Origin: a virus | DNA: 64,000 nt | Direction: 5' to 3' (one strand) | IMG/VR virus record: IMGVR_UViG_3300038558_000079 | Span: 1 to 64,000 of that record | Shown here: positions 1 through 64,000 of the stretch, in pieces | How the letters are laid out: each line of letters begins with the position of its first letter | How positions within the stretch are numbered: position 1 is the first letter of the stretch | Notes under the pieces: generated by a model | Seen by the model: the letters and a program-made list of their open reading frames with translations, nothing else | What the model was told of the DNA's origin: nothing | The model's database searches: none | Program-made: the position numbers and the translations under genes

Positions 1-807
1 GTTATCCTTCAGGGCATGAAGTCCCTCTACAAGCATTTCAAAGTGCCATGCAAGCGCTTCAGGGGCGAAATAATAGATACCTGTGGCATCAGGCGATGCA
101 CATATTAATAGTGCTTGATTGAGCGCATACTGGGAACCGGTAAGGTAATTGAATCCCGCTGTATATGCGCTGAGTTGTAGCGCGTACCTCAATAGCGGGT
201 AGTAGGGTTCTTTATTCCACTTGAATGATTTAGGTTCCTTTTTAGAACGATGGGTTTTCCAATCAGCTACTACCAAACCACCTGGTAATTTACTACCATC
301 GGGTAACTCCAACCTGCCATCAGCTACTTCTAGGAAACAATCAGCAGTACCACCAAAGCCTATCTCACCATCGCGATCGCGCCAAAACACTTTCTTCTCA
401 ATTGCAACTGGTGAAACAATATTCAAGAAATCCTTGAATGGTAGCAACAAGCACTCAAATTCAACAAAAACATCGCTTAGATTCCTTAGTTCTGTAGACT
501 TCAAAGCTAGCCATTTGCGATTGACGTTCTGATAGAACATCTCAAAAGCCTTACTTATATTACCACCACATCTCAGGTAACTTTCTATCGCCAAATGCAC
601 TGTAGTCCCTTGCAACGCCGAATCCGCTCTAATAGATTCTGCTTTCTCTTTTCCTATTCGCTTTTCCCATCCTGAAAAATCAGCTTTTTCTAACATTGAC
701 ACCAGTGTTGTTACAGACGGAAATTGCGAGTCACCATAACGATATCCCCGCGAACCGTCTACATGGTATTGTTCTATTTCTTTATCATTCCAGAGATTTG
801 TGTTCAT
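1..807 (-). CDS. PD-(D/E)XK (Cas4-like/RecB-like) phage exonuclease, runs off window start
   Basis: Manual translation from ATG at 807: MNTNLW...YRYGDSQFPSVTTLV...QGTTVHLAIE...GFGGTADC...VVADWKT...YALQLSAY. No stop before position 1, so it is absent from the ORF track. Confidence 0.8.
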   Translation of the reverse strand, partial: MNTNLWNDKEIEQYHVDGSRGYRYGDSQFPSVTTLVSMLEKADFSGWEKRIGKEKAESIRADSALQGTTVHLAIESYLRCGGNISKAFEMFYQNVNRKWLALKSTELRNLSDVFVEFECLLLPFKDFLNIVSPVAIEKKVFWRDRDGEIGFGGTADCFLEVADGRLELPDGSKLPGGLVVADWKTHRSKKEPKSFKWNKEPYYPLLRYALQLSAYTAGFNYLTGSQYALNQALLICASPDATGIYYFAPEALAWHFEMLVEGLHALKDN

Positions 808-935
808 TGTCTTGACCTTAAGGTGATATCAATATTATAGCATTAATAATGAGTTAACTGTCACAAGGGTGCGATTTTGGTACTTGGCGAAACCTCTAAC
901 ATGTCGGAAGCTGTACCTGATACCCTGTATACTTC

Positions 936-994
936 CTAGCTTCCGACATGTTTACTTCTATTATAGATATTGAATACAACATGTCGGAAGCTAG
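936..994. repeat. Dispersed palindrome copy 1 (17-bp arms, 25-bp spacer), plus a solo half-site at 898-912
   Basis: ctagcttccgacatgtt-tacttctattatagatattgaatac-aacatgtcggaagctag. Confidence 0.97.
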
Positions 995-1195
995 AACACC
1001 AGCACCGTGCATCATCCAGCCAATGTTGAGAGGGGGGAATCCGGAATGGGCAACTGGCACACCTGGAACTAGTACTGCGAGCGGGGGAATGGCTCGAATA
1101 ATGACAATTACTAATATATTGATACGTATTCGCCTACTTGCGTAAAAAAAGAAGACATGTAATAATAGATATATAAAGTTAGTAGGTACAACCTT

Positions 1196-1372
1196 GTGGA
1201 ATACTTAGCAGATGTGAACAAACTAGGCCAAAAAACCGTTATTGTTGAGGCGACATCTGAAGACGAAGCGTTGGAAATATTAATTGAAGAATGGGGTGAG
1301 GACAACATTATAATTCCCCCTCATAAATCCGACTGCCAAGAGAGGATTGAAGCGGTAAGATCTGAGTATTAA
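1196..1372 (+). CDS. Small acidic hypothetical protein (58 aa)
   Basis: GTG-started open frame MEYLADVNKLGQKTVIVEATSEDEALEILIEEWGED...; below ORF-track cutoff. Confidence 0.55.
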   Translation: MEYLADVNKLGQKTVIVEATSEDEALEILIEEWGEDNIIIPPHKSDCQERIEAVRSEY

Positions 1373-1459
1373 TAGGTTGGTCTATCTCTGTGGAATACTG
1401 AAGACTTTTGTCAAAGGTAATGTTACCATAGAGATAGTAAAACAGTATCATCTAGGAAA

Positions 1460-1693
1460 ATGGAAGAAATTTTTAACGAATTAAACGACGCATTAGGTGG
1501 CACAGCGGTATACGAGAGAGCCTCATCTTCTAGTTGTGCCTTCTATTTTACCTACAGTGGTGAGCGATACACCCTAGCTATATTTGGTGATTTGGCGATA
1601 CTAACGAATATAACCAAACAGGATTACTGCAAGATTGCAACTAATAATTTAACTTCTGAAGTTGCAGAGGTGATAAAGAAATGGCAGGCTTAA
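1460..1693 (+). CDS. Hypothetical protein
   Basis: 77-aa ORF with AGGA RBS. Confidence 0.65.
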   Translation: MEEIFNELNDALGGTAVYERASSSSCAFYFTYSGERYTLAIFGDLAILTNITKQDYCKIATNNLTSEVAEVIKKWQA

Positions 1694-1751
1694 TAATACT
1701 ATTGCTTGTTTACTTGGTAAAGTTTATCATCCAAGATGTGAGGCGAAACGA

Positions 1752-2150
1752 GTGAGAATCTATCCTAGCATTGCGCCAAATTTCCTGAAAGGATTGAAAT
1801 TGCCATCCTACAATACAGAGATTAGTGAATTTCCGGATGGTGGTGAGAATCGGATACAACTTAGTAATATAGGTGTGGGGACTAAGTTGTCTCTAAGCTA
1901 TGAAGCGTTGACAGAGACTCAAGTAGCAAGCATCATGAATTTCTACGCTAGCTGTAAGGGTGAAGGGTACGCATTCCTGCTACCAACTACGGTAATGAAT
2001 CACCCAATCGCAATTAATACCGCGATCGCAGCACTGAAAGCTACAACCTGTTGGGTTTTTGATGGACAAGTACGAATAACCCCGCGATACAGTACATATC
2101 AGCGGGGTATATTCGATATCGAGGTAACACTAAGTTCAGTTGTTTCCTGA
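1752..2150 (+). CDS. Minor/distal tail protein (lambda gpM/Dit-like)
   Basis: F.DG.E.RI...L.L.Y..LT......IMNFY....GE...F..P pattern of gpM-like proteins; paralogous to the C-terminus of 5140-8247. Confidence 0.7.
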   Translation: MRIYPSIAPNFLKGLKLPSYNTEISEFPDGGENRIQLSNIGVGTKLSLSYEALTETQVASIMNFYASCKGEGYAFLLPTTVMNHPIAINTAIAALKATTCWVFDGQVRITPRYSTYQRGIFDIEVTLSSVVS

Positions 2151-2182
2151 CGCTCCCAGTGAATGGCTGTTCGAGATCGAAG

Positions 2183-2506
2183 TTACCAACTAGCAGAGTC
2201 TGCTAGATAATCTGCAAACTTGTCTTTCATTAACTCTTCCGCGTACCCGTAGTAAGCGTCCTCCTCGTTTTCCTCGGTTCCGTCCCACTCCTCATCATCG
2301 AGGGATGGAATACCGAGTATCACACCCGTTGACTCATACGCATTCCCGATGTTCCCACTCCATAGCACCCGGTAAGTGCCGTCATCGAACAACTCGACAC
2401 AGTATTCTGACCCGCCCCACGATGCTTTTGTGGAGGATATAGCCGCCTGATGGAAGCTGTCTTTCATAAAGTTTTCAAAAGCTTTGCTCAGTAATTCGGT
2501 ATTCAT
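2183..2506 (-). CDS. Very acidic hypothetical protein
   Basis: 107 aa with DDEEWDGTEENEEDA tract; GAGG RBS and own promoter. Confidence 0.75.
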   Translation of the reverse strand: MNTELLSKAFENFMKDSFHQAAISSTKASWGGSEYCVELFDDGTYRVLWSGNIGNAYESTGVILGIPSLDDEEWDGTEENEEDAYYGYAEELMKDKFADYLADSASW

Positions 2507-2540
2507 GTGTGTCCTCTCTGTTGTTTTTGTTGATGCCTCT

Positions 2541-2569
2541 ACTATAATTCACTGTTCCAGCAATGTCAA
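2541..2569 (-). promoter_or_regulatory. Sigma70-type promoter
   Basis: TTGACA-17-TATAGT on minus strand upstream of 2506. Confidence 0.75.
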
Positions 2570-2615
2570 TAGGTAGAAATACTCAGTCTAGCGTAAGAAT
2601 GTCAACACAGAAGTG

Positions 2616-2644
2616 TTGACATTACCTAGAGTGTGTACTATACT
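2616..2644 (+). promoter_or_regulatory. Sigma70-type promoter (TTGACATTACC family)
   Basis: TTGACA-ttacctagagtgtgtac-TATACT; the -35 lies in the palindrome aatgtcaacac-agaa-gtgttgacatt. Confidence 0.8.
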
Positions 2645-2672
2645 GGAAGTGTAAACACAAAGGAGAGACAAG

Positions 2673-3138
2673 ATGTTAGGAGCGTATCAAGATTTTCTAG
2701 CCGTAGTAGCCGCTCACCGAGAGTTTACTCCTATTACCGCATGGGTACTAAGATTGAACTTACTAAAAGCCTCTCGGCGAATTGAACAAATTACGAGAGA
2801 AAGTAACAGTAACAGCTACAGCTACAATGTCGCTTTTGCGACATCGGATGTCTGTGAAAGCGCTGGTAATGTAATATCACTTCTTTTTAGCAATATTGGT
2901 AGAAGAAAAGCAAAGGATAGATATTGAGGCTCTATCCCCTCACCGTCACACTACTATCGCTAATAGCCTTGAAGAAGCAATTGATAGTTATCTCGACTGT
3001 CCGCGTAGCCTTGAGAAAGCTTACGATGTAATCTATTACATCAAATGTCTTCTCAGTTACCACAAAGTCGATTTTACGGGCTTGGTAATTGAAAAATGGG
3101 AGCAGGATATAAAGCTTTGGGAACAGGATAGCCAATAG
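2673..3138 (+). pseudogene. Frameshifted degenerate MazG-like paralog
   Basis: The overlapping ORFs 2673-2927 and 2896-3138 match the N- and C-halves of 4166-4636 (MLGAYQDFL..W.LRLNLL; EKAYDV). Confidence 0.65.
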
Positions 3139-3175
3139 CCAGAATAAGAGCCAGAAATACTCAATATCTTTTTAG

Positions 3176-3193
3176 ACACCTTCGGGTGTTTTT
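3176..3193 (+). terminator. Rho-independent terminator
   Basis: acacc-ttcg-ggtgt (cUUCGg loop) followed by T run. Confidence 0.7.
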
Positions 3194-3359
3194 ATTTGCC
3201 AAAAATCTTATTGATAACATACATTTTTCGGTGTACCTATTAGGAGATATGAATCTTTAGAGTGGTACTTTGCAATGTAAGGCACGCCATGCAGTAATCA
3301 ATGAATAACTTTACATTAAAACCGATAAAAATCCTCGAATCCCTCTCTATGTACACTTC

Positions 3360-3415
3360 CTAGCTTCCGACATGTTTACTCCTATATAGATATTGAAAAC
3401 AACATGTCGGAAGCT
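3360..3415. repeat. Dispersed palindrome copy 2
   Basis: ctagcttccgacatgtt-N24-aacatgtcggaagct. Confidence 0.97.
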
Positions 3416-3504
3416 GAGAGTTAATGCTAGTAAAGGGTGTAGCGTTTCTGAGAACCAAGTTTTGACACCCTTGAAAAACCCACTAAAATACCCTTTTACA
3501 TCCC

Positions 3505-3533
3505 TTGACAATATGAGAATCTTTAATTAATAT
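3505..3533 (+). promoter_or_regulatory. Cassette-associated sigma70 promoter
   Basis: TTGACA-17-TAATAT, about 90 bp after the palindrome. Confidence 0.7.
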
Positions 3534-3564
3534 GGATACAGTAAAACATAAAAAGAGTAACACT

Positions 3565-4038
3565 ATGGATTTACAAGCGTATCAAGATTTTCTAATTGAC
3601 TATTCTAATAACTTAAATACCGATATTCCTTTGCCTACAATAGCGAGATTAGGGTTGATGGCTAAATCGGGAAAAGTGATAGGGGCACTGATGGAGAACA
3701 AGGTAGATGCGATCGCGCTCAAAGATGATTTAGGAGATACCTTATCATATTTTCTGCTAGTCCTGAATCATCTAGAAATGCCTTTAATAGCAATCGGGGC
3801 TATAGGTGGTTGTCTTCAGGTTCCTTTAGCAGATAACTACTTGTTCTGTGCAAGGAACCTATACACATGCGTTGACAGTTTTCTCAGGCTTAAGCTTGCA
3901 CGCGAGTCACTCGAATTATTAATAGCCATTATACGAATAGGGTTACTCTATGACATTAAACTTGAGGATATTGTGTCTTATAGCTGGGACAAACTTAAGA
4001 AGCGGTTAGATGAGGGTGAATTGCAAGGATTTTGTTGA
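3565..4038 (+). CDS. MazG-like NTP pyrophosphohydrolase fold protein, degenerate
   Basis: MDLQAYQ..LGLMAKSGKV..LKDDLGDTLSY..LEDIV...DKLKKR resembles MazG-like LGL.GE.GE/ELGD motifs with E to K changes; start moved to 3565, downstream of the promoter. Confidence 0.6.
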   Translation: MDLQAYQDFLIDYSNNLNTDIPLPTIARLGLMAKSGKVIGALMENKVDAIALKDDLGDTLSYFLLVLNHLEMPLIAIGAIGGCLQVPLADNYLFCARNLYTCVDSFLRLKLARESLELLIAIIRIGLLYDIKLEDIVSYSWDKLKKRLDEGELQGFC

Positions 4039-4082
4039 CCTCTCCCCGGTCTAAAGACACGGGGCTTTCAGCGACTCATCTT
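4035..4082 (-). mobile_element. 48-bp single-hairpin IS200/IS605 mini-element (PATE-like), copy A
   Basis: Reverse complement reads TTAC|aagatgagtcgctgaaagccccgtgtctttagaccggggagaggTCAA, i.e. the left and right ends of 12210-13846 fused through the shared hairpin. Confidence 0.9.
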
Positions 4083-4165
4083 GTAAATTCGTAACGCATA
4101 TCAAATCTATCGGCAATGTCAGTAAATGTATTATACTAAGAGAGTAAACACAAAGGAGAGACAAG

Positions 4166-4636
4166 ATGCTAGGTGCGTACCAAGATTTTCTAGTTGCTTA
4201 TTGCAACACCGAAGAGCGTATTAAAGTTACTGAGCCGTGGTCATTAAGGTTAAACTTACTAGCCGGAAGTCAGGATTTTATAGAGACTATAGGTGAAGAT
4301 GGTAGTCACAATGCTGCTGTGACAAAGTTTGAGGATATCCGGGAAATTTTAGGAGATGTGCTATCCTGCCTACTCCTCATCTTAGATGAACAAGGTACAA
4401 GGCTTGACATTGAACGGGTCATGGAACACATAGACACAACACCTACCCCCCAGCCGTGCAATAAAGCTTTAGTGCCCGCAGTGGGGAGATTCTTAGATTC
4501 TGGATGCACTCCAGAAAAAGCTTACGATGTGGTACATGCAGTACAACGTATAGCAATACACTACAACAGCAACTTAACAAAATTAGTGATCTGGCAATGG
4601 GATGCCTTCTTAAGGCACTGGATGGAAGAGTTATAG
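4166..4636 (+). CDS. MazG-like fold protein, degenerate paralog
   Basis: MLGAYQDFL...IREILGDVLSCLL; GGAG RBS leader identical to that of 2673. Confidence 0.6.
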   Translation: MLGAYQDFLVAYCNTEERIKVTEPWSLRLNLLAGSQDFIETIGEDGSHNAAVTKFEDIREILGDVLSCLLLILDEQGTRLDIERVMEHIDTTPTPQPCNKALVPAVGRFLDSGCTPEKAYDVVHAVQRIAIHYNSNLTKLVIWQWDAFLRHWMEEL

Positions 4637-4913
4637 AATTGCGCTAACTAACTATCTTCAATGCACCCTTAGTGACTCAAATATTAAGGGTGTCTTTTTG
4701 TGTCTATTACAGCAGTATTAGTGCATACCTGACAGGCTGATAAATTCTTAATCATATCGAGCTACGCATGGGAATTTAACTCTCGGTAGGTATTAGTAAA
4801 GTTGAGAAATGGCAGTGACACAGCGTAACGTACATCGACCCATACAGTAGTCAAATGAACAACTTTGCATTAAATCCGATAAAAATCCCCGAATCCCTCT
4901 CTCTATACACTTC

Positions 4914-4969
4914 CTAGCTTCCGACATGTTCTATCCTATATAGTAATTGAAAACAACATGTCGGAAGCT
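4914..4969. repeat. Dispersed palindrome copy 3 within a ~350-bp cassette (4790-5140)
   Basis: ctagcttccgacatgtt-N24-aacatgtcggaagct; upstream ~120 bp identical to 10878-10996. Confidence 0.97.
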
Positions 4970-5048
4970 GTGAGGTAATACCAGCAAGGTGTGTAGCGAT
5001 TCTGAGAACCAAATTTTGAAAACACCTAAAAATTCTCTCAGACACCAC

Positions 5049-5077
5049 TTGACACCTTAGAGGAATTGAATTAGTAT
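5049..5077 (+). promoter_or_regulatory. Cassette-associated sigma70 promoter driving a 13-aa stub
   Basis: TTGACA-17-TAGTAT followed by ATG 5109 MDLQAYQDFLANS*. Confidence 0.7.
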
Positions 5078-5139
5078 GGACACAGTAAAACATAAAAAGA
5101 GTAACACTATGGATTTACAAGCGTATCAAGATTTTTTAG

Positions 5140-8100
5140 CTAATTCATAACACTCACTATCTTCAAAGTAACCCCTAGCAATCCTCTCTGTCCTAAGAGG
5201 TAACTAGGGGTTACTTCTGGGTTTTCATTGAAACGCCAGTAAGTAGTACTGCCCTGGTTTGCGATCGCATTCAGTATACTACTGGGAAGCCTGAGTACGT
5301 TACTAGGAATTAAGAATGGTATCTGCGAACCTTGGCTCAACCGCCAGAAGTCAATTAGTACCTTAGCATCTACAGGGCTAAGGTTGGTATATTTCAGCGT
5401 CATTTCCATCTTCACACCCGTATCACTTCTCCGAATCTTCTGTAGGCTACCATCATCGAAGGATACCTTATCAAATTTATAGGGCGGTAAGGTGATATCC
5501 TCTATGAAATCGGGCACTAGTGAAGGGAAAATTCCGGCTTTAGCAAATGCGCTTGGTAGCGGATAATTAAGCCTATCCTTATAAAGTATCAATTCCGCTA
5601 AAGTACTAATAATTTCTAAGTGCCAAAAGCCAAAGTATTCACGGTAGGTAGTACCGCCAAAAGTGAATGTTGGCTGGAAAGCTGTGAAGGAACCAGCCAT
5701 TACTCCAGTGGGGACATATTCGGCTTGTAGGCTTGTGAAACATCGGGACATGATATCGAAGGTGATATCAGGAATTAACCCCGCTACATTGGCATATAAT
5801 GCGGTGCGGAGTAAGAGTGCTAATACGTGAGGTTCGTGATAGTTGGCTTGTGGTGAGATTACGGGGGGGATATCAGTTGGTGGTTGGTTTCCGCTAGCGA
5901 TTAGAAAATCCTGAATCCAAGAGAGATATCGGGTAAGTATTTTTCGTGCCAATACCGAGTTGGGAACTAGCATCAAGTATCGAGCGGTCGCTTCCATTGG
6001 GCGGGCACAATAGGGGAACCATGCGGTATTTGGATCTGCCCCTTTCCAAGACCATTCGTTCCCCTCACTACCGAATGTACGAAAGTCTGCGGTATCCCAA
6101 TATTTCCACAGAAATACCTGAATTAATGGTGCAAGTAGCCCTACATTACTTTGCTTCTGGTAGGCTAGCTGGGAATCATTCAGAAACTGTAGTGCTTGTA
6201 GTGCCCTCTCAGGGTATCCCCAGATCTGCCAATGATAGGGCGATTGATATCCAGCATAAGGAGCGCCTCCCCATGAATCCTTAATAAATCCACCATTCCC
6301 ATCAGCTAGCACATTAATCGTGAAGGGGATTACACCGGGATTGTACTTCAATTTATCATTGCTATTACCAATGGGATAGAAGTTGCCTATCCAGAGTATT
6401 TGCGCATCAGCTATCCGCGAACGCACTAGTGCTTTATAGCTAGTACTACCCTGTGCGGGATTCTGAGGTGCAGCACCTGCGTAGTAAAGCTTAATAACTC
6501 CCCTATCCTCACTCTCAAAAGCACACCCTAGAATAGTACCACTACTAGGGTTATCCTTACCATCAACGCTAGAAAAGTCACTCCAGCTAGGTGTAAATTC
6601 AGTCCAGTTATTATTCGTATTTGGCACTGAACATTTCCAGAAATCATCTTCAGAATCTCTCAATACCATAGTCCACTTCCCACTAGTAGCTACCTTAATG
6701 CTAGGGGGCGTGTTGGTAAAGTTTGTAACAGAAAATCCTGTGCCAATTACATCATCAGGATTCACTGTTACCACTTGTGCAATCGCTAACCGACCATCAA
6801 CTACCACTTGTTCGGTAATAATTGAAACATCTCCATCACCATAGGTATAAAGTGGTGTATCAGCATTCAGAGAGTGCCACACTGTACCACTTCCCCACTT
6901 CACAAAAGATGTATAACCACACGTAACATTCCGTGGCACAGCGTCACCTTGAACCAACCAATAAGCGGTATATTCTTGTGTGGTATCTAAGGTATTAGGC
7001 GATAGGGATAATACTATCTCCAGTATCTGTCTCTTATTACTAGCAGCTTCCAAGTACACCGATACAGTGCTTTGTATGTAAGTGGTGACTATATAGTTTT
7101 GAACTTCAAAGCTAGGGTAATTACTAGGTGGTGGTGTAGCTGCGGCAATATCTAATCGTAGGTAATATTGGAAAACACCCGCGCTATTTACCCTGCTAGC
7201 AGTATACCCATTAGAGTCTCTGTTAATTGGTATAGCTTGCGCTCCAGCTAAGATAAATGGGTTACCCTTTTCGCGATAATAGAAGTAGCTAGGGTTCTCA
7301 ACAACAGCACAATTAGCTAAGGTATCCCTGGTAGCATAAGCCGCTCTTACCCACTTAATATTACCAGTGTACGGGTACAACTCTATAAACCCATCATAGC
7401 CCCAATAGAGACTATCATTAGCACATCCTAAATAAGTATTTCCCCCCCTATTGGGATTATGCCACATAGGGTAAGGTTCAAGCATCCCGTAGGGTGGAAT
7501 ATTCCCAGCAATCCAGCTAGAAAAATAGACTTTAGCAGTACCTGTAAAATTACTATATGCCCCACTCAATACAATCGTACCTGGTGTTTCACTAGTAGGT
7601 GTTTTGCTGCCATCTGGATAGTTACGATAGTTTATTCCCTCTAACCGATAGTTGGAAACACTATACCCGATAGTGTATTCAATTCCTGACTTTAAAGGTG
7701 CGTAAATATTTTGATAGAGCAATTCACCATCACTAGATGTTACTTTGTAAAGATCTGCTAATAGTCCACCGGGTATTACTCCGATGCCATTTACAAAACT
7801 TAGGGAATAGTCAAAATTACCAAAGTTGAATGCCCTAGCGGTATCTTGTGAACCCTTACCAGGAACCGCGTAATTTGAAGCATTAACCGCCCAGTGTGCA
7901 ATCCAAACCGTAGTAGTTGGGTTACTGGTTACAGGTGGTGTAGGTGTAGGAAAGAAGTAAGTTAAATAACTTTCTGAGAACCCTACAGCCTTGCCTAACC
8001 ACTCAGTATCACCTGTAGCTTTATAGGCTCTAATACACCCCAGTATGGCTAAGGTTTGTCCTTCAGAAACACTGGCTTCAGCAGGTAAGTAACCACGCCT

Positions 8101-8247
8101 ACCTTCTACCGTGTGAAAGTTGTTTTTCAGTAAGAGGTTTGCTGTTGCTAGGTAGGGATAATTATTGCGAGTGAATCTACTCAGAAACACTTTAGACGCT
8201 AATAGCATCGACTGTACAGAAGCTATATTATAAGGAGGTGTAGGCAT
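5140..8247 (-). CDS. Tail-associated protein: glycoside-hydrolase-like (GH8/six-hairpin-like) region fused to a C-terminal gpM/Dit-like domain
   Basis: SEGQ motif (VSEGQTLAIL) and AYKATGDTEWL-type helical-barrel repeats; last ~125 aa align by eye to 1752-2150. Confidence 0.6.
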   Translation of the reverse strand: MPTPPYNIASVQSMLLASKVFLSRFTRNNYPYLATANLLLKNNFHTVEGRRGYLPAEASVSEGQTLAILGCIRAYKATGDTEWLGKAVGFSESYLTYFFPTPTPPVTSNPTTTVWIAHWAVNASNYAVPGKGSQDTARAFNFGNFDYSLSFVNGIGVIPGGLLADLYKVTSSDGELLYQNIYAPLKSGIEYTIGYSVSNYRLEGINYRNYPDGSKTPTSETPGTIVLSGAYSNFTGTAKVYFSSWIAGNIPPYGMLEPYPMWHNPNRGGNTYLGCANDSLYWGYDGFIELYPYTGNIKWVRAAYATRDTLANCAVVENPSYFYYREKGNPFILAGAQAIPINRDSNGYTASRVNSAGVFQYYLRLDIAAATPPPSNYPSFEVQNYIVTTYIQSTVSVYLEAASNKRQILEIVLSLSPNTLDTTQEYTAYWLVQGDAVPRNVTCGYTSFVKWGSGTVWHSLNADTPLYTYGDGDVSIITEQVVVDGRLAIAQVVTVNPDDVIGTGFSVTNFTNTPPSIKVATSGKWTMVLRDSEDDFWKCSVPNTNNNWTEFTPSWSDFSSVDGKDNPSSGTILGCAFESEDRGVIKLYYAGAAPQNPAQGSTSYKALVRSRIADAQILWIGNFYPIGNSNDKLKYNPGVIPFTINVLADGNGGFIKDSWGGAPYAGYQSPYHWQIWGYPERALQALQFLNDSQLAYQKQSNVGLLAPLIQVFLWKYWDTADFRTFGSEGNEWSWKGADPNTAWFPYCARPMEATARYLMLVPNSVLARKILTRYLSWIQDFLIASGNQPPTDIPPVISPQANYHEPHVLALLLRTALYANVAGLIPDITFDIMSRCFTSLQAEYVPTGVMAGSFTAFQPTFTFGGTTYREYFGFWHLEIISTLAELILYKDRLNYPLPSAFAKAGIFPSLVPDFIEDITLPPYKFDKVSFDDGSLQKIRRSDTGVKMEMTLKYTNLSPVDAKVLIDFWRLSQGSQIPFLIPSNVLRLPSSILNAIANQGSTTYWRFNENPEVTPSYLLGQRGLLGVTLKIVSVMN

Positions 8248-8295
8248 TGCGTTAAGCGATATGATATACTAGTAATAATATCATTATATTCAATT

Positions 8296-8817
8296 ATGCC
8301 CTATATATATTGGATTCAAAATGCACGCACGAAGTATGAGACTAATTTGTTTACGTCTATACTAAAATACACTCCTAAAGCTATATACATTCAAGGTGAT
8401 GACTCATACCAGATCTCTCACAATGTACGACGTTTTGTCAGAGAAGGGGAATATCCGATACTAGTAGATTCCCCATACAGGGTTTTACCTTATAACCCTG
8501 TTGATATACTTCTATCAGCGCCAGAGAGTCGACTCTTTTCTGGGATACCTACTCTAAAGATATTTCATGTAGAGTTACAAATCTTAAATGTTGACAAGCC
8601 TGCTACTAAGGAATTAATACTAATCTTAGGACATGATGCCGATGACTTAGCACTACTACTAGCCAAGTCTAATGGAAGGATTCGTACTTCTAGCACATCT
8701 AAAGGTAATGGGAGGACTATTGTCTGCACCCAATACCTAACACTAGATACCCTTATAGCTGATGCAAAGGTTAATGGGTATCATCATGTATTAATCTTAA
8801 GGGAAGCACAGATATGA
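8296..8817 (+). CDS. Hypothetical protein
   Basis: 173-aa ORF, ATGA overlap with next gene. Confidence 0.65.
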   Translation: MPYIYWIQNARTKYETNLFTSILKYTPKAIYIQGDDSYQISHNVRRFVREGEYPILVDSPYRVLPYNPVDILLSAPESRLFSGIPTLKIFHVELQILNVDKPATKELILILGHDADDLALLLAKSNGRIRTSSTSKGNGRTIVCTQYLTLDTLIADAKVNGYHHVLILREAQI

Positions 8818-9311
8818 CACTAGCTAATTTACAAACTACGGTTAGACAAGCAATAACCGTTAAAGTTATTTTAGAATCAGGTGTTGAGTTAAGGCTTCAG
8901 AATTTCTCGCCCACAGTACCGTATGTCTTTAATGGTGAGAAGTACAACTATTCACCGCTGGAGTATTCTGGTATCGCCAGAAGTTCTAATCTCGATAATT
9001 CGAGCGCTACCATCTATCTCCCTAATGTACCAATTATCGCCCATGAGGTTTGGAACAACGATGGTTTCCGAAAAGCGATCGTACTTGTGACACTATTCTT
9101 CCCTGACAATCCCGAAGCTCTACCAATTCAGGATAAGCTACTAGGAAAGGGTAGTAAGTTTGCAAATAGTAGAATTGAGGTGCAACTCCAATCTGCATTC
9201 TCAGCAGTTGGTGCATACTTCCCATCACTCCACTATCGCACCGGGACGGGTAATGGTGACATTAATATCATCGGTTTAGTCCCTGAATTACCCAGAAGTG
9301 GTTCAGTTTGA
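8814..9311 (+). CDS. Minor tail protein (gpL/DUF1833-like hub)
   Basis: FNGEKYNYSPLEYSG...SATIYLPN pattern of gpL-like proteins. Confidence 0.6.
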   Translation: MTLANLQTTVRQAITVKVILESGVELRLQNFSPTVPYVFNGEKYNYSPLEYSGIARSSNLDNSSATIYLPNVPIIAHEVWNNDGFRKAIVLVTLFFPDNPEALPIQDKLLGKGSKFANSRIEVQLQSAFSAVGAYFPSLHYRTGTGNGDINIIGLVPELPRSGSV

Positions 9312-9358
9312 ATTCTCAGCACACGAACCGCTTGTAACTTATACCGAGTAAGACTTTC

Positions 9359-9413
9359 AGCTTCCGACATGTTGTATCCTATTATAGATAATGGAACCAA
9401 CATGTCGGAAGCT
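9359..9413. repeat. Dispersed palindrome copy 4
   Basis: agcttccgacatgtt-N25-aacatgtcggaagct, between gpL-like and gpK-like genes. Confidence 0.97.
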
Positions 9414-9461
9414 AGAAAACAATCACTGTAACACTTGTAGCCATTCAATCTAACAAAACTC

Positions 9462-9998
9462 ATGAGTGACATATACAGCCTCATCGATGAAATGAAAATC
9501 AATCTGAGTTATAACAAAGCTACTAATCTCTGGAGTGCTACAGTAGGTGATTATACCGTAAAAGGTGCTACTGTCGAAAGTGCGGTGGAAAAATTCTTAC
9601 TACCTTCACACTGGTTACCAAAGGGTGAATTCTCCTATCCTGAGCATGATTGTTACTGGCTTGTTAGGAAAATCCGCGATCATTATGGATTGGATACCCC
9701 GAATTTCAAGTGGGTGTATGAGGCGTACCCAACAATAGCCTCACAACCTCTTGATTTAGCAGAACGATGCTTAAGTGGTGTTGCAACATTGAGAGTAGGG
9801 ACACCTCACCACTTAGATATAGCTCTTCTCTCACAAAACATCAACGCAGACTTAGGTACAGTTTTGGTTGTAGGTAATCACATCTGGATTGCATATATGT
9901 CGCATAAAGGTGCTGTTGCAGAACCTCTAGAGCGACGTGTAGGACGGATAGTAAAAAGCTATTGGGAGATACCGAATTATTCTCTGCATGTCGAGTAG
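9462..9998 (+). CDS. NlpC/P60-like tail tip assembly protein (gpK-like)
   Basis: HDCYWLVRKI..HYG...P motif; later Y.SH. Confidence 0.65.
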   Translation: MSDIYSLIDEMKINLSYNKATNLWSATVGDYTVKGATVESAVEKFLLPSHWLPKGEFSYPEHDCYWLVRKIRDHYGLDTPNFKWVYEAYPTIASQPLDLAERCLSGVATLRVGTPHHLDIALLSQNINADLGTVLVVGNHIWIAYMSHKGAVAEPLERRVGRIVKSYWEIPNYSLHVE

Positions 9999-10022
9999 AA
10001 TTAAGGTGTCTAACTTCGATTA

Positions 10023-10532
10023 TTGAACATGGAAAACCCTGTGACTACCGACGGCCTTAGCACAAACATAAAGCTAATCTATGACTATACTGAACAAGCA
10101 ATTAAAGTGGTAGATGCAAGCATTGACAGGTTAAATCTAAAGTTAGGACTAGTTTTTAGCTTAGATATAATCCTGATTTACTTTTTTATCAGCATTGCAG
10201 ATATCACCCCATTTCTACACTGTACATTGTGCTTAATATTAAGGATAATAAGTTACCACTTCTTAATATTCTCATTGTGCTTTTGCCTGTCTGGATTTAA
10301 GCCTAAGAAAAGCGGTTCCCTCATCCTACCTGAAGAATTGATAGAGAAATGCCTCACTATATCAGACTATCAGTACAGGGTTTTGATCGTAGAGAGTTGG
10401 AATCGTTCAATCAAGGATTTGGCAGAGAGTAGAGACTTAACATCAGTACAGTTAGATAGTGCCATCGCCAACTTAGCACTGGCTGCTATCTTTGCAGCCA
10501 TAAGTGCAATGGCATCTGTATTATTAGGGTAG
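10023..10532 (+). CDS. Membrane protein (about 3 TM segments), possible moron
   Basis: Three hydrophobic stretches. Confidence 0.65.
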   Translation: MNMENPVTTDGLSTNIKLIYDYTEQAIKVVDASIDRLNLKLGLVFSLDIILIYFFISIADITPFLHCTLCLILRIISYHFLIFSLCFCLSGFKPKKSGSLILPEELIEKCLTISDYQYRVLIVESWNRSIKDLAESRDLTSVQLDSAIANLALAAIFAAISAMASVLLG

Positions 10533-10557
10533 GGTATCCATTCTAGAATAGTAGGTC

Positions 10558-10728
10558 ATGAACACACCAAAAAAAGAGATAAGTATTTACGATATCGCCT
10601 ATTTCAATTGGCTGAGAAAAATAGTTGTGGAGACTCACCAATTGGAAGTAGAGAAAGTTGCAGCAGAATACAATAGGAAACTTGCTGAAACTAAAGTAGA
10701 GGGAACCATTGACCTCTCCCCGGTCTAA
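10558..10728 (+). CDS. Small hypothetical protein, C-terminus altered by mini-element B
   Basis: MNTPKKEISIYDIAYFNWLRKIVVETHQLEVEKVAAEYNRKLAETKVEGT then IDLSPV* from the element. Confidence 0.55.
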   Translation: MNTPKKEISIYDIAYFNWLRKIVVETHQLEVEKVAAEYNRKLAETKVEGTIDLSPV

Positions 10729-10756
10729 AGACACGGGGCTTTCAGCGACTCATCTT
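10709..10756 (-). mobile_element. 48-bp single-hairpin IS200/IS605 mini-element, copy B
   Basis: Identical to 4035-4082, followed by GTAA (TTAC target). Confidence 0.9.
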
Positions 10757-10999
10757 GTAAGAATTAAGCCCTGGATAATACTAGCTGTTATCCTTTGGTG
10801 TATGGTGCAACACTTTAGATGCAGAGTGAATAGCAAGAAAGTTATTTGACAGTGTGGGGTTTTTATGCCCGGTAAATATTAGTAAAGTTGAGAAATGGCA
10901 GTGACACAGCGTAACGTACATCGACCCATACAGTAGTCAAATGAACAACTTTGCATTAAATCCGATAAAAATCCCCGAATCCCTCTCTCTATACACCTT

Positions 11000-11057
11000 C
11001 TGGCTTCCGACATGTTCTATCCTATATAGTAATTGAAAACAACATGTCGGAAGCCAG
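11000..11057. repeat. Dispersed palindrome copy 5
   Basis: ctggcttccgacatgtt-N24-aacatgtcggaagccag; both arms carry complementary changes. Confidence 0.97.
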
Positions 11058-11144
11058 GAGTTAATGCAGGCAAAGGATGTAGCGTTTTCGAGAACCAAGT
11101 TTTAACAACCTCAAAAACACCGCTAAAATACCCTTTTACACCCC

Positions 11145-11173
11145 TTGACATCTTAGAGGAATTGAATTAGTAT
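11145..11173 (+). promoter_or_regulatory. Cassette-associated sigma70 promoter upstream of omegaRNA
   Basis: TTGACA-17-TAGTAT. Confidence 0.75.
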
Positions 11174-11179
11174 GGATAC

Positions 11180-11440
11180 AGTAAAACAAAAGAAAGCAAA
11201 GTCAACAACCCCGGTCTAAAGACACGGGGCTTCCAGCCTAAAAAACTGAAGCCCGGAAGTTGACCAGCCTCAGTCGCAAGACTACGTTATCGGTAAGCGT
11301 TAAAGTTCATACCAGGAAATGCGAAGCTAGTTTCCTGCTCTAGAACCGAAAAGTTAAACAGGCGTAACGGGTTAAGTCAGTGCTTTTTGGATAGTACCGA
11401 CCGATAACATTGGCGAAGCTAACTTTACTCCGAAAGGAGA
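11180..11440 (+). ncRNA. HEARO / IscB omegaRNA with a 5' guide derived from flanking DNA
   Basis: gtcaacaacccc..ggggctt..gttgaccagcctcagt..gactacgttat..atacc.ggaaatgcgaagctagtttcc.gctcta..gttaaaca..cagtgc..ataacattggcgaagctaactttac matches the HEARO consensus order; ends approximate. Confidence 0.85.
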
Positions 11441-11570
11441 TTGAGGCAACCATACCTCACCGGAGGGGCAACCATACCCCTCCACCCTGAAAGGGGCAGG
11501 CGGTTAAAACCGCTTCCACATGTTCCTCTCCGGTCTAAAGACGCGGAGTTTCCCACAACGAAGGAATTTT
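11201..11570 (+). mobile_element. Non-autonomous IscB-type IS200/IS605 element lacking iscB
   Basis: Terminal hairpins ccccggtctaaagacacgggg and ctccggtctaaagacgcggag; flanked 3' by ATGA. Confidence 0.85.
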
Positions 11571-11813
11571 ATGACACCTTACCAACATTGTATCGAAACA
11601 GTACAGTTACTCCCTACAGTCTTTGTAGTCGCTTATGTGAATTGGTTAGGGGACTGGGTGATGGACACTCAGGAATTCAGAACAGAGAAGTCTGCACTGG
11701 CGCATAGTAGGGTTTTAGCCAAGACTAAGGCTGAGAACGGACGGGTTAGTGTCAGGAAAGTTATTAGTTCCAAGTTTAAAAGAGCTAAATTGCAACAGAA
11801 CACAAAACGTTGA
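11571..11813 (+). CDS. Hypothetical protein (80 aa)
   Basis: ATG immediately after the element, with an element-supplied AAGGA RBS. Confidence 0.65.
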   Translation: MTPYQHCIETVQLLPTVFVVAYVNWLGDWVMDTQEFRTEKSALAHSRVLAKTKAENGRVSVRKVISSKFKRAKLQQNTKR

Positions 11814-11838
11814 CATTCTCCGGTTTTTGTGTTAGACT
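11810..11838 (+). promoter_or_regulatory. Sigma70 promoter for candidate ncRNA 1
   Basis: TTGACA-17-TAGACT. Confidence 0.65.
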
Positions 11839-12268
11839 TACTTATGACATAAGTTCTCGACACTAGCATAAAGGTTAGTGAGTCCCCTGAGAAGAGAACC
11901 CTAATTTCTTTTAAGTTACCCAAGTCACAGACAGGCTTGGGTAACTTAACCGTATGCCATTGCACGCTTTGAGCGTTTTCAGGGAATGGTTATTCATCTA
12001 GTGGTACTTTTCGACGTTTTTCAACGATGCGTCACCACGATCGCGACCGTTTTGTTGCCTACCTTCCCGTAGCTCACCCCTTTGTTGTAATTGCGCAGAA
12101 CTGTGGGGCGATCGTCGGACATGTGTCACCCGCTGGGGCGACAGCTACTGTAGTAAGCATCCGGTCTTCCTTTGATAGAGTCCACGAAAGTGAAGCCGAA
12201 GTACTTTACAAGATGAGTCGCTGAAAGCCCCGTGTCTTTAGACCGGGGATGAAAGCGCTTTGCAGGAT

Positions 12269-12457
12269 TTATCCTACCTTCCAGATCTCGATCAATTCAG
12301 GTAACGCCGATCTTAGCCGCTCTTGCCAATCAGGGACAGATTTTAATTCTTTGGCTAATTCTACATCCATCCTTAAGCAGACTGGACTACTGACCAATGG
12401 TTTTTCTCGGTTAGTCGTAAAACCTTGTTTATGTTTTTTCTGAAATGGCATTGACAT
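12269..12457 (-). CDS. Small RHH/CopG-like protein in the IS
   Basis: PVCLRMDVELAKELKSVPDWQERLR beta-helix-helix pattern; divergent from tnpB. Confidence 0.55.
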   Translation of the reverse strand: MSMPFQKKHKQGFTTNREKPLVSSPVCLRMDVELAKELKSVPDWQERLRSALPELIEIWKVG

Positions 12458-12514
12458 CTTCTAACTACATGCGTATACTTATATTATAAGTCCGAAGCAG
12501 GAGGTGTCAATAAG

Positions 12515-13813
12515 TTGTACGGATGCCAACAGAATTTAATTAGTCCCACTCCAGAATTAAAGGCAATCCTTGAGTTTATCTGTTCAGAATCACATAAGCT
12601 GACTAACTGCGGTATCTACTATGCCCGTCAGTTATATTTCAAGACTCGTAAGTTAATTGGTAAGTACGACTTAGAAAAAGAGTACAAAGCCAACAAGCAC
12701 TATCAGGTCTTGCATTCTCAAGCCGCACAGCAAGTATTGAGAACAGTTGCTGAGTCTTTTCAATCTTTTAAGGAGTTAGATAAGAAGTACAGCAAGGGCG
12801 ACTTACATTTTAAACCCAAGCTGCCCAAATACCGTCAAGGCGCTGGTTATGCTCTAGTGACTTATCCTAAACAAGCTTTAAGACTTGTAGGTAACAATAT
12901 CAAAGTTCCGCTGGGCACGACAGTAAAAAGATGGTTTAAACTTGAATATTTCTTGTTGCCAATGCCATCCAATTTGGAGTTTGAGGACATCAAGGAATTG
13001 CGGATACTCCCACGTAATCAATGCTTCTATTCTGAGTTGGTCTACAAACAGAAACCAGCACCATCAAACACTTTCAATCAAAATAATGCGTTAGCAATTG
13101 ACCCCGGTATCAACAACTGGTTAAGCTGTGTATCCAATGTGGGGACTAGCTTCATTGTTGATGGACGTAAAGTTAAAAGTCTTAATCAGTGGTACAATAA
13201 GCGCGTTTCCACTCTCAAGGAAGGTAAACCACAAGGCTATTGGGATGAGCAGTTAGCCCAGATAACTGAAAAACGCAATCGCCAGATGCGTGACGCTGTT
13301 AATAAGGCGGCTAGATTGGTTGTTGACCACTGTATTAAATACCATATTGGCACGGTTATCTTTGGGTGGAACCAAGGACAACGGCAAGAGGCTAAATTAG
13401 GTAAAACAACTCAGGCTTTTGTTCAAATACCAACAGCCAAATTAAAAAAACGAATTGAACAACTGTGTGAGTATCACGGAATTAAGTTTGTTGAAGCAGA
13501 AGAATCTTATACTAGCAAAGCTAGTTTTCTAGATGGTGATTTTCTACCAACCTACGGCGAAAAACCCGAAACGTGGAAGCCAACAGGAAAACGAGTTAAA
13601 CGTGGAATGTACTGCACTGGCAAAGGTGTTCTAATCAACGCTGATTTGAACGGAGCCGCCAATATAATGCGGAAAGTAGAGACACAACTGGGCTTAAGTC
13701 TAGTCAAGGTCTGTAGGGCATTATTGACCGTGCCTACCAGATTTAAAATCTGGGAAACCAAAACCAAAAAGCGGAACCGGACGGCTTTAGCCTCCGGTGT
13801 AGCAACAGTTTAG
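12515..13813 (+). CDS. tnpB: RNA-guided endonuclease TnpB
   Basis: AIDPGINN, IFGWN, EESYTSKAS, NADLNGAANI. Confidence 0.95.
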   Translation: MYGCQQNLISPTPELKAILEFICSESHKLTNCGIYYARQLYFKTRKLIGKYDLEKEYKANKHYQVLHSQAAQQVLRTVAESFQSFKELDKKYSKGDLHFKPKLPKYRQGAGYALVTYPKQALRLVGNNIKVPLGTTVKRWFKLEYFLLPMPSNLEFEDIKELRILPRNQCFYSELVYKQKPAPSNTFNQNNALAIDPGINNWLSCVSNVGTSFIVDGRKVKSLNQWYNKRVSTLKEGKPQGYWDEQLAQITEKRNRQMRDAVNKAARLVVDHCIKYHIGTVIFGWNQGQRQEAKLGKTTQAFVQIPTAKLKKRIEQLCEYHGIKFVEAEESYTSKASFLDGDFLPTYGEKPETWKPTGKRVKRGMYCTGKGVLINADLNGAANIMRKVETQLGLSLVKVCRALLTVPTRFKIWETKTKKRNRTALASGVATV

Positions 13814-13945
13814 AATCCCCGTGTCTTTAGACCGGGGAGAGGTCAAAGTGATTTGAAGTTCTAGCAGTAGCAGTCTCATCTGACACTACCCCAATGGTAT
13901 GCGGTGTAAGGGTTTTAGGAATCTAAAGATTATTTTATAAAAGTA

Positions 13946-13974
13946 TTGACATTACCTGAGTAACGAGCTATAGT
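13946..13974 (+). promoter_or_regulatory. Sigma70 promoter, duplicated at 14214-14242
   Basis: TTGACA-ttacctgagtaacgagc-TATAGT. Confidence 0.8.
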
Positions 13975-14003
13975 AGATATAACGAGAAAAACAGGAGACA
14001 GCA

Positions 14004-14231
14004 ATGATTAAGTTTAGCGACTTGATTGGGAAAACCGTAAAGATTGTAGATGTTAAAAAATCTGATGAAGATGAAGACTCAGCATCTTCACAAGAACTCG
14101 TACTGGAGGTAGATGGTGTCCGGTATACCTTGGAAGCTATTGGCTACAATTACGGGGACGATCCTCAGCAGGACGTTTTTCTCTGTGACAACACAGAGAT
14201 TCGTATAAAAGTATTGACATTGCCTGAGTAA
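14004..14231 (+). CDS. Small acidic protein, tandem paralog 1
   Basis: MIKFSDLIGKTVKIV...VRYTLEAI; GGAG RBS. Confidence 0.75.
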   Translation: MIKFSDLIGKTVKIVDVKKSDEDEDSASSQELVLEVDGVRYTLEAIGYNYGDDPQQDVFLCDNTEIRIKVLTLPE

Positions 14232-14270
14232 CGAGCTATAGTAGATATAACCAAAAAAAGGAGACAAGCA

Positions 14271-14459
14271 ATGATTAAGTTTAGCGATTTAGTTGGGAAG
14301 ACTGTGAAGATTGTAGGGGTTAAGGGTTCAGAGTATGATGAAGACGATGAGTATTCAAAAGGAATAGTAATAGAAGTAGAAGGTGTCCGGTACACCTTAG
14401 AAGCTATTGTTTTCGGGTACGGCGATGATGCAGAGATTTGGCTCTGCGAAAAACACTGA
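14271..14459 (+). CDS. Small acidic protein, tandem paralog 2
   Basis: MIKFSDLVGKTVKIV...VRYTLEAI; promoter and RBS duplicated with it. Confidence 0.75.
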   Translation: MIKFSDLVGKTVKIVGVKGSEYDEDDEYSKGIVIEVEGVRYTLEAIVFGYGDDAEIWLCEKH

Positions 14460-14477
14460 ATCTCCTGACACTAATTA

Positions 14478-14516
14478 AAACAACGATACCTATTGTTAAG
14501 ACAGGTATCGTTGTTT
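14478..14516. terminator. Bidirectional terminator
   Basis: aaacaacgatacct...aggtatcgttgttt between convergent genes. Confidence 0.75.
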
Positions 14517-14532
14517 AAGTTAGTAGGATATT

Positions 14533-15027
14533 TTAATGTTGAGTCCGGATAACAGCAACAGCATCATCATGATTCAGTCCCGCGATGCGCAACATATTGT
14601 ATCCAGATTCCGCACGATTCAAAATCTGTAACAGATTGTAGTCCCAGGTATCAACACCTGTCAGTGGTAGTTTACAAGCCTTCTTGAAGTGATTAACCTC
14701 CCATCCCCAATTAACGGCCTTGTTATCGCCCCCAGCATCGTGCTTGAGCCATTTTGTTAAGTATGGGTGGAAGTGTTGACGGTGTTGCATCCGTTGTGCG
14801 AGGTATTGTTGGCGTTCTTCTTTTTCAAACTTGATACCAAAGGCATCGCAGAATAGTTGATGCAGTGATAACCCGATTAATGAGCGAGAAAATTCTTGTG
14901 CCCGTTCATTCCCCTTCAACGCCAACTCAAATACCAGTTTTTCAAAATCCTTGAGCGCGATCGCATTTACTGCTTTCGGGTGTAATGATGTCTTGAGTTT
15001 GGCGAATTGGGAACCCTTACCTAGCAA
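14533..15027 (-). CDS. Antirepressor-like DNA-binding protein, probably 5'-truncated
   Basis: Frame continues upstream as VPQVATQFQIDKNQASRDIKALL without a clear ATG; LVFELALKGN..AQ motif. Confidence 0.5.
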   Translation of the reverse strand: MLGKGSQFAKLKTSLHPKAVNAIALKDFEKLVFELALKGNERAQEFSRSLIGLSLHQLFCDAFGIKFEKEERQQYLAQRMQHRQHFHPYLTKWLKHDAGGDNKAVNWGWEVNHFKKACKLPLTGVDTWDYNLLQILNRAESGYNMLRIAGLNHDDAVAVIRTQH

Positions 15028-15126
15028 AGCTTTGATGTCTCTTGATGCTTGGTTTTTGTCGATTTGAAACTGTGTAGCAACCTGGGGTACCGTCCTCTAT
15101 CCAGTCTGCGATCGCAGCCGATACAG

Positions 15127-15441
15127 CTAATAGGTTACTAGAATATTATTCAGATCGCAGTGTTGTCTGATCAGTATTAGAGCGCTATGGTGACATTTAC
15201 CAAATAAATGCAGACGCTTCTGATGATTTGGGTAGTAATACCCATAGGTAATTAATTGTCCAATGGCATTTTTCCAAGCCTTTGCTTCCTTAACTTCTAT
15301 TAGCTCTGTATCTGTCAATATATCAATATTGCCTACAGGTGTTACGACTTCCATGTCTCCACCTACAATGGCGTGTAGCTGTATCTGGACATCTTTCTCA
15401 GTTAATCTACTAACAAGTTTTTGGGGTTGGGTAATTTCCAT
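15127..15441 (-). CDS. PD-(D/E)XK nuclease-domain protein
   Basis: GNIDILT...LIEVK...WK.AIGQL..Y. Confidence 0.75.
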   Translation of the reverse strand: MEITQPQKLVSRLTEKDVQIQLHAIVGGDMEVVTPVGNIDILTDTELIEVKEAKAWKNAIGQLITYGYYYPNHQKRLHLFGKCHHSALILIRQHCDLNNILVTY

Positions 15442-15508
15442 TTGTTCAATAAAAGAATCTCTAAAGTTTTACCAGACTCTAGTCTGGTAAGCAACATCTT
15501 TTTACGTG

Positions 15509-16315
15509 TTAATCAACTGGACTCAACATCTTAACGTCCAGATATTCTTTGATACAATCATCCAATTCATCTGTCACCAAATACACGTTAATCTCGCGCT
15601 GTGTGCCATTACAGAGTCGTTTCTCACGCTTACAGGTCATTTCATGTTTCGCTACCCATTTTCCAAGCTGTGAACGGTGTTTAGTAACCAGTCCTATTGG
15701 ATACCCTAACTGTTCGGCGCGTTCGGCTACACCTAACCATACTTCAGTCGTACCCGACGGTGAGTTACCAACTCCTAAGATGTTTAACACCACATCTTGT
15801 AACCCTTGTTTGAATCTTGGATTCTTGATATCAATATCAAACGCCGCAATGGTATTTGCTAGGTTTACAACACGGATATCTGCGGGTGGTAACTTTGCCG
15901 GTTTTGGCATTTCCGGGGCGACGGCTTTAACTTCATAACCAGCTATACCATACAAGTAAACCCGGCATCCAGCGCGTAACATTGCTTTAGCTAACTCTGG
16001 ATTATCTTTAACTATCCAGTCGGCAATGACGGATTCTGGGATTAGCTTGACTTCTTTAGCACCCGTAGCTGTATCAATTATTGCAGACTTTATCACTTGG
16101 TTGTGGGTTTCAAACGCATACTGTGAGTGGTTTTGAGTACCATTAGGATTAATATCAGTTGTGGGTTCTGTATTTGTCAAGTTAGCAACTCGTTTTGATA
16201 TTGCCTGTTGAGTTATAGCAGACATACGTGCATATCCGCTGATTGAAGCAAAAACCTCACCAGTCTCATTGTCGATAACTAACTCAACACCGTTATTATC
16301 GTATCTTACCAACAT
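15509..16315 (-). CDS. Phage antirepressor/KilA-N-like DNA-binding protein
   Basis: TGEVFASISGYARMS, I.T.TG.KEVKLIPE..IADWI. Confidence 0.6.
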   Translation of the reverse strand: MLVRYDNNGVELVIDNETGEVFASISGYARMSAITQQAISKRVANLTNTEPTTDINPNGTQNHSQYAFETHNQVIKSAIIDTATGAKEVKLIPESVIADWIVKDNPELAKAMLRAGCRVYLYGIAGYEVKAVAPEMPKPAKLPPADIRVVNLANTIAAFDIDIKNPRFKQGLQDVVLNILGVGNSPSGTTEVWLGVAERAEQLGYPIGLVTKHRSQLGKWVAKHEMTCKREKRLCNGTQREINVYLVTDELDDCIKEYLDVKMLSPVD

Positions 16316-16605
16316 AATAATTCTCTGTTAATGTACTTCTATATTTTAACATTTTAGTACCGTAAAATCAATAAAATATCACAGGAAATATGTAATAAGT
16401 GAAGTCAATTATCCGCATTTCTAGCATCATGGGGAATGCCTAATTTTGGTCTTAATTCCCCACAATTCAGATTGAATGTCAAGATATTAGAGCTATTGCA
16501 ATCACGACTATATAATCACAGCCGGGTTGTGATATTGCCAGACACGGGGATGTTTTTTCCTCACCACCCGTGTATGCTATTTCTAAGATTATTTCCCCAT
16601 ACATT

Positions 16606-16662
16606 CTAGCTTCCGACATGTTGTATCCTATTATAGATAAAGTAGTAAACATGTCGGAAGCT
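16606..16662. repeat. Dispersed palindrome copy 6
   Basis: ctagcttccgacatgtt-N25-aacatgtcggaagct. Confidence 0.97.
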
Positions 16663-16827
16663 GAGAGTTAATGCAGGCAAAGGATACAGCGTTTTCTGAA
16701 CTCAAGTTTTAACAACCTCAAAAACGCCTCTAAAATACCTTTTTATACCCCTTGACATCTTTGACTAACATGGCTCTATCCGTTGGTATTTGTGGTATTG
16801 TACACGGCTAGAGCATAATTGACTTGG

Positions 16828-17145
16828 CTAAAGTCCAAACACTGTCTTTAAATCCTCTTGACACAAGGGGTAGTTTGCCAAGAGTGATTGAACCTTCACA
16901 TCATTAATATCAAGAATGTGGTCGGCTCTAGTATTCTCAACTGTAAGTGCGGTGTATAGCACAACCTCCCATGTACACTCTTTACGCCTGGTGTTGATAT
17001 CAAACCTGTGACCTAAATGGTCTTTGGGACTTCTAACTGTAAAATCATCTTCATTATCTCCCATTAGGAATAATGAAGTAGCCTCTATGGTGTCACAGGA
17101 TACGAATCTATCGCCTTCTCGCTTTGCAGGAATAACTTTCATCAA
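16828..17145 (-). CDS. Hypothetical protein
   Basis: 105-aa ORF downstream of a TTGACATTACC motif (17194-17199). Confidence 0.65.
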   Translation of the reverse strand: MMKVIPAKREGDRFVSCDTIEATSLFLMGDNEDDFTVRSPKDHLGHRFDINTRRKECTWEVVLYTALTVENTRADHILDINDVKVQSLLANYPLCQEDLKTVFGL

Positions 17146-17253
17146 AAATCCCCTTTGTTGTTTTCTCTATTCTATGTCAAAACACACAGGTAATGTCAAC
17201 ACATTTCATATTTTATCTTCCCAAACTGCTATACCCTAGACACTGTATACCTT

Positions 17254-17309
17254 CTAGCCTCCGACATGTTTACTTCTTTATAGATATTGAACACAACATG
17301 TCGGAAGCT
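17254..17309. repeat. Dispersed palindrome copy 7
   Basis: ctagcctccgacatgtt-N24-aacatgtcggaagct. Confidence 0.95.
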
Positions 17310-17539
17310 GAGAGTCTTACACCGAATGCGTTGTAGGCTTTTTGTGAACCAAGTTTTGAAAAGTGCTTTGGGATGCCCTTCCCTGTCTGTTTTCTCTAAT
17401 GACGGTTGTGGTGAGGGGAGTTTCGAGGTATGATAGGTATCGTGTAGATAACCCTCATAAGAACACCACCGTCGCTGGAAACTCCGTGTCTTTAGACCGG
17501 AGATGAAGGCGCGGCAGCGGTTTTAACCGCCTAGAGTCT

Positions 17540-17944
17540 TTAACTGTGATGTGGATCATTGATGTACCTCTGAATTGTTTCAGCGCTCACATTGCCAGCC
17601 GTTGAGAAAAAGTAGCTGTTAGTCCACAAAGATGGAAGCTTTTGAAGCTCTGGAAACTCCTTTCTCAGGTAATTGGCTGAACGCCCTTTAAAGGCTTTTA
17701 CCACTTGGTAGATAGCATCAGTTGGATGAATCTCAACAAATAGGTGAATATGGTCAGGAGCCACTTCAAGCGCCCTAATGCGCCAATCTTTCTCCATTGC
17801 CAATTCAGAGAATATCTCGTATATTCTGTCTCGAATTTTACCCACAAGCACCTTTTTGCGACGTTTCGGTATCCAAACAAAATGAACCACGCATAACCCA
17901 ACAGAATGATTATAGTGCCTGTACTCGTATGAATTTTTTCGCAT
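17540..17944 (-). CDS. tnpA: IS200/IS605 Y1 transposase TnpA
   Basis: HFVWIPKRRK, PDHIHL (HUH), LWTNSYF, IQRYI. Confidence 0.96.
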   Translation of the reverse strand: MRKNSYEYRHYNHSVGLCVVHFVWIPKRRKKVLVGKIRDRIYEIFSELAMEKDWRIRALEVAPDHIHLFVEIHPTDAIYQVVKAFKGRSANYLRKEFPELQKLPSLWTNSYFFSTAGNVSAETIQRYINDPHHS

Positions 17945-18010
17945 TTTATCCCCGGCTGGCTTGACTGTTGTTCTTATTGTAGATTATAATAGATAAACCA
18001 ACAAAAGCCA

Positions 18011-19348
18011 GTGAGGTCGAAAATGGCTAAAAACAAGAAACAGCTAGGCGTTCAACAAATACTACTCCATCCCGACAAGGAGACAAAGGCTGTTCTTGAA
18101 TATTTGTGCGAACAGTCCGGTAAGCTGTACAACAGTGGGGTGTATTTTGCGCGTCAAACATTTTTCAAGACTGGTAAGTTACTGACGGGAAAGTTTGACT
18201 TAGTTTATGAGCAAACTGTAGGAAAAAGTCAGATTGCTCAGTCCTTACCGTCAACACCTGCGCAGCAAACATTATTGAGCGTCACCGAAGCGTTTAAATC
18301 CTACAAGGAATTGCGACAGCTCTGGGTTAAAGGACAATTGTCAGATAAGCCAAAACCACCTAATTATTTGAAGGGGTCAAAACTATTTAAGGTGGCATAC
18401 CCTAACTCAGGAGGTCAAAAGCCAAAAACAGTTGATGGGCAACTTCAATTCTCTCTCGGATTAACAGTTAAGCGATGGTTTGGCGTTGACAATTTTAAGC
18501 TACCGATACCAACAAACCTGGATATAACCAAAGTTAAAGAGTGGACAATACTTCCTAAAAATGGTGCATTTTATCTTGAAGCTTCCTACACTCTCGCTCA
18601 AGAGCAAACTTGTCGAGAATTTGCCAATCAAGCATTAGCAATTGACTTGGGTACTGCTGACAACTTAGCAGCTTGCGTTGACACATTAGGCAACTCTTTT
18701 TTGATTGATGCTCGTGCGATGAAAGCTTTCAATCAGTGCTGGAATAAACAAGTAGCAACCAGAAAAGAAAAAAAACCTGAAGGGTATTGGGACGCATGGC
18801 TTGACCGTGTAACTCGTAAGCGCAACCATCGAGTGAGAGATGGTATAAACAAGGCGGCAAGGATTATTGTTAGCCATTGTCTCAAGTACAGAATCGGAAC
18901 AATCGTCATAGGCTGGAATGAAGGCTTTAAGTGCAATGCCAATATGGGTAGATTGAACAATCAAAAATTTGTCCAAATACCATTGGGTAAGCTTAAAGAT
19001 AGGATCGAGCAATTGTGTGACTTGTATGGCATTAGGCTTGTGATAACCGAAGAGTCCTACACAAGCAAAGCTAGTTACTTAGATGGAGACTCCCTACCCA
19101 AATATGGTGAAAAACCAGAAGGGTGGAAAGCATCAGGTAAAAGAACAAAGCGCGGGTTGTACACAAGCAAAAATGGCTCACTAGTAAATGCGGACTTAAA
19201 CGGTGCCGCAAACATAATGAGCAAAGTAGCCAGAAAGCTAGGCATTGACTTAGCCCGACTGGGTAGACGGTCTTTGACAACCGTAACGAGAATCAGATTG
19301 TGGGTACTACCTCAGTCTACTCTGTCTGTAGAATCCCCGTGTCTTTAG
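18011..19348 (+). CDS. tnpB: RNA-guided endonuclease TnpB
   Basis: AIDLG, VIGWN, EESYTSKAS, NADLNGAANI. Confidence 0.95.
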   Translation: MRSKMAKNKKQLGVQQILLHPDKETKAVLEYLCEQSGKLYNSGVYFARQTFFKTGKLLTGKFDLVYEQTVGKSQIAQSLPSTPAQQTLLSVTEAFKSYKELRQLWVKGQLSDKPKPPNYLKGSKLFKVAYPNSGGQKPKTVDGQLQFSLGLTVKRWFGVDNFKLPIPTNLDITKVKEWTILPKNGAFYLEASYTLAQEQTCREFANQALAIDLGTADNLAACVDTLGNSFLIDARAMKAFNQCWNKQVATRKEKKPEGYWDAWLDRVTRKRNHRVRDGINKAARIIVSHCLKYRIGTIVIGWNEGFKCNANMGRLNNQKFVQIPLGKLKDRIEQLCDLYGIRLVITEESYTSKASYLDGDSLPKYGEKPEGWKASGKRTKRGLYTSKNGSLVNADLNGAANIMSKVARKLGIDLARLGRRSLTTVTRIRLWVLPQSTLSVESPCL

Positions 19349-19434
19349 ATCGGGGAGTGTCAAAAACCACTGATGAAAGTCATTTTCCTACTTGACACCC
19401 TTTTGCAAACGAGTAAAAAACTTTCAAGCACCCC

Positions 19435-19463
19435 TTGACATCCATTGAGAGTTGAGTTATTAT
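19435..19463 (+). promoter_or_regulatory. Sigma70 promoter for candidate ncRNA 2
   Basis: TTGACA-17-TATTAT. Confidence 0.7.
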
Positions 19464-19468
19464 AGTAG

Positions 19469-19800
19469 AGAGCATAAAAGTTCTACTCAAATGCTCTTTC
19501 TTGTAACCCTAACGGGTGGGTTAACATACCAGCGAGCTGGATTCCGGTAATACGGAAAGACAGTAGTGGTTTGCAAACAACCTCGGAGGCGATAACTGTC
19601 TCGCCTAAGTCCATTACAACAGGAATGCCGAGGCTCTGGAAACAGGGAGCCGGGACGAAAAAACCGTGAAACCGCGATACTCCCCATTGCTGTAGACAAG
19701 AGAGAAAATTAAAGTACTGCTTTTATACCGCGATCGCACCCAACGTTGGATTAGCTCATCTTGCATACAAAATCCCCACCTGTAAAGGTTGGTATTTTTT
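19469..19800 (+). ncRNA. Candidate structured ncRNA 2 (core ~235 nt, terminator-like stem at 19771-19800)
   Basis: Nested helices 19496-19504/19696-19704 and 19560-19569/19684-19693 with G-U pairs, several hairpins including ctg-GAAA-cag; no plausible + strand ORF. Confidence 0.6.
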
Positions 19801-19955
19801 TACACTACAAAATACCAGCTTACTTTTAGCTGCAAATTTATAGCATCGAACATCACAGGGTAGATTTAGCTCAATTAACTGAGTGTTACTAACCCAGAGT
19901 AGTGTTAAAAAGCAGGGTGTCTGAAAGGCCATGATTCTTACACTGTATAGTTTTC

Positions 19956-20004
19956 AGCTTCCGACATGTTACCTACAGTTACTATAAAAGAAGAGAACAT
20001 GTCG
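19956..20004. repeat. Dispersed palindrome copy 8 (right arm degenerate)
   Basis: agcttccgacatgtt-N25-aacatgtcg, 14 bp before TTGACA-18-TATAAT (20018-20047). Confidence 0.9.
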
Positions 20005-20074
20005 TAAAGTTCTTATATTGACATTTCCCGAATAAAAACTGTATAATGTAACTACAGTACATCGGATACCATAT

Positions 20075-20782
20075 ATGATTAGTAGATTACCAACCCAAGG
20101 GTTACCAGTAGAACTTCGGTCTGCATACTTCCATAGGATATGGGGGGAAGATGAGAGTATTGTCACTCAACTCTCCCAGCGGCAACAGCAAGCACTCAAA
20201 CTGTACTATGGATTGTTAGGGGAAAACCCACACCGGGTAAGGGAGATACAGGAAATCACAGGTAACAAGAATCATTCTTTAATTAGGTCATTGTGCTTAC
20301 AGGCATTTACAGCCTTGCAACGCAAAAAACAAAAGAGAATATGTGAACAGTTGGGAATCACCACAAAGGAGATACCTGTAAGCCTGAGAGCGGCCTATTA
20401 TCAGGCTATGTATTTCAATCTCGATTTAACTGAGGGATATGAAAAAATCCCGGTAAAGACTAAGAAAATATTCCAGTCCTATTATGCAGAGATAGGTAAG
20501 TGTCTTAGTGTTGAAGAATTAGCTTTTCGATATCAGTTAACACCAAAACGGGTGTTAAAGTTGATTTCTCATGCAGAGGACGCTCTGGTAGAGATTGCGC
20601 AGGCAAAGGTAGCTAGTACCATGTACCAGGAGTGGTTGAAAGTTACGAAAAGGTATTGTCCTAATTGCTTTTCAACCAATGTCACTCCACTTTACTCTCA
20701 GGGGCGACGGAACGGGTTAAGGTGTTTTGAATGCAATAAGCCAGTTTCACTCAACAGTTTCGGTCTGATTAGACTGGCTTAA
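20075..20782 (+). CDS. Sigma70 region-4-like HTH regulator with C-terminal zinc ribbon
   Basis: LSQRQQQALKLYYGL..., second HTH-like repeat, CPNC...CFEC. Confidence 0.65.
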   Translation: MISRLPTQGLPVELRSAYFHRIWGEDESIVTQLSQRQQQALKLYYGLLGENPHRVREIQEITGNKNHSLIRSLCLQAFTALQRKKQKRICEQLGITTKEIPVSLRAAYYQAMYFNLDLTEGYEKIPVKTKKIFQSYYAEIGKCLSVEELAFRYQLTPKRVLKLISHAEDALVEIAQAKVASTMYQEWLKVTKRYCPNCFSTNVTPLYSQGRRNGLRCFECNKPVSLNSFGLIRLA

Positions 20783-22129
20783 GTTAAGATCTATAGTTCC
20801 TTCAAGCCCTAGATTAAGCGCTAGGGCTTTTCTAATCTCATCAGAAGTAATAGCACCTATCTCTTTATAAACAGCACGTTCCTGGGCTTGAAGATTTGCT
20901 AGTTCCTGCTTCTCCTTGGCAGTTTCCTCGTAAATTACTGGGAAGTCAATCTCCCATACGCGGGGTTCTATACCACCAGTAACCCCATTTTTGCAGAAGT
21001 GGTATAGTTTTACGAGCCTTTCCAAGGGTTCCTTGAGAACTTCCTTCTGATATTTGAGTATGGTTTGGTTCAATTCTTTTGTTTCACTCTCACCACTAGT
21101 AATTCCAGATGGTGATTGGTTAAAGAAGGATGTGTGCGGTATTTCCGTATTTGCACCCAAATCTTCCTTTAATATTTTCATCATGTCTGCAACACCCGTA
21201 AAGTTACGACTAACAATCTCGTGACCGTCAGTAGTATCCAGTAACCAGACATTTAGCACTGATGAGATGTAGTTCATCACCTGTAATCTTTGCTCAACTT
21301 CCTTACGCCTATTCTGAGATAGTAGGTTAGAAAGTCCAGCCATCTTTATCAGCATTCTGTTGAAATCTTGTATGGCTACTGCGATAGAATCCTTACCCAA
21401 ATTATAGTCTCTAAGATCGCTATATGCTCTTACAAGTACACTTAACCCAAATCCACCATACCTCTCGCGCGAGCGCTGCACACCAACGTCGATGCCTTTG
21501 AATGCTAGTAGTCTACTCTTATGTATCCGTGTACCATACCCATTTGAAAACTGGTACAGTAGAGGTTCACCATAATCTCTTAGAGTAGGCTCATCTTGGT
21601 AAGAGTATACCGAGACTTGACCGCCAATACCACCCGATTGCACATTAAGCCATTCAATGTCTTTTAGCCTCTTAGTGTCTAGCGGTAACTCTAAGTTTGT
21701 TGCACCATCATTGCACCCTAAGACGATTACACTACCGCCGTATTTCCTAGCCATGCTCATAGCTTTATTGAAATATGGCATTGCCTTATTGATTAGTTGT
21801 TGCATTTCCGCGATCGCGTCACCACTGCCATTCTTCCCTACAGCAACATCTCCAATGTCTTTAATTGTATAGATGGGGTTTTTTCGGGTACACAAACCGG
21901 GTAATTGCTCTACAAGTTTTGCAGCATACTTATCACCTTCAAATAGGTTATCAATGTCTGAAAATGATAATACTTTTGGTGGTTTTATTATTACCGCTTC
22001 TCGCTTATCGGCATTCTGCATTCCAATCTTAGTTGCTAATGATGCTAAGATTGAATCTAATCTCATCTGAGTAGCTATTAGTTCTTGTTCTGTAGTCTCG
22101 TTAGTATTTACTTTTACATTAATTGCCAT
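20747..22129 (-). CDS. Phage portal protein (DUF1073 family)
   Basis: ARKYGGS, RIHKSRL, G.SVL..AY, IPHT.FFNQSP.G...GES; follows terL. Confidence 0.88.
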   Translation of the reverse strand: MAINVKVNTNETTEQELIATQMRLDSILASLATKIGMQNADKREAVIIKPPKVLSFSDIDNLFEGDKYAAKLVEQLPGLCTRKNPIYTIKDIGDVAVGKNGSGDAIAEMQQLINKAMPYFNKAMSMARKYGGSVIVLGCNDGATNLELPLDTKRLKDIEWLNVQSGGIGGQVSVYSYQDEPTLRDYGEPLLYQFSNGYGTRIHKSRLLAFKGIDVGVQRSRERYGGFGLSVLVRAYSDLRDYNLGKDSIAVAIQDFNRMLIKMAGLSNLLSQNRRKEVEQRLQVMNYISSVLNVWLLDTTDGHEIVSRNFTGVADMMKILKEDLGANTEIPHTSFFNQSPSGITSGESETKELNQTILKYQKEVLKEPLERLVKLYHFCKNGVTGGIEPRVWEIDFPVIYEETAKEKQELANLQAQERAVYKEIGAITSDEIRKALALNLGLEGTIDLNLSQSNQTETVE

Positions 22130-22133
22130 ATAT

Positions 22134-23669
22134 TTAATTTAACCACGCATCGAGGACATCTTCATAACTATAACTTGGTGCAAAAAGCATTGCTAGCATA
22201 TCTGCAAAGTCAGGACTATCAATGCCTCTTTTTCGCATTTCAGCCTTACTCTCTAGCAATATCTTACCACTACTTGTATATTTGCGTTTAGGTAGTGAAA
22301 TCTGAGCAATAAGGTCAGGGTGATTAGGGATACTGATTAATTCATCAAGGGGATATGCTTTAATACCAGTGGTGTGTTCGTAGGTTTTTTTAAATCGTTC
22401 GCGCAATAATCCCCACCATTCGGCTCTAGCATTCGCAAATTTCTCTTTACTAGTCCGTTGTTCACCCTCCCAATAGGTGTCACTTGGGGTAGCAGCACCT
22501 CGTAATGGGATAAAGGCAAATGGTAAACCACCCTCTATAGATGCTAGGGTAGATCCGACACCTTCCCCAACACCATCAGCATCAAAATTAAGCATTGTGG
22601 CCTGAAATTCGATCATTAGTTCCCGTACCTTAAAAGCACTTTCAGTGGTTCCCACACCACTCCAGTCTTCAAGATGTGTTACTGTGCCCCCCACTCTAAT
22701 CCCTAGTACGGTTCTATTTTTTCCAAAAGTGGCAATATCCAGACTTCCCACAGGATTGCCTACGATTGGTAATTGTAGTTCCCTACTAGCCATTACCCAT
22801 TTGTTTGGAATATATACATTCTCAACGGATGCGGTATAGTCTATGTCAATTTCCTGAGCTACTGTAATGGGGTCTAAGCAGTTGATTTGTTTTTGATACC
22901 AGTATTCATTCTTGCGCGGGTCATCTTGCCACTTAAAAGTGAATACTTGAACCTTGCCACTGAAGCGTTTTTTTGCGTAACAATTCCCCAGGCCATTTGG
23001 TGTTGACGTGTAGAATATGACATCAGTATTTTGGCTCAATGCGGCATCTACACTAGCCGCTCTCTCGATAAATGCAAATTCATCGATGTCATAAATTGTA
23101 CTTCGCCCCCCACGCCCCAAGTTATCTCCAGCTTCCCCTGTAATTGTTCCACCCGTATGTGGATTAATAATTCTTAAGTAATTATCATGTACATTCCAGT
23201 TAAAACCCTGTGGTAACATCCAGTAGGGGAGATATTTTAATATCATCCTAATTTTTTCAAAGATACTATCTGGATCGCCTTTCCTGTCTACTAATATCTC
23301 TTTTCGGGAACCGAATGCACCCTTAAAGTTAGCATCAAACAACCAGCAATGCGTTTGGTAGGCTACATTCAACCACGTTAGCCCCATATCTCTGGACTTT
23401 TCAATCAATCCATGTTCTTTATTATGTACCCTTTCATCGCGCCATTTTAAATATTCTACCTGCTTAGGGAATAGTACAAAAGGGATAAAAGCAGGCTTCT
23501 TACGCGGGTCGTAAGTGTAGACAAAATTGTTAACCCAGAATATTTTATCGCGTCTGGATAGCTCAAGACATAATTTGCGGAATTCTTTATCAACCTTACA
23601 TTTTTCTAGAAGTTTATACCTAGCGATTAACCCCTCATTAATTGTGTATTCCTTGGCTACTTCTATCAT
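22134..23669 (-). CDS. terL: Terminase large subunit
   Basis: IEKSRDMGLTW, IDEFAF, STPNG, DADGVG, SPDFADML. Confidence 0.93.
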   Translation of the reverse strand: MIEVAKEYTINEGLIARYKLLEKCKVDKEFRKLCLELSRRDKIFWVNNFVYTYDPRKKPAFIPFVLFPKQVEYLKWRDERVHNKEHGLIEKSRDMGLTWLNVAYQTHCWLFDANFKGAFGSRKEILVDRKGDPDSIFEKIRMILKYLPYWMLPQGFNWNVHDNYLRIINPHTGGTITGEAGDNLGRGGRSTIYDIDEFAFIERAASVDAALSQNTDVIFYTSTPNGLGNCYAKKRFSGKVQVFTFKWQDDPRKNEYWYQKQINCLDPITVAQEIDIDYTASVENVYIPNKWVMASRELQLPIVGNPVGSLDIATFGKNRTVLGIRVGGTVTHLEDWSGVGTTESAFKVRELMIEFQATMLNFDADGVGEGVGSTLASIEGGLPFAFIPLRGAATPSDTYWEGEQRTSKEKFANARAEWWGLLRERFKKTYEHTTGIKAYPLDELISIPNHPDLIAQISLPKRKYTSSGKILLESKAEMRKRGIDSPDFADMLAMLFAPSYSYEDVLDAWLN

Positions 23670-23965
23670 GCCTGTAATCTTCTCCTGATTTCAGCAGCGA
23701 TAATGGAGGGGTCTAGTTCTTCTAAGTTAGCCTCACAGAATTCGGTATCTTCAGTGTCATTTGTTGTTGGGATATTATTCTGATGTTTTAAGATTTCTAG
23801 GTAAGCTTTTATGGCTTGAATCTTAGTAGTATTTAACTTAATCGAATCAGGGGCAACATCTTCAGTTTTAATTATGGCTCTCAATTTAGATTTAAGCCAT
23901 TGAATTTCACCTTCATCAACATTAGCGTTTTCGGGAACTAGCGTTATTACCTTATTCTTATTCAT
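23666..23965 (-). CDS. Possible terminase small subunit
   Basis: 99-aa helical protein overlapping the terL start. Confidence 0.45.
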   Translation of the reverse strand: MNKNKVITLVPENANVDEGEIQWLKSKLRAIIKTEDVAPDSIKLNTTKIQAIKAYLEILKHQNNIPTTNDTEDTEFCEANLEELDPSIIAAEIRRRLQA

Positions 23966-23968
23966 TAT

Positions 23969-26716
23969 TTACACCGTTACTAGCCCTGTAGTAGTTAGCA
24001 TATCAGGAGTCCATTTGACAGCTTGTACTTCTATACTACCATCATTACCAGGATTAACCATGTTCACCTTGTAAGTTCTCTCTTGTGTAACATTTTTACC
24101 TATCGATATATAATCCCCACTTCTGTTTTCCGATGGTGGCAATATTGCCTGATTAGCGCCATATATATGTAGCTTAATAACTCCACTATAATCTACCGAG
24201 TATGCGCTGAGGCTATTTTCCAGATATCCATTTTCAAGATGCCAACAAGCGCAATTATATATCCCTGGGACTATACCGGTATCTGTTTCCGCACTTAGTA
24301 ATACTATATAAAAACCGCCAGCATTATAGGTAGACTCTAGTGCAAAACCTGAGCATTCCTTGTCAAACTCTGTAAATTGGTGTTGGACTAGAATTAGATC
24401 ACCCGGCTGTAGATAACAAGCTTGGATACCAGTCTTAAAACTTATTGCTCTATCCTGTAACAGCCTGGTTTTTAAATACACTTGTCCAACTCTGGCGGCT
24501 TGGTTAAAGTTGGTGACGCTATCTAATTGTAAGGTTTCCTCAACAATCTGAACAGAACCACTGTAGGCATCATCAGTCATGATTGTTACACTAGCAGGCT
24601 TAAAGAGTCCATCGCTACCATCAAGGTAGGTTACGACAACTGTATTGAGTTCTTGTCTCTCTGCAAATTCTTCAACAAAGTCATAAACATTAGAAGCGTT
24701 AAATAGTGCCACCGGACTACGTTGAACTTCTGGCAATAGTGCAAAGCTTCCATTAATTTTAGATGGGAATAGTAAACTTCCCAGTGACTCTCTAGTAGCC
24801 CATTGGAGCCATGGGATAGGTTTATCAATTACACCGTCCCAGAAGAAACTATTAGCTATACAAAAATACTTACTATCCACAATGGAGTTGTAGTCTACAT
24901 AGAAATCAGCGTCTATGAGACTGCCTAAGCCTCCTTCTGGATTAGTAAGGGTATCAAGGTAGATGTCAGGGAAATAGTTACTACACCCTTCGTACCAAGC
25001 TACCCAGCGATCGCCTCTAGTCCATGAGATAGCGGGGTTGGTGACAACGATGGAATTAGTGTAATCAATCCCGGTAATTGTAGCTTGAATTCTTCTATCG
25101 AGGTTTCTAATAATAATCCCATTGGTTAGAAGTCCTACACCTCTAATCTGATCTATCAAAAGGCTGGGGTGAGTTTGGGTACAACTACCACTCCATACCA
25201 AGACTTTCATCTTAGAATATCCTTGGGTAATGAGCCATTCACCTTGGGGTGTACCCTGTAGTTGGCTACTCGCTTTAGCAATTAATCCAGCACCCGAAAG
25301 TTTGGGATAACTTACCACCCGTGGTTGACCTAATGTAGCTGGATAGACAATCTCATTGATACTTGACACCTGTGCTGGAGCGCTTCCCTGTTGACCCCAT
25401 TGTTTTTTATTGCCGGGACTTAGTGCTTCGGAGAAATCTACCAATTGTCCTCCTTCAAAGACGATGGTATAGTTCCCAAAATATCTAGTTACCTGGTTTC
25501 CGCTATCATCTAAGTGATAACCACTGGCTCCAGTAGCTAGCGCCAGTCCCCAATCAACAGTCCGGAATTCTATTTTATATTTAGCGTAAGGTAGGTTGAT
25601 AATCTTTAGAACCCGTCTTAAGTTACTTTTTGAAGCCGATATAATGCAGAAACGACATACATTATTACCATCAATGTATAAATCCCATGCTCCAGCTTTT
25701 TTGACATCTTTGGGTGGTTTCTTCTCGCTTTTCTGTTCAGTAGCCCAGAACACACCAGTAATATGAATATCTAATTGGTTTACCTTTTTACTAGATGTGT
25801 AGATAAAATCCCATATCTCACTAATTGAGTCTCCACCGCCAACTGAGACAGTCGGGTTAGTAATTAGTAATCCTTTATCAAAATCCTTTGCTATTACCTT
25901 AAAGTCTTGGTTTCTAGCTCTATATCTGACCCCTGGTGAAAATAAATCTAACGTACCATCCGCATTAAGTAAGTCAATACTGCTACCCACCATCTTATGG
26001 ACTTGGGATTTGACATCGCTCCCCATACTTTGATTTGAGCTAGGGCTAACAGACTGTGAATAGTAATCAAAACCCGGCAATGGCAATTGTGTGATTAGTC
26101 CTGGTAATATGTATTGTTGAATCTCATCTGCATAAAAATTATCAATTGGTTGACCGTTTATTAGAGTTTTAGTTATATCCACATAACCAATCTCTCTATG
26201 CCCAAAAATAACCAGTTGGTATATCTTCTGAGTATTTTTACTAGTCTCCACATGCACATGTACGGGTGAGCCTTTGAACCTCACACCGCCATTAGGGTTG
26301 ATGTTCCGATTGCAGTAAATTAGTGGAATAGCACCACCAATAGAAGGGAGTGCTGACAACCCATCAAAACCATAAGTTTGTGTTTGACGTGACTCTTTTT
26401 GTGTCTCAGCTTTCTTACCGCCCCCAAATAATCTCCACCCTATAGATGCACCCATCAAAGCACCAACAATGCCACCAACACCAAGTAAGGGTGCTGCTAA
26501 GAAACCAATCGCTGCGAATGCTAGGACACCTAGAATTTTCCCGTTCTGGACATCGTAAAAAACCGCATCGGGATTATTGGCTAGCTCGATTGCCCACAGG
26601 TTCCTTTGATGAAAGTGATATTCCGCGATCGCCCTCAAATCGGAATTACTTAGTATTACCCCGTGTTCGTCTTTCAGGTGTTGTATGAAGGCATCATTCG
26701 ACATTGCTGTACTCAC
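23969..26716 (-). CDS. Tail tip / host-specificity protein (gpI/gpJ-like)
   Basis: Gly-rich hydrophobic N-terminus, YGF...IGG.IPLIY, FFWDGVID, NTVVVTYLD, LQPGDLI. Confidence 0.8.
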   Translation of the reverse strand: MSTAMSNDAFIQHLKDEHGVILSNSDLRAIAEYHFHQRNLWAIELANNPDAVFYDVQNGKILGVLAFAAIGFLAAPLLGVGGIVGALMGASIGWRLFGGGKKAETQKESRQTQTYGFDGLSALPSIGGAIPLIYCNRNINPNGGVRFKGSPVHVHVETSKNTQKIYQLVIFGHREIGYVDITKTLINGQPIDNFYADEIQQYILPGLITQLPLPGFDYYSQSVSPSSNQSMGSDVKSQVHKMVGSSIDLLNADGTLDLFSPGVRYRARNQDFKVIAKDFDKGLLITNPTVSVGGGDSISEIWDFIYTSSKKVNQLDIHITGVFWATEQKSEKKPPKDVKKAGAWDLYIDGNNVCRFCIISASKSNLRRVLKIINLPYAKYKIEFRTVDWGLALATGASGYHLDDSGNQVTRYFGNYTIVFEGGQLVDFSEALSPGNKKQWGQQGSAPAQVSSINEIVYPATLGQPRVVSYPKLSGAGLIAKASSQLQGTPQGEWLITQGYSKMKVLVWSGSCTQTHPSLLIDQIRGVGLLTNGIIIRNLDRRIQATITGIDYTNSIVVTNPAISWTRGDRWVAWYEGCSNYFPDIYLDTLTNPEGGLGSLIDADFYVDYNSIVDSKYFCIANSFFWDGVIDKPIPWLQWATRESLGSLLFPSKINGSFALLPEVQRSPVALFNASNVYDFVEEFAERQELNTVVVTYLDGSDGLFKPASVTIMTDDAYSGSVQIVEETLQLDSVTNFNQAARVGQVYLKTRLLQDRAISFKTGIQACYLQPGDLILVQHQFTEFDKECSGFALESTYNAGGFYIVLLSAETDTGIVPGIYNCACWHLENGYLENSLSAYSVDYSGVIKLHIYGANQAILPPSENRSGDYISIGKNVTQERTYKVNMVNPGNDGSIEVQAVKWTPDMLTTTGLVTV

Positions 26717-27077
26717 CTTTTATCTTTAAATAATCATCTGCTGATGGTATTCCCATAATATTAACAAAAGGGTTTACTGTACTTGAATTACTTCTGGGAG
26801 TAACAAGCGTATATCCAGCACGTTCTCTCAAGTCAGATATGTACTCCTGAGAATCTTTGCTACTACCGCCAAATGCTAATCCCACACACTGGTAAGTGTT
26901 AAGTGTATCCCTAGCTTTTTGGCGGTAGTAGAATTGTCTGTATTGCTCAAATTCCCAGTGCTTTAAACCCAACGCTTCGGTACGACTTAAACCGTAATAA
27001 GCAGTGAATAGTGGTAAATCCTCTATTATCCCTCTGATATAAGCTTCTGCTCTGTCTCTGTAGCTACTGTTGTCTCC
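26694..27077 (-). CDS. Tail assembly chaperone GT extension (-1 frameshift product)
   Basis: The -1 frame is open from the slippery site to the stop at 26694. Confidence 0.7.
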   Translation of the reverse strand, partial: GDNSSYRDRAEAYIRGIIEDLPLFTAYYGLSRTEALGLKHWEFEQYRQFYYRQKARDTLNTYQCVGLAFGGSSKDSQEYISDLRERAGYTLVTPRSNSSTVNPFVNIMGIPSADDYLKIKGEYSNVE

Positions 27078-27580
27078 TTTCCCACATCATCACTTTTGGT
27101 ATTTTCGGAGTTCTCTTCTAAAGCTTTATTCATTTGCTCTCTGATGCTATTAATAATTAGTGCCAGTGGAACATCCTTATTGAGGTTTTTTTTGCTTAGT
27201 TCACTCTTAATAAAAGTCAGGAAAGTGCCCGCTTTGCTTTGTGTTAATGCTTCGATATACGCAGCGTTAAGTGGTAGCATTGCTTTTACAGCTTCACCCA
27301 TTTTTTGAGTAATGTTGTTGATTTCAACCTGCTCATTAACAGAGATTTCATTAGAGACACTTAAATCATTAAGCTTCTTAACTAACAGTTGATATTGTTG
27401 ACCGAGTACCATCAATTCTACCTGACTGCTGACATACCGTAAATTATGCGCTTCGGTAATGTGGTCTGGTTTCCAACACTGAAATTCTACTTCTCCAATC
27501 CGAAAGATAAAGAAGGGTTTAACTTCATCTAGAATCTCAGCTAGTAAATCTTTGATTGGTGCTAAAGTGGTCATCTTCAT
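27026..27580 (-). CDS. Tail assembly chaperone G
   Basis: Follows the tail tube gene; GGAG RBS before ATG 27580. Confidence 0.7.
   Translation of the reverse strand: MKMTTLAPIKDLLAEILDEVKPFFIFRIGEVEFQCWKPDHITEAHNLRYVSSQVELMVLGQQYQLLVKKLNDLSVSNEISVNEQVEINNITQKMGEAVKAMLPLNAAYIEALTQSKAGTFLTFIKSELSKKNLNKDVPLALIINSIREQMNKALEENSENTKSDDVGKETTVATETEQKLISEG
27077..27083 (-). other. Programmed -1 frameshift site GGGAAAG
   Basis: G GGA AAG in frame, identical to the lambda G-T slippery heptamer. Confidence 0.85.
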
Positions 27581-27647
27581 GTCTCCATAATAAAAAGTAG
27601 GTGCATGTATTACACCTACTCCTATTATGCCATAAATTATGTAAAAA

Positions 27648-28178
27648 TTATCCGTTAGCTGTAATATCACCACGGATAACCTTAATTCCTGTCACCGGAT
27701 CTGGATAGGCAACAATAGTTGTCTTGTATTCCATTTGGTCTGTTTTGCTCATTGTAAGGGTAGCCATGGTTTCAATTCCAGCATTCAGAAATGTAAACCA
27801 GTTATCCCTGTTAGTCGTTGGAATTCCACCTTCGTATAGTTTGAGTAGTACTTGGAATTTTGGCACTCTTAATCCGGTCAAGTCCCCGTATTCAATCTTA
27901 CGTTTCAAGGGATCAATTGTATCCACTACATACCGCATGGGATTTGTGGCACGTCTGAAAAACTCTATGTCCATTTCAGCGATAGAGATTTCTAATTTTG
28001 CGTTAAACCCGGTAAAATATTTGTCGGCGGGTGCATCCGATGCCTGAGTTTTTAACTCCCCTACCATATCCTCCATGGTCAGAGTACCTGCATTTAGCTG
28101 ATCTTTGCTACCAATCACAAATTCGGCGGGTGTGCCTGGTGAGAGTATTACTTGTACGGGTGCTGCTTCTAAAGCCAT
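27648..28178 (-). CDS. Major tail tube protein
   Basis: 176 aa beta-rich; position before chaperones; T..AYPD C-terminus. Confidence 0.7.
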   Translation of the reverse strand: MALEAAPVQVILSPGTPAEFVIGSKDQLNAGTLTMEDMVGELKTQASDAPADKYFTGFNAKLEISIAEMDIEFFRRATNPMRYVVDTIDPLKRKIEYGDLTGLRVPKFQVLLKLYEGGIPTTNRDNWFTFLNAGIETMATLTMSKTDQMEYKTTIVAYPDPVTGIKVIRGDITANG

Positions 28179-28188
28179 TTTTTTGTAC

Positions 28189-28614
28189 CTAATAAAGTGC
28201 TAACTTAAATTGATAGAGAACCGAGGCATAGTAGAGTTCAATTGACTTCTCTAAAGTAGGCTCTATAACCCCTTCAGCTTTGATCGCTTGAATTTTTTGA
28301 CCTTCCATAAAGAAGGAATTAGAGTTATTCCAACCCTCCCAAATATCTATGAGTATTTCCTGTATCTGTCTAACAATCACCCGTTTGTGTGAATACCCAG
28401 TAAACCTAAATAAGGGGTTACTAACCTTGGTTGTAATGTAGCGTCCTATGTCAGGGTTCCCTACACTACTTATGACTACTAACCCCTTACTTAAACTCAC
28501 TTCAGTTTTAACATTAGGGTGACTATCCTTAATTTCACAAATAGATACTAAAGAGTTTTGGCTATTTAGAAAATCCCAAATCTTTTTCTCTAGCAGTGAA
28601 GTTTTTGGATACAT
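28189..28614 (-). CDS. Tail terminator/completion protein
   Basis: Size and synteny. Confidence 0.5.
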   Translation of the reverse strand: MYPKTSLLEKKIWDFLNSQNSLVSICEIKDSHPNVKTEVSLSKGLVVISSVGNPDIGRYITTKVSNPLFRFTGYSHKRVIVRQIQEILIDIWEGWNNSNSFFMEGQKIQAIKAEGVIEPTLEKSIELYYASVLYQFKLALY

Positions 28615-28615
28615 G

Positions 28616-28954
28616 TTAAGTCAGGTTATCAGTTATTACTTGTCCAATTGTCCCTAAGTTTTCGGTAATATACCCAGTGCGAACCTCTACAAAAATTGCA
28701 TAATCAACATCTCGATTTATGCCTACTTCGCGTAATTCACCGGGTAAATTCACGCCACCCGCTCTGATTGTGCAAGCTATTGATGTAGGGTGAATTTCCA
28801 AGTTAACGGCGCGGGTGCTGGTGAAAAGTCGTTTGGTGTCAATTGGGGTATAGTTTTGCAATTCCTCAGCACCAGCCTGACAACCTACTAACAACTTCTC
28901 AGCTAGTAGATTCTTAAATTCCTCAACACCCTTACCGTCTACTGTGTAGTTCAT
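28616..28954 (-). CDS. HK97 gp10-like neck protein
   Basis: TPIDTKRL...VDYAIFVE motifs. Confidence 0.75.
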   Translation of the reverse strand: MNYTVDGKGVEEFKNLLAEKLLVGCQAGAEELQNYTPIDTKRLFTSTRAVNLEIHPTSIACTIRAGGVNLPGELREVGINRDVDYAIFVEVRTGYITENLGTIGQVITDNLT

Positions 28955-28960
28955 CTTATC

Positions 28961-29308
28961 TTACGGCTCAATAACCATTGCCTTAAGGTTGGCAATATCA
29001 GTACCAGCAGCGGTGAAAGACACCTGACTACCTGAATTAAATGCGGTACGCGCCAAACGTCCAACTGACTTAACAGCGCCTGCACCATTGATTGCCACTA
29101 CTTGGTCTGCGATCGCTAATCCAGCTACCGTGGTAGGCGTGACTAGAGTAATAGCATTATCTGTAGCAACTGTGGTTGTTGCTGCATTGGTTAGCAATAA
29201 TACGGTGTTACCAGTATTATCAAAAGTGTAAGTAGTAGCAGTTGCTAGGGTAGTCCATGTAGCGGTCGTTCCTAGTTGTGACGGATTAAATGCAGTAAGT
29301 GCGGGCAT
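28961..29308 (-). CDS. Putative virion structural protein
   Basis: Thr/Ala-rich, FDNTG..VLLL.N, in head-tail cluster. Confidence 0.6.
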   Translation of the reverse strand: MPALTAFNPSQLGTTATWTTLATATTYTFDNTGNTVLLLTNAATTTVATDNAITLVTPTTVAGLAIADQVVAINGAGAVKSVGRLARTAFNSGSQVSFTAAGTDIANLKAMVIEP

Positions 29309-29321
29309 TGTGTTTTTCCTA

Positions 29322-29711
29322 TTATGTGAATGGAACGTTTTTACTTGTGTCTATGTAGACGTAGTAACGGTTAGTAAGCTTGCGTTCTACGCTAACTATT
29401 ACCCCTCTAAGGTTTTGATTAAGCCACTCAACGATGGCATAATTACCTAACGGTATTTTGTCAGCATCTGTATCTCCAGTAATGGTAACGCGCCAAATTT
29501 GCGCCGAATCTATTCCAAAATCTTCTCTAGAAGCGTACCCTTTCACAGCGGGTTTTACACTTACACAATTGGTGTTTAGTAATAGGACTTTTTCAAGAGG
29601 TAAATCATCATAAGGATTAGGGTTACTTGATACCAGTTGGTAAATCTTAAGTGTCCCTATTGCACTCTCACCATAACTACTTCTGAAAATGTCTATTACA
29701 TTAATGTGCAA
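29322..29711 (-). CDS. Putative head-closure protein
   Basis: Size and synteny. Confidence 0.5.
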   Translation of the reverse strand: MHINVIDIFRSSYGESAIGTLKIYQLVSSNPNPYDDLPLEKVLLLNTNCVSVKPAVKGYASREDFGIDSAQIWRVTITGDTDADKIPLGNYAIVEWLNQNLRGVIVSVERKLTNRYYVYIDTSKNVPFT

Positions 29712-30058
29712 GTGATAAATCCCCCTACAACGCTAGCCTTAAGTTGAGTAAGTTCTCTACCGTAACTAGATAACTCCCAAGAATCTTTCGGGGTTCCTAC
29801 AACAGAACCTATCTCTATGTCACCATCAATCTTGAGCTTATTAATAATGCCAGTGACAGTAGTACCTTGAGTAGCTGTTGATAGATTATGAGCAGTTAAG
29901 AGGTATCTAGCTTGTAGTGTAAATTCATCCCAAAGACTCTCCTGAATTAAAGCTTTAGAGTTAGCAAGAGTGAATACCACTTTCTCAAGTTTTACAGACT
30001 CAAATTCAGGATATACATTCAAGAACCCAATTACTTCTAGAACATCTTCAGCATCCAT
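29696..30058 (-). CDS. Head-tail adaptor (DUF4054-like)
   Basis: F...YPEF, LLTAH, SSYGRE. Confidence 0.75.
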   Translation of the reverse strand: MDAEDVLEVIGFLNVYPEFESVKLEKVVFTLANSKALIQESLWDEFTLQARYLLTAHNLSTATQGTTVTGIINKLKIDGDIEIGSVVGTPKDSWELSSYGRELTQLKASVVGGFITCTLM

Positions 30059-30059
30059 C

Positions 30060-30554
30060 TTAAGCAGCCCTCTTGAGGAGTTCAGCATTTATTGCTGCTT
30101 TCTTTTTATTGGCGGCATCAATAATTGCGTTGCGAGTTTCACCTTTTACCCATACCTCTAAAGAGTCAATATCTTCAGTCTTCCTTACCAGGTCAAGAGC
30201 AACTGTATCCTTAAAGTGTCTATATCCCGGTGAAGATGAGTCTGGTGAATCGCTGGGTACTATTTCAATAGCTCCAATCTTCACTCTGTAGGCTACCATC
30301 GGATCTGAAAGTGCGATTTTCCAAGTATCCGCTGACACTTGAAGATTACAACCCGGTCTTAGGGTGAAACCAGGCTGAAAGTCAGCAGGTAATCCCTTTT
30401 CCTTAGTAACAGGTGGTCGTTGCCAACTGAAAGGGTAAACGTTACCATTCTTGCTAGGATTCATTATCGACTCATAAGAGTCTGTCGGTTGAGATTCCTT
30501 TTGAGGTAAATAAACTAGAGCTACCCAAGCGCTCATTGTGGCAGTTTCTGACAT
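30060..30554 (-). CDS. Hypothetical head-associated protein
   Basis: Follows capsid; L.PG.N motif and C-terminal ETR..II.A helical module. Confidence 0.6.
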   Translation of the reverse strand: MSETATMSAWVALVYLPQKESQPTDSYESIMNPSKNGNVYPFSWQRPPVTKEKGLPADFQPGFTLRPGCNLQVSADTWKIALSDPMVAYRVKIGAIEIVPSDSPDSSSPGYRHFKDTVALDLVRKTEDIDSLEVWVKGETRNAIIDAANKKKAAINAELLKRAA

Positions 30555-30555
30555 A

Positions 30556-31467
30556 TTAAATATTCTCTACAATCATAGAGTTTAGAGGTTTTAAGCAATG
30601 TACACCACCAAAACGACCTACGGTGTGAACGATTATTTCAAGGTTCACAGTTTGGGGGGGCAAGATTGTGTAGGGTTTGGCGATCGCTACATAGAATTCC
30701 TCCGGATCATCAGGTAGGATTAACATAACGTCAGTACCGTTAGTCCCCTTCCCTTTCAGGTTATTATCGCCAATAATCGATTCGATGTATCCTAATTCTC
30801 GTTGATTCTCTAGGAACATCTGCCCTATGGTTTTATCACCATAAGGGCGTGGGTTGAACAGGTAGTTATATTTGTCAGTTGGTAATACTAATTTCTTGGG
30901 TTGGGCAACTTCATTGCTTGCCAAAAAACTCACATGGTCATTTAGCATCCCGATAATTTGATCGGGTGTAAAATTCCCATTAATTTGTACCGAGCTAGAT
31001 CTACGCTGGATTGGGGTATTAAAGATTCCTGGTAATCCCGCCGCTTCATCCCCGTTGTACCCCGTAAAGTTAATATATTTGTCATAAGCAGTACGTGTTG
31101 CCTCTAACCCCTCAGACTCTAGGGCACGATTAGTAGCGCGTGCTTTATTAACCTCTTCCCAACTCCACCCACAGAAGCTACCATGAGTTTTAATTTTGTA
31201 TTGTGCTGTGCGTGTTACAGTCCCTACACGATTGCCACCCTTAGCATAATCTGAGATTATGCAATTGATGCCAATGCTATCAAATTCCCTTACCTCATAT
31301 ACGTCTGCCCATTCGCCGTCAGGTATGATTACTAAGGGTAGAATTTGACCATTGGCTAGTTTCAATGGCGGATTTTTACGACGGTAGATTTTTGAACTTT
31401 TCGCTAGTAAGTCCTTTTCGGCAAACAATAAAGTCTCTGCATCAAAATGCGAAGTAGGCGATGTCAT
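30556..31467 (-). CDS. Major capsid protein (DUF2184, HK97 fold)
   Basis: WSWEE...A, GYNGD...GL.G.FN.P, P..LVLP, FGGV...KP. Confidence 0.88.
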   Translation of the reverse strand: MTSPTSHFDAETLLFAEKDLLAKSSKIYRRKNPPLKLANGQILPLVIIPDGEWADVYEVREFDSIGINCIISDYAKGGNRVGTVTRTAQYKIKTHGSFCGWSWEEVNKARATNRALESEGLEATRTAYDKYINFTGYNGDEAAGLPGIFNTPIQRRSSSVQINGNFTPDQIIGMLNDHVSFLASNEVAQPKKLVLPTDKYNYLFNPRPYGDKTIGQMFLENQRELGYIESIIGDNNLKGKGTNGTDVMLILPDDPEEFYVAIAKPYTILPPQTVNLEIIVHTVGRFGGVHCLKPLNSMIVENI

Positions 31468-31480
31468 CTTATTATTATCC

Positions 31481-32299
31481 TTACATATTTACTTTGAGAA
31501 TTGCTAAGTCACCAACACTACCAGAATTTTCAAACTTAGCACCGGGAAGTACGGCGTAACCTGTCCCTGTGGCATTCCTGACAGTCCCGGCTGTGCTGTC
31601 ATTGTTGTAACTGTAATAGACAGTATCAGTAGGTTTAAAAGCTGTTGTTGGTTTCACCCAAATACGACCATTACAAACTGTGTTGATAGCTTCATTGGGT
31701 AACACACCATCAACGCCGTCTTGGGATTCATGTGCATTAGTTCTAACACTGATACCCCGCGCTACATCAGTAGCCGCAGTAGGTAATTTCCCAGTACGCG
31801 CCGAATTTGAGGTTCCGGTAGCTATCACTAATCCAAATGGGAGAATCCCCGGACTAGCAGCGGCTGTGGTTGTTGCGATACTACTAGCACCACCAGAGAC
31901 TGTTATGTTATATGAGTAAGCCGCGCCGGGTTTTCGTGAAGTCAGCACAACCGTTGTAGCCGTTGTGGTGACTGAGAAAGTGCCATAAATGACACCATTA
32001 GCTATTAATGCCGCGCCAAGTTTAGTGGCAATATCAGCGATAGTATCGTCACCATCGCTTGTGATACCTGCGATTACATCGATGTCATTATAGTTACCCT
32101 GAATTCTCACAGAATACGGTGTATTTAATGCAGCCGTACCGATAGTAATTGTGTTTACTTGTGCCGTAGAACCGCCTTCATTTACTAGTGAAGGTGTCAC
32201 AAAGTCATGTGGTGGAGCATCAACCAACATTCCCTCTAACGCATTAGGGCTATAAAGAGAGGTAGGTGTACTGAAACCTTGGGCATAAAAGTTTGGCAT
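31481..32299 (-). CDS. Capsid decoration/cement protein with inserted beta domain
   Basis: LPFG..I, GISVR, GRIWVK, GA.FE..GSVGDLA. Confidence 0.75.
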   Translation of the reverse strand: MPNFYAQGFSTPTSLYSPNALEGMLVDAPPHDFVTPSLVNEGGSTAQVNTITIGTAALNTPYSVRIQGNYNDIDVIAGITSDGDDTIADIATKLGAALIANGVIYGTFSVTTTATTVVLTSRKPGAAYSYNITVSGGASSIATTTAAASPGILPFGLVIATGTSNSARTGKLPTAATDVARGISVRTNAHESQDGVDGVLPNEAINTVCNGRIWVKPTTAFKPTDTVYYSYNNDSTAGTVRNATGTGYAVLPGAKFENSGSVGDLAILKVNM

Positions 32300-32300
32300 T

Positions 32301-33470
32301 TTAATTTCCGATATTTACAAAGGTTTTAAGGTATTCCTCTCGTGCTGATTGCACGTCTAATCGCAATTTATCAATCTCAGATGTAGGTGTGGTTACTGAT
32401 AAATTGGTAGCGGTTAATGCAAGTTGCGATGTGTCAACGTTATAATTCTTGTCTTCAATGACACCATCAAATCTCGCTTTAACATATTCGTCAGACAGTG
32501 AATCGCAGTTGGTAACTCTGGTATTCTTAAGGATTACCGCTGTCATCAGTTCTCTATCTGTAGCAGTATCGAGATTAAAGTCATCCGGTAAGAATCCTTC
32601 GCATTGCCGCTCTAGAGAACGTCTTTCCCTAAGTAACTTGGCGACATCTACTGTAGGTTGTGAATCCAATCTGGCTTCAATACTAGTTAGCTTCTCAGCT
32701 AAAGAATCACGGGTAGCGAGTAAGGCATCAAGAGAAGTAAAACCACTACTTGCTAGCGACTCTTTAAACTTAGCAATCTCTAATCCTAAAGAGTCACACT
32801 TAGCTGTTAGTGTCTTAATCGTTTTAGCGTCTTCACAGAGTTTCCCTTTAATCTTCTCTCCAACATCTAGGGGCAACTCTACGCTAGAGTATTCATCTAA
32901 TTTAAGAGTGAGACTGGGCATAGTAACACTATATATAGGTATATCGCACGAATCCAAAGTAAGTCTGACATCCTTTCCAGCGCGTCCTTGCGGAACGATA
33001 GCTAGATGATTATATTCCCTACTTGTTTGTTGAAATGTCCCGTCAGGCAGCGGTTTACAGGTAGCCATATACCCACACGAGACTTGGTTTATGCCGCTTT
33101 CAATGGCTTTGATAGCATCGGCATTAGTAATAGTCATGATTACGCCTAAGAAATCACCGTCAATTGTGACGATATTACTAGTCGTACCTTTGGCATACTG
33201 GTTATGATTGGTGACATCTAAAAGTACAGGAGGGTGTTCGGGTACAGTGATTGGCTTCATCTTTAAGGTGTGGTAACTATCCTTGTTAAACAACACCTCC
33301 GGAGTCACCCTTTCAAAGCGCTTCTTGCCATCAGCAGTCTGATACTCAAGAATGCCAACACGCGCTACCCTCGCATGACAATTAAGGTAGCCTTCAGGTG
33401 TTCTCTCAGCTTTAAAAATATCGCCTGTATCCAGATGAAAAATACTGTCGCTATTGTTGTCCTCAACCAT
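32301..33470 (-). CDS. Prohead protease/scaffold (DUF2213)
   Basis: TPEGYL, ARVG...Y, PIT..HP, VSCGY, NHLAIV..GRAG. Confidence 0.9.
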   Translation of the reverse strand: MVEDNNSDSIFHLDTGDIFKAERTPEGYLNCHARVARVGILEYQTADGKKRFERVTPEVLFNKDSYHTLKMKPITVPEHPPVLLDVTNHNQYAKGTTSNIVTIDGDFLGVIMTITNADAIKAIESGINQVSCGYMATCKPLPDGTFQQTSREYNHLAIVPQGRAGKDVRLTLDSCDIPIYSVTMPSLTLKLDEYSSVELPLDVGEKIKGKLCEDAKTIKTLTAKCDSLGLEIAKFKESLASSGFTSLDALLATRDSLAEKLTSIEARLDSQPTVDVAKLLRERRSLERQCEGFLPDDFNLDTATDRELMTAVILKNTRVTNCDSLSDEYVKARFDGVIEDKNYNVDTSQLALTATNLSVTTPTSEIDKLRLDVQSAREEYLKTFVNIGN

Positions 33471-33568
33471 ATCAGTTACCTACTACTACCATTACTCTAG
33501 TGTGATAGTAGGTAATATGTGATATACTTATCTCTAGTACCCTAAAAATCCGGGAAAAACCTTTAAGT

Positions 33569-33796
33569 ATGACAACAAAATTATTAAGACCCCTTACTTC
33601 CAAGCAAGAATCTCTAGGGAAAAGAGTAAGATTGGCACGAATAGCGCGTGGATTGACACAACAACAACTAGCCGCTCTGGTTTACATTACCCAAAGTGGT
33701 ATTAGTGATATTGAAAAAGATATCTCTGAACCTAGATGGACGTTAATGCTTGCGATTATTCGGGTTCTGAAGTGTGAAATTGACTATTTTCTTTAG
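33569..33796 (+). CDS. XRE-family HTH regulator
   Basis: LGKRVRLARIARGLTQQQLA...TQSGISDIE...EP. Confidence 0.88.
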   Translation: MTTKLLRPLTSKQESLGKRVRLARIARGLTQQQLAALVYITQSGISDIEKDISEPRWTLMLAIIRVLKCEIDYFL

Positions 33797-34277
33797 CATT
33801 TTGAATAGCTCTAAACTCTCTCAGGGCTATTTCTAGATTATTAATCCGGTATTCATTTTTTGCAATACTCCCCTCGCTCAAGATGCCATTCATGCGTTCC
33901 TGATTCACACGCCCCAAGTCTAGCGCTATAGATGCGCTATTCGTACCTTGATGTGCAATTGCTTTAGTTGCATATAATTCGGCTTGAAGTAGTCCAACGT
34001 CATCCTCAGTTGCACAATTCTGTAAAGCCAAAAATAGTTGCTCGATTCTACCATTAAGACTACTGAGTTTGGCATCTACTATACTCTCAGCATCACTTAT
34101 GCGCCTGTTAATGCCTTGGGCATATTCCCAGACAAAGGGGATTAGCCCACTTGCGACACCACCTAATAATTCAATGATGTTTATCCCTAAGCTCTGGGTT
34201 ACGGCTAACAGGAACGAACCCACAGTGGCACAAGCACAAAACAATAAAACCTTACCAATAGTTATTTTAGTCTTCAT
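33756..34277 (-). CDS. Membrane-anchored coiled-coil protein (holin-like?)
   Basis: Two N-terminal TM segments followed by coiled coil. Confidence 0.55.
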   Translation of the reverse strand: MKTKITIGKVLLFCACATVGSFLLAVTQSLGINIIELLGGVASGLIPFVWEYAQGINRRISDAESIVDAKLSSLNGRIEQLFLALQNCATEDDVGLLQAELYATKAIAHQGTNSASIALDLGRVNQERMNGILSEGSIAKNEYRINNLEIALREFRAIQNAKENSQFHTSEPE

Positions 34278-34285
34278 GTTTCAAT

Positions 34286-34741
34286 CTACGAAAATGTGGT
34301 TTTATAATATTCCTGTTCCAGGAATTGGGTGATGCACCCGGATACTACCTCGAGATTGTATTGTATTGTGATTGGTAGCGCTTCTATTTTTAGAATGTCA
34401 CCATCTCTAAGAATATAATTATTGGAGATGGCGACATCATCTTTTGTAATAATCATTTTCTTTGATTCAATTGAGAGTACATGTAGAATCTCGCCATTCA
34501 CACTTTCGGTGCAACGGATAAAACCAATATGCCGTGACACATAATCACTAGGTATATAGATTCCCTCATCAGTATTTTCAGTCAAAGGCGAACGCCCTAA
34601 TGCTACTGTATATCCGGGTTTTAAAGGTATCCTGTAATAAGGTGCTGTATACCCGCAAGCGGTATGAGGTCTACCTAGTTCCGTATTAGATGATTTTTTT
34701 GTATGTTTTTTTTGTTCTAGCTTAATAATAGCGAAGTTCAT
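34286..34741 (-). CDS. FHA-domain protein
   Basis: LGRS...I.IPS.YVSR.H/I...L.DGD.L.I. Confidence 0.7.
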   Translation of the reverse strand: MNFAIIKLEQKKHTKKSSNTELGRPHTACGYTAPYYRIPLKPGYTVALGRSPLTENTDEGIYIPSDYVSRHIGFIRCTESVNGEILHVLSIESKKMIITKDDVAISNNYILRDGDILKIEALPITIQYNLEVVSGCITQFLEQEYYKTTFS

Positions 34742-34848
34742 TTTTACACCGTTTTACCCCGTCATCCGCCAGTGTAGCACGAAACCCAGTGGTATTTTAC
34801 CGTTGTTCGGTTTTAGTATCCCAGAAACGCTGCATCACATACTCTGTA

Positions 34849-34918
34849 TACTTCCTAGCTTCCGACATGTTGTATTCAATATCCATAAAGAAGTAAACAT
34901 GTCGGAAGCTAGGAAGTA
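34849..34918. repeat. Dispersed palindrome copy 9 (arms extend to 23 bp)
   Basis: tacttcctagcttccgacatgtt-N24-aacatgtcggaagctaggaagta. Confidence 0.97.
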
Positions 34919-35013
34919 ATACCAGTAAAGGGTACAGCGTTTTATATCCCCATTTATTGAAAGTATGCTAAAACATAGTACAACAACACATAGAGCTACA
35001 TAAGGTGTAAATA

Positions 35014-35042
35014 TTGACATTGCCTTTTTATTGTGCTAAACT
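35014..35042 (+). promoter_or_regulatory. Sigma70 promoter for dnaE
   Basis: TTGACA-17-(TGc)TAAACT. Confidence 0.65.
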
Positions 35043-35081
35043 CTCTGTATAACTAATAAGCACCGCTGAGTTTTTCCTTTT

Positions 35082-38000
35082 ATGTCTAACAATAACAACG
35101 ATTGTCATAGCATCACTTCTCCTAATTTGATGAGCCAAGTTATGAGAACTAGTAATCGGAGCTACAGTCGAAAAACTACAGGTTTTGTAGGACTACATGC
35201 TCATTCCTACTTTAGTTTGCTCGATGCCTTTCGGAGTCCTACAGAGTTGGTAAAATGTGTTGCGGAATTGGGACAACCCGCGATCGCACTTACAGACCAC
35301 GGGGGGCTTTGGGGAACTGTTGAGTTAATGATAGCTTGCGAGAAGTATGGGATTACACCCATAGCAGGAAATGAGATGTACCTTAAAGATGACGCTGCTA
35401 CTCAACGTCTTAAAGAGTACGTGGGGGATGGCGATTACAAAGTTAAATCTCGATATCACCAATCGGTATTGGCGGTGTCACGAACAGGGTATGAAAATCT
35501 TTGTAAGCTCACCAGTGATTCATACCTAAAGACTTCAGAAAAAGTTAAAGGTAAGGTGTACCCCCTGGTAACCAAGGAAGACTTAGCAAGGCATAAAGAA
35601 GGATTAGTACTTACATCGGGGTGTTTAGCTGGTTTAGTATGTCAGGGTGTCTTGAGTGGTGATTTAGAATTTGCCAAGGATACTGCTAAGTGGTACAAAG
35701 ACACCTTTGGGGATAACTATTATATAGAACTTCAAGACCACGGGATAGAGGACGACCAACGTAAGGTAAACCTACATCTAGTTGCGATCGCTGAAGAATT
35801 AGAGATAGGGCTAGTTGTTACCGCAGATAGTCATTATGTGTACCCGTCACAAAAGGTGTCTCACAAGCATTTCCTCAGAATCAATAAGGGTGAAAAATTC
35901 TCTAATGTATACAAAGGAGATTTCTGGCATCCATCCGAATCAGAGATGGATTCACGTCTGGTGTATCTCCCCGATTGGGCAAGGGAACAGGCAATGGACA
36001 ACACTGTCTTAATTGCCCAGAAAGTACAACCGTACACACTAGCAAGTAAACCTGCTTCACCTAAGTTTACTCTACCTATGGGAACGACACCCGATGAGTA
36101 TTTAGAGCAACTTTGTCTGAAAGGATTAGAGCGGATTGGAGAGAGTGCTAACCCCATATACATTGAGCGATTGTACTATGAATTGGGGATACTTAAACTT
36201 AAGGGACTAGCAGATTACTTTCTGATAGTCCAGGACTATGTGAACTGGGCAAAGGCTCAGAAGATACCAGTTGGAGTAGGACGCGGTTCAGGTGGCGGTG
36301 CATTGGCGTGTTACGTCCTGAATATTACTACCATTGACCCCATTAAGCACGGGTTGATATTTGAGAGATTTATTAATCCAGAACGCGAATCATATCCAGA
36401 TATCGATGTTGACTTCTGTATGGAGCGCCGACATGAAGTAGTAGCCTACCTACAGGATAAGTATGGGGTCGGTAATGTTGCTAATATTATTACCTTCAAT
36501 AAGATGGAATCAAGATCAGCTCTTAAGGATGCTGGTTGGGTGTTAGGTGTGGACTTCACGGTACAAAACATATTCTCTAAGTCACTACCTGTAATCCGTG
36601 GGAAAAATATTAAGCTAAAAAATATCATTGAAGATCCAACATTAGCACCTGAGTTTATGGCACACTACGAAGCTAATGCAGTGGTACATTGCAATGTTAC
36701 TTTTCGAGAATGGGTAGATTTAGCAGTTGCCTTAGAAGGTACAGTAAAATCTACCGGGATTCATGCCTCTGGACTAATAATAGGAGATGAATCCTTAAGT
36801 AGTATTATCCCCTTACAGTGTACCCCTGATGGGACAATAACTTCTCAGTACAACATGAATGAAGTCGAATATATGGGTATCTTAAAAATGGATATTCTAG
36901 GGTTAAAAACTTTAACCATTCTCGACAAAGCCATGAAGTATATTGGCGGTGACTATTACGACCTAGAGAAGATAGACATTAACGATAGTAATGCTCTAAA
37001 CCTTCTAGCAACTACATCACCTGTGGGTATCTTTCAATTAGAAGCCGCTGAGAAAATGATCCATTTAGTCAAGCCGACTACATTCGAGGAGGTCGCTGAT
37101 GTCACGTCTTTGATACGTCCAGGGTGTTTTGATATGAGTATGCACAATGAATATACAGCAGTCAAATTCGGGCATTCTGAACCTACATATTGTACAGAAA
37201 AACTAAGGGGTATCTTAGGTTCTACTCACTCACAGTGTCTCTATCAAGAACAGCTACTTAGGATATGCACCGAGATTGCAGGATTCTCACTCGGATATGC
37301 CGATAATGTACGGCGGGGATGTGGTAAGAAAAAGAAGGAAGTGTTAGAACCTCTTAAGGAGTCCTTTGTTAAAGGGTGCTTAGGTAATGGGGAGTCTCAG
37401 GAAGTCGCTGATGAACTATGGGAAATCATCTTAGCAAGTGCTGGTTACTCATTTAATGCCAGTCACAGCAAGGCATATACAATAATCTCCATGTATACTG
37501 CATGGGTGCGTTACTACTACCCGGCACAATTCTTTGCAGCGCTACTTTCAGGGCAGAAAGACGTTGAGAAATTTGCTGAATATAGTACGGCTTTAAAACT
37601 CCACAATTTGAAATTGATACCGCCCGATATCAACACTAGCGATAGTGACTTTTTACCCATTAATGATGGTGTGTTGTTTGGGTTGGCTTATATCAATGGG
37701 TTAGGAGAAAAGACATTAGGGGATGTCTTCTCAGAACGCGCTAAAGGTAAATTCTTATCTCCGATTGACTTCTTTAGCAGGGTAAAAGTGTCCCAAGCAA
37801 CAGCACAAAAGTTAATTAAGGCTGGAGCCTTTGATAGCTTGGAATCTAATCGAGGCAAACTTTTGGAGAATTTACCAGATATCTTTAATTGGCTATCAAC
37901 ACATCGCAAGTTTGCACAAAAGGAACAGACTACTCTGGCTATACCAGGAATAGATTGGGGGAACTACCTGGTAGTACCTACACTTAAAGATTCCCCACAA

Positions 38001-38366
38001 TTATCTCTTAGACAACGGCTTGAGAATGAGAAGGACTTACTAGGAATAGCTCTAACAGGGCATATCCTGGATGAGTATAAGTTAGACGCTGTGGTTTTGA
38101 AGAATTTAGAAGTGGGGCAAGTATTAGAGGGTGTAATTGTAATTTCTGAAATGAGAAGTTATACCCAGAAAAATGGCGGTATTATGGGGTTTGTGACCTT
38201 AGAGGATATCTTGGGTAATAAGCTAAAGTGTACCGTATTCAGTAGTGCATGGTCTATCTCAAAAAGTTATATCCAAGTAAATACCCCATTGTATGTCAAT
38301 GTGAAAATTGGTACATACAATGGGGAAATTAATGGGATTGTTAACCGAATTAAGAGACTAAATTAA
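35082..38366 (+). CDS. dnaE: DNA polymerase III alpha subunit, unsplit
   Basis: PHP HAHSYFSLLD/ALTDHG, GRGSGGG, PDIDVDF, KMDILGL, YQEQ, GYSFNASH, C-terminal OB fold; start may be a later Met. Confidence 0.96.
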   Translation: MSNNNNDCHSITSPNLMSQVMRTSNRSYSRKTTGFVGLHAHSYFSLLDAFRSPTELVKCVAELGQPAIALTDHGGLWGTVELMIACEKYGITPIAGNEMYLKDDAATQRLKEYVGDGDYKVKSRYHQSVLAVSRTGYENLCKLTSDSYLKTSEKVKGKVYPLVTKEDLARHKEGLVLTSGCLAGLVCQGVLSGDLEFAKDTAKWYKDTFGDNYYIELQDHGIEDDQRKVNLHLVAIAEELEIGLVVTADSHYVYPSQKVSHKHFLRINKGEKFSNVYKGDFWHPSESEMDSRLVYLPDWAREQAMDNTVLIAQKVQPYTLASKPASPKFTLPMGTTPDEYLEQLCLKGLERIGESANPIYIERLYYELGILKLKGLADYFLIVQDYVNWAKAQKIPVGVGRGSGGGALACYVLNITTIDPIKHGLIFERFINPERESYPDIDVDFCMERRHEVVAYLQDKYGVGNVANIITFNKMESRSALKDAGWVLGVDFTVQNIFSKSLPVIRGKNIKLKNIIEDPTLAPEFMAHYEANAVVHCNVTFREWVDLAVALEGTVKSTGIHASGLIIGDESLSSIIPLQCTPDGTITSQYNMNEVEYMGILKMDILGLKTLTILDKAMKYIGGDYYDLEKIDINDSNALNLLATTSPVGIFQLEAAEKMIHLVKPTTFEEVADVTSLIRPGCFDMSMHNEYTAVKFGHSEPTYCTEKLRGILGSTHSQCLYQEQLLRICTEIAGFSLGYADNVRRGCGKKKKEVLEPLKESFVKGCLGNGESQEVADELWEIILASAGYSFNASHSKAYTIISMYTAWVRYYYPAQFFAALLSGQKDVEKFAEYSTALKLHNLKLIPPDINTSDSDFLPINDGVLFGLAYINGLGEKTLGDVFSERAKGKFLSPIDFFSRVKVSQATAQKLIKAGAFDSLESNRGKLLENLPDIFNWLSTHRKFAQKEQTTLAIPGIDWGNYLVVPTLKDSPQLSLRQRLENEKDLLGIALTGHILDEYKLDAVVLKNLEVGQVLEGVIVISEMRSYTQKNGGIMGFVTLEDILGNKLKCTVFSSAWSISKSYIQVNTPLYVNVKIGTYNGEINGIVNRIKRLN

Positions 38367-41300
38367 GCACTTATCAGTTTCACAAGCAACTAGTACATTA
38401 GGTAAATCAACGGTGTCATACTTCAGGAGCGCATCTTCAAAATTCTTAATAGAACGCCGCCGTCTCACACCATCTACGAGAGTGTTGTAAACCTCTTCAG
38501 AGATAGGTTCAAATGGCATCCTAGGGAAAGTTTGTTTACTCTCAAACCGCGCTAGTAGCGCTGCTGAGATATATCCTTCGTCATCTTGAATTGCTTGATA
38601 GATGGCATTTCCCAAAGGCTCTATCTCAGCTTCTGTGAATTCCAGAGTGCTACTCGTATTGTGCCCCACATAATGTTTCTGGACTTGCATCATGAAGTCG
38701 AATTGTGCCAATGCTGAAAAATTCCCTACATCTATATCTGCAACACCCACTAAAGTAGACCATGGTGCAGCTACAGGAATCTCTACCAACCATTCAGTAC
38801 ATCTGGGGTCATAAGGATCATCCAGTAGGTTCCCAGATTCATCACGGCTAGATTGTGAGGGGATGACAGTATACCCGTAATCGATACAAGCCAGAGCGAC
38901 CGGATTGTCTCTGGCAAAGGTAATCCGACGTATGTACCAGGTTCCCTTTGGAGGATGCCACCCTGGTGAGCTATTTGATAGTAGCGATTGTGTTCCGCTA
39001 GGTTTTACGGTAGTACACCGATTAGGAGTTTTGAGATTATGACGTTTGCAGTAATCTGCCACGTCATTCTCTACAAACTTTTTCCATTTCTTGAGACACC
39101 GTACCTCTACATCATGAAAGGTGTCACTCAAATATACACCCGTCTCAGTTTCACCCCATTTACTAGCACGTCCTGCTTCCCACCAGCGAAGCCAATCAAC
39201 ACCGAAAAGTTTCACAAAGAAATCAAAAACCCCAGTCATTCCCACCCCTACAATGGGGTCAAGTTCTCTGGATTCTCTCAACTTCTCATCAACAAATTCG
39301 TGGTGTAGTAATGAACATGCCCATAAGCTTGCTGCTTTAAAAGCACTTTTTTGTTCCTCAATATCAAAGGGGTCTATCTGCGACAGGTGGACTTCTGACA
39401 AGTTGCACAAGTTGTCTTGTAGGATTATCTCACCACATGGATTCAGGCCATAGATATTCATCCGATAATCAATATCATCATCGCTAGAAGCAAAACTTCT
39501 CAGATACTCTTTAGCATCAGTAGGATTGGAGTTATAAAGTCTCAAGAATTCTACCTTCTTTTCACTAGTATCCAGTAAATCTACATTGCTACGTGCGATC
39601 GCCTCTGGAGCATACTGTATTGCACCTTCGCCTGAATAATATTGGCTTCTCACAGCTTCAATACACTCAGCTTGTGTAGGTTTCTTATGAAATACCCTAG
39701 TGTGATTTGCCATTCTCAGGGCATCTTTATCGGGGTCAATTGTCCAATTGCCATCTGAATCTACTTTCCAAAGATTTTCCTTAATCTTGTAGGAATCGGG
39801 GTCATTATCTGAAAATTGGCGCATTCCGGCACTATTAGATACCAACAATCCTTCACACACAAATTCGTGTATGCTGGCAACTTCAATATCGAAAGTATGC
39901 GCTGTTCTTACTTCGTGTTCTATGGATTTAACCTTAACAGGCACTAAATCGGTTGTAGTTGGAACTAGTCTTTTTAATGTTGTGACAATGACCTGTTCTT
40001 GATGACCACCATACCTGTAGCGATAACTACTTACCGTGGGTTTTACCATCTCAACCGGGAACCCGTGGTCTTTAAAAGACTTAGGGGTTTCTTTTTTATG
40101 GCTTAAATAATGTAAGGAATGCGTTGTTAAGAATGCAGAAGTTGCTTCAAAGGCATTTTGCCCAACAGTTACCAATTCCCCTTCCCATTTGTTAGTGCGT
40201 TTCCTTAATGAGGAACACAAACGTGTAGTAATTGCTAGGGATGAATAAAGAGCTTGTACCTGTCTGAGAAAATCTTTATGTGTTGATGTTACTAAAACAC
40301 CTTGCGAGTGACACCCATCGGCATCGGCTAACCCAGCTAAATATGCTTCGCGAATTTCCTTAACTCCCATCAAAATACAATCGGGTATTGACATTGAAGT
40401 AAAAGGACGCTTGAAGTTGCTAAAATACTCGTTAAAGGATTTACTGTTGAACTGTAGCTCAAACGCTTTACTTTTGCGTTGTTCGGGTGTTGCAAGAGAG
40501 TAGTCATTAATCCCAAATTCACATGCCACGCTGATTAGTTGCTCAAGAATTTGTGGGTGTTGTTCAGGAATACTAAATCTGACATTTGTACCATCCGAGC
40601 CAACACATCCATTCCCATGTAAGTAGCCTAAGAAATACGCTACTTTGTTAGTTAACGCTGGTATGGTGACGGTTTTTTTGTTTCTGGTTGATTGATTTTT
40701 GAATTCTGGTAATTCAGTGGGGATACCCGGTATAGACTGAGGGACAAAAACCAAACGATCTCCTGGTTTTAAATCTTTAGCTTTTACCATTTTATACCCA
40801 CCATAAAAATCACTTAATACTGCGATTTTATGTTCTGAAGTACATTCCAAAAACCCGTCTTCTGTTTTAATTCGAGACAACGTTTGCACACCTTGATCGA
40901 AAAAGTTAGTAACTGGGTAAAAACCCTTACTCGTTAATACGCGGTCTCCAATTCGGATTTTTTGGATTGGTACTAATCCTAATTGTGTATGAACCAATGA
41001 CTCACCAGGTAAACAGCGACGCACGTTACCCGATACTATTACTAATGATGGCTCATCAATTAACAGACAACACTCAGCACTGTTCAGCTTACGTCCTACA
41101 GCACCATTGAGAATTTTTACAATACGCGGGTATAGCTGAGGTAGTAATGTCGGATTAGCAATTCCACCGAACCCCTTTAACTTTTCACCTTGTTGTCGTA
41201 TCCCGCTAATGTCTATCTCTACCTCTATATCACCATCACCAGCTAGCAGGTTATCAGTTGCTAATTGGAGAAGGCTTAGATAGCTATCACACCAACCTTC

Positions 41301-41807
41301 ACGAGAATCACCAACTAGAAATAGGTACTTCCTGTCACCTACTACTTTTACAAAAGTCCTTTCAGTTCTAGCTTTAGAACTGCCAAACTCCCCTGTGACT
41401 TTCACATTAATAGTGTTGAGAACCGGCGGTAACTTCTCTATATATCGAGGTTCAATAACAGCGCCAGTACCACACCCTTGCATGGTAAGATTCATCATTA
41501 ACTCGAAAGCTTTTAGGGTATCTAGGTTAGATGATGAGCAATTATAAGCGCCATAGAAGTTTTTTGGAACCTTTACCCAGTCAGTTCCTCCTACCCAGAG
41601 CCAACGACCCGATGGTAAACTCTTAAGAGCTAGTGCGTTACTGTAAAGGAGGTGCTTTTCGTCATCAGTTAACTTGCCTAATTCGGCAATTCCGTGAGTG
41701 ATTCTCTCACAGGTATCTTGCCAATTTTCGCGGGTGTTATCTGGTTTAAGTCTTGAATAGGTACGCGAGAAGACCGGAGCCGCGCATGGTGCATTATTGG
41801 GAAACAT
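38358..41807 (-). CDS. nrdJ: Class II (B12-dependent) ribonucleotide reductase with intein
   Basis: PSGRWLW.GG, YNC, GNVRR|SAG, NPCGEI, TTVKPSGT, C-terminal CETDKC. Confidence 0.95.
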   Translation of the reverse strand: MFPNNAPCAAPVFSRTYSRLKPDNTRENWQDTCERITHGIAELGKLTDDEKHLLYSNALALKSLPSGRWLWVGGTDWVKVPKNFYGAYNCSSSNLDTLKAFELMMNLTMQGCGTGAVIEPRYIEKLPPVLNTINVKVTGEFGSSKARTERTFVKVVGDRKYLFLVGDSREGWCDSYLSLLQLATDNLLAGDGDIEVEIDISGIRQQGEKLKGFGGIANPTLLPQLYPRIVKILNGAVGRKLNSAECCLLIDEPSLVIVSGNVRRCLPGESLVHTQLGLVPIQKIRIGDRVLTSKGFYPVTNFFDQGVQTLSRIKTEDGFLECTSEHKIAVLSDFYGGYKMVKAKDLKPGDRLVFVPQSIPGIPTELPEFKNQSTRNKKTVTIPALTNKVAYFLGYLHGNGCVGSDGTNVRFSIPEQHPQILEQLISVACEFGINDYSLATPEQRKSKAFELQFNSKSFNEYFSNFKRPFTSMSIPDCILMGVKEIREAYLAGLADADGCHSQGVLVTSTHKDFLRQVQALYSSLAITTRLCSSLRKRTNKWEGELVTVGQNAFEATSAFLTTHSLHYLSHKKETPKSFKDHGFPVEMVKPTVSSYRYRYGGHQEQVIVTTLKRLVPTTTDLVPVKVKSIEHEVRTAHTFDIEVASIHEFVCEGLLVSNSAGMRQFSDNDPDSYKIKENLWKVDSDGNWTIDPDKDALRMANHTRVFHKKPTQAECIEAVRSQYYSGEGAIQYAPEAIARSNVDLLDTSEKKVEFLRLYNSNPTDAKEYLRSFASSDDDIDYRMNIYGLNPCGEIILQDNLCNLSEVHLSQIDPFDIEEQKSAFKAASLWACSLLHHEFVDEKLRESRELDPIVGVGMTGVFDFFVKLFGVDWLRWWEAGRASKWGETETGVYLSDTFHDVEVRCLKKWKKFVENDVADYCKRHNLKTPNRCTTVKPSGTQSLLSNSSPGWHPPKGTWYIRRITFARDNPVALACIDYGYTVIPSQSSRDESGNLLDDPYDPRCTEWLVEIPVAAPWSTLVGVADIDVGNFSALAQFDFMMQVQKHYVGHNTSSTLEFTEAEIEPLGNAIYQAIQDDEGYISAALLARFESKQTFPRMPFEPISEEVYNTLVDGVRRRRSIKNFEDALLKYDTVDLPNVLVACETDKCLI
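39834..41015 (-). mobile_element. Intein with LAGLIDADG homing endonuclease (394 aa)
   Basis: NVRR|CLPGESLV...FLGYLHGNG...YLAGLADADG...TFDIEV...HEFVCEGLLVSN|SAG. Confidence 0.93.
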
Positions 41808-42363
41808 GATCGAAGTTCTCTAAGATAATAGGTGACCATCTGACAGTTAGGAGTGTGGGAATTTCTCCTTTAATCCACTTCTCATCAAAATTCTTGAAAA
41901 ACACATTAACTTTATATGTGCGATAACCAGTAGCTCCTTTCTTATTAGGGTTACTTTCTGCTAAATGGGGAAGTAATCTGAAGGGAGAAAGTGGCATTCT
42001 GGGATTCAAAAGCCAATGTGGAGTCACGCCGTTTTTGGTCAACAACGTCGCTAGAAACACCCAGAACATTCTTCCCATAGAAGGTAGGGTGATATGTGTA
42101 CCGCGTTGATATTGGGTGTAAAATGCAATGTCATCGGGACTGACATTACTTAATACATCTGAAGATTTTAGGGGTCTATCAAATAGTCCTTTAAAATCTA
42201 GATATGTACGCTTCAAAGGTGCTGATAACACTTGATACACATAACACTTTCCAGGGGATTCTATGAAAGTCCCAATTGGTAATACATCATCTTCCTGAGC
42301 CTCTCCTGGGGATAAATGGCACGGATTTATTGGACATGGTGCGATTGGACATGTTGCAATCAT
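41794..42363 (-). CDS. Hypothetical protein
   Basis: 189-aa ORF overlapping nrdJ start. Confidence 0.6.
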   Translation of the reverse strand: MIATCPIAPCPINPCHLSPGEAQEDDVLPIGTFIESPGKCYVYQVLSAPLKRTYLDFKGLFDRPLKSSDVLSNVSPDDIAFYTQYQRGTHITLPSMGRMFWVFLATLLTKNGVTPHWLLNPRMPLSPFRLLPHLAESNPNKKGATGYRTYKVNVFFKNFDEKWIKGEIPTLLTVRWSPIILENFDHVSQ

Positions 42364-42427
42364 TTGTTTCTGAATAATCCTGTGTTATTATTATATAATA
42401 GAATGGACTAGAATTGGTAAAAGAAAA

Positions 42428-42862
42428 ATGACAAAACAACAAAGATTGACAGGTATTTGCACGTATGCAGATGGGATCCCTTTCAATGGTGTTCTGAGAG
42501 TACACCGGAATGACGGAAATGCTCTTGAGATTGTTATGCGGGACATTCAAATCGTCAACGGTGTCATCCCCGACTACGTGAAATTAAATCCGGGTATCTA
42601 TGAGATACAATGGCTAGCAACTAACCCTAGTGGATTTTTACCTACCGAGAATTGGGTAGTGCCAGAAGCTGATGAATTACCTCTCAAAGATATGAGAGGT
42701 ACACACTTACTGGAGAATGTTATCACCCGGAAAGACGCTATAATTACAGCGTTGCAGGTTGAAGTTGAGAGGTTAAGAAATGTACTGAAGTCTAAACCCG
42801 TGACTCCCCCTACGCCAGAAGACGTAATTCAGACACAAATAAAAGCTATTACAGGAGAGTAA
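42428..42862 (+). CDS. Hypothetical protein (possible virion)
   Basis: 144 aa, beta N-terminus plus coiled coil. Confidence 0.6.
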   Translation: MTKQQRLTGICTYADGIPFNGVLRVHRNDGNALEIVMRDIQIVNGVIPDYVKLNPGIYEIQWLATNPSGFLPTENWVVPEADELPLKDMRGTHLLENVITRKDAIITALQVEVERLRNVLKSKPVTPPTPEDVIQTQIKAITGE

Positions 42863-43696
42863 TTGATGGTAACTACAAAGACGATTACAGTTGAACAAGG
42901 TGCTGATTTTAGCACTAAGCTTAACTGGCTTCTTAGGAAAATTCCTATAAGCGGTATTACAAGTGGTAGCCCTACTGTGATAAGTACGGGTATACCTCAT
43001 AGACTATCTAATGGCGACAAGATCATACTTAGGGAAACGACTACATACCCTGGTATTAACAATAACTATCAGGTCACCGTAATATCTCCAAATACTTTCT
43101 CTATTACTCAAAGTACGTCTGAAGTTAGTATTACCGAAAGCCGTGATTCTTTAGAGAAGGAAACTAATTGGCCTGAGCCTTATTACGGTTTTATAGGAAT
43201 ACCCAACAATCTTACCGGATACTCATGGAGTGCTAAGGTAAGTAATAATTACAGCAATAGTGGGGGAATTGAAGGTGTAGTAGGAAGCGTAGCACTAGGT
43301 AGTAATCAAGTCCTACTTAATACTACTAGCAATAATCTTGATATTGAAGTAGGTGATTTAATTACTGTGGTTGGCTCTGGGATAACCAACCAGCCTGTGA
43401 AGTCTATTGCTAAAACACCTTATCGTCTTAATGCTGTCTTAGAGTTTTTTGTTACAGCTACTAGCACAGTTGCAAATACAAAAGTATCTAGGACTTCAGG
43501 AACCATAGCACAATTCCTAATAGAAACGACAGATGACTATGGGGAGATTGTAATAAGTTTACCGGCAAGCACTACATCACAAATCCCCATAGAAGGCGAT
43601 CGTAAATACTTCTGGGATTTATTCGGAACTACAACAGAAGGTAGTAAGATAAAGCTAATCAAAGGAACCCTGGAGATAAATCCTAGTGTCTTATGA
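42863..43696 (+). CDS. Tail fiber/baseplate-associated protein (BppU-like with inserted beta domains)
   Basis: I.VEQGADFS..., I.ISLPAS.T....YFWDL...LIKG.LEI.P. Confidence 0.6.
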   Translation: MMVTTKTITVEQGADFSTKLNWLLRKIPISGITSGSPTVISTGIPHRLSNGDKIILRETTTYPGINNNYQVTVISPNTFSITQSTSEVSITESRDSLEKETNWPEPYYGFIGIPNNLTGYSWSAKVSNNYSNSGGIEGVVGSVALGSNQVLLNTTSNNLDIEVGDLITVVGSGITNQPVKSIAKTPYRLNAVLEFFVTATSTVANTKVSRTSGTIAQFLIETTDDYGEIVISLPASTTSQIPIEGDRKYFWDLFGTTTEGSKIKLIKGTLEINPSVL

Positions 43697-43886
43697 ATCT
43701 GAACAACCGCTAACCCCACCTCTTTTCGTGTTTGAACAAACACCTACACCTTTAGTGGTTTCAACATTAGATGATACTATCTTTCAAGTATCCTCGGAGA
43801 TTTCCAGAGATGAAATTATAGTTTCGCAGCATCATGTCAGAGTCGAGACTAATGTATTTATCCCTTATGTCGCTATATTTCTTTAA
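43686..43886 (+). CDS. Hypothetical protein
   Basis: 66-aa ORF in operon. Confidence 0.45.
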   Translation: MSYESEQPLTPPLFVFEQTPTPLVVSTLDDTIFQVSSEISRDEIIVSQHHVRVETNVFIPYVAIFL

Positions 43887-43897
43887 AGGTTAAAATC

Positions 43898-44401
43898 ATG
43901 GCTGAAACTATAAGCTTACAAATCCGCCCCGGTGTTAATGGCTTTTTCCGCAAAGTTACTGGGAGTGACGAAACAAATGGTACGGTTGGTGCTATTCCAG
44001 TTCAATCAATACAAGAACTAAATGACACGAACGCTACATTGAGTGCCATTAACGGTAAATTACCAACTCAAATCGCGGGTGGACTACCTGTTTCTTTGGT
44101 GCATAGTTCAAATGGAACCCTGAGTAGTGCTAATGGCACTGTTGCTGTGAGCAATACACTTACTGAGGTATTTACAGCTAGTACACGTACAGAATGGTTT
44201 TTGATGAACCTTAGTGAAGATTACACCTTAGAACTATGGTATGGAACAACAGGTAATGAAATATTAGTAAACGTATTAGATCCCGGTGAAAAATATTATC
44301 GTTCGCGAGTTTTAACAGGATTTCATAATATGGATACAGGTCGTATTTGTGTCAAAGCCTCAAGTACACCTGTATCCTATATTGCGTGGGGAGTTAATTA
44401 G
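43898..44401 (+). CDS. Putative virion accessory protein
   Basis: Beta-rich C-terminal domain. Confidence 0.55.
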   Translation: MAETISLQIRPGVNGFFRKVTGSDETNGTVGAIPVQSIQELNDTNATLSAINGKLPTQIAGGLPVSLVHSSNGTLSSANGTVAVSNTLTEVFTASTRTEWFLMNLSEDYTLELWYGTTGNEILVNVLDPGEKYYRSRVLTGFHNMDTGRICVKASSTPVSYIAWGVN

Positions 44402-44832
44402 GCTAATTTAGCAACTACTCTAATACCGTAAAAATCATAGCCGGTACTGGCGGCATTTTTTGAACTCGTACTTACTGTGAGGGTGTGGAGTTTGTTATTT
44501 GTCACGGTGTAATTAAAAGTTTGACTTGCGGTAACGATTGTAGTAGCCGAATATGTGTCGAGTGTTGCCACTATGTCCGCGTTTATTCGTATAGTAGCAA
44601 TTCCAGCATTCGCAGCCGTACATATAAAAAATGTAAAGGTATAAATGCCGGGTGTGAGATAAAAGGTACAAAAAGCTTCTGTGGTTATAGACGAAGGTAA
44701 TAGTCGAGCATAACGATTAAAATTAGCATTGCCATTTCTAGTTACTGAAAAACTACCTGTTGACTTTGCGGTGAAATCCTCATAGTAGCGTTCAAAAACA
44801 TTACAAACTGGATAGGTTCTTAAAACTCCCAT
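44398..44832 (-). CDS. Carbohydrate-binding-like beta-sandwich protein
   Basis: GIATIRIN...TLDTYS...HTLTV....KNAASTGY. Confidence 0.6.
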   Translation of the reverse strand: MGVLRTYPVCNVFERYYEDFTAKSTGSFSVTRNGNANFNRYARLLPSSITTEAFCTFYLTPGIYTFTFFICTAANAGIATIRINADIVATLDTYSATTIVTASQTFNYTVTNNKLHTLTVSTSSKNAASTGYDFYGIRVVAKLA

Positions 44833-44841
44833 TACGTCTCC

Positions 44842-46560
44842 TTAAATTAAATACCAGAGTACATACCCAGCAACATCTGCTGTAAGCGATAAATTCATCA
44901 CAAAAGCTGTGTTAGTAGCTAGAACTAGTGGGTGAGTATAGTCCGCTGCATGTTCATTTATAGCCATTGCACCTGTTATAGCTGTAGTGTCACTTTTGAG
45001 GGTAACAGCACCGTTTGAAAGTGTGAAATATAGCCCTGTAATTGCAATTTTCTGACTTGCAACAGCACCGAGAACCGTAACATCACCGACACCTGCTGTG
45101 ATACTGATAGCAGTAACAATAGGGATTCTATCTATCTTTTCTGCTATATACCGTAATTGCTGTGTGGTTGTTCCATTGGGGTTAGCAGCAGCACCTACAG
45201 TGCCAATCTTATCTTGAATAACTTGAAGTTGAGCTATAGAGTCTACATCAACTACTTTTAAGTTTTCATTGGCATCTAATAGTAAAGGCTTAAGCACTCC
45301 TGATTTACTACCAAGTACTACATTGCCTGTAGGGGTACTATTCGTAGTCTCGAAAGCGTACTGGACATTAGTTAGATTAGGCGTAGCGACCTGTAAGTAG
45401 TTGTTCGTGTCTAACTGCAAAGCCTTAGCTACACCTGATTTATTAGCTAGTGCTACAGTACCAGTAGGTGTTGCACTGGTTGTACCATCGGCATACTGGA
45501 CATTAGTTAGATTAGGTGTAGCGACCTGTAAGTAGTTATTAGTGTCTAACTGTAAAGCCTTAAGCACACCTGATTTATTAGCTAATACCACACTACCTGT
45601 AGGTGTGGCGCTGGTTGTGTTATCAACATACTGTGTGTTAGTAAGGTTAGGTGTAGTAACCTGTAAGTAATTATTAGCGTCTAACTGTAAAGCCTTAGTC
45701 ACGCCAGATTTATTAGCTAGTGCTACAGTGCCAGTAGGTGTTGCGCTAGTCGTACCATCGGCATACTGGATTCCACCACCGCCGCCTCCTCCACTGACTA
45801 CATTTACCGATATAGGAGATGAAGCTGTAATCGGAATTGCACTTTGCGCCGATATCTGCAATGCACCCGCATTATCTAACTTGAGTGCAGTTAGTGTCCC
45901 ATCGCTTTCTTTCGCTAATAGTACAGCACCCGATAGTGTTGCTGGGGAACTACCCTCTAGGTATTCTGTTGGTGCTGGATTATTCCCCGCCGCGATCGCA
46001 ATCTTTAAATAACCACTTGAATCAATCTCTACAGGAAAAATTTCCCCTGTACTTCGTCTTCCCAAGAATAGATTGCCTCGTGGTGTTGCAGGATTACTAC
46101 CACTATCATACTGAGTGCCTCCACCACTATTCTCACCAATAAATCGTAGTTGCTGTGAGATAGTGCCAGAAGTGGACGCGGTGTTACTTCCATCAAATAA
46201 TAACTTTATGAGTAGTCTGATTAATCCACTCATCCCCGACACGCTATTATGGTCTGTTGCGGGTGCATCGGTTGTGCCCCCAATGCGTGTCTCTAAGCTA
46301 GTCTGTGTCGCTGTCAGGGTAGATTCTGTAGCACCACCTGTTGGTTGATTGGCTACGAATATTTCCCCACTACCATTGATCTTTATCTTATTCCCTGGTG
46401 TAGTGGGGTCTTGAACTGTTACGGAATTCGCGCTGCTACCCGTATCAACAGGTAGTCTATTCTCTGATGTCCAGACCGCAGCCAAAGATGCCGCGATCTG
46501 CTTTGCTAATGCTTTAATTGCCACAAGGTTTTTCCATGTACTTTGTGGTAATTGTAGCAT
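44842..46560 (-). CDS. Tail fiber-like protein with internal repeats
   Basis: 572 aa with QY..G...TP.G repeats. Confidence 0.65.
   Translation of the reverse strand: MLQLPQSTWKNLVAIKALAKQIAASLAAVWTSENRLPVDTGSSANSVTVQDPTTPGNKIKINGSGEIFVANQPTGGATESTLTATQTSLETRIGGTTDAPATDHNSVSGMSGLIRLLIKLLFDGSNTASTSGTISQQLRFIGENSGGGTQYDSGSNPATPRGNLFLGRRSTGEIFPVEIDSSGYLKIAIAAGNNPAPTEYLEGSSPATLSGAVLLAKESDGTLTALKLDNAGALQISAQSAIPITASSPISVNVVSGGGGGGGIQYADGTTSATPTGTVALANKSGVTKALQLDANNYLQVTTPNLTNTQYVDNTTSATPTGSVVLANKSGVLKALQLDTNNYLQVATPNLTNVQYADGTTSATPTGTVALANKSGVAKALQLDTNNYLQVATPNLTNVQYAFETTNSTPTGNVVLGSKSGVLKPLLLDANENLKVVDVDSIAQLQVIQDKIGTVGAAANPNGTTTQQLRYIAEKIDRIPIVTAISITAGVGDVTVLGAVASQKIAITGLYFTLSNGAVTLKSDTTAITGAMAINEHAADYTHPLVLATNTAFVMNLSLTADVAGYVLWYLI
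45230..45770 (-). repeat. Tandem 135-bp (45-aa) coding repeats, about 4 units
   Basis: QYADGTTSATPTGTVALANKSGVxKALQLDxNNYLQVxTPNLTNx recurring at 135-bp spacing. Confidence 0.9.
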
Positions 46561-46561
46561 G

Positions 46562-47101
46562 TTACGCTGACCGCTGTAAGAGCAAACGGTGTTCCTCTTT
46601 CTCGACTAAACAGCGTAACGCGCCCTGGTCTAATTCCCATACCTTTAACTCTACGGGGTAGCCAGTTCGTTTGCCGGGACGGGCAACACTATACTTACAC
46701 AGTCCTCGTTGGTGCAGGTAGTTTTGAAGTGTTTCAGCTTCCTTCTGAGTTGAGAATCCGAGATTCACCGTCCATGGTGTGGAGTGTTCTGTGGGGAGTA
46801 GCGCAGTAATTCTCGAATTTGGAGTTAGAGCCTTGTCAACCCATTTGAATGACTTAGGAGCATAACGCTTGTGGATTAAGTGTGTCCAAATAATGTTAAG
46901 TAATTCTTGTTTCCGAAAAGCCGATACAGCTTTTCCTAGAGTGGCTTTGCAGAATAACCACCCTTTCGCCTCTTTATTTAGCTTGTCAATCACCGCTCGT
47001 AATTCGCGGATTGTATAGGTTGACAATTCCTGTAAGTCAATCCGTGCCAAGTTTACTTTTTTTACTTTGTCTGCTGCCTTGTAGAATAGTGAAGTAGTCA
47101 T
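46562..47101 (-). CDS. Hypothetical basic protein under cassette promoter
   Basis: 179 aa; TTGACA-17-TATTAT at 47162-47134. Confidence 0.7.
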   Translation of the reverse strand: MTTSLFYKAADKVKKVNLARIDLQELSTYTIRELRAVIDKLNKEAKGWLFCKATLGKAVSAFRKQELLNIIWTHLIHKRYAPKSFKWVDKALTPNSRITALLPTEHSTPWTVNLGFSTQKEAETLQNYLHQRGLCKYSVARPGKRTGYPVELKVWELDQGALRCLVEKEEHRLLLQRSA

Positions 47102-47240
47102 GGTCTTATGTCTCTTTTTGCTTTACTGTGTCCATAATAATTCAAATCTTCTAAGGTGTCAAGTGGTGTCTGAAAGAATTTTTAGGTGATTTCAAAACTT
47201 GGTTCTCAGAATCGCTACATACCTTACTGGTATTAACTCT

Positions 47241-47297
47241 CAGCTTCCGACATGTTGTTTTCAATTACTATATAGGATAGAACATGTCGGAAGCCAG
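47241..47297. repeat. Dispersed palindrome copy 10, in an inverted cassette (~47100-47430)
   Basis: Spacer is the exact reverse complement of the spacers of copies 3 and 5. Confidence 0.97.
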
Positions 47298-47431
47298 AAG
47301 GTGTACAGAGAGAGGGATTTAGGGATTTTTATCAGATTTAATGCAAAGTTATTCATTGGACTACTATATGCGATGATGTACGTTACACTATATCAGTACC
47401 AGATTTAAACTTTACTAATACCTACTGAGAC

Positions 47432-50400
47432 TTAAATACCGTGTGTAGCTCGATATGATGGCGAATTTAACATTCTGTCAGATATGTACTTAGCACCTTG
47501 TTCAGCACCCTGTTGAGCCGCTTTCCGAGCCAAGTCTTCACCCTGAGATTTAGTCAGGTACTCAACTCCATTAATGACTTGTGTCTCCAGTTTGACATTT
47601 ATATCTTTAGGACGTGAAGCATTCTCTATAACCTTATCTGCACTTCCCCCATACTCGGTAGTTTTGGGGACATAGCCTACCATGCCACCATCATTGAAGT
47701 TTAGGATGTCAACACCACCCAGCTTGTCAAGATTCTGAGTTTGGGCTAAATTGAGTACACGCTCACCATGGGTTAGAGCCGCGATCGCTACCCCACGCCC
47801 CCCATTAAGTGATTTCTCGCGATCGATAGCATCAATTATCCCACCCTGAGCATAGTTACCTACTATGCCACCATTCCAGAAAAAACTACCTAGTAAAGAG
47901 CTAGCAATACCTACAATTCCCCCTAAACCACCACCGCCAACCATCCCACTAACACTAGCAAGAATACGTCCTATTCCGCCCCCACCACTGTTCTTACCAT
48001 CACCTGAGAATAAACTACCAATCCCACTTACGATACTTCCAAATCCACCTTTACCACTGAAAAAACTACCTAGTGCATTAGTGATAGGACTAAGAGCATC
48101 GGGTGCGCTTTTGATGATTCCTACGGGGACTGGATTCGCGCTATCAACTTTACCAGTGAATCCTGAGAATGTAGACGCTAGGAAGCTTGTAGTGGAATCT
48201 TCTTTGCCACCAAACATACTACCTAGAGTGCCATTATTCAATCCCCCGAAAGTATTACCATTTACTACATTTACATACACAGGTAACACCGGGGTAGTAC
48301 CCAGTTCACTACCGCCGTCTAATAGCGATAAAGGGTTAGTATCCCCACTATCGCCTTGTTCAAACATCCCACCTTGCCCTTCATTCTTGTTACCACCCAG
48401 TAAACCACCAAACAATTTCTCCACTAGGTAGTTACTAGCTATCTCAGCGACTGAACCTAGTATGGAGTCCATTAATCCGTTGAATAACTCCTCTATGCTT
48501 TGACCACCCTTAATGATGCCAGCAAAGAATCCCTTCAATCCTGTTTGTACAGTATCTATAACTGGCTTGAAGGCGTTAAAGTTATCCTTAACAGTGTCAA
48601 GTTTAACCTGGTTAATCTGCTCTAAGTTCTGTCTTAACTTGTCAGCTTCTATAGCACCAACTTGTGTTGTTCTGATGAATTCTTCGAGTTCTATCTTTTG
48701 CCCTCTATAAGCACTTTGTTGTTGTAATATTGCACTGTCACGTTGTAATGTGCGTGCTTTATTGGTCATACCACGGTTAGAGTAGAAGCTAGCTTGAGTC
48801 TCTAAGAGTTCTACCTGTGAGCCTGATACACGTTGCGATATCGTCTCTGTTCTTTGAGCTAGCGCTTTATCAAATTCCCCCTTAAGGTTATCAAGTGTTA
48901 AGTTGTTAAGTTCTCGAATTCTTAACTCTAATTCTGCTATTTCTTCTTGAGACTTACCAGTTGAATTGGCGAATTCCTTCATGTCGAGTATCTGTTTCTC
49001 AACACTAATCTCAAGTTCTTTCTTGTCAACCTCAAATTTTAACTTTATCGGGTCACCTTGTTGTAGTCCCAAATTTATCGCTTGTGTAGTAGTATCAACG
49101 ATTTGCTTCTGATATTGTAACTCCTGTTCTTTAATGCTTAGAATAACCTTTGATTGTGATATCTGACTAGCAAAAGCAGTCTGTTGTGCTTGTGCATTTA
49201 TGTTCTGAATTTTAACGTCATATTCACTCTGTTTCTCAGCATTAAGTTTTGTAATTTCTTCAGGCGTTCTTTTCCCTTCAAAACCCGCTTGTTCAATTGC
49301 AGCTAACTCTTGTGCTAATTGCAGTTCAGCTTCGCGCAATGCAACTCGCTTCTCTAATTCCCCGATAGCATTATTGGCTAATTCGGGTGATAGTGGGTTA
49401 GTCTGTGCAAGTGTCTTTAATTGTTCAATCCGGACTTTATCATTAGCAATCTCAGCTTGTACCAATTCCTGTCTGGCTTCCCTATCCCGTGCTTCACTCT
49501 CACGTAGGAAAGCTAACTTAGCATTTTCAGTTTTCTGTTTAAGGGTAACGTCTAATATCTTCTTACGCTCTCCAATTTCAGCACGTAATCTGTCAGCCTC
49601 TTCTTTGGTATACTCCTTAGCTTTTTCCTTGTCTTGGATTCCCTTAAGTTGTTTCTCAAGATTTAACTGTTCTTCTCTAGCACTTATAAGCGCTTCTAAG
49701 TCTGGTATGCCCTTCACATCGGGTGAAAATGGCGCTGTACTCTTTAGTTGTTGCAATTGGTCTAATTTAGCCTTCAAGGTGTCGATACTCGCATTCTCGA
49801 TATCAAAGCTAGCCTGTTGCTTGCGTGCCTTTTCTTCAGCAGCGAAGCGGTCATCTAGTAGCTTTTTAGATTCCTCACGCCCCTTGCGTACATTTTCTAA
49901 CCCTATGGTTAATTTCTTGAGTTGGTCTTCACCCTCTGTAACCGCACGATTGAGAATATTCTTACCGTCATCTCCCAAAACACCCGTGGTTAGTGCGGTT
50001 CGTAATTGCTCTCTAAGGTTCTCTTTAATAGTCGGGTCATCTATGAGCTTCTGTACCTTCTCACGCATCTCAGGAGATACAACACCTCCTTTACTGAGAA
50101 GTACCCTAGCAGTACCTATCTGTGATTCTATCGCTCTCTTTTGTTCAACAATACTATTTTCTAGTTCTGTGTACTTAGTCTCTAATTGTCGTTGTTCTTG
50201 TTGTCGTTTCTGTTCATTATCTAAGGCTCCTTTGTATTCCAAGTTAGTATCAGTGACTTGATTACTCAAGCTGCTAACCTTAATCCCGTTTTGACGTAAC
50301 TCTCTCTCTAAATCTAGAAAGGCTTTATTGCTAGCTCGTAATGCATTGGCGGTATTTTGAGCGGCTTCATTACTAGCTTTCTGACGTGCTAATTCTACTT

Positions 50401-53400
50401 GACGATCGCGTTGTTGTTCGGCACGTCCGGTGACATCTGATATAGCAGTATTGCCTCTAGTCGCTATACTACCTGGTGTCCAGACGGTTGGGACTGGTGT
50501 GTTTGCTACTTGAGGTATTTGTACATTTGCGGTATTATTAGGAGTGTTTTTCTGTTGTGTAGGTAATCCCCCCTTCAGATAACTCACTAATTGATCTGCT
50601 AAACCCGGATTCCGCTTCCACCCATCATCTACACCTTGCCAATTTGAACCACCAAGTTTATTTGCTTGCATCCATCGAATAAGATCAGCGCCATCTTTAA
50701 TGCGACCCGACTGAACAGCCTCGATAACTTTACTACCGTAATCGCCAATCCCTTTCTGTGAATTAGGTAAACGACGTTCACCAGCTAATATTTGCCCAAA
50801 GAAGTTCTGGTATTTCTCAGGAGTATTGATTATTTCTTTGTGATAGGCATTATTAAATTGTCCAAACCCTTGCATATTGTTGCCTGTACCACCTTTATAG
50901 GTGTAGAAAGCACGGCGGTTTGTACCCTTCTCAAATGCTTCAGATCCACCTATACCTAATGCAAGCACTAACCTCCCACGACCTTCAGCAGTAGACGGGT
51001 CAAAATATTTATTCTGACTTAATTGACCACCCAATTCGTTCAGAGCCTCGTACCCTTTGCCTAATTTTGGAGCGCCACCTTGATTGACAACCCTCTGGGG
51101 TATATTGGGTGAGACAGAAGTATTTCTCCCCTGTAGCTGAGAAACAACATCATTACTTGCAGATGTAATTTGTGAACGGTTTCGTGTACTGTCGCCTTGG
51201 TTTTTATAAGCAGTAATAATTACTTGCCTACCGTTAATATTGGCAAGTCCTACATTTCCCGTAACCCGGCTATTATTACCTATTTTTCCCCCTGATTCAC
51301 CACTAAAGCCAAAATTCCTAGTTTGTCCTAAAGCCGCCCTTGCAGTATCCGCAGCACCACCTTGATTAATTTGCAAATTTCTCATTGCTTTTGTTACATC
51401 GGCTGGTGTAGACGTGTTGCCAAAAGCATTAGTAGCACCAGGGATACTCAAATAATTCCGAATTTGAGTCCCTGTAAAACCTCGTTTTTGTGCTTGTGCT
51501 GTAGCCGCTTCTGTACCACCCAGTATGCCAACTAAAGCGTTAAAACTTGTGTTATCAGAATCACGAAGCATACGAGTCATTAAATCTCGTATAGAAACCT
51601 TCTGACCGGCTTGTATTGAGGAGCCTTCAGCTACCTGGTTTTTCGCAATAGTCACACTTTGGTCTAATGATACTTTTCCCTCTTTAATTGCAGCATGTAT
51701 CAAATCGGCGGCAATTAACTTTATAGTTGACGCTGGTGAACTTGGGGCTTGATTTGCATTATATGTACCTAATATCTCTCCACTTTTTACATCTTGTACC
51801 AAGAGAGAGTTTAGCCCATATTGACTTGCTATTTGTGAAGCATTAATGCCTTGGCGTTGAGATTGATTCTGTTTTACTTGTGTTGCACTTCCACCGTGAT
51901 TATGCCCATCACCAGGATGATGTTGTTCAATTTGCCCTTTTTGTGCTGAACTTAAACCTCTACCATTTCTACCTGCTAAGAACTCAGTAGGGTTAACATT
52001 CTTCCCATTAATCCATGTTTCGTAGTGTAAATGCGCCCCCGTACCAATCCCCGTTGAGCCAACTTTACCAATCTTGTCACCAGCATTTAATTTTTGTCCT
52101 TCCACCACATCATAAGCCGACAAGTGGAAAAACTTATGCTCAATTTTACGACCATGCTCATCGATTGACTCGACTACAACATATTTACCAGCGCCACCAG
52201 CCTGATACTTGACACCAGTAACTACCCCTGCCATGGGTGATACCACTTGTGTCCCTTCACCATACCCGTAATCTTGCCCACGGTGCATTCGTGTTTGTCC
52301 AGTTACTGGATGCCGTCTCATCCCCCAAGGGCTAGTTTTTCTACTTTCGGCTTGTGCTGCGGTAACACCTGCTATCGGAAAGACTGGTTGGCTTGCGTTC
52401 CCTACGGGTGGTTTTTCACCTATACCTAAAGCATTCTGAACAAAACCAATACCTTGCTGTACAACATTACCAGCAGTCTGCATTGCACCTTGTCTAAAGC
52501 TAACGACGCTCTGGGTTACACTTTCAAGTTGTTGACCCCAGCTATTAAATATTTGTCCAATGATATTTAGAATGGGGATATTGTTAGCAAAAGTGCTAAA
52601 CCAATCCACTGTATTCTTAATAATTTCCTGAATGCTAAGAGGTAGTGAATCCAGGGCTACCTTAAGCTCGTTCTCAATCACTCCACCAACATTACTGATC
52701 TCAGTGCCCCAATTAATAGTAGCTGCTGTCACATTGCCAGTTGCCTCTAAAGATGCGAATAGACTATCATTTGTAGCAATAACGGCATCATTATTACTAT
52801 TGATACTATCGGTGTTAGTCTCGATCGCAAAACCTAAATCAGAAGCTGTAAAAGTGGTATTAAGTAGTTCTGAGCCTAATCCCTGAGTTGCATATATCCC
52901 ATCTTCTGTAGTAGCTACTGTCTGCTGGATAGTATCGCCAAAGTCCAGACTACCTAACGTTACATCTTGAAATGCAGACGTTAGGTCATTTGTAGCACTC
53001 TCACTATCCTTTATAGTGTCTTTAGCCTCTAGTAAGCCATTATTGAAAGCCTTAGTGATATCAATAAATTTATTATCTATCCCTATCTTACTCAAGTCTA
53101 ACTCTATCGGGATTGCTGGGATATCAATACTACCTTTAGCTGAAATACCAGGTAATTGTCGGCGTAATTCCTCACCCTGTCTTAGGGAATCTTCAAAAGC
53201 ATTATTAGCCTGTAATGCAGCACTTCCTACATCAAACTGTTTATCGGCGGCTTCTGAGAGTTGTTGGATACTTTCTATTACCGAATCTGCAAATTGAGAT
53301 ACTATATTATCCTGAAACCCAGAAATAGAAGTTTTGATATCGGTAGCATAAGACTGTATTTTTAACTGGCTAGTTTGACGTTGTGCCTCAAGACTAGATT

Positions 53401-56400
53401 CTGCAAACTGTCTAGATGCACTACGGTAATATTCTTCTATTTGTTTGTTTAATTCGACTAACTTTTGATTAAATTCATACTTACCTTGTTCTACTCCAGC
53501 TTGTAGGTTAGAAATTTCTACAGAACGCTCTTGAAGTGCTGCATACTGGTCAATAACATACTTGTCATTAACTCTCTCACCTGCTTTTTCTGATATAGTC
53601 TTAAGTTCAGCGCGTCCGGTATTCTCAGTAATACCATAGGCTTGTAGTGTATTCTGAGCATCCTTATTCTGCAACAGCGCTTTAGTCTGTGCTTGTGCAT
53701 CAAGTAAACGCTTAATTTTTGCCTCTTGCTGTTGAATATCAAGTTCGCTTAAACCAAATTGCAACTCCCCCTGAGTCTTGGAATTAGTGTATAAGCTGGA
53801 CTTTAAAGTATTTCCTGCAACAGTAGCCTTATCTTCAGCATCAGCTAATTTATCAACTACACCTTGTATGTTTTTCTGCATTAATGAGAAAGCATTAACA
53901 GATTCGCCAACAGCGCGATTAAATTTATCTTGTGCTTTCTGTGCTGACGTTAGATCGCTTTCTAGTCCTGCTAGTACATTCTTATATTGCGCCTGATTCC
54001 TACCAGGTTCATTGGCTAATTTTTGATATTTCTCAATCTCCTTTTTGAGCATATCAACATTAGTCTGCATATTGGACTGTAATATTCCAATAGGTTTAGA
54101 TATTTTTTCTCTCGCCTCTAGTATTTTTGTTTGTTCATCATCAATAACTTTAAGTCCAGCCTTATCTTGAGGATTTATAGCTACTAATGCCGCGCGTCGT
54201 GTCTGTATCTGTCTGAGTTGGTCATCATACTGCTTTAATTGTCCCAACTCTCTAACACCTTGCCCCTTGGTTCCTAAGAGGCTTAATGCTTCTGAAGTTG
54301 TAGCATTAACACCTAAGCTTAAGTCAGATGTGGCATTAATGTTATCTCCCAACTTCTTGTCTTCATAGGTTGAACCCACTCTACCACCTGACAGTTTTTT
54401 AAGTAAGTTTGCAGGCGACTCGATTAAACCTGTAACTGCTTTCCCGGTTCCAAATCTTAACTTATCAAACCAGTTAGCATCAGCTTTAATTTCCTTGGGT
54501 AATAACGCACCTATCCCCATTGCATCTAGCAAGGATTCATCGCGTACTAGCTTAGTAGCTTTAAATTTTTCGGTTTCCCCTCTACTTTCTGCTAGCGCTT
54601 CCCTGTACTTTTGCAAACTCTCAGTAGCGGTATCGGCAAAGTTCCTAGAATCTCCAGAGGCATCCTTGAAAGCAGCACTAATGCCTTCAAATACTTTCAT
54701 CCCTACTTCGATTACTACGAACATAGTTAGCATAGGTGCGAGCGCTGACAGCAATGCCCTAGCACCCGATGCTAATCCTATAAATCCCGCAACACCATTG
54801 ATTAGCGCCGCTTTACCAAATGCCCTAACTCCAATAGCACCTCTAGTAAAATTAGCACCAATGTTAGAAATTCCATTTTTCTGTAGGCTTAGTAGTCCAC
54901 CATTTAACGCTGACAATCCACCTTTCGCATTATCCAGCATAGCAACGCCGAAGTTCTTAGCACTTGACAGGACATTACTAGCACCCGATCTTAGAGATTG
55001 TACCGGGTTAGCTCTAATGTTCTGTAACGTGTCTCCTATCCCGTCTACTAGTTGTGTGGCCTTAAGTTTGTTATCACCATTTCCTAGTATTTTCTGGAAT
55101 GTTCCCATAGCGGCACTTGCTGCACTCGCAACACCCGGAATTTTCATTAACGCAGCGGTTAACGCTCCAAAAGATTGGAATAGGTTAACTCCAGCCATTA
55201 CAGCGAGCGCACGAAAAACACCTAGCAGAAAATCTGCGTTTTCAGTCACAAACTTGATAGCTCCGCTACCTAGTGCTAATAGCAAATTTTTGATTGGTAA
55301 CAGTGTCTTGCCAATTGTTGCTTGCATCTGAAATAACGCATTATTGAAATTTATTAATGCAGACACTGAACTATTAGCCGCTCCTTTGACACCCATCGCA
55401 GTTTCGGCGCTTAGTTGTTGAGCAAACTTAGGTAGAAAATCTTCTGACAGTAACTTACCTTGACTCATCATCTTGTCTAGAGTTTGTGTTGTTACACCTA
55501 TCGCTCTAGCTGCAATGTTGAACGCACCAGGTAAAACTTCTCCCAATTGTTGTCTTAATTCCTCAGCGCTTACCTTGCCTTTTCCAGCCATTTGTTGGAC
55601 AGCAGCAAAAACTCTACTCTGTTGTTCTGAATTCAAGTCATAAACAGTGCTAGCTTGTGATACACCACTAAATATCTTCTGTGTCTGACTTTCCAGTGCG
55701 GTGTCCCGCGTTGCAGCCCCTAATGAAACATATCCTTCCATTGAGGACTTCATGTCGGTTCCCAAACGCGCCGTTTCCCCCCTAACAAATGCCAAGCTAT
55801 TAGCAGCCTCTTGAGCATTGTTGCTGATAAATAGGAATCTACGCTCTAAAGATTCCATGGCTATAGCGGCTTCAATTGATGCGGGTGCAATGCTGGTTAT
55901 TATATTCTGGAAAAATTGTACCCCTTTAAATGCCAGGAAACCACCTACTAAACCTTTAAGACCATCTATCAAAATGCCAGCAATACCGCTTCCTTTAAAT
56001 AGCGCATCAAAGAATGTATTTACTTGTGGTACTGCAACATTGAGAGACTTGAAGATATCTTGAGTTGCAATATTTAACTCTTGTAACTCTTGGGTTTCTT
56101 CAGGGGTTATCGTAGTCTTGCGAGTTAATTCTAAGGCTCTATTATTGTTAGCTACTAATTTATCTTTATAGACTAATAATCTATCCGATTCTTCTTTGTC
56201 CCCTCTTAATTCCGCTTCATTAGCCGATACTACCAGGTTAGCAATTAAGGACGGCGTGTGCATCTTTAATATCTCTGTCTGTTTCCTAACCCTAGCTGCT
56301 ATGCCACCAAACAAATCTGCTAGTGCTACCCCAACAGAATTAGTAAATTTGTTTCCTGCGTTTTGTGTAACCTGCTGTACTTTCTCAGGACTAATAAGAG

Positions 56401-59400
56401 GAGAAGTATTAACTACATTACCTTTTAATTCTTGTTTGTCTAAAAGTTTTGCATTTTCCAAATAAACTTTTAGGCTTTCTAATTCGTGTTGTGACAGTTC
56501 TAACTCATCACCAGACTGTATGCTTGCTTCGGCTTTTGCCAGAAGTTGCTGGTACTCTACCTGTCTTTCCTCAAGGTATTTTTGAGCCGCTTCAAATTGT
56601 TGCTTCTCATGCTCATCGAAGCTAGCCATAGCTTTATCTATATCGCTAGTTGTTCGATTTGCTGAGGCATTATAAACATGAGACATAGCAGCAGCAGCAT
56701 TGGCATTGGCTTTATTACTCTGGCTTATACTGCGTCTGTTCTCTAGGTTGCCTACAATACCTTCTACTTTCTGTTTGCCAGTTTCTACCATTTTTTCTGT
56801 AAAACTTGGCACAGTATTTACAGCGTTAATACCTTTATTAAACCCTTCTACTACAAAGCGCCCTAAACGTTCAAATACCTTAGATGGACTTTGTATCTCC
56901 AGTTCTTTTTTAGCCGACTTTGTAACACCTTGCGCTAACTCAATAGATGCAAGTTCAGCACTTGGTATCGACTTTTCAATACCTTGACTTAACCCTGTTC
57001 CTAAGTTCTCTAACCCATAACTTTGAGCAAATTTAGCATCCCAATCATCGATGTCTCCAGTTTGCACATCAGGAGTAATATCTTCTAAGTCAATATTTGC
57101 CGCTTCCTGTGCAAGTAAGCTATCCCAGTCATAATCATCTATTTGTTTTGCATAATCATCAACAACTACCTTTGTCCCTTGTTCTATTGATTCCGCTATC
57201 TTATCAGGGACAAAGCTTAAATCCTTGGATAACTTGGGGTTTATAGGAGTTTCTTTAATTACCTGTTGATGGATCTCAGGTACTTTAATTTCAGGAATTT
57301 GCTCAACTATCGGGGATTCAATCTCAGGTATTTTAATCTCAGGCAATTCAAGCGAATCAGTCCCAATATCACCGAGGACAAAACCCTCTATATTTTTAAT
57401 AATACCACTTAGCTGTAAGCTTGCACCTTTAAGATATTTCTTAACACTATCTTCTAAGTCTCGACTCAATAATTCCTGAATTGTTTGGTAGTCATCTTGG
57501 ATTTCCTCAAAGCTAATCTGAGGAATTTCCTCTTGTTTGATAGCATTCAACGCACCCCGCGCCGCTGTAATTCTACCCTGTAGATGCGGCTTAAGCGCAT
57601 CAGGTGTGGTAACTAACTGATCGGTCTTAGAGATGATACTTTTTTGGTGTGGTGTAAGTTGTGGAATTGTTGACCTGAGTTTTTTGAGGTCAACGTTGTT
57701 AACTAATCTTGCCGCTATTTGTTCCTTAGTACCACTTGAACCAACACCATGGCTTTTGGCTATATTTTTTAGCTCATCCTTGCTGGTGTAACTACCTGTA
57801 AGTTGCTTCAGTAAATCCTCACGGCTGCCACCTAATAACTCGGTGTGTACCTTGTTAGCAAATTGGCTAGCACTGAATGTTGTCTTTTCAATTAGAACCT
57901 GTAAGTCTTTATATAATTTATCCAGTTCATCTTGTGGCAAAATATCTATATTTTTAAGTCTCTCTAGATAAGGCTCAAAAATCTTATATAGATTATCAAA
58001 TTTTGCTTCTAATAATTTCCCAGTCCCAGATGTGTCATAGGTAGCGTTCTTATTGTTCTCTATTAGTTGTTTATATTGCTCTACTTGTATTTTGCCTAAA
58101 TCGTTTAAGAGTTTACCTCCTCCGCTACCTGCTAGTTGCCCAATATTGCGGAGGCTTGTCTTTCTTTGGATATTAGATATTATTTTCTCTCTATTTCTGT
58201 TCGTAAAAACGTAAGCGTCTTGTTCTATTTCTCTAGAAAATGCTTCTCGTTCTGTATCCCCCTTAAAATTACTTGCCGATCCTTCCACCCTTCGCGCCAA
58301 CTTTGGATCTAGTTCGTAATCTTCTACCGTCGGCTTGAGTAATTTACGCGCCGATTTTAGCTCTTGGAATAAATCTATTTTACCAAAATCGCTTTGCATC
58401 CCATGTGTAAGTTCATGGATCAATGTCTCTAAATTTTCTGGTGTTGCATTCCCCTTAATGAGTTGTGCCAATACATCTTTCTGTACTTTTAAAACGTTAT
58501 TCTCGCTAGAATAAAACCCCGTTGCCTTTATCCCCTTCTTTTTATAATCTTCAATTTCTTCATCCGAAAAAGCCTTCAAGGTAGGAATTTGCTCAGGACT
58601 TATACTAATTCCAGCTATAGCCGCAACTTCATCTATAACATCCTGATACTGTTTAGGTTGTTTTTTGACTTTCTTGGTTGTACCACTAGTTTTTCCCCCC
58701 CGCTCTAGTGCTTTAATAGCATCATCAGCTTGCTTCTCATACACCGTAACCTGAGCATTCATGGCTTCCATTAACTTCAATGCAGAAGCCATTTCTTCTT
58801 TACTGCTAAAGTCCAAAGTCCTGAGTTTAGCAAATAATTTCTTATATTCCGTCCCTATATTTTTAACATTTCCAGTAGAAATAGTTTTCTGAATTTCCGC
58901 TATATTATTCCTACCTCCAGAATTCTTAACTACAGTTGCTTCTGCTAAGGGCACTGATGCTTCTGCTCTCTGTATGAAAGCTAACTCTTGTTTGTTTAAC
59001 CTTTCAAGATCGGCCTTCACATTAGTGATTAAATTTTCTAATTCTTTCCTGTTAAGAACTTCTTTTTCGATAAGAGCTTTTGCTGCTAAGATGGTATCAT
59101 CATCAGAATCAGATAGTGCATTCTTAAGTGCCTCTTGATATTTCAATACTTTCTTATTAGAGGCTTCCAAGACTTTCTCTGCTTTAGTAAGTTTGGTGTT
59201 CAAGTCTTCACGTTGCTTACCAACAGCTTCTTTCTTCTCACTTATAGCGAGGGTGCGTAATATTCTAGCACCTTCTAATCCTTTAGCACCTTTTACACCG
59301 ACTAGATCTAAAAGATGTTCTAATTTTTGTTTCTCTCCACCTAACTTTTCTACCCTCTCCCTGACAGCCTCTATCTGCTTTTCTACTTCGCCTAACTGTT

Positions 59401-60985
59401 TCGTTTTAGCTTCTAAGTTAGCACCAAGCATTCCCTCTTTTTCCGCATCAGTGCTACCTCTGAATTGCGTTAATTTTGCCTGATTTTCAGATAGTACATA
59501 TTTGCTCGCATCTTCACGCTTACCTAAAGACTTTAAATCTTCAATCGCAAAAAGCTTCTGATTACGTTCTGTTTCATTTAACCCCTCAGTGACTTCCTTT
59601 TCCTCGAAAGCGGCTATCTTTTTGGCAGTCAACGCTTTCTGTTTCTGTATCTCAATTAAGCCTGCTTTCTGAGTTTGAATGGCATTTTTAAAATATTCTT
59701 CGCCACGCTCAGTTACACTTTTCCCCATATAGTCAGCTAAATTCCGCTCTAACTGACTTCTGTAAACTTCTAATCCCGCTAACTCATCCTCACTTTGTTT
59801 TCTCTGGACTTCATTTAACCCTTCTCTACTAAGTGATTCCTCATACTCTATTCCTAATTCTTTAGCGGCGGCTTCATTACGTCCGGTTTTAGTAACTCTC
59901 TTGCGTCCGCTTAATAATCTTTTTTCAATCTCAATTTGGTCTTTGCCGATAATAGATTGGACACGATCTATTGATTCATCTATTGTCTTTGCCAGACTTG
60001 ATTCGCTATACCCTTTCTGTATAGCCCGTACTACGGGTGCTTTTGTTATTGCCTCTCTTATCCCTGGAACAATTCGCTCGAAAATTGAACGTCCTACTAA
60101 ATCCAACGAGCCAATCTTAGAAGATAGTGCAGACTCTATAGAATCTGTTAATCCTTCAGAAAACTTAGAAGTAATCATTCTTCCAAAGTTTTCTGACGCT
60201 CCTACAAATATGTTGTCAAAAATACCTCTATTCTTGGTTCTTATTTTCGATGCGGTTGATTGAACTCCTGAACTGTCACTCTTAGTTGCTGAAGTGGTTG
60301 TAGTTGTTCCTGGAGTGCTAGTGTAACTTGGTAATGTAGCTGTTCCCGAAGTGTTACCCGGACTTGGTAGTGTGGCTGTTCCCTGTGGTATGTGCTGCGA
60401 TAACCCTGGTGTTACTGGCGATCGCGATACAGTAGGCGTTAAGAAGCTTGTAGAACCTACTCGGTTGCTACTTTTTTGCTGTGAATTAGTTATATTCTTA
60501 ACAACATTACTAATTTTATCAGATGCGGTATCAAAACTTTTCTCAATACCGTCTTTTAAGGTTACACTTATCTTCTCCCCTTCGCTTTGCTTTATTTCTG
60601 CCTTTACCTTTACCTTTGTCTCTAATTGTTCTGACAATCCTACAATCTGTTTTTTAAAGCTAGCCTCATTAATTGGATCCGTTGTAGTTCTGATTCTTAA
60701 TGGATTCTTCTCAAGCCACGCATTAACATCTTTAACATGTGTACGTTTGGATTCTATATGCTTATTGAGTTGAGTTAATGGGACATCATCAACTTTAACT
60801 TTAACTATTAAGTCTTGGCTTAGTGCTTTTTGAAGACGTTGCCGTTCCTGTGCAATATTGGCATTATCAAAACTAACCCCAAGCTTGACAACTGGAGTTT
60901 TCACACCTGACAACGACCCCAGTCCCTGATAGAAACCACTGAGATCTAACTTTGTGCCAATATCAACTGAGGCAATCCTAACCAT
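47432..60985 (-). CDS. Giant tape measure protein with M23 peptidase, beta-lactamase-fold peptidase and HEXXH domains
   Basis: Tape-measure core QMAGKGKVSAEELRQQLGE; M23 HRGQDY..HLS..GSTG..TGAHLHYE; SPASTIK/SDN/KIG; LIHELTH. Confidence 0.92.
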   Translation of the reverse strand: MVRIASVDIGTKLDLSGFYQGLGSLSGVKTPVVKLGVSFDNANIAQERQRLQKALSQDLIVKVKVDDVPLTQLNKHIESKRTHVKDVNAWLEKNPLRIRTTTDPINEASFKKQIVGLSEQLETKVKVKAEIKQSEGEKISVTLKDGIEKSFDTASDKISNVVKNITNSQQKSSNRVGSTSFLTPTVSRSPVTPGLSQHIPQGTATLPSPGNTSGTATLPSYTSTPGTTTTTSATKSDSSGVQSTASKIRTKNRGIFDNIFVGASENFGRMITSKFSEGLTDSIESALSSKIGSLDLVGRSIFERIVPGIREAITKAPVVRAIQKGYSESSLAKTIDESIDRVQSIIGKDQIEIEKRLLSGRKRVTKTGRNEAAAKELGIEYEESLSREGLNEVQRKQSEDELAGLEVYRSQLERNLADYMGKSVTERGEEYFKNAIQTQKAGLIEIQKQKALTAKKIAAFEEKEVTEGLNETERNQKLFAIEDLKSLGKREDASKYVLSENQAKLTQFRGSTDAEKEGMLGANLEAKTKQLGEVEKQIEAVRERVEKLGGEKQKLEHLLDLVGVKGAKGLEGARILRTLAISEKKEAVGKQREDLNTKLTKAEKVLEASNKKVLKYQEALKNALSDSDDDTILAAKALIEKEVLNRKELENLITNVKADLERLNKQELAFIQRAEASVPLAEATVVKNSGGRNNIAEIQKTISTGNVKNIGTEYKKLFAKLRTLDFSSKEEMASALKLMEAMNAQVTVYEKQADDAIKALERGGKTSGTTKKVKKQPKQYQDVIDEVAAIAGISISPEQIPTLKAFSDEEIEDYKKKGIKATGFYSSENNVLKVQKDVLAQLIKGNATPENLETLIHELTHGMQSDFGKIDLFQELKSARKLLKPTVEDYELDPKLARRVEGSASNFKGDTEREAFSREIEQDAYVFTNRNREKIISNIQRKTSLRNIGQLAGSGGGKLLNDLGKIQVEQYKQLIENNKNATYDTSGTGKLLEAKFDNLYKIFEPYLERLKNIDILPQDELDKLYKDLQVLIEKTTFSASQFANKVHTELLGGSREDLLKQLTGSYTSKDELKNIAKSHGVGSSGTKEQIAARLVNNVDLKKLRSTIPQLTPHQKSIISKTDQLVTTPDALKPHLQGRITAARGALNAIKQEEIPQISFEEIQDDYQTIQELLSRDLEDSVKKYLKGASLQLSGIIKNIEGFVLGDIGTDSLELPEIKIPEIESPIVEQIPEIKVPEIHQQVIKETPINPKLSKDLSFVPDKIAESIEQGTKVVVDDYAKQIDDYDWDSLLAQEAANIDLEDITPDVQTGDIDDWDAKFAQSYGLENLGTGLSQGIEKSIPSAELASIELAQGVTKSAKKELEIQSPSKVFERLGRFVVEGFNKGINAVNTVPSFTEKMVETGKQKVEGIVGNLENRRSISQSNKANANAAAAMSHVYNASANRTTSDIDKAMASFDEHEKQQFEAAQKYLEERQVEYQQLLAKAEASIQSGDELELSQHELESLKVYLENAKLLDKQELKGNVVNTSPLISPEKVQQVTQNAGNKFTNSVGVALADLFGGIAARVRKQTEILKMHTPSLIANLVVSANEAELRGDKEESDRLLVYKDKLVANNNRALELTRKTTITPEETQELQELNIATQDIFKSLNVAVPQVNTFFDALFKGSGIAGILIDGLKGLVGGFLAFKGVQFFQNIITSIAPASIEAAIAMESLERRFLFISNNAQEAANSLAFVRGETARLGTDMKSSMEGYVSLGAATRDTALESQTQKIFSGVSQASTVYDLNSEQQSRVFAAVQQMAGKGKVSAEELRQQLGEVLPGAFNIAARAIGVTTQTLDKMMSQGKLLSEDFLPKFAQQLSAETAMGVKGAANSSVSALINFNNALFQMQATIGKTLLPIKNLLLALGSGAIKFVTENADFLLGVFRALAVMAGVNLFQSFGALTAALMKIPGVASAASAAMGTFQKILGNGDNKLKATQLVDGIGDTLQNIRANPVQSLRSGASNVLSSAKNFGVAMLDNAKGGLSALNGGLLSLQKNGISNIGANFTRGAIGVRAFGKAALINGVAGFIGLASGARALLSALAPMLTMFVVIEVGMKVFEGISAAFKDASGDSRNFADTATESLQKYREALAESRGETEKFKATKLVRDESLLDAMGIGALLPKEIKADANWFDKLRFGTGKAVTGLIESPANLLKKLSGGRVGSTYEDKKLGDNINATSDLSLGVNATTSEALSLLGTKGQGVRELGQLKQYDDQLRQIQTRRAALVAINPQDKAGLKVIDDEQTKILEAREKISKPIGILQSNMQTNVDMLKKEIEKYQKLANEPGRNQAQYKNVLAGLESDLTSAQKAQDKFNRAVGESVNAFSLMQKNIQGVVDKLADAEDKATVAGNTLKSSLYTNSKTQGELQFGLSELDIQQQEAKIKRLLDAQAQTKALLQNKDAQNTLQAYGITENTGRAELKTISEKAGERVNDKYVIDQYAALQERSVEISNLQAGVEQGKYEFNQKLVELNKQIEEYYRSASRQFAESSLEAQRQTSQLKIQSYATDIKTSISGFQDNIVSQFADSVIESIQQLSEAADKQFDVGSAALQANNAFEDSLRQGEELRRQLPGISAKGSIDIPAIPIELDLSKIGIDNKFIDITKAFNNGLLEAKDTIKDSESATNDLTSAFQDVTLGSLDFGDTIQQTVATTEDGIYATQGLGSELLNTTFTASDLGFAIETNTDSINSNNDAVIATNDSLFASLEATGNVTAATINWGTEISNVGGVIENELKVALDSLPLSIQEIIKNTVDWFSTFANNIPILNIIGQIFNSWGQQLESVTQSVVSFRQGAMQTAGNVVQQGIGFVQNALGIGEKPPVGNASQPVFPIAGVTAAQAESRKTSPWGMRRHPVTGQTRMHRGQDYGYGEGTQVVSPMAGVVTGVKYQAGGAGKYVVVESIDEHGRKIEHKFFHLSAYDVVEGQKLNAGDKIGKVGSTGIGTGAHLHYETWINGKNVNPTEFLAGRNGRGLSSAQKGQIEQHHPGDGHNHGGSATQVKQNQSQRQGINASQIASQYGLNSLLVQDVKSGEILGTYNANQAPSSPASTIKLIAADLIHAAIKEGKVSLDQSVTIAKNQVAEGSSIQAGQKVSIRDLMTRMLRDSDNTSFNALVGILGGTEAATAQAQKRGFTGTQIRNYLSIPGATNAFGNTSTPADVTKAMRNLQINQGGAADTARAALGQTRNFGFSGESGGKIGNNSRVTGNVGLANINGRQVIITAYKNQGDSTRNRSQITSASNDVVSQLQGRNTSVSPNIPQRVVNQGGAPKLGKGYEALNELGGQLSQNKYFDPSTAEGRGRLVLALGIGGSEAFEKGTNRRAFYTYKGGTGNNMQGFGQFNNAYHKEIINTPEKYQNFFGQILAGERRLPNSQKGIGDYGSKVIEAVQSGRIKDGADLIRWMQANKLGGSNWQGVDDGWKRNPGLADQLVSYLKGGLPTQQKNTPNNTANVQIPQVANTPVPTVWTPGSIATRGNTAISDVTGRAEQQRDRQVELARQKASNEAAQNTANALRASNKAFLDLERELRQNGIKVSSLSNQVTDTNLEYKGALDNEQKRQQEQRQLETKYTELENSIVEQKRAIESQIGTARVLLSKGGVVSPEMREKVQKLIDDPTIKENLREQLRTALTTGVLGDDGKNILNRAVTEGEDQLKKLTIGLENVRKGREESKKLLDDRFAAEEKARKQQASFDIENASIDTLKAKLDQLQQLKSTAPFSPDVKGIPDLEALISAREEQLNLEKQLKGIQDKEKAKEYTKEEADRLRAEIGERKKILDVTLKQKTENAKLAFLRESEARDREARQELVQAEIANDKVRIEQLKTLAQTNPLSPELANNAIGELEKRVALREAELQLAQELAAIEQAGFEGKRTPEEITKLNAEKQSEYDVKIQNINAQAQQTAFASQISQSKVILSIKEQELQYQKQIVDTTTQAINLGLQQGDPIKLKFEVDKKELEISVEKQILDMKEFANSTGKSQEEIAELELRIRELNNLTLDNLKGEFDKALAQRTETISQRVSGSQVELLETQASFYSNRGMTNKARTLQRDSAILQQQSAYRGQKIELEEFIRTTQVGAIEADKLRQNLEQINQVKLDTVKDNFNAFKPVIDTVQTGLKGFFAGIIKGGQSIEELFNGLMDSILGSVAEIASNYLVEKLFGGLLGGNKNEGQGGMFEQGDSGDTNPLSLLDGGSELGTTPVLPVYVNVVNGNTFGGLNNGTLGSMFGGKEDSTTSFLASTFSGFTGKVDSANPVPVGIIKSAPDALSPITNALGSFFSGKGGFGSIVSGIGSLFSGDGKNSGGGGIGRILASVSGMVGGGGLGGIVGIASSLLGSFFWNGGIVGNYAQGGIIDAIDREKSLNGGRGVAIAALTHGERVLNLAQTQNLDKLGGVDILNFNDGGMVGYVPKTTEYGGSADKVIENASRPKDINVKLETQVINGVEYLTKSQGEDLARKAAQQGAEQGAKYISDRMLNSPSYRATHGI

Positions 60986-61062
60986 AATAATACCGCTTTA
61001 GCTCTCGTTTATGATAGCACGGGTGACTTGGCGGTATTATGGTAGATCCAATGGTTAATGGA

Positions 61063-61348
61063 GTTTAAACGGAAGTACCCCGCTTCGCGGGGTAACTTCC
61101 GGCTGAAAGCATCACCGGATAAGACTTTCCAGAATTGAGGAAAATCATTACATGACTACCAATCGTTGTAACCCTTATGTGGCGGGGATTTCAGCCGTTC
61201 TTGTCATTGCAACCATTTTAGTACATTTTTTTGCGATCGCCACCCATACATGACTACCTACGAAGTAAATACAACAGCCTGAATTTCTTGCTACACAAGG
61301 ATTTCAGCCCACAAAAGTACATTTGTATGGGGTAACTTCCGTTTAAAC
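61063..61348. other. Candidate replication origin: nested inverted and direct repeats
   Basis: gtttaaacggaagtacccc ... ggggtaacttccgtttaaac; local hairpin 61071-61100; direct repeats tacatgactacc and ggatttcagcc. Confidence 0.45.
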
Positions 61349-61537
61349 ATTTAAAGTTGCAAATAGTTCTAGTGTCTTCCCCCTCACTGATGCTTCGCCA
61401 CTAATAGTTCTCGAAACCGTCAATAATTCTGTCCTGAAACCAGCTTCCCTATAGTAATCCTCTAACAATGGAGAATTACTAACCGCTATAGTACATCCTC
61501 GCTTGGCAGACAGCAGTGCTATAAGTTCTAACTGGTG
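61343..61537 (-). pseudogene. dam: 3' fragment of Dam-like DNA adenine methyltransferase
   Basis: HQLELIALL..IAVSNSPLLEDYY..TVSRTISGEASVRGKTLELFA resembles the Dam C-terminus (ISN..Y..V.RSIS..R.K..ELLA). Confidence 0.65.
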
Positions 61538-61552
61538 ACCGGGGTTGTTGAC
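61537..61552 (-). mobile_element. 16-bp remnant of an IscB-type element end
   Basis: gtcaacaaccccggtc identical to 11201-11216. Confidence 0.7.
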
Positions 61553-61579
61553 GTTGTTAACTGTACTGATTATATCAAC

Positions 61580-61608
61580 AGTATACCAGTATCACTAGGT
61601 AATGTCAA
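61580..61608 (-). promoter_or_regulatory. Sigma70 promoter (TTGACATTACC family)
   Basis: TTGACA-ttacctagtgatactgg-TATACT. Confidence 0.75.
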
Positions 61609-63999
61609 CTACCCTTTGATGTATTTCATACCCTTCGCTGCCACATCCTGACGTAATAACTTGAAGGCTAATTTACCGTCGGATAAGAGTGCATCGTCTT
61701 CACATCTTTGGTAATTTGCAAGTAGGTTTTGAATATAAAGGTATGGTGTGTCCACCGCTTTAAATTCTGGGGTGTATTCCTCACCCGATGCGTAGGTTTC
61801 TCGAATTCGTAGCATAGCAATAGTAACCCGTACCATATCTTCAAGTTCTATCTCTGTGAGATTGGTGTTACAGGCTTTGCAGAAAAACTGCAAAGTATTA
61901 GGATTTCCAAGGTCGTTCAATGGGAGTATCTCGTGCAGGGTGATCACCTCTTGAAAGTCGTCAAATACCTGCTTAGGTGTTAAAGTCTCATAATTATTAA
62001 GACCGCTGAGAATAGTCTCTAGAGTACGTCCTGTTGTAGATGCAATAGGTAAAGTATCGAGTGTCATTTGTGGTGTTGAGATTGCTAAGGTTTCTTCATC
62101 CATTATATCATCATTAGATTCTGTTACTACATCAGGTGTCTGATTGTATTTCCGGTCATATCCCGCTAATAAATTCTGACGTGTTACATCAGATAAGAAT
62201 TCAGAGGAAAAGCTGTATGTGTACTGCTTCCCCACTTTCTGAGACGTGAAACTATACCCCAACTTCTCCAATATCCAGGTAGCTAACTTCGCGGCTCTTA
62301 CATCGTTAGTGCCTGCTATTATCTTGGGGAAATTATCGTTAAATTCTGTAGCTAATTCATCCTTTATCTTCGCTGATACCTTATTGACTTTTAGTGCCCA
62401 TTCCTTTAATCCCGGCGTTGAGCTACTAAAAGTTAAGTTAGGATTCTCTAAATCCAATATAGACTCCAATTCCTGAATCTTGAGATACTTCGTTAGTGCA
62501 TGTACTTTATATCCCAGTAGCTTCACATCCTGTAAGCAAAATTCTAATCCTTCCTGGTAGTTTTTAGCATAGCGTTTTAACTTGCTGACATCTAGAGCAG
62601 GTACTAAGTGTGGGTTCTTGTAGAGAAACCAGAGTAAGTTAGCGTGAATTACTTCCCGGTAATTATATTTCCAGTGATACACCATGGATACAGTGCATTC
62701 TGGTTCTAGTATCCCGGTAGAAATGAGTATTTTTGATTTTGTTCCTTGTCGTTGTATTTCCGGGTCACAAGCCATCTGTTCAGCCGAATGAGCCGTTGCA
62801 TAGTCCGTAAAGATTGCCTCTACCGCTGCAACTTTCTCACATGATTCGAGCCGTGTCACTTCTATGGTTTCTTTGATTACTTCGTTGTACGAATTTTTGA
62901 ACCCGTCTGCAAATGTTATTTCATGACCTGCGGCTCTTAATTCGGCTACCATCACGTCGTAAAAATTAGCCCGTGCCCAATTCTGGTTCGCTACAAGTTC
63001 ATAATAGTACCAGCTATGCTTGGGCGACAAGGTAGGATAATCATCCCCTTCAAGGAATTTTTCCAATAACCCTATGAGCGCTTTACCATTAATGTAATCG
63101 GGGTTATCAGTCGCTGTGGAATCTGTAAAATTATTGGCTGTATGTTGCCGCAGCACTTCCTTAATAAGTTGGTCTGCTATCTCTGTTAAGTTGGACTCCT
63201 GACGCTTCTTATCAGCAATCACACCTTCTACCGTAACCGCCCCATGATACTTGCCCTTACTGGCGTATATATTCCAATCAGTGAGATGACGATCGCGTGC
63301 CATCTGCTGGAGGGATTCAATAGGAGTATTAACCGCAAAAAATAGACCATAAGCCTTCTGGAAATACACAGCATCAATCGATAACCCATTAGCTAATGTA
63401 GGCGAAAACATGAACAGATCCGGGGTCTTAGTAAGAATAGACTGATTTAAGTTATTCATCACGCTGCGTGCTTCATCGGTGCGTGATGAGTCGGAATCTA
63501 GCCGGATAACGCTCTTAGGTGTTTTTCCCTGAGACACTAAGGAATCCTGTGCTAGTGATTCTAGAGCCTGTAGATTTTCCTTACTATCTGATGCTACCAA
63601 CGCGGGTACATCAGACTTTACCAGTTGTGCTACTGTTGTCTCGAAAAAACTTGCCTTCTCCTTACCTGTTAATACCACATTTCTCTTTTTGGGTTTTGTG
63701 GTATTAATAAGTACTTTTACAGGTGTGTCTGGCATGAACTGTAGGACATACTTTATCGTACTTTTCCTCAATGTCGCATCACTAAGAATACAGCCGCCAT
63801 TATTGGCATTGGCTAATGCTAATAACTTACAGAGTGCAGATATATTCTCAGCACGCTTGAGACGATGTGTCTCTCCAGTGAGTAAGTGAATCAAACCTGA
63901 TTCACATTCATCTAGTACTAAATGGAAAGGTTGGTCGGTGTTGAATGTTGAGAGTTTGTGAAGTGAATCGTAACACAATCCAATCCGCTTAACACGTCC
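61609..63999 (-). CDS. Replication protein with SF2 helicase-like/origin-binding region (CyRepA-like), 5' end outside window
   Basis: GLCYDSL, LVLDECES, LSDATL, SPTLANGLSID, QQMARDR; frame open to window end. Confidence 0.75.
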   Translation of the reverse strand, partial: GRVKRIGLCYDSLHKLSTFNTDQPFHLVLDECESGLIHLLTGETHRLKRAENISALCKLLALANANNGGCILSDATLRKSTIKYVLQFMPDTPVKVLINTTKPKKRNVVLTGKEKASFFETTVAQLVKSDVPALVASDSKENLQALESLAQDSLVSQGKTPKSVIRLDSDSSRTDEARSVMNNLNQSILTKTPDLFMFSPTLANGLSIDAVYFQKAYGLFFAVNTPIESLQQMARDRHLTDWNIYASKGKYHGAVTVEGVIADKKRQESNLTEIADQLIKEVLRQHTANNFTDSTATDNPDYINGKALIGLLEKFLEGDDYPTLSPKHSWYYYELVANQNWARANFYDVMVAELRAAGHEITFADGFKNSYNEVIKETIEVTRLESCEKVAAVEAIFTDYATAHSAEQMACDPEIQRQGTKSKILISTGILEPECTVSMVYHWKYNYREVIHANLLWFLYKNPHLVPALDVSKLKRYAKNYQEGLEFCLQDVKLLGYKVHALTKYLKIQELESILDLENPNLTFSSSTPGLKEWALKVNKVSAKIKDELATEFNDNFPKIIAGTNDVRAAKLATWILEKLGYSFTSQKVGKQYTYSFSSEFLSDVTRQNLLAGYDRKYNQTPDVVTESNDDIMDEETLAISTPQMTLDTLPIASTTGRTLETILSGLNNYETLTPKQVFDDFQEVITLHEILPLNDLGNPNTLQFFCKACNTNLTEIELEDMVRVTIAMLRIRETYASGEEYTPEFKAVDTPYLYIQNLLANYQRCEDDALLSDGKLAFKLLRQDVAAKGMKYIKG

Positions 64000-64000
64000 T

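Follow-up and report, generated by a model that had tools for sequence, protein, structure and literature searches.

Among described systems, the intergenic palindromes analysed here most resemble the PeSLs (promoter-early stem-loops) of T4-type phages. PeSLs recur between genes as cassettes in which a sigma-70-type promoter is paired with a potential stem-loop, and they mediate modular shuffling: they cluster in plastic regions rich in ORFans and at a few replication genes, and insertions, deletions and replacements among related phages end within them (Arbiol et al. 2010, PMC2839356; Comeau et al. 2014, PMC4122927). These traits are shared by the cyanophage palindromes, which nevertheless differ in several respects. 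They reside in a distant, siphovirus-like cyanophage lineage (its portal shares 27-28% identity with the S-CBS4 and CL131 portals). Whereas the stem-loops of PeSLs are described as variable, G/C-rich and located within or beside the promoter, here one nearly invariant 14-bp arm flanks a spacer, or loop, of 24-25 nt, 8-104 bp upstream of the promoter. The palindrome lacks a T-run, up to four arms alternate, and the segments between arms flip in place.

A second comparison is provided by the 17-bp inverted repeat of Cluster O mycobacteriophages. It has been described in dozens of genome-wide copies, mostly at gene boundaries, with an invariant repeat, a variable centre whose orientation is unrelated to the direction of transcription, and a suspected DNA-binding regulator; the sites are compact dimer sites of 7+3+7 bp (PMC4351075). 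The cyanophage sites share this general plan, but their 14-bp arms stand 24-25 bp apart within larger mosaic cassettes that have documented recombination junctions. Enterobacterial REP/BIME elements, and REPINs with their RAYT, assemble extragenic palindromic units in alternating orientation with a few conserved linkers as mosaics. The elements studied here similarly combine alternating palindromic units and linker motifs, but they belong to a virus and not to a host chromosome, have no host copies and are not accompanied by a RAYT, both Y1 genes of the phage being part of ordinary IS605-type elements. Finally, two reports describe tens-of-bp segments between short perfect inverted repeats that flip recurrently among close relatives while the arms remain identical (PMC8604942, PMC8794818); template switching between such repeats renders the two arms alike and inverts the spacer (PMC8604942). 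The inter-arm flips described below, with arms kept identical, resemble these events, which are a mutational process rather than a function; here, the process acts on a selectively maintained multi-copy element. Hairpin-loop minute inversions of chloroplast genomes are comparable cases.

The window, a 64-kb stretch of DNA, is the beginning of a 90,554-bp record from an uncultured virus of cyanobacteria. A search for the exact 14-nt arm followed, after 20-30 nt, by its reverse complement returned eight matches, at 939-991 (copy 1), 3363-3414 (copy 2), 4917-4968 (copy 3), 9360-9412 (copy 4), 11003-11054 (copy 5), 16609-16661 (copy 6), 34858-34909 (copy 9) and 47243-47294 (copy 10), and none in 100 dinucleotide-preserving shuffles of the window. 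Allowing up to three mismatches per arm adds copies 7 (17257-17308, one arm mismatch) and 8 (19957-20009, right arm degenerate with three mismatches). At this tolerance, 24 single arms are found against 4.0 +/- 2.1 expected; 21 of them make up the ten paired copies and a solo arm at 898-911, and the other three are stray three-mismatch occurrences at 536, 30544 and 39391. The ten copies and solo half-site of the preliminary description are thus recovered; its positions take in some flanking bases and so fall 1-3 nt ahead of where the arms begin, and that of copy 9, given as 34849, is off by 9 nt. The whole record holds 16 copies (none in shuffles), the six beyond the window being at 66231, 71234, 75523, 79205, 83638 and 85192, together with three more third arms and one diverged arm pair (89371/89411).

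The spacer measures 24 or 25 nt in all ten window copies, the fixed length already proposed; the central TATAG-type motif, described as general, is present in most of them but not in copy 9. The complementary change reported for the arms of copy 5 corresponds to three covarying bases just outside both arms. The repeated unit exceeds 52 bp and is an imperfect palindrome of ~110-135 bp in which arms alternate with 25-27-bp boxes; a third arm is present in some copies and degenerate outer arms in others. In four copies this unit is embedded within a repeated cassette of 310-420 bp.

The exonuclease gene (1-807, minus strand) begins 131 bp from copy 1, which is on its upstream side. The third, outer arm of this copy (898-911), an exact minus-strand match 27 bp outside the left arm, gives the layout arm'-box-arm-core-arm' over 898-991, as deduced from flank comparison. 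The copy 2 cassette (3287-3594, plus strand, delimited by the repeat in self-comparison) consists of a conserved left flank, the palindrome and two tandem sigma-70-like promoters, whose -35 boxes are 47 and 90 bp past the arm and which face gene 3532-4038; a terminator-like hairpin (3174-3191) precedes it. In the copy 3 cassette (4720-5138, plus strand), the promoter, with its -35 box at +80, is oriented so as to enter the tail gene 5140-8247 at its 3' end, and two relatives (L046 and L051) carry ~375-381 additional bp at this site. Copy 4 is a bare palindrome between co-directional genes 48 and 49 bp away. The reversed flanks ascribed to it could not be confirmed as described; its spacer orientation is not uniform among four orthologous copies. 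The copy 5 cassette (10858-11194, plus strand) has promoters at +47 and +90 and is directly followed by a HEARO RNA insertion, and that of copy 6 (16592-16764, plus strand) has a type A right flank. The right flank of the copy 7 cassette (17157-17364) is broken by an IS605-type element (~17369 to ~19360), after which the promoter part resumes at 19435-19463; relative L028 is devoid of 17369-19360. A consensus TTGACA-18-TATAAT promoter, 8 bp downstream of copy 8, serves gene 20075-20782. The product of this gene was previously considered sigma-like; it displays a weak, sub-threshold match to an N-terminal helix-turn-helix and not a sigma architecture. Copy 9 (34819-34944 with its flanks) separates divergent genes, 34286-34741 (minus) and the DNA polymerase III alpha gene (35082-38366, plus), and has, as first noticed, the same flank type on both sides, which yields a ~23-bp stem. 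The copy 10 cassette (47111-47490, minus strand) has the opposite orientation to those of copies 2, 3 and 5, and the promoter in it faces gene 46562-47101 (minus).

All 16 copies are intergenic, between long ORFs and at transcription-unit boundaries. ORFs that overlap them are in different frames in different copies, so the palindromes are non-coding. The copies are dense in ORFan-rich and replication regions, with eight in the first 20 kb and six in the last 25 kb, and none of the 16 lies within the 13-kb structural operon. A gene starts 49-172 bp outward of an arm in 12 of 16 copies, a count that includes copy 1 and the exonuclease gene, added by hand. An outward promoter match (at least 10 of 12 positions) is located 8-104 bp from an arm in ten copies; the other six have none at this threshold. 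The promoter adjacency proposed earlier holds, as do the seven window copies with an outward TTGACA box, at 8-104 bp rather than 14-105 bp. The arm to -35 distances are 8, 47, 57, 57, 57, 68, 80, 80, 90, 90 and 104 bp, a variation that is unusual for a classical activator site.

We give about even credence to the palindrome being the core of PeSL-like intergenic regulatory boundary cassettes in this cyanophage lineage. Its two 14-bp arms would form a dyad recognised in a sequence-specific manner, most likely by a DNA-binding protein of phage or host origin. The conservation in relatives bears on this point. A metagenome scan identified 29 related contig pieces (70-96% identical) with 42 additional copies, in which flanks and spacers diverge, the spacers varying freely, while the arms are almost invariant: 29 of the 42 have no mismatch over the 28 arm positions, each locus having been retrieved through one exact 11+11 match, which biases the search towards conserved arms. 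Changes occur mainly in the outer 5 nt, on a single arm in about 12 elements and symmetrically in two or three; double changes of the symmetric kind are seen in L040 2839, in L038 1500 and, within the phage record itself, in the pair 89371/89411. That the arms are nearly invariant suggests protein binding and an operator role, the binding protein remaining putative; this invariance could also partly stem from gene conversion among copies together with the search bias.

The same arms could instead act as a nucleic-acid structure, through a long hairpin formed on transcription. Placed between transcription units, this hairpin might terminate transcripts from both directions, attenuate them, direct RNA processing or stabilise 3' ends. 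A comparable role has been proposed for the PeSL stem-loop. Stable hairpins are predicted on both strands (-23 to -61 kcal/mol per ~142 nt), third-arm copies could form alternative ones, six copies lie between the 3' end of a gene and the start of the next, and the symmetric double changes would preserve pairing. We nonetheless judge this reading rather unlikely. At five or six copies, the genes on either side start divergently, so that no transcript should have to be stopped there; upstream genes possess their own hairpin-plus-T-run sites (3174-3191 and 4663-4693); the 24-25-nt loop is not followed by a T-run, and the promoter/terminator scan called no terminator-like site at any copy. Moreover, a constraint on structure only would permit many compensatory variants, yet the arm sequence hardly varies, single-arm changes outnumber symmetric ones, and the latter are also produced by template switching. 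No palindrome copy matches a known Rfam RNA family, and self-comparison reveals no repeat array, so the suggested resemblance to CRISPR leaders is not upheld.

Recombination at the sites, postulated from the window, is visible in the relatives. Both flanks could be mapped for 33 of the 42 copies: 25 follow a single copy of this phage colinearly on both sides, and eight join the flanks of two different copies. Three of these eight are artefacts (absent IS or paralogous cassette flanks); the other five are robust, non-adjacent blocks being joined with a switch of homology 0-30 bp from the arms. Contigs L040, L064 and L027, all from one assembly, imply an exchange of two modules delimited by copies 71234, 75523 and 85192, with inversion of one of them. 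Rearrangement junctions lie within 200 bp of a copy in 18 of 33 cases (24% expected, binomial p = 1.4e-4); breakpoints within the palindrome itself (strict limit of 60 bp) are not significantly enriched (4 of 33, p = 0.23), and others are found elsewhere in the cassettes.

Such junctions might be the work of an unrecognised phage recombinase or nuclease that acts on the arms, to which it would bind, and thereby exchanges and inverts cassettes, as in an integron or shufflon without a classical integrase. The position of the crossovers, ~30 bp or less from the arms within a shared homology of only 52-80 bp, the strict conservation of arm sequence and spacer length and the many adjacent genes of no known function would fit this idea, which we find very unlikely all the same. 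Six-frame searches of the whole record, extending what had been noted for the window, detected no tyrosine or serine recombinase gene. A 24-25-bp spacer is not known to fit either the tyrosine or the serine recombinase type of core, inversion of 25 bp through synapsis of its own arms is sterically implausible, and cassettes also break elsewhere. For phage recombination systems, a homology of 50 bp is sufficient.

A selfish miniature element (MITE, REPIN or PATE type) that owes its spread to the phage's own Y1 transposases is a still more remote prospect. The long imperfect palindrome with many intergenic copies has the appropriate form, the record contains two IS200-type Y1 transposase genes and four tnpB genes, and one IS sits between copies 7 and 8. 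This IS, however, has its own, different subterminal hairpins, and L028 retains both palindromes without the IS, so the palindromes are not IS605 ends. All 25 colinear orthologous sites are occupied, and no target-site duplication could be defined. A host REP or MITE origin, with such duplications, had been raised as well and is not borne out: 185,579 species' genomes gave only 11 single chance-level matches in unrelated taxa.

The predicted inversions were also observed. Ten sites have one or more mapped orthologues, and at 7 of them spacer orientation is not the same in all; the segments flipped in place between close relatives are the 24-27 bp between arms. At 75523, a relative whose flanks are 95% identical carries the box between arm and third arm as an exact in-place inversion, apart from 1 nt. 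These flips leave the flanking genes unchanged, which argues against the palindrome being a pair of face-to-face promoters. In such a pair, CCGACA of the arm would be a -35-like box, a -10 box would lie 16-17 bp further in the AT-rich spacer, spacer length would maintain the spacing and spacer orientation would set the stronger direction, with a host sigma factor or a phage-specific one as the reader. The scan does call CCGACA-16-TATAAT in copies 1, 4 and 6 (10/12) and CCGACA-17-GATAAT in copy 4, where the gene that follows at 49 bp is served by no other promoter, and a -10-like motif has a fixed position in almost all spacers. Conversely, of 15 informative copies, by our own tabulation, only 9 have the better -10 pointing towards a gene start downstream, and divergent sites agree trivially; clear promoters of this phage use a perfect TTGACA, and the supposed sigma-like protein lacks the corresponding architecture. 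We therefore hold this arrangement to be very unlikely.

Returning to the boundary cassettes, the dyad would mark nearly every transcription-unit transition in the early, replication and accessory regions, 8-104 bp upstream of outward sigma-70-type promoters, and the cassettes may thereby influence transcription. An unknown phage recombination system, as initially envisaged, is not required, because dispersed identical repeats, the exonuclease and Holliday-junction resolvase encoded by the phage, and template switching at inverted repeats during replication (PMC8604942) account for shuffling and flipping. Close inverted arms would provoke template switching during replication, so that 24-27-bp segments flip and paired arms stay identical. 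Since the palindromes are the only long identical sequences dispersed across this genome, each being homologous to every other in both orientations because it is palindromic, their copies would be crossover points for homologous recombination, presumably through these two enzymes. Contig comparison indicates that related viruses swapped, inverted and lost gene blocks at or beside the palindromes, and crossovers of this kind would have exchanged, inverted and deleted promoter-plus-gene modules among related phages.

The repeated element is built of a 14-nt arm, an AT-rich spacer of 24 or 25 nt and the inverted arm, and each copy is named here by the coordinate at which its first arm starts. The exact palindrome occurs eight times in the window and in none of 100 shuffles, and the ten copies plus a solo arm of the preliminary description are recovered once imperfect arms are allowed. 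The whole record contains 16 paired copies, 12 exact and four imperfect, as well as four additional third arms. All 36 arms with at most one mismatch belong to these elements, and no isolated arm at this threshold is found outside them anywhere in the record. A diverged pair at 89371/89411 possesses two arms unlike the canonical one, yet these are exact complements of each other. The spacer is asymmetric: its small central dyad lies off-centre, so that every copy can be oriented. The arms are flanked on the outside by a box of 27-31 nt that resembles the spacer in sequence; beyond it, four copies have a perfect third arm and the others an apparent degenerate arm. Arms and boxes thus alternate in the full element, an imperfect palindrome of ~110-135 bp. 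Four copies (3363, 4917, 11003 and 47243) are embedded in repeated cassettes of 310-420 bp that have their left flank in common, while the right flank terminates in one or two sigma-70-like promoters, identified as consensus matches. Stable hairpins are predicted for the copies, with a loop of 24-25 nt and no T-run. To note, a second repeat of 67 bp containing a TTGACA promoter (window 2634-2700 and 4127-4193) delimits, at its opposite end, a gene cassette that is reordered in the related contig L038.

The IMG/VR virus record, of which the window forms the first 64 kb, is 90,554 bp long and encodes a portal, a large terminase, tail proteins, a DnaE-type polymerase, helicases, a cytosine methylase, an exonuclease, a Holliday-junction resolvase and an intein-bearing ribonucleotide reductase. 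The intein, which harbors a LAGLIDADG homing-endonuclease domain, splits the reductase gene (window 38358-41807, minus strand). A single ORF of 4517 codons (window 47432-60985, minus strand) directly follows the cassette of the copy at 47243. The nearest cultured phages, S-CBS4 and Aphanizomenon phage CL131, share only 27-28% identity in the portal; a search of IMG/VR with the portal protein returned no close relative, and cultured phages offer portals of only 24-28% identity. The HIP1 octamer GCGATCGC occurs 26 times in the record, from which many hexamer palindromes are missing: restriction-type palindromes are strongly avoided throughout, at least 12 hexamers (such as CTGCAG, CCCGGG, GTGCAC, TTCGAA and GCATGC) being found 0 times against 5-13 expected. 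Together with a HEARO RNA and the IS200/IS605 load, these features point to a phage of a cyanobacterium. Although the record is classed as linear and 71% complete, its ends overlap over 141 bp (window 1-141 and record 90414-90554, 134/141 identical) and the end-to-end junction is spanned by the relatives' contigs L027, L057 and L067, suggesting that the genome is probably complete and circularly permuted.

Each of the 16 copies is intergenic, lying between long ORFs. Fourteen are located within 20 kb of the start of the record or within 25 kb of its end; none falls inside the structural operon. The ORFs that overlap the palindrome use different reading frames in different copies, are not conserved in frame, and were therefore dismissed as genes. 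A gene start is found 49-172 bp outward from an arm in 12 of the 16 copies, the exonuclease gene being included in this count. Five or six copies are flanked by divergent starts and six separate the 3' end of one gene from the start of another; convergent ends enclose two more, and one of these two cases is explained by the ~375-381 extra bp that relatives carry after an orphan promoter. Outward promoters, taken throughout as sigma-70 consensus matches of at least 10 of 12 positions, accompany 10 copies (11/32 flanks, 8-104 bp from the arm), and six copies have none. None of the copies gave a terminator-like call, and the genes upstream of them have hairpin-plus-T-run sites of their own. Elsewhere, a promoter at 19435-19463 precedes ~330 nt (window 19470-19800) that are densely paired, contain no credible ORF and have no Rfam match at the gathering threshold.

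A scan of metagenome contigs for the palindrome returned 42 loci. Related phages account for 29 of these; the pieces come from several assemblies and show 70-96% identity to the record, and 28 of the 29 carry a total of 42 further copies. The other 13, mostly low-GC and with few long ORFs, were judged unrelated; most of them exhibit far longer perfect palindromes whose match to the arm is confined to its inner 11 nt. As a palindromic element needs just one 11-mer match to be retrieved, and a multi-copy family multiplies a single coincidence, they were set aside. To note, the low-GC contigs L026, L030, L032, L037, L039, L047, L050, L052, L058 and L062 bear perfect palindromes of ~100 bp or more, which probably represent an unrelated foldback element of another organism. 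Parts of the stretch are also present in public runs of aquatic and wetland metagenomes, in which contigs break at the palindromes, as repeats do.

Among the relatives' copies, 29 of 42 display no arm mismatch and 13 display one to four, while spacers and flanks vary freely. Each locus was retrieved through one exact 11+11 match, and arm conservation is consequently somewhat overstated; copies found secondarily within the loci give the same picture. The changes affect mostly a single arm, in its outer five positions, and symmetric double changes occur in two or three elements. Since a constraint on structure only would permit far more compensated variants, we infer that the arm sequence itself is recognised. 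Gene conversion between copies may also contribute to the invariance of the arms.

The 700 bp on each side of the relatives' 42 copies were mapped onto the record: 25 copies are colinear, eight join the flanks of two different copies and nine could not be resolved. Three of the eight joins are artefacts, one due to an absent IS and two to paralogous cassette flanks. The five robust ones (L027 at 924 and 6258, L038 at 1500, L040 at 7847, the latter an inverted join, and L028 at 3207) each switch homology 0-30 bp from the arms. If the contigs of one assembly represent one genome, a reordering of the two modules bounded by the copies at 71234, 75523 and 85192, one of them inverted, is implied. 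Cassette order is permuted in L038 and L059 too. Of the 33 non-colinear junctions, 18 have at least one side no more than 200 bp away from a copy, against 24% expected (p = 1.4e-4), whereas only 4/33 lie within 60 bp (p = 0.23); the enrichment thus holds for the cassettes, and the argument for recombination at the palindrome proper rests on the five robust junctions. Many of the remaining junctions are IS or HEARO insertions.

The spacer also turns over in place. Its orientation differs between relatives at seven of the ten orthologous colinear sites compared (939, 9360, 34858, 71234, 75523, 79205 and 85192) and is constant at 83638, 47243 and 66231. At 75523, the box between the arm and the third arm is the in-place reverse complement of its counterpart but for 1 nt, in a relative whose flanks are 95% identical; the corresponding box at 939 is likewise inverted in place. 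Spacer orientation is therefore independent of the neighbouring genes, which argues against a directional role such as that of a fixed internal promoter. Polymerase template switching between short inverted repeats, as described in the available part of PMC8604942, inverts the intervening segment and homogenises the arms, and flips of the kind seen here are its known outcome.

Known mobile elements were compared with the palindrome. A MITE would leave empty orthologous sites and a target-site duplication, but none of the 25 colinear sites is empty and no duplication can be defined. A host REP or MITE should have copies in host chromosomes; a scan of the genomes of 185,579 species produced 11 hits, one in each of 11 unrelated taxa outside the cyanobacteria, which is about chance level. 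The host MITE/REP with target-site duplications, raised in the preliminary description as the opposing identity, thus did not emerge. Parallels are known from BIME/REP, RAYT, integrons and chloroplasts. REPIN/RAYT is rejected here, as both Y1 genes pair with tnpB, whereas such a system calls for a single-copy, non-IS Y1 gene flanked by repeats.

The record carries a heavy IS200/IS605 load, with four tnpB and two Y1 tnpA genes in 90 kb, distributed over units at window 17369-19360 and 12206-13846 and record 81592-82794 and 86933-88630. The palindromes are not the ends (PATE) of these elements: the IS ends at ~17478-17502 and 19335-19357 differ in sequence and have a short loop. The IS605-type element at ~17369-19360, which has short hairpins of its own, is inserted into the cassette of the copy at 17257, and L028 lacks it yet keeps both neighbouring palindromes. 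Units 17369-19360 and 81556-82914 are missing from relatives, and the 1.64-kb tnpB unit at 12206-13846 has a different location in L059. A 39-bp sequence is present in three copies (record 78713-78751, 81556-81594 and 88593-88631), two of them at the ends of tnpB units, and hence may be a transposon end or a guide-RNA part.

An integron attC or another site-specific recombination site would imply a cognate enzyme; no tyrosine or serine recombinase (PF00589, PF00239) was matched in the six frames of the 90.5-kb record, the controls being positive. The resemblance to CRISPR leaders suggested earlier was not borne out, with no array in the self-comparison and no Rfam hit at the gathering threshold for the copies. 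When the E-value limit was relaxed to 1, the matches of two cassettes were all to microRNA hairpins and below threshold. The sole Rfam hit of the window at the gathering threshold lies outside the copies: a HEARO RNA (IscB-type guide RNA family RF02033, 157 bits) at 11201-11428 (plus strand), right after the promoter of the cassette at 11003 and with no iscB gene nearby. L027 and run X4 join 11200 to 11571, identifying this segment as a 370-bp insertion. One RNA run covers the HEARO region only, with 10 differences in 160 nt, and its reads are thus probably another organism's RNA. A restriction-site link of the arm-internal ACATGT is not supported, this motif occurring 10 times outside the arms against 11.6 predicted by a Markov model. 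A search of INPHARED phages with a 321-bp cassette and one of IMG/VR with the exact palindrome pattern gave no match; a relaxed pattern gave a single hit in IMG/VR, high-GC and unrelated.

The nearest known analogues are the promoter-early stem-loops (PeSLs) of T4-type phages, compared here on the basis of the available parts of PMC2839356 and PMC4122927. Like PeSLs, the present repeats are intergenic (16/16) and concentrated in plastic or ORFan-rich regions (14/16 towards the record ends), and differences between related phages end in the cassettes (five robust junctions; 18/33 within 200 bp). PeSLs contain a sigma-70-consensus promoter, whereas an outward match is predicted here in 10/16 copies and in the other six there is none. 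Their stem-loop, which acts as a terminator or an attenuator, lies within or beside the promoter, while here the predicted hairpin lies 8-104 bp upstream of the -35 box and has no T-run. PeSLs also give rise to circular ORF-plus-cassette DNAs during infection; the present element is known from assembled contigs only. A genome-wide phage operator, stoperator-like or similar to the Cluster O dyad repeat (available part of PMC4351075), likewise shows many near-invariant copies of a short site, as do the 36 arms. The only candidates for binding such sites are an XRE protein (33569-33796), an N-terminal HTH protein (20075-20782) and, as a lead only, a KilA-N/ORF6N-like protein (15509-16315). The 20075 product is not retained as a sigma factor, its only match being a sub-threshold N-terminal helix-turn-helix. 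The literature searched, which yielded papers on PeSLs, Cluster O repeats and template switching, contains no description of this element, and the available part of the CL131 paper mentions no such repeats.

It is conceivable, albeit rather improbable, that the arms are recognition sites of a putative phage protein, which would bind the dyad in its folded or duplex form, perhaps also nick or cut it, and thereby drive the exchange of promoter-plus-gene cassettes between co-infecting phages: an integrase-free, virus-borne system whose sites also flip. If so, an enzyme would require the arms to be near-invariant, the spacing to be fixed at 24-25 bp and the crossovers to stay within ~50-80 bp, and none of these would be a by-product of homology. 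Read as PeSL-like cassettes, the sites would carry the view that mobile regulatory cassettes form the joints of mosaic phage genomes beyond the T4-type myoviruses and into an uncultured, unrelated lineage of cyanophages. The arm sequence is single and invariant, an unusually clean signature by which all joints can be located with a pattern search. Rearranged genomes of this lineage form a natural series in freshwater and wetland metagenomes, on which the exchange of modules could be dated and counted, and the in-place flips would represent a rare viral example of template-switch inversion. To our knowledge, almost nothing is known of regulation in cyanophages; should the arms have a binding protein, the 16 sites would constitute a compact regulon that controls early genes in these phages.

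Follow-up and report, generated by a model that had tools for sequence, protein, structure and literature searches.

IS608 of Helicobacter pylori is the paradigm for the recognition of cleavage sites by DNA guides: under the IS608-type rule, a 4-nt guide at the foot of a hairpin pairs with the cleavage site. In the available text of Meers et al. (bioRxiv 10.1101/2023.03.14.532601), the omegaRNA of IscB is bounded by the right end of its element and its transcription must begin outside the element. In the same text, the IscB element ISGst5 of Geobacillus stearothermophilus is described as having relatives that are PATE-like and encode no protein, and the use of an outside nuclease by such an IscB-type PATE is put forward there as a proposal rather than as a demonstration (Meers et al., bioRxiv 10.1101/2023.03.14.532601). 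The element reported here works like these relatives of ISGst5. It has gene-free IS200/IS605 ends, keeps the omegaRNA and adjoins a TCAT-type transposon-adjacent motif (TAM; TTCAT in ISGst5), and for both it is presumed that TnpA mobilizes the element in trans and that a nuclease with its gene elsewhere uses the omegaRNA. As far as that text covers the ISGst5 PATEs, our element differs from them in being borne by a cyanophage, in lying between a conserved promoter-leader and a start codon, and in having extra hairpins with a CAACCATA loop, a Shine-Dalgarno-like motif at the end and alleles with and without the element in nature. Lacking the nuclease, it falls short of a complete OMEGA system. 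Protein-less omegaRNA PATEs have already been described (Meers et al., bioRxiv 10.1101/2023.03.14.532601). Our literature search returned no account of a protein-less omegaRNA element carried by a phage, nor of filled and empty alleles of one in nature.

The element was found in the first 64 kb (64,000 nt; hereafter, the window) of the linear IMG/VR virus record IMGVR_UViG_3300038558_000079, which is 90,554 bp long and has a completeness rating of 71%. Genes for a portal protein and a tail protein are present in the window, and the carrier of the element is referred to here as a cyanophage. Distant-mode blastn of positions 10000-13000 against the phage GenBank collection gave no match, and queries of IMG/VR with the 80-aa protein encoded beside the element, its 169-aa neighbor, a 1035-aa protein and alignment A1 yielded no confirmed relatives, in a collection from which records very near the window may be missing. 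With a probability of about 85%, we regard the HEARO-bearing feature as a non-autonomous, protein-less IS200/IS605 mini-transposon of the IscB (ISC) type, PATE-like and inserted without a scar before a start codon. The element is made up of a right end with an intact omegaRNA scaffold, two small hairpins and a left end of ~75 nt, and the features of the locus are as follows.

11145..11173, plus strand: sigma-70-type promoter-like site, TTGACA-17 nt-TAGTAT, with 10/12 consensus matches
11180..11200, plus strand: native leader of the 80-aa gene and would-be 5′ omegaRNA guide of ~21 nt, its start assumed ~7 nt after the -10 box
11201..11570, plus strand: probable protein-less IS200/IS605 (IscB-type) mini-transposon, 370 bp, delimited by an exact skip in contigs of runs X2 and X4 and by full-length relatives
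11201..11428, plus strand: omegaRNA scaffold (Rfam HEARO, the omegaRNA of IscB), 157.4 bits
11209..11229: end hairpin CCCCGGTCTAAAGACACGGGG, which forms the initial stem-loop of HEARO; on the minus strand it is a TnpA-type right-end hairpin 8 nt from the boundary
11443..11483, plus strand: two small hairpins with the loop CAACCATA, present in protein-less copies and absent from the IscB-bearing locus L030
11499..11548: left-end module in the TnpA sense, with the small hairpin GGCGGTTAAAACCGC followed by the end hairpin CTCCGGTCTAAAGACGCGGAG (alignment A3)
11549..11552, minus strand: left-end DNA guide GAAA, matched to the target TCAT by covariation
11560..11565, plus strand: Shine-Dalgarno-like GAAGGA from the end of the element, 5 nt ahead of the ATG
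11571..11574, plus strand: ATGA, in which the TAM (minus strand, TCAT) coincides with the start codon and the base after it
11571..11813, plus strand: invaded gene for an 80-aa protein with four homologues at 54-88% identity

A first-pass annotation, made from the letters alone, had called an orphan HEARO scaffold without iscB at this position. The covariance model that it named as a check (Rfam HEARO, RF02033) matched positions 11201-11428 of the plus strand far above its gathering score of 83 (E, 2.5e-33) and over model positions 1-211 of 211, the whole covariance model. This is the sole Rfam match in the 64-kb window and the sole HEARO in the 90,554-bp record. The likeness to the HEARO RNA, the omegaRNA of IscB, thus extends over the full length, and the difference lies in what follows, as no HNH/RuvC ORF stands behind the scaffold. 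An iscB adjoining the omegaRNA marks an IscB OMEGA system; here, 142 nt follow the scaffold and the element stops, giving way to ATGACACC, in which the A of the ATG is base 11571. The two ORFs that touch the element (11441-11707 and 11520-11813) both extend outside it into the flanking gene region, and no gene lies inside the 370 bp. The search for iscB was extended to the whole 90,554-bp record with a cyanobacterial ORF located beside a related HEARO at locus L030, a clear IscB by the NF040563 profile (462 bits). Tblastn with this query gave a best E of 0.9, and the NF040563 profile had no match in the record. The PF14239 (RRXRR) profile was matchless as well, and its result was set aside since the control was likewise matchless. 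As the record is 71% complete, these searches establish that the element is an orphan and apply to the record rather than to the entire phage.

The scaffold of the window copy scores higher than that of the IscB-linked copy at L030 (157 versus 140 bits). Across four protein-less copies, 17-25% diverged from one another, changes on both sides maintain the pairing at 25 of the 88 predicted pairs; these copies may have exchanged sequence with IscB-bearing ones. These four sequences provide modest evidence that the RNA fold may be selected even without a linked nuclease.

All five proteins, the 80-aa product and its four homologues from a large protein collection, begin at the same Met, which fixes the gene start at 11571 and the element at 11201-11570; no Pfam family matched the 80-aa protein. 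An insertion exactly between the leader and the ATG, with the corresponding empty site, had been predicted beforehand, and both were recovered. When public runs were compared with positions 10900-11900, a joint from 11200 to 11571 that skips 370 nt was found in one contig each from the DNA runs X2 and X4, which belong to two studies. The X2 contig (1114 nt) has other letters at 1 of 85 positions before the joint and 5 of 330 after it (6 in 415; flanks ~98.6% identical), its one difference within 11116-11200 not being among the differences listed, and the X4 contig (459 nt) has flanks ~95% identical to the window. Filled and empty alleles therefore coexist in environmental samples in nearly identical phages; they were seen in contigs, which drop rare variants and give no allele frequencies. 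The 370-bp skip can be read either as a gain here or as a loss in the siblings. The metagenome loci L126 (65% identity) and L127 (59%) encode the same small protein without the element and agree with the predicted site, as they have the -35, the -10 and the leader of the window, which runs to ...gaaagcaaa and is then followed directly by ATGG. Locus L125 is likewise element-free, with ATC as its first codon. The closest relative of the 80-aa gene (L124, 88% identity) has its sequence cut at residue 13. At ~500-520 in L124, ~300 nt downstream of the gene, lies a TnpB-type end in the orientation opposite to the window's, so the same intergenic region was struck independently.

The end hairpins at 11209-11229 and 11528-11548 give the minus strand of the element the layout TCAT / 22 nt / hairpin ... 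hairpin / 8 nt / end, as in IS200/IS605. Subterminal hairpins common to TnpA-bearing elements were found at both ends, the empty site is scarless, and the element stands 3′ of a short target of fixed sequence that has not been duplicated. The ~75-nt left-end module, composed of the small hairpin, the end hairpin and a purine-rich motif, aligns with the ends of the phage tnpA element, of the IscB element L030 and of the cyanobacterial loci L017, L018 and L083. Like IS608, the element has subterminal hairpins, a target ~20 nt 5′ of the left hairpin, an end 8-10 nt 3′ of the right hairpin and, on the left-end side, a 4-nt guide at the hairpin foot that covaries with the cleavage site. Unlike IS608, it uses TCAT and not TTAC as its target, and it contains neither tnpA nor tnpB.

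Covariation between guide and flank was followed across the left ends of the family. The 4 nt after the hairpin are TTTC where the flank is ATGA (8/8) and CTTC where it is GTGA (4/4), in a set of 12 left ends with a flank; three more ends had no such flank within range, and three of the eight TTTC flanks sit in a ...CTGATGA context. This covariation fixes TCAT, or ATGA on the omegaRNA strand, as the TAM. In the available texts, GstIscB has TTCAT as its TAM on the 5′ side of the left end (Meers et al., bioRxiv 10.1101/2023.03.14.532601), a motif that agrees with ATGA when reverse complemented, and DtIsrB accepts NTGA and nicks ATGA targets (PMC9581776). The initial proposal of ATGA as the TAM is thus supported by the covariation and is in line with both published motifs.

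At the right ends, those starting with GTCA are paired with CTTG in 9 of 13 cases, with CTTC in two (the window and L071) and with CATC in two, and those starting with GTAA are paired with CTTC or CTTT in 9 of 10 cases and with CTTG in one; several of these 23 ends are near-identical copies and hence not independent. In the window element, the left guide agrees with its target (GAAA/TCAT), and the right end combines GTCA with CTTC, as do L071 and L136. From this right end, the first-pass annotation had suspected an immobilized element. The departure from the commoner pairing is real, whereas the immobility is weakened by the same combination in L136, by a ~97% identical copy at a second locus, by the coexistence of filled and empty alleles and by the report, in the available text of Meers et al. 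(bioRxiv 10.1101/2023.03.14.532601), that excision still took place with mutated right-end motifs, through an alternative boundary. The second-locus copy occurs in X2 and X3 (one study). Among the differences listed for it, none falls within 11201-11439, and its flanks are unlike those of the window beyond 4 nt upstream and 8 nt downstream. The other ATGACACC sites in the record are without those flanks, which places the second locus outside the 90.5 kb of the record.

The 13-nt core of the right-end hairpin is present in 8 copies in the window, against ~1 expected, and in none in the remaining 26 kb. These copies and the Y1 transposase genes of the record are distributed as follows.

11209 and 11528: two hairpin copies, which flank the HEARO element on both sides
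Beside 17540-17944: one hairpin copy, adjoining the Y1 transposase gene tnpA
Ends of 12515-13813 and 18011-19348: two hairpin copies, each at the 3′ end of a tnpB gene
5′ of the first tnpB: one hairpin copy, the left end of that element
Near 4046 and 10720: two solitary hairpin copies
17540..17944, minus strand: Y1 transposase TnpA (PF01797, 129.5 bits; NF033573, 146.6 bits), a candidate mobilizer in trans
86948-87313 of the record, outside the window: second Y1 TnpA gene (PF01797, 141.9 bits)

The tnpA element (17540-17944) has the same left-end module as the HEARO element and abuts ATGA too. No shared end hairpin was found near the second Y1 TnpA gene (86948-87313).

Outside the phage, the 17-nt hairpin core was found at no fewer than 120 loci when one genome per species was considered, nearly all of them in filamentous cyanobacteria. 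Among the matches listed, 121 hairpins were classed as 70 TnpB right ends, 18 HEARO 5′ ends, 6 ATGA-side ends and 27 "other", where the ATGA-side ends were set by a simple rule and several of the 27 are of the same kind. Rfam searches of 20 of these at least 120 loci, chosen by blastn similarity to the element, gave 13 HEARO matches. L018 is a full-length protein-less copy (78% over element positions 6-368), L043 is another protein-less copy (83% over 61-340), and L081 and L119 are two more; the HEARO of all four lies above threshold. Locus L030 has the same ends around a gene for a 426-aa IscB. Both CAACCATA-loop hairpins are present in the four protein-less copies whose pairing was compared, and L030 is without them. 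Behind the second of these hairpins, L081 has a T-run, which the window element does not have. Another viral contig, from IMG/VR (L136), was found with an exact scaffold 22-mer. On its minus strand (1827-2212), a HEARO element of 386 bp (146.3 bits), likewise protein-less, extends right up to the ATGA at which an ORF of 75 aa begins. A search of viral contigs with a 24-nt hairpin pattern gave no match. The cassette of L136 lies between direct repeats of ~35 nt (near 2290-2250 and 1600-1560).

The promoter-like site ahead of the element was one of 13 sites in a scan of the region for which 9.0 +/- 2.7 were expected. As this is not above chance, support for the promoter comes from conservation: L125, L126 and L127 retain the two hexamers, with unchanged spacing, ahead of the same gene, which makes the promoter older than the insertion. 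The leader, whose transcription start was placed by promoter geometry alone, is conserved in L126 and L127 and is unpaired in the minimum-free-energy fold of 11180-11580. Nowhere else in the record is a match to the 16 nt that precede the element followed by a TAM, and at the filled locus these 16 nt are followed by GTCA, not ATGA. No terminator-like site was found on the plus strand within the element, and transcription would thus be expected to continue into the gene. An RNA-library run (X10) held a contig of 316 nt over 11201-11514 at ~93% identity. As a related copy, a contig and possible DNA carry-over, it was rejected as proof that the phage copy is transcribed.

Two observations concern the surroundings of the promoter. 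Near 11188, contigs from X2, X3 and X4 have the promoter and the initial leader bases in common and then run into a different gene. In these phages, the promoter-leader resembles a module that is used repeatedly. Upstream of the promoter, the non-coding stretch at ~10860-11140 contains a long hairpin (arms 10997-11025 and 11032-11060), is conserved in L125-L127, is covered in both X2 and X3 to a summed contig depth that is very high, and may be a module common to many phages in those samples.

That the element end brings its own ribosome-binding motif had also been claimed from the sequence. GAAGGA does stand close to the ATG and is Shine-Dalgarno-like in its letters. A purine-rich motif (GGAGG, GAAGG, GAGGA or AGAGG) is found 5-8 nt from the boundary in 9 of 12 flank-bearing family ends; the phage tnpA end has GGTGG at the same spot, and L081 and L119 have no such motif. 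Only three of 15 family ends (L030, L037 and the window) abut an ORF of at least 60 codons at the ATG/GTG of the flank, in a search that demanded the purine-rich linker motif and from which ends without it had been dropped beforehand; this count lends no support to the idea that most such elements precede a start codon. The ATG within the target accounts for the start-codon placement. The locus also shows how an ATGA-targeting transposon with a ribosome-binding-like motif at its end may enter the start of a gene and leave that gene intact.

Under the mini-transposon reading, a Y1 TnpA, probably that of the phage or of its host, would have acted on the minus strand and pasted the element 3′ of TCAT, which is 5′ of ATGA on the plus strand. 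The native promoter and the ~21-nt leader would then run straight into the omegaRNA scaffold, guide, scaffold and gene would presumably be made as one RNA from this promoter, and the GAAGGA at the element end would be offered to the 80-aa gene as a ribosome-binding site. A host IscB of the same family, if supplied, could load this RNA and cut the leader plus ATGA of the empty allele. The filled allele, with GTCA in place of the TAM, would be spared.

What the omegaRNA does in the phage can be read in different ways. Somewhat better than even odds go to an inert passenger, an RNA that idles in the phage and whose sole effect would be to give the 80-aa gene a long, structured 5′ leader and another ribosome-binding site in place of its own. 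The record holds no iscB, at least four other IS200/IS605-type insertions lie near the HEARO element in the same phage, and the small share of family ends that abut an ORF ascribes the start-codon placement to the ATGA/GTGA target and not to a role. What fits this account poorly is that conservation with compensatory changes among protein-less copies extends over the whole scaffold and not just over the ~30 nt required by TnpA. If it is true, the element would be ordinary IS200/IS605 litter in a cyanophage.

We consider it possible, though rather doubtful, that the element is instead a working drive that consists of a guide only. The early promoter would make guide and omegaRNA, and a host IscB would cut element-free co-infecting siblings at the leader/ATGA, converting them by homing or excluding them. 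The targets exist in nature in the empty alleles of X2 and X4, the TAM is absent from the filled allele, and the conserved promoter lies ~21 nt ahead of a scaffold that is intact, outscores the IscB-linked copy at L030 and retains compensatory changes in protein-less copies. Filamentous cyanobacteria have IscB elements with the same ends, the ~97% identical copy has unlike flanks and the same first 8 nt after the element, and trans use of PATE omegaRNAs is proposed in the available text of Meers et al. (bioRxiv 10.1101/2023.03.14.532601). However, L126 and L127 carry ATGG rather than ATGA and would not be targets, and the one difference of the X2 empty contig within 11116-11200, not being among those listed, counts on the same side. 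Trans use of a host IscB by the phage copy is accorded a similarly low likelihood. A nuclease-free phage gene drive in the full sense, which would borrow a host cyanobacterial IscB, use the conserved promoter, spread by homing or sibling exclusion and be made nearly cost-free by the ribosome-binding site of the element, seems improbable to a slightly greater degree.

Should IscB act in trans, the outcome would be the same as for phage homing endonuclease genes (intron/intronless homing; in the available text of PMC13565253), namely that the element-free allele of co-infecting relatives is cut. The locus would differ from such genes in that the nuclease is borrowed from the host and only the guide travels with the phage. 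It offers a clean natural test bed for trans use of an omegaRNA and for phage-to-phage homing: a conserved promoter and a ~21-nt leader define the guide, the start codon together with its next base is the TAM, near-identical phages exist both with and without the element, and a TnpA with matching ends is encoded in the same genome. A third account, in which a full IscB element arrived in the phage and lost its iscB there, is very unlikely, because the same protein-less layout with its tail hairpins in cyanobacterial genomes (78-83% identity) and in L136 makes the loss of iscB old and earlier than the arrival in the phage, and because the 370-bp copy recurs at another locus with ~97% identity.

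Apart from the mini-transposon itself, several neighboring insertions of the same general type were noted. A composite element at ~17459-19363 has an IscB/ATGA-type left end and a TnpB-type right end; its tnpA (17540-17944, minus strand) reads toward the left end, and a divergent tnpB occupies 18011-19348. Just upstream of the tnpA start, on the minus strand, lies a hairpin-less GTCAAGCCAGCC, which may be a HEARO-side end that was truncated. A TnpB-only IS at ~12210-13846 contains tnpB (12515-13813; NF040570, 182 bits), has TTAC before its left end and ends on the right in a hairpin plus AGAGGTCAA. Its guide/cleavage pairs are AAAG/TTAC and GAAT/TCAA, the pairs of IS608. A single-hairpin micro-element of ~48 nt is present in two copies (4035-4086 and 10709-10760); its minus strand reads TTAC / 18 nt / shared hairpin / AGAGGTCAA, that is, TnpB-type left and right flanks around one hairpin, and L125 is without it at the position corresponding to 10709-10760. 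Together with the TnpB element's left end, the micro-element forms a perfect 44-nt inverted repeat (10717-10760 / 12206-12249), which encloses 1.45 kb comprising the HEARO element, the 80-aa gene and a conserved non-coding unit, and which could permit inversion or recombination.

Follow-up and report, generated by a model that had tools for sequence, protein, structure and literature searches.

Does a transposon in a viral genome divide one structured RNA, or does it lie beside a conserved sequence that is complete without it? The question arises in the window analyzed here, the whole stretch of 64,000 nucleotides that comprises positions 1-64,000 of IMG/VR record IMGVR_UViG_3300038558_000079 (full record, 90.5 kb). 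A first-pass annotation proposed a hidden structured RNA whose two closing helices span a TnpB element and form only once that element is removed. The interval is better described, with fair probability, as three layers of different age than as one split RNA gene.

Relatives of the locus were sought at several levels. Positions 11560-12209, queried as DNA against the phage collection, gave no match, and four syntenic loci reached through the neighboring protein 14533-15027 (~50% amino acid identity) have no nucleotide similarity to the flanks. Viral contigs contained no relatives of the proteins 9462-9998 and 10023-10529, of the small-gene alignment, or of the 80-aa-ORF alignment; a genome-contig match to the last of these, in an Acidobacteria MAG, was spurious (19 residues). 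Exact DNA patterns of the locus are absent from viral and genome contigs and occur at two loci in metagenome contigs. The fetched relatives number two, L013 and L014, both ~91% identical to the window and possibly derived from one project. Twelve runs are listed as carrying the sequence, none of those listed being an RNA run, and the contig comparison covered X1-X5, with the small-share runs X6-X12 outside it. The features of the interval are as follows.

11201..11570, + strand: orphan HEARO (IscB omega RNA) mini-element (Rfam RF02033, 157 bits), separate from the proposed RNA
11571..11813, + strand: conserved small ORF of 80 aa, whose stop overlaps the -35 of the next feature
11810..11838, + strand: sigma-70-like promoter TTGACA-17-TAGACT with TG extension (promoter scan)
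11846..12108, + strand: conserved non-coding unit of 263 nt, a candidate RNA, intact in the window and ~91% shared with L013 and L014
11911..11949, + strand: 16-bp hairpin, kept in L013 and L014
12015..12088, + strand: 74-nt core, invariant in the window, L013, and L014 (sequence comparison)
12109..12209, no strand assigned: left part of a 161-nt lineage-specific segment, present in the window, X2, and X5, absent from L014, and replaced in L013
12206..12209, + strand: TTAC target (putative TAM), abutting the left end of the element on its 5' side
12210..13846, + strand: TnpB-only IS200/IS605-family element of 1637 bp (Pfam, end hairpins, exact empty site in X2)
12515-13813, + strand: tnpB, inside the element
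13847..13906, no strand assigned: right part of the 161-nt segment, carrying strands 13861-75 and 13892-905
13906..13909, - strand: GTAA, a minus-strand TTAC, the insertion point used twice, by the 161-nt segment and by the L013 mini-element (sequence reading)
13946..13974, + strand: next promoter, TTGACA-17-TATAGT, for the small-gene cassette (promoter scan), present in L014

Borders of the TnpB element and its empty site

The 432-aa ORF of the element (12515-13810) carries two Pfam domains, PF01385 (OrfB_IS605; 1.7e-16, 61 bits, cut-off 30.5) and PF07282 (Cas12f1-like TNB; 4.7e-8, 33.5 bits, cut-off 26.3). Its end hairpins, CCCCGTGTCTTTAGACCGGGG, lie on the same strand at 12228-12248 and 13817-13837, and this hairpin was found in eight of eight aligned element ends. 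Two 52-nt mini-copies have ends in common with the TnpB element, terminate at identical bases, and are likewise preceded by TTAC. In run X2, a metagenome from a different study, a 1114-nt contig joins 11571-12209 directly to 13847-13992, skipping 1637 nt and differing from the window at 11 positions in 13847-13992. The join of 12209 to 13847, on which the first-pass annotation built its RNA, therefore coincides with the true element borders, as given by the ends of the mini-copies and by the X2 joint, and an allele without the element exists naturally. The element inserted 3' of TTAC with no target-site duplication, and the empty site is seamless. Contigs of run X1, which may be the source sample, do not contain the 12209|13847 joint, an absence that is uninformative since contigs drop rare variants. 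Another X2 joint, 10754 to 14208, was set aside because one side spans just 37 nt.

No Y1 (HUH) TnpA is encoded within 12210-13846. PF01797 (TnpA) matches lie elsewhere in the record, at 17555-17902 and 86948-87313, both on the minus strand, and the element is thus non-autonomous. One of these two Y1 genes resides in an element whose end hairpins are near-identical, which makes excision in trans plausible: the phage's own TnpA could remove the TnpB element. At the right end, the omega RNA region (13600-13860) gave no Rfam family above noise; the first ~16 nt of 13847-13906 would be the guide-matching target of the element's putative omega RNA.

The phage record as a whole carries four tnpB genes, two tnpA genes, an orphan HEARO, and two hairpin mini-elements. 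The HEARO mini-element is missing from X2 and X4, both of which have the exact joint 11200|11571, and when these 370 nt are removed an ATG becomes the first codon of the 80-aa ORF. That ORF has four relatives (P0002-P0005) at 88, 66, 57, and 54% identity, its own copy excluded, and shows pS of 0.228 and pN of 0.068 between the window and L013. An attP core at the locus was also considered and rejected: the record has no integrase or resolvase, and the core 20-mer occurs in no reference genome.

Transposon-spanning helices and the 161-nt segment

Taken at its strongest, the split-gene reading posits a functional RNA of ~430 nt (11846-12209 plus 13847-13935) in which the TnpB element holds the strands of the closing helices apart, with insertion disabling or refolding the RNA and precise, TnpA-mediated excision restoring it. 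Its building blocks are present in the window: gttctc (11853) and gagaac (11894), ccctgagaa (11885) and ttttcaggg (11976), and the strands of the spanning helices, accgtatgccattg (11949) with caatggtatgcggt (13892) and gacagctactgtag (12140) with ctagcagtagcagtc (13861), the latter helix comprising 13 bp and containing a single mismatch and a single bulge. The pairing of 11885 with 11976, annotated as a possible pseudoknot, turns out to be an ordinary nested helix in every fold. The octamers acgatcgc (12037) and gcgatcgt (12108) are also located as described. Their complementarity is trivial because each is a near-copy (7/8 match) of the frequent palindromic octamer GCGATCGC (HIP1), which occurs 19 times in the window versus 0.17 expected.

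Folding of the element-free sequence lends the split RNA some support. The joined 453-nt plus strand reaches -143.6 kcal/mol, compared with -123.6 +/- 5.3 for 100 shuffles (z of -3.73; minus strand, -2.71). Both spanning helices occur in this minimum-free-energy (MFE) structure, which is favored by 9 kcal/mol over the unit fold combined with a separately folded remainder. An uninterrupted helix of at least 14 bp with at most two G-U pairs arose in 2 of 300 dinucleotide shuffles, while the real joined sequence has two, namely the hairpin 11911-11949 and the helix 11949-62/13892-905; with G-U pairs unrestricted, 14 bp was reached in 9% of 200 shuffles. Both G-U pairs of the 14-bp spanning helix are compatible with the plus strand only. 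The C at 11950, which adds a pair to this helix, appears derived, as L013, L014, and a paralogue described below have A, and the 12131 C>T change in X2 and X5 retains its pair as U-G. The existence of an empty-site allele and of TnpA in the record also suits excision.

Comparison with relatives points the other way. The similarity of both L013 and L014 to the window ends at 12108. L014 is without the 161 nt (12109-12209 plus 13847-13906) that house three of the four helix strands (12140-53, 13861-75, and 13892-905), and its GTGGGG runs directly into TAAGGGG (window 13907), so that window 12108 is joined to 13907; the junction at 13906..13909 is ambiguous by 1 nt (G). L013 has a different IS200/605-type mini-element at the same point, with the IS end at 12107/8. 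The 161-nt segment is known only from the near-identical relatives X2 and X5 (~98-99% there), and by itself it is not unusually structured on the plus strand (z of -0.34; minus strand, -2.15). Because the transposon sits in a lineage-specific 161-base insert downstream of the unit, the ~430-nt RNA is not a conserved one across the two fetched relatives. The two spanning helices stand as real complementarities in the joined MFE fold but are unsupported as parts of a conserved RNA, and a functional ~430-nt molecule is improbable. More doubtful still is a variant confined to the window/X2 lineage, in which the 161-nt 3' extension re-pairs with the interior of the unit (11949-62 with 13892-905) into an alternative, more stable 430-nt fold and TnpB insertion and excision act as a heritable switch between two conformations of an early-region RNA.

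Judged against two relatives of ~91% identity, the 161-nt indel may be either an insertion in the window lineage or a deletion in the relatives. The segment has no other copies in the 90.5-kb record or in viral contigs, which speaks against a repeated mobile element. An IS200/605-derived nature, suggested by its TTAC position and by hairpins near both ends read by eye, is speculative.

The conserved 263-nt unit as candidate RNA or DNA site

All that is conserved at this locus is located 5' of the element. Even while the element is present, the unit 11846-12108 is predicted to close on its own 5'/3' helix (11848-68/12084-12106), and this closed fold persists when the first 290 nt of the element are appended, which speaks against the proposal that closure requires removal of the element. 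TTGACA at 11810 and TAGACT at 11833 were correctly annotated; the promoter they define has 10/12 matches and a TG ahead of the -10, and all 29 of its 29 bases are invariant across the window, L013, and L014. The unit differs at 17 of 242 nt versus 10.1 of 44.2 synonymous sites in the adjacent ORF (Fisher p 0.003), a divergence ~3x slower than that of the neighboring gene's synonymous sites, which phage mosaicism could imitate. The 74-nt invariant run within it has P = 0.00065 if the 32 variable columns are uniformly placed.

The unit folds with an MFE of -84.1 (z of -4.06). Stability exceeding that of shuffled controls in a strand-specific manner was found for the unit (plus strand, -4.36; minus strand, -1.95), for its L014 counterpart (z of -3.74), and for the joined sequence, in agreement with the plus-strand polarity read from the G-U pairs by the first-pass annotation. 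Against the background, 4 of 50 windows reach a z of -4, and the true HEARO RNA is among those four. Rfam gave nothing at E up to 10 in 11846-12209 and 13847-13935, HEARO (11201-11428) being the only match over the 64 kb, and ARAGORN reported 0 genes; the flanks thus match no curated family, whether tRNA, tmRNA, RNase P, introns, riboswitches, GOLLD/ROOL, or others. Covariation, whose absence the first-pass annotation named as a refutation, yielded one compensatory pair among 79, equaled in 159 of 500 shuffles of three near-identical sequences, so that none is demonstrable. With the same three sequences, an unbiased substitution test of structure compatibility was not significant (P 0.04-0.57). 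The consensus structure is less stable than the individual MFE structures by 4-19 kcal/mol, and a structure shared by the three is tentative.

A possible origin of the unit is found within the same phage. Unit columns 5-145 are paralogous to 80095-80234 on the minus strand (E 5.3e-13), the leader and 5' end of a 277-aa helix-turn-helix-like gene at 80098(-), and the unit may have arisen from the duplicated promoter, leader, and first codons of that gene. The idea that it is a pseudogene of the 277-aa paralogue beyond the first codons was dropped, as tblastn gave no significant match.

This paralogy with the 5' end of a gene is also the starting point for an explanation without functional RNA, which is rather unlikely: the unit would be a decaying partial duplicate of the 80098(-) gene in which selection keeps the promoter and protein-binding repeats, with folding as a by-product. 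The putative repeats are of the AAGTTA(G/C)C type, a motif read by eye, and include the palindromic 16-bp pair. In agreement with a DNA site, the hairpin's 5' arm and blocks close to it survive in the paralogue (~30/33 identical, counted by eye), but only 22 of 43 unit pairs do; the fold is not retained, the 16-bp hairpin is reduced to ~5+3 bp (partly read by eye), and the paralogue's leader has a weak fold (-15.2 kcal/mol over 149 nt). The lack of significant covariation among the three sequences and of a terminator-like site 3' of the unit fits as well. However, no repeat is obvious in the 74-nt invariant core, which is situated 3' of the leader-derived part, and the strand asymmetry of the fold is unexpected for a DNA site.

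The annotation's finding of no credible ORF is borne out, the longest in the joined sequence being at most 106 aa from stop to stop, and coding is unlikely for the unit because of a 1-nt indel at 11926/7 in the alignment of the window, L013, and L014 together with all-nonsynonymous changes. A small protein, read from ATG 11986 (28 aa, aligning with the paralogue start region) or from ATG 12027 (65 aa in the window, 66 aa element-free, and ~33 aa in L014 by our own reading), is very hard to credit: there is, by eye, a resemblance between the 28-aa frame and the first codons of the paralogue (H..LF.DV..C) and, by hand translation, the 12089-12101 changes in the 12027 frame amount to two synonymous codons and three conservative replacements, but each of the five differences within codons 1-11 of the 28-aa frame is nonsynonymous (hand translation), the 12027 frame has no synonymous change in its first 21 codons and wholly different C-termini in the window, L013, and L014, no Shine-Dalgarno sequence is present, and a comparison of the 65-aa micro-ORF with 5.8 billion proteins gave nothing but the window's own copy.

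Three layers and their known counterparts

The three-layer reading, which we prefer, may be ordered as (i) the conserved 263-nt unit 11846-12108 behind its invariant strong promoter, in a row of small promoter-led units of a freshwater cyanophage, (ii) the 161-nt segment of the window/X2/X5 lineage, which follows the unit directly and is placed at a minus-strand TTAC, the point where L013 has its mini-element, and (iii) the 1637-bp TnpB-only IS605-family element, which would have landed at a TTAC within the second layer. It follows from this order that the conserved unit is uninterrupted by the transposon. The unit would be made from the 11810 promoter, either as an RNA of ~260 nt or as the leader region of a longer one, and may act at the level of RNA or of promoter-proximal DNA; with the element present, it would be transcribed first and close on its own 5'/3' helix. 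The spanning helices would then belong to the young 161-nt segment, one being its inverted repeat and the other pairing its 3' end with 11949-62. On sequence grounds, the locus thus appears to hold an ordinary nested transposon insertion next to a candidate non-coding RNA of the phage.

The locus provides a natural allele series, with and without HEARO, the TnpB element, and the 161-nt segment, that shows IS200/605 turnover at TTAC sites inside one phage lineage. The unit, apparently derived from the duplicated 5' end of a phage regulatory gene, offers a candidate route by which small RNAs originate in phages. Were the ~430-nt idea true, the locus would be a first example of a structured phage RNA gated by an IS605 element.

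The element resembles the non-autonomous TnpB-only members of the IS200/IS605 family, with ISDra2 and IS608 as paradigms, in its OrfB_IS605 and Cas12f1-like TNB domains, same-strand subterminal hairpins, tetranucleotide TTAC, lack of duplication, seamless empty site, and TnpA in trans. Unlike these paradigms, it is phage-borne and nested in a 161-nt segment that is itself perhaps an insertion, and its omega RNA and activity are putative. HEARO, the IscB omega RNA (RF02033), belongs to the same transposon superfamily and provides a structured RNA 420 nt upstream, whose first hairpin and the TnpB element's end hairpin are reverse complements of each other; in contrast, the flanks under study give no HEARO score, and the 370 nt with the HEARO copy form an insertion of their own. 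IStrons likewise combine a TnpB element with flanking structured RNA, and their RNA-level "repair" of the host transcript underlies the idea of the first-pass annotation. Here, however, the pairing lies outside the element ends (12210 and 13846, fixed by the empty site), removal would occur at the DNA level, and a search of 10800-14400 for Intron_gpI, the mark of an IStron, gave no match with E allowed up to 10. In the heterocyst nifD, fdxN, and hupL elements and in phage "regulatory switches", an interrupted gene is made whole by precise excision. These systems rely on site-specific recombinases dedicated to them, and the genes that they interrupt are conserved, whereas the conserved unit of this phage is left uninterrupted by its transposon.

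Conservation and folding of the 263-nt unit

The conserved part of the locus is a short non-coding stretch behind a strong promoter; the 5′ part of this stretch has a second copy elsewhere in the 90.5-kb record:

11810-11838, plus strand: promoter, TTGACA-17-TAGACT with a TG extension (promoter scan)
11846-12108, plus strand: 263-nt non-coding unit
80095-80234 of the record (G000, locus L016, outside the window), minus strand: paralogue of the 5′ 140 nt of the unit, running from the -10 region through the leader into the start of a 277-aa ORF

Searches of viral contigs for the unit or for adjacent sequences, of a phage collection and of genome contigs gave no match, and a metagenome contig search returned two relatives, L013 and L014. 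The window, L013 and L014 share the promoter without a single difference. The unit differs between the window and L013 at 24/262 positions (17/242 without the hypervariable patch 12089-12101), as compared with 10.1 synonymous differences over 44.2 synonymous sites in the adjacent 80-aa ORF (pS 0.228, pN 0.068; Fisher p 0.003, rising to 0.016 when the patch is counted). This ORF is a genuine gene and has four relatives at 54-88% identity. Positions 12015-12088 form an invariant run of 74 nt (P = 0.00065 were the 32 variable columns uniformly placed), and both relatives share a 1-nt insertion at 11926/7.

On its own, the unit has an MFE of -84.1 kcal/mol (z -4.06), a value matched by none of 200 shuffles, and the structure is closed by a 5′/3′ helix (11848-68 with 12084-12106). 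A repeat of the fold gave z -4.36 for the plus and -1.95 for the minus strand, and the L014 unit has a z of -3.74. Of 50 background windows taken from the record, four have z ≤ -4, one of them being the true HEARO RNA. HEARO is also the sole Rfam family in the window (11201-11428, 157 bits); the flanks of the TnpB element matched no family, even with E allowed up to 10, and ARAGORN found 0 tRNA and 0 tmRNA.

For covariation, RNAalifold places 79 pairs on the three sequences. One change is compensatory, turning a C-G pair of the closing helix into U-A; 11 changes are compatible on one side, and 3 cells are broken. In a shuffle control that is powerless at three rows, 159/500 shuffles do as well. 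Each sequence's own MFE is lower than the energy of the consensus structure by 4-19 kcal/mol. A substitution test, in which the structure is taken from a single sequence and the other sequences' substitutions are scored for sparing its pairs, gave P values of 0.04-0.57 (plus) and 0.35-0.99 (minus). Because of the weak shuffle control, the consensus energies and the substitution test, a shared structure is not demonstrated.

The paralogue was found with the three-sequence alignment (nhmmer, E 5.3e-13) and corresponds to columns 5-145. Its 277-aa ORF has helix-turn-helix-like repeats, is divergent to a 136-aa ORF, and encodes a protein with no similarity to the remainder of the locus. Similarity to the unit is ~65%, fading ~50 nt into the coding region; 22/43 predicted unit pairs are retained, and the paralogue leader folds weakly (-15.2 kcal/mol, 149 nt). 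The unit therefore resembles the copied 5′ end of a gene in which the ORF was lost and the promoter kept or improved.

A layered history, in which the unit is the functional entity and probably acts at the RNA level, is the reading that we consider reasonably probable. Functional signals at the DNA level only are rather unlikely.

Pairing across the transposon

The first-pass annotation had proposed a hidden structured RNA of ~430 nt that closes only once the TnpB element is removed. Its sequence observations are sound, every motif lying where it was placed. With the element removed, the joined plus strand (453 nt) has an MFE of -143.6 kcal/mol (z -3.73; minus strand z -2.71), and the predicted structure includes both transposon-spanning helices (11949-62/13892-905 and 12140-53/13861-75). 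A helix of at least 14 bp with at most two G-U pairs arises in 2/300 dinucleotide shuffles, which together with the joined-fold z upholds the pairing observation; with G-U pairs unlimited, such a length occurs in 9% of 200 shuffles. Enforcing the unit fold on the element-free sequence yields -134.6 kcal/mol, a cost of 9 kcal/mol, so the modelled thermodynamics favours the long-range helices, while the order in which the RNA is made would tip the balance towards the unit fold. Position 11950 is A in the paralogue, L013 and L014, and the C of the window therefore looks derived (the base in X2, a metagenome run with a matching contig, is uncertain, one of eight left-flank differences being unlisted). 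C11950 gives the 14-bp helix one extra pair, a single data point in favour of that helix.

Closure of the unit does not depend on excision, as it is predicted to retain its closed fold when the element's first 290 nt are appended. Nor is the proposal of one hidden conserved RNA supported: the conserved part is the unit, untouched by the transposon, and the spanning helices lie in a segment that the relatives lack. L014 is 91.3% identical to the window over 11660-12108, after which its match resumes at ~13907 (GTGGGG/TAAGGGG), leaving the window with 161 extra nt (12109-12209 plus 13847-13906) that enclose the TnpB element and contain three of the four helix strands (12140-53, 13861-75 and 13892-905). 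In reverse complement, L013 is 90.7% identical over 11606-12107 and then passes into a reverse-complemented IS200/605 right end (GTGGG/TTGACACTCCCCGGTCTAAAGACACGGGG), a mini-element using the same bond as the 161-nt segment. This bond lies between GTGGG and GTAA (1-nt ambiguity), i.e., 3′ of a minus-strand TTAC. The segment is present in X2 and its left part in another run, X5; no other copy was found in the record or in viral contigs. Taken alone, its plus strand shows no exceptional structure (z -0.34; minus -2.15). The spanning helices belong to this probably young segment, and the 430-nt RNA is improbable. The element borders implied by the first-pass annotation are exact.

A 28-aa frame (ATG 11986) was rejected as coding, with 5/5 differences in its first 11 codons nonsynonymous by hand translation, as was a 65-aa ORF from 12027, whose C-termini differ among all sequences and which has no relatives. 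By sequence, the unit retains no surviving ORF, and an encoded micro-protein is very improbable.

The TnpB element and its phage setting

Mobile and repeated features of the record (window coordinates where within 1-64,000)
12210-13846: TnpB-only IS200/IS605-family element, 1637 bp
4035-4086 and 10709-10760, minus strand: two identical 52-nt mini-elements, left end fused to right end via one hairpin, each after TTAC
17555-17902 and 86948-87313, minus strand: tnpA, two record-wide
13439, 18986, 81706 (minus strand) and 88328: tnpB, four record-wide
11201-11570: orphan HEARO (IscB omega RNA) element, 370 nt, no iscB, inserted immediately before the start codon (ATG) of the 80-aa ORF
13936-14470: tandem duplication of promoter plus small gene, period 267-268 nt, 75 and 62 aa (MIKFSDL...)
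10877-11150 (hairpin 10997-11060): dispersed hairpin repeat; copies at 4791-4968, 3300-3510, 16648-16761 and 47194-47386, plus many partial copies

The window is the first 64 kb of the record, an IMG/VR virus entry estimated by CheckV as 71% complete; its best DNA match comes from a wetland metagenome and partial matches from freshwater and aquatic ones. The octamer GCGATCGC occurs 19 times in the 64-kb window against 0.17 expected. It is the cyanobacterial HIP1 signature, and the record is therefore treated as a cyanophage. Perfect TTGACA -35 boxes with 17-nt spacers occur at 11145, 11810, 12451, 13946 and 14214, each followed by a small unit, a row that looks like an early region rich in strong promoters. 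The small-gene cassette is single-copy in X2 (joint 13992/14259) and L014. The dispersed hairpin repeat has >20 arm copies over the record, is covered very deeply in X2, with variants, and may account for fold z values of ~-8 at 34701 and 85101. In L013 (reverse complement, ~830-1000), ~65-nt hairpin units GACTTTCATC...GATGAAAGTC are repeated, and these also border the second TnpB element of the window at its right end, near 19365-19390.

The 432-aa ORF at 12515-13813 encodes TnpB (OrfB_IS605, 1.7e-16; Cas12f1-like TNB, 4.7e-8). The borders 12210 and 13846 are exact, as mini-element ends and an X2 contig agree. Similarity to the mini-elements stops precisely at TTAC/AAGATG... and ...GAGGTCAA/, and the contig (1114 nt, depth 167; an aquatic metagenome from a different study) joins 11571-12209 to 13847-13992, skipping 1637 nt. 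The element-free allele that had been postulated, with joint 12209/13847, thus exists in nature. The 370-nt HEARO element is absent from the same contig and from a further run, X4 (exact joint 11200/11571). The first hairpin of the HEARO element and the end hairpin of the TnpB element are reverse complements of each other. Because X2 carries a full-length TnpB element (~92% identical, orientation as the mini-element) at the 10709-10760 site, the window's mini-element there appears to be a deletion derivative.

Four TnpB and two TnpA genes constitute an unusually heavy IS200/605 load for one phage record. The element that contains the first TnpA (17471-19364) and the 12210-13846 element have near-identical end hairpins. 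As is established for the family, its elements are excised precisely by TnpA (PMC5027513) and tnpA is essential for mobilisation (PMC8612924); as the record carries TnpA, excision of the 12210-13846 element in trans is plausible. The donor joint TTAC/AGTGATTTG... left after excision would in that case be the predicted target of TnpB and its omega RNA (10.1101/2023.03.14.532601; 10.1101/2023.11.20.567912).

Follow-up and report, generated by a model that had tools for sequence, protein, structure and literature searches.

Positions 19470-19801 (plus strand) of the phage DNA analysed here, a stretch of about 330 nt, probably constitute a real, conserved non-coding RNA gene of a new family; we put the probability of this reading at roughly 65%. 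A functional RNA of unknown class, as the original prediction had it, is the best reading because no Rfam family accounts for the stretch and its structured core is better kept than the neighbouring gene and spacer. A promoter that is preserved among the copies and the lack of a common ORF add to this basis. The RNA family appears to be narrowly distributed, within one phage clade, and its function would rest on conservation over short evolutionary distances.

Genomic setting and probable host

The 64-kb stretch of DNA that was analysed (hereafter the window) is the first part of an IMG/VR virus record that totals 90.5 kb and has an estimated completeness of 71%. The RNA unit lies 1 kb from the portal gene and 2.3 kb from the large terminase gene, and the window also encodes a tail protein, a DnaE-type polymerase and an intein-containing class II ribonucleotide reductase. 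The following features of the window bear on the RNA unit.

11201-11428: HEARO RNA (RF02033; Rfam 15, 157 bits), no adjacent nuclease gene
17461..19363, plus strand: IS200/IS605 element, an upstream insertion that is not part of the RNA
17540-17944, minus strand: tnpA
18011-19348, plus strand: tnpB
17476-17504 and 19329-19357: hairpins of the IS ends, the right end being ...TCAA at 19363
19949..20047, plus strand: downstream cassette, consisting of a palindrome (19949-20007) and then a promoter, TTGACA-18-TATAAT (20018-20047, 12/12 consensus positions)
20075-20782, plus strand: gene for a 235-aa protein, with its own consensus promoter; the cassette 19949-20047 lies between the RNA unit and this gene
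20747-22129, minus strand: portal gene
22134-23669, minus strand: large terminase gene

The 235-aa protein has a zinc ribbon at its C-terminus and weakly resembles sigma-70 region 4. GenBank phages searched with this protein contained no relative, and none was found in IMG/VR with the 235-aa protein, with the portal, or with alignments of each. By portal protein the nearest cultured phage is Synechococcus phage S-CBS4, at 28% identity, which is also the top identity among GenBank phages; a portal search of 401 cyanobacterial genomes of the probable host order gave a best identity of 35%. Portal relatives of 49-69% identity exist as well (P0009-P0013).

The host is probably a filamentous cyanobacterium of the family Coleofasciculaceae, because the two TnpB proteins of the window have 84-90% identical relatives in Limnofasciculus, Potamolinea, Symploca, Microseira and further Coleofasciculaceae, and because the window contains the cyanobacterial palindrome GCGATCGC. 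The phages with the RNA unit, uncultured and siphovirus-like, probably make up a small clade with hosts among filamentous freshwater Coleofasciculaceae. Besides the candidate structured RNA, the neighbourhood contains an orphan guide RNA of the IscB type and several IS605 elements.

Layout of the RNA unit

From promoter to terminator-like hairpin the unit is organized as follows.

19435..19463, plus strand: promoter, with the -35 element TTGACA at 19435-19440, a 17-nt spacer and the -10 element TATTAT at 19458-19463
19470..19487, plus strand: 5' leader, pairing with the 3' linker (19470-73/19754-57; 19474-81/19719-26; 19484-87/19713-16)
19496..19704, plus strand: structured core, closed by helix P1
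19705..19775, plus strand: 3' linker, carrying the partner strands of the leader and the palindromes GCGATCGC (HIP1-type) and CCAACGTTGG
19776..19801, plus strand: intrinsic-terminator-like hairpin (19776-81/19786-92), read from the sequence

The predicted TTGACA-17-TATTAT promoter was confirmed at 19435-19463, where it matches the consensus at 11/12 positions. A promoter scan found three promoter-like sites in 1.3 kb, compared with 2.5 expected from shuffled sequence, so the match alone is weak evidence that does not exceed chance. The promoter cassette belongs to a repeat family (D10) and recurs at 11124-11152 and 16731-16759. Among the four full copies of the unit described below, the -35 element is invariant, the spacer is 17, 17, 18 and 17 nt long, and the -10 element reads TATTAT twice, TATAGT and TATATT. 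Two further partial contigs carry TATAGT, and every copy fits TAnnnT. The promoter would appear to stay functional despite this variation of its -10 element, whose position places the expected start of transcription at about 19469-19470.

The U-tailed stem of the original prediction comprises six pairs with a bulged U19790 and a GUAA loop, followed by UA and seven U (19795-19801), and its pairs are kept in all four copies, with A19778>G in L056 turning an A-U into a G-U pair. However, a simple terminator scan of the plus strand did not call the U-tailed hairpin at 19776-19801, and we regard it as a weak candidate for the terminator of the unit.

The predicted RNA is ~330 nt long and contains no conserved ORF. 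ORFs of 32 aa occur in the window and an 80-aa ORF, attributable to chance, in L057 only, and none is common to the copies. Indels of 1 and 2 nt separate the RNA copies of close relatives and break every ORF.

Independence from the IS200/IS605 element

The RNA starts 107 nt past the right end of the IS element, and its relation to this neighbour has to be considered. The original prediction placed the right end at 19363, and this position holds to within ~2 nt: the alignment to the relatives L055 and L056 picks up again at window positions 19360-19364. The left end falls after CATAA (17460) by comparison with L056, with the same precision of ~2 nt. The RNA is present without any upstream IS in L055 and L057, while L056 retains only an IS remnant of ~300 nt, in reverse orientation and further upstream of the RNA. 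In L055 the site corresponding to the insertion is the loop of a small promoter-plus-hairpin unit, and the same unit is disrupted by the insertion in the window. The IS200/IS605 neighbour thus appears to be unrelated to the RNA and to have landed only recently in a small hairpin unit.

One alternative is that the RNA belongs to the IS200/IS605 element, as a TnpB omega or right-end RNA or as another transposon RNA such as an IStron intron. Its closeness to the IS right end would fit, as would its position downstream of tnpB on the same strand, the abundance of IS605-type ends in the window and the orphan HEARO under the same type of promoter. An omega or right-end RNA spans the 3' end of tnpB together with the right end and moves with its element, but here the RNA lies outside the transposon end, has its own promoter and occurs in relatives that lack an intact IS, where homology restarts at the IS end. 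It was found at 0/40 TnpB loci from cyanobacterial genomes, including copies with 84-90% protein identity, and it does not follow the second IS copy in the window (12210-13846), which has the same ends and is followed by different DNA. The exclusion of a TnpB omegaRNA in the original prediction therefore stands. IStrons (see PMC4227781) carry a group I intron core (RF00028) 5' in an IS605-type element that sits inside a host gene; the RNA here has no group I match when E values up to 10 are allowed, is placed 3' of the IS and outside it, and falls within no gene. Neither the HEARO nor the group I intron model matches. A transposon RNA appears already refuted as far as sequence can do so, and we give this reading practically no weight.

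Two resemblances in this region were rejected. The similarity between 19676-19704 and the hairpin of the IS ends (66% across 29 nt) is at chance level, and a hammerhead-like CUGAUGA...GAAA at 19370-19381 has no stem II and is one arm of a hairpin.

Conservation among related phages

Seven relatives of the 235-aa protein (69-92% identity) were present in a large protein collection, and a pattern scan with the alignment of these relatives yielded five metagenome loci. The homologue search suggested with the original prediction found the RNA unit, conserved, upstream of the 235-aa gene at each of the three loci that reach far enough (L055, L056 and L057); the other two are too short to reach it. 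Overall identity to the window is 96, 92 and 87% for the three contigs, respectively, over 655-744 nt. The core (19498-19702, 205 nt) is 98.5, 98.0 and 93.2% identical, compared with 95.5, 93.8 and 84.9% for the 235-aa gene and 96.6, 88.5 and 79.7% for the spacer at 19801-19948. Identity to the relatives is 90.0-92.9% in the 3' linker (19705-19775) and 92.9-96.4% in the 5' 28 nt of the RNA. The core is kept better than gene and spacer, significantly so in the two more distant copies (for L057, Fisher p is 0.0015 with the gene and 0.00025 with the spacer as reference; shared ancestry links the three comparisons).

Contigs from four public runs were compared with the stretch, and two of these runs, from two other studies, yielded partial variants with a depth of ~4, at which single differences may be errors. 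X17 is from a wastewater metagenome; it spans 19453-19708 and shows 20 substitutions and 3 insertions. X10, from a freshwater metagenome, covers 19431-19581 and 19638-19788. DNA runs from wetland and freshwater sites (X1-X6) contain the phage, and none of the 20 listed sequencing runs that contain the stretch is on record as RNA. The run marked 'RNA?' (X19) covers the promoter cassette only (19432-19482), and another (X7) covers only 19839-20069.

All full copies are at least 87% identical and significant covariation is lacking, as would be expected if the stretch were a spacer with chance structure kept only through the close kinship of the phages; the 32-aa ORFs likewise allow for a short protein gene kept in this way. 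This reading is unlikely. It does not account for a core that is significantly better kept than gene and spacer in the two more distant copies, for changes that avoid stems or keep pairs, or for a folding energy beyond that of all shuffles (see below), and the 1-2-nt indels that break every ORF speak against a protein gene.

Folding energy, strand and covariation

The plus strand of 19470-19800 folds with a predicted energy of -99.9 kcal/mol (z -3.33, with 0/100 shuffles as good), and the 212-nt core alone gives z -3.83 (0/200 shuffles as good). The minus strand gives z -1.87 in the window. In L057 the two strands fold about equally well (plus, z -3.36; minus, z -3.20), and the plus-strand preference in folding cannot be called robust.

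The near-equal folding of both strands in L057 would suit an element that acts at the DNA level, such as a packaging (pac) site, an origin of replication or clustered protein-binding sites near the portal and terminase genes, at 1 and 2.3 kb, and the palindromes GCGATCGC and CCAACGTTGG inside the stretch point the same way. Such an element is very unlikely, however, as the conserved promoter and the U-tailed hairpin frame the stretch on one strand, the plus strand folds clearly better than the minus strand in the window, and a search for iteron-type repeats in the stretch found none. Moreover, the kept G-U pairs at 19498/19702, 19534/19688, 19567/19674 and 19637/19646 would be A-C on the other strand. 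A structured RNA remains the preferred reading.

Its structure can hardly be tested by covariation because the four full copies are 87-96% alike. RNAalifold on these copies gave no pair with both sides changed, a pair-by-pair count found 0/54 such pairs, and 500/500 shuffles reached the observed covariation score for both of the pairing schemes considered below. The single compensatory pair, C19545>T with G19554>A (C-G to U-A, in helix P4), comes from X17, with its depth of ~4. Changes that keep a pair are U-G to C-G at 19498 and 19567 and G-U to A-U at 19534. Loop changes occur at 19534, 19536 and 19614-15, and in L057 at all six loop bases 19547-52. Most substitutions thus fall in loops or keep pairs. 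Support from covariation is thin, amounting to one compensatory pair and several wobble-type changes, and conservation of the fold in outline is plausible.

Predicted secondary structure

All the helices of the original prediction can be drawn in the window, but only about half of them hold in the relatives. Among those that hold is the closing helix ctttcttgt/acaagagag (19496-19504/19696-19704), with U-G replaced by C-G at 19498 in L056. The aaccc/gggtt hairpin is invariant and the aggcga/tcgcct helix is also maintained. The ttccg/cggaa hairpin persists when L057 changes all six of its loop bases, and in X17 pair 19545/19554 is kept and C19544>T gives a U-G pair.

Other helices did not survive the comparison. 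Two substitutions disrupt the 5' hairpin agagcat/atgctct, namely T19492>C in L056 (A-C) and C19496>G in X10 (G-G). The inner 10-bp helix (19560-69/19684-93) opposes G to G at 19564/19689 in three of the four full copies; in L057 it keeps 8/10 pairs, and forcing it costs 11 kcal/mol. The stem of ctg-GAAA-cag loses its C19636-G19645 pair in L057 and X17, which show a C-A mismatch and a GAAU loop, and the 3' arm of ccagc/gctgg is altered in X17. The central three-way junction (19581-19633) is invariant, and the pairing of the leader with the 3' linker is kept at 16/16 pairs in each of the four copies, two changes between U-A and U-G being one-sided.

An alternative pairing scheme, which differs in P3, GGA/UCC, P5 and P7, fits all four full copies better than the original one. 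Over these copies it has 99.1% of cells paired and 5 further pair types, compared with 97.1% and 3 for the original scheme. Its helices are the following.

P1: 19496-19504/19696-19704
P2: 19505-09/19518-22
P3: 19530-35/19687-92, with a local hairpin at 19529-32/19537-40 as rival
P4: 19542-46/19553-57
GGA/UCC: 19563-65/19681-83
P5: 19566-72/19669-75
P6: 19581-86/19628-33
P6a: 19587-92/19601-06
P6b: 19610-12/19622-24
P7: 19632-37/19646-51, overlapping P6 by two G

The alternative scheme is compatible with the loss of the CUGG arm in X17, but this contig breaks two of its pairs as well (G19534>T and G19568>A). Two stretches, 19530-35 and 19560-66, compete for pairing with 19687-92, and in every copy both helices could largely form. 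Two tertiary contacts were considered and rejected: a GAAA tetraloop with a CCUAAG receptor, given that the loop is GAAU in L057 and X17, and a pseudoknot of the P6a loop with 19559-64, which is broken in L056 and L057.

Relation to the 235-aa gene

A large structured domain, a linker and a terminator, arranged in this order ahead of a same-strand gene, could be a cis-acting leader or riboswitch, in which the core would be a ligand aptamer and the U-tailed hairpin would control read-through into the 235-aa gene. The exclusive pairings of 19687-92, largely available in all copies, could be read as its switch. The cobalamin and lysine riboswitches are terminating classes with large aptamers, and the RNA resembles them in its multi-junction core of ~200 nt, its linker and its U-tailed hairpin. 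In a riboswitch, however, aptamer and expression platform stand directly before the ORF in one transcription unit. Here, ~270 nt separate the RNA unit from the gene, and this gap holds the palindromic cassette, a terminator-like site on the other strand and a gene promoter with a 12/12 match. In L057, an extra 83-aa ORF and a second copy of the gene promoter are inserted between the RNA and the 235-aa gene. No riboswitch family matches in Rfam, and the predicted folds contain no pairing of core with terminator of the anti-terminator type. A leader or riboswitch is therefore quite improbable.

Searches for a known family and further copies

No known Rfam family explains the RNA, whether the whole window or 19300-19950 is searched (Rfam 15). 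At the gathering threshold the whole window returned only the HEARO RNA at 11201-11428, and because this was found at 157 bits the search evidently works on this DNA. With E up to 10, 19300-19950 returned four matches to eukaryotic miRNA, snoRNA and lncRNA families, at 10.6-24.5 bits against thresholds of 48-89. The relatives L055-L057 gave no Rfam match.

Searches for further copies were similarly negative. A blastn search of GenBank phages recovered no copy of the RNA. In the 90.5-kb virus record, searches by DNA and with a covariance model of the core (R1) found only the RNA's own copy, and the HEARO copy was not matched. The five genomes with the closest TnpB copies contained one 19-nt match (E 0.056). 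BLAST against the 401 genomes of the probable host order turned up 12 short matches (21-45 nt) across 11 genomes; 11 of the matches fall in the linker/terminator part with the HIP1-type palindrome and one (40 nt, 80% identity) in the 3' core. We took none of them for a homologue. Across 52 genomes of the probable host family, R1 had matches with E of 0.1 or lower in 12, the best at 21.5 bits. These matches are attributed to chance: the three distinct sequences inspected all lie inside ORFs of 292-507 aa and cover the model partially or skip its centre (the match in L065 scored the same as that in L064). Five genomes with distant portal relatives gave nothing with R1. Exact patterns searched in IMG/VR had 0, 0 and one match, the last of 18 nt and inside an unrelated gene. 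A full-text search of the literature, which cannot go by sequence, returned no paper on this RNA.

Comparison with known RNAs

GOLLD and ROOL are large 'ornate' RNAs of 500-800 nt, often carried by phages and prophages. Like them, the RNA described here is phage-borne, stand-alone, non-coding and, by prediction, intricately folded. Unlike them, it measures only ~330 nt, with a core of ~205 nt, matches neither Rfam 15 model and is known from one narrow clade; no tRNA genes were found adjacent to it. GOLLD and ROOL are treated in a cryo-EM preprint (10.1101/2024.12.08.627333; PMC12286853).

The HEARO/IscB omega RNA at 11201-11428 shares with the RNA the repeated promoter cassette in the phage, and each is a multi-helix RNA in the range of 200-230 nt that has no nuclease gene beside it. 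Yet HEARO scores 157 bits at 11201, whereas nothing is matched at 19470-19800 even at E up to 10. HEARO has a variable guide at its 5' end, by the transposon end, unlike the RNA, in which both ends are conserved and base-pair to one another. In L057 the HEARO element, an insertion, is missing, whereas the RNA is a resident of every relative.

The manA and wcaG motifs are orphan cyanophage RNAs (Weinberg et al. 2010, PMC2864571); they resemble the RNA in being promoter-to-terminator units of ~200-340 nt in a cyanophage genome, and the RNA would add to a growing number of such orphans. S-CBS4, the phage nearest by portal protein (28%), has a well-folding gap near terL (z -3.18), but R1 matches nowhere in its genome, searched in full with E values up to 10. 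On these comparisons there is no evidence for common descent with other orphan cyanophage RNAs.

Possible function and implications

If the RNA gene is real, we suppose that host sigma-70-type RNA polymerase would start at the near-consensus promoter and that the transcript would end at the U-tailed hairpin. The 5' leader would pair with the 3' linker to form a long stalk bearing the branched core of ~205 nt. With lower certainty, the folded RNA may act in trans, binding a protein or serving as a scaffold or decoy.

Other modes of action can be argued against. The RNA is unlikely to be a guide RNA because both of its ends are conserved and a nuclease gene is lacking. It is unlikely to be an antisense regulator of phage genes because its complementarity to the rest of the window does not exceed chance (best reverse-strand matches of 11-15 nt, E at least 1.4). 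Nor does it appear to be the leader of the 235-aa gene, because the DNA between them contains a cassette whose promoter is perfect and, in L057, one more gene. With guide, antisense and leader modes disfavoured, action as a protein-binding RNA, scaffold or decoy is favoured, at low confidence. Given a real non-coding RNA gene of a new family, protein binding or scaffolding is a tentative suggestion reached by exclusion, one we would not call probable.

A bolder proposal, which we consider improbable, is that the RNA is a subunit of a new phage ribonucleoprotein acting on the host gene-expression machinery early in infection. It may then work with the adjacent 235-aa protein, and the mutually exclusive pairings of 19687-92 may act as a conformational switch.

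The practical value of the RNA is limited for now by its narrow distribution and by the lack of a cultured phage-host pair. Within a small region of one virus, the coexistence of RNA genes with RNA-guided transposons could be studied here. Phage annotation is almost wholly protein-based, and any conserved, structured RNA that is independently transcribed and fits no family may represent a new route of host handling; the RNA described here is kept more strictly than the neighbouring protein gene. Should the ribonucleoprotein proposal hold, it would represent a new functional class of phage 'ornate' RNA and not an orphan motif.

Insertion elements around the target RNA

Upstream of the target RNA, two of the related metagenome contigs that have it ahead of a 235-aa gene carry a small unit made of a promoter and a 14-bp hairpin, once in L055 and twice in L056.

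Promoter-hairpin units:
L055, 1128-1232
L056, 820-905
L056, 930-1010
window, 19364-19400, right half only

IS605 elements seem to insert preferentially into this unit. The IS200/IS605 element near the target RNA (17461-19363) is inserted in the loop of such a unit, after CATAA, and in L056 an IS remnant adjoins one. Two single-hairpin mini-elements (4046-4062 and 10709-10760) were also observed, each consisting of the left and right ends of the IS at 12210, fused.

The orphan HEARO (IscB omega RNA) element at 11201-11583 is an insertion. A third related contig, L057, aligns to 10859-11200 and to 11584-12210 with only ~15 nt between. No iscB gene was seen among the ORFs scanned. Elsewhere in the window, a class II ribonucleotide reductase (38358-41807, minus strand) is split by an intein that carries a LAGLIDADG homing endonuclease.

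Other candidate structured RNAs, and two tandem units

Another candidate RNA of the window is interrupted by the IS at 12210-13846, and counterparts are present in two of the related contigs.

IS-split RNA and counterparts:
window, 11810-12205 and 13847-13915, interrupted by the IS
L056, 1-503
L057, 1850-2251

The RNA is conserved in these relatives (90.7% in L056, 77% in L057). In L056 the target RNA comes straight after it, with only the IS remnant and the small hairpin units between them. The covariance model of the target RNA gave no match to it. Two tandem paralogous units of ~268 nt follow at 13936-14162 and 14204-14429. They have their TATTGACA...TATAGT promoter in common, and each also contains a short ORF starting ATGATTAAGTTTAGCGA and a ribosome-binding site.

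In Synechococcus phage S-CBS4, the nearest cultured phage by portal protein, an unannotated gap near terL (4525-4745, minus strand; fold z -3.18) adjoins a putative tRNA gene, as read by eye. The gap and the target RNA are unrelated in sequence; a search of the whole S-CBS4 genome with the covariance model of the target RNA gave no match at E up to 10.

A repeated regulatory cassette

A regulatory cassette is repeated in the window. It consists of a ~50-nt palindrome with CTTCCGACATGTT arms; in three of the copies a conserved TTGACA promoter comes after the palindrome.

Cassette copies in the window:
10989-11157, palindrome and promoter
16601-16764, palindrome and promoter
17243-17362 with 19414-19442, palindrome and promoter
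898-952, palindrome without promoter
19949-20007, palindrome without promoter
34841-34871, palindrome without promoter
47281-47311, palindrome without promoter

The cassette stands at the head of the HEARO RNA, of a degenerate copy at 16752 and of the target RNA. Phages of the T4 type have mobile promoter and stem-loop cassettes, which it probably resembles.
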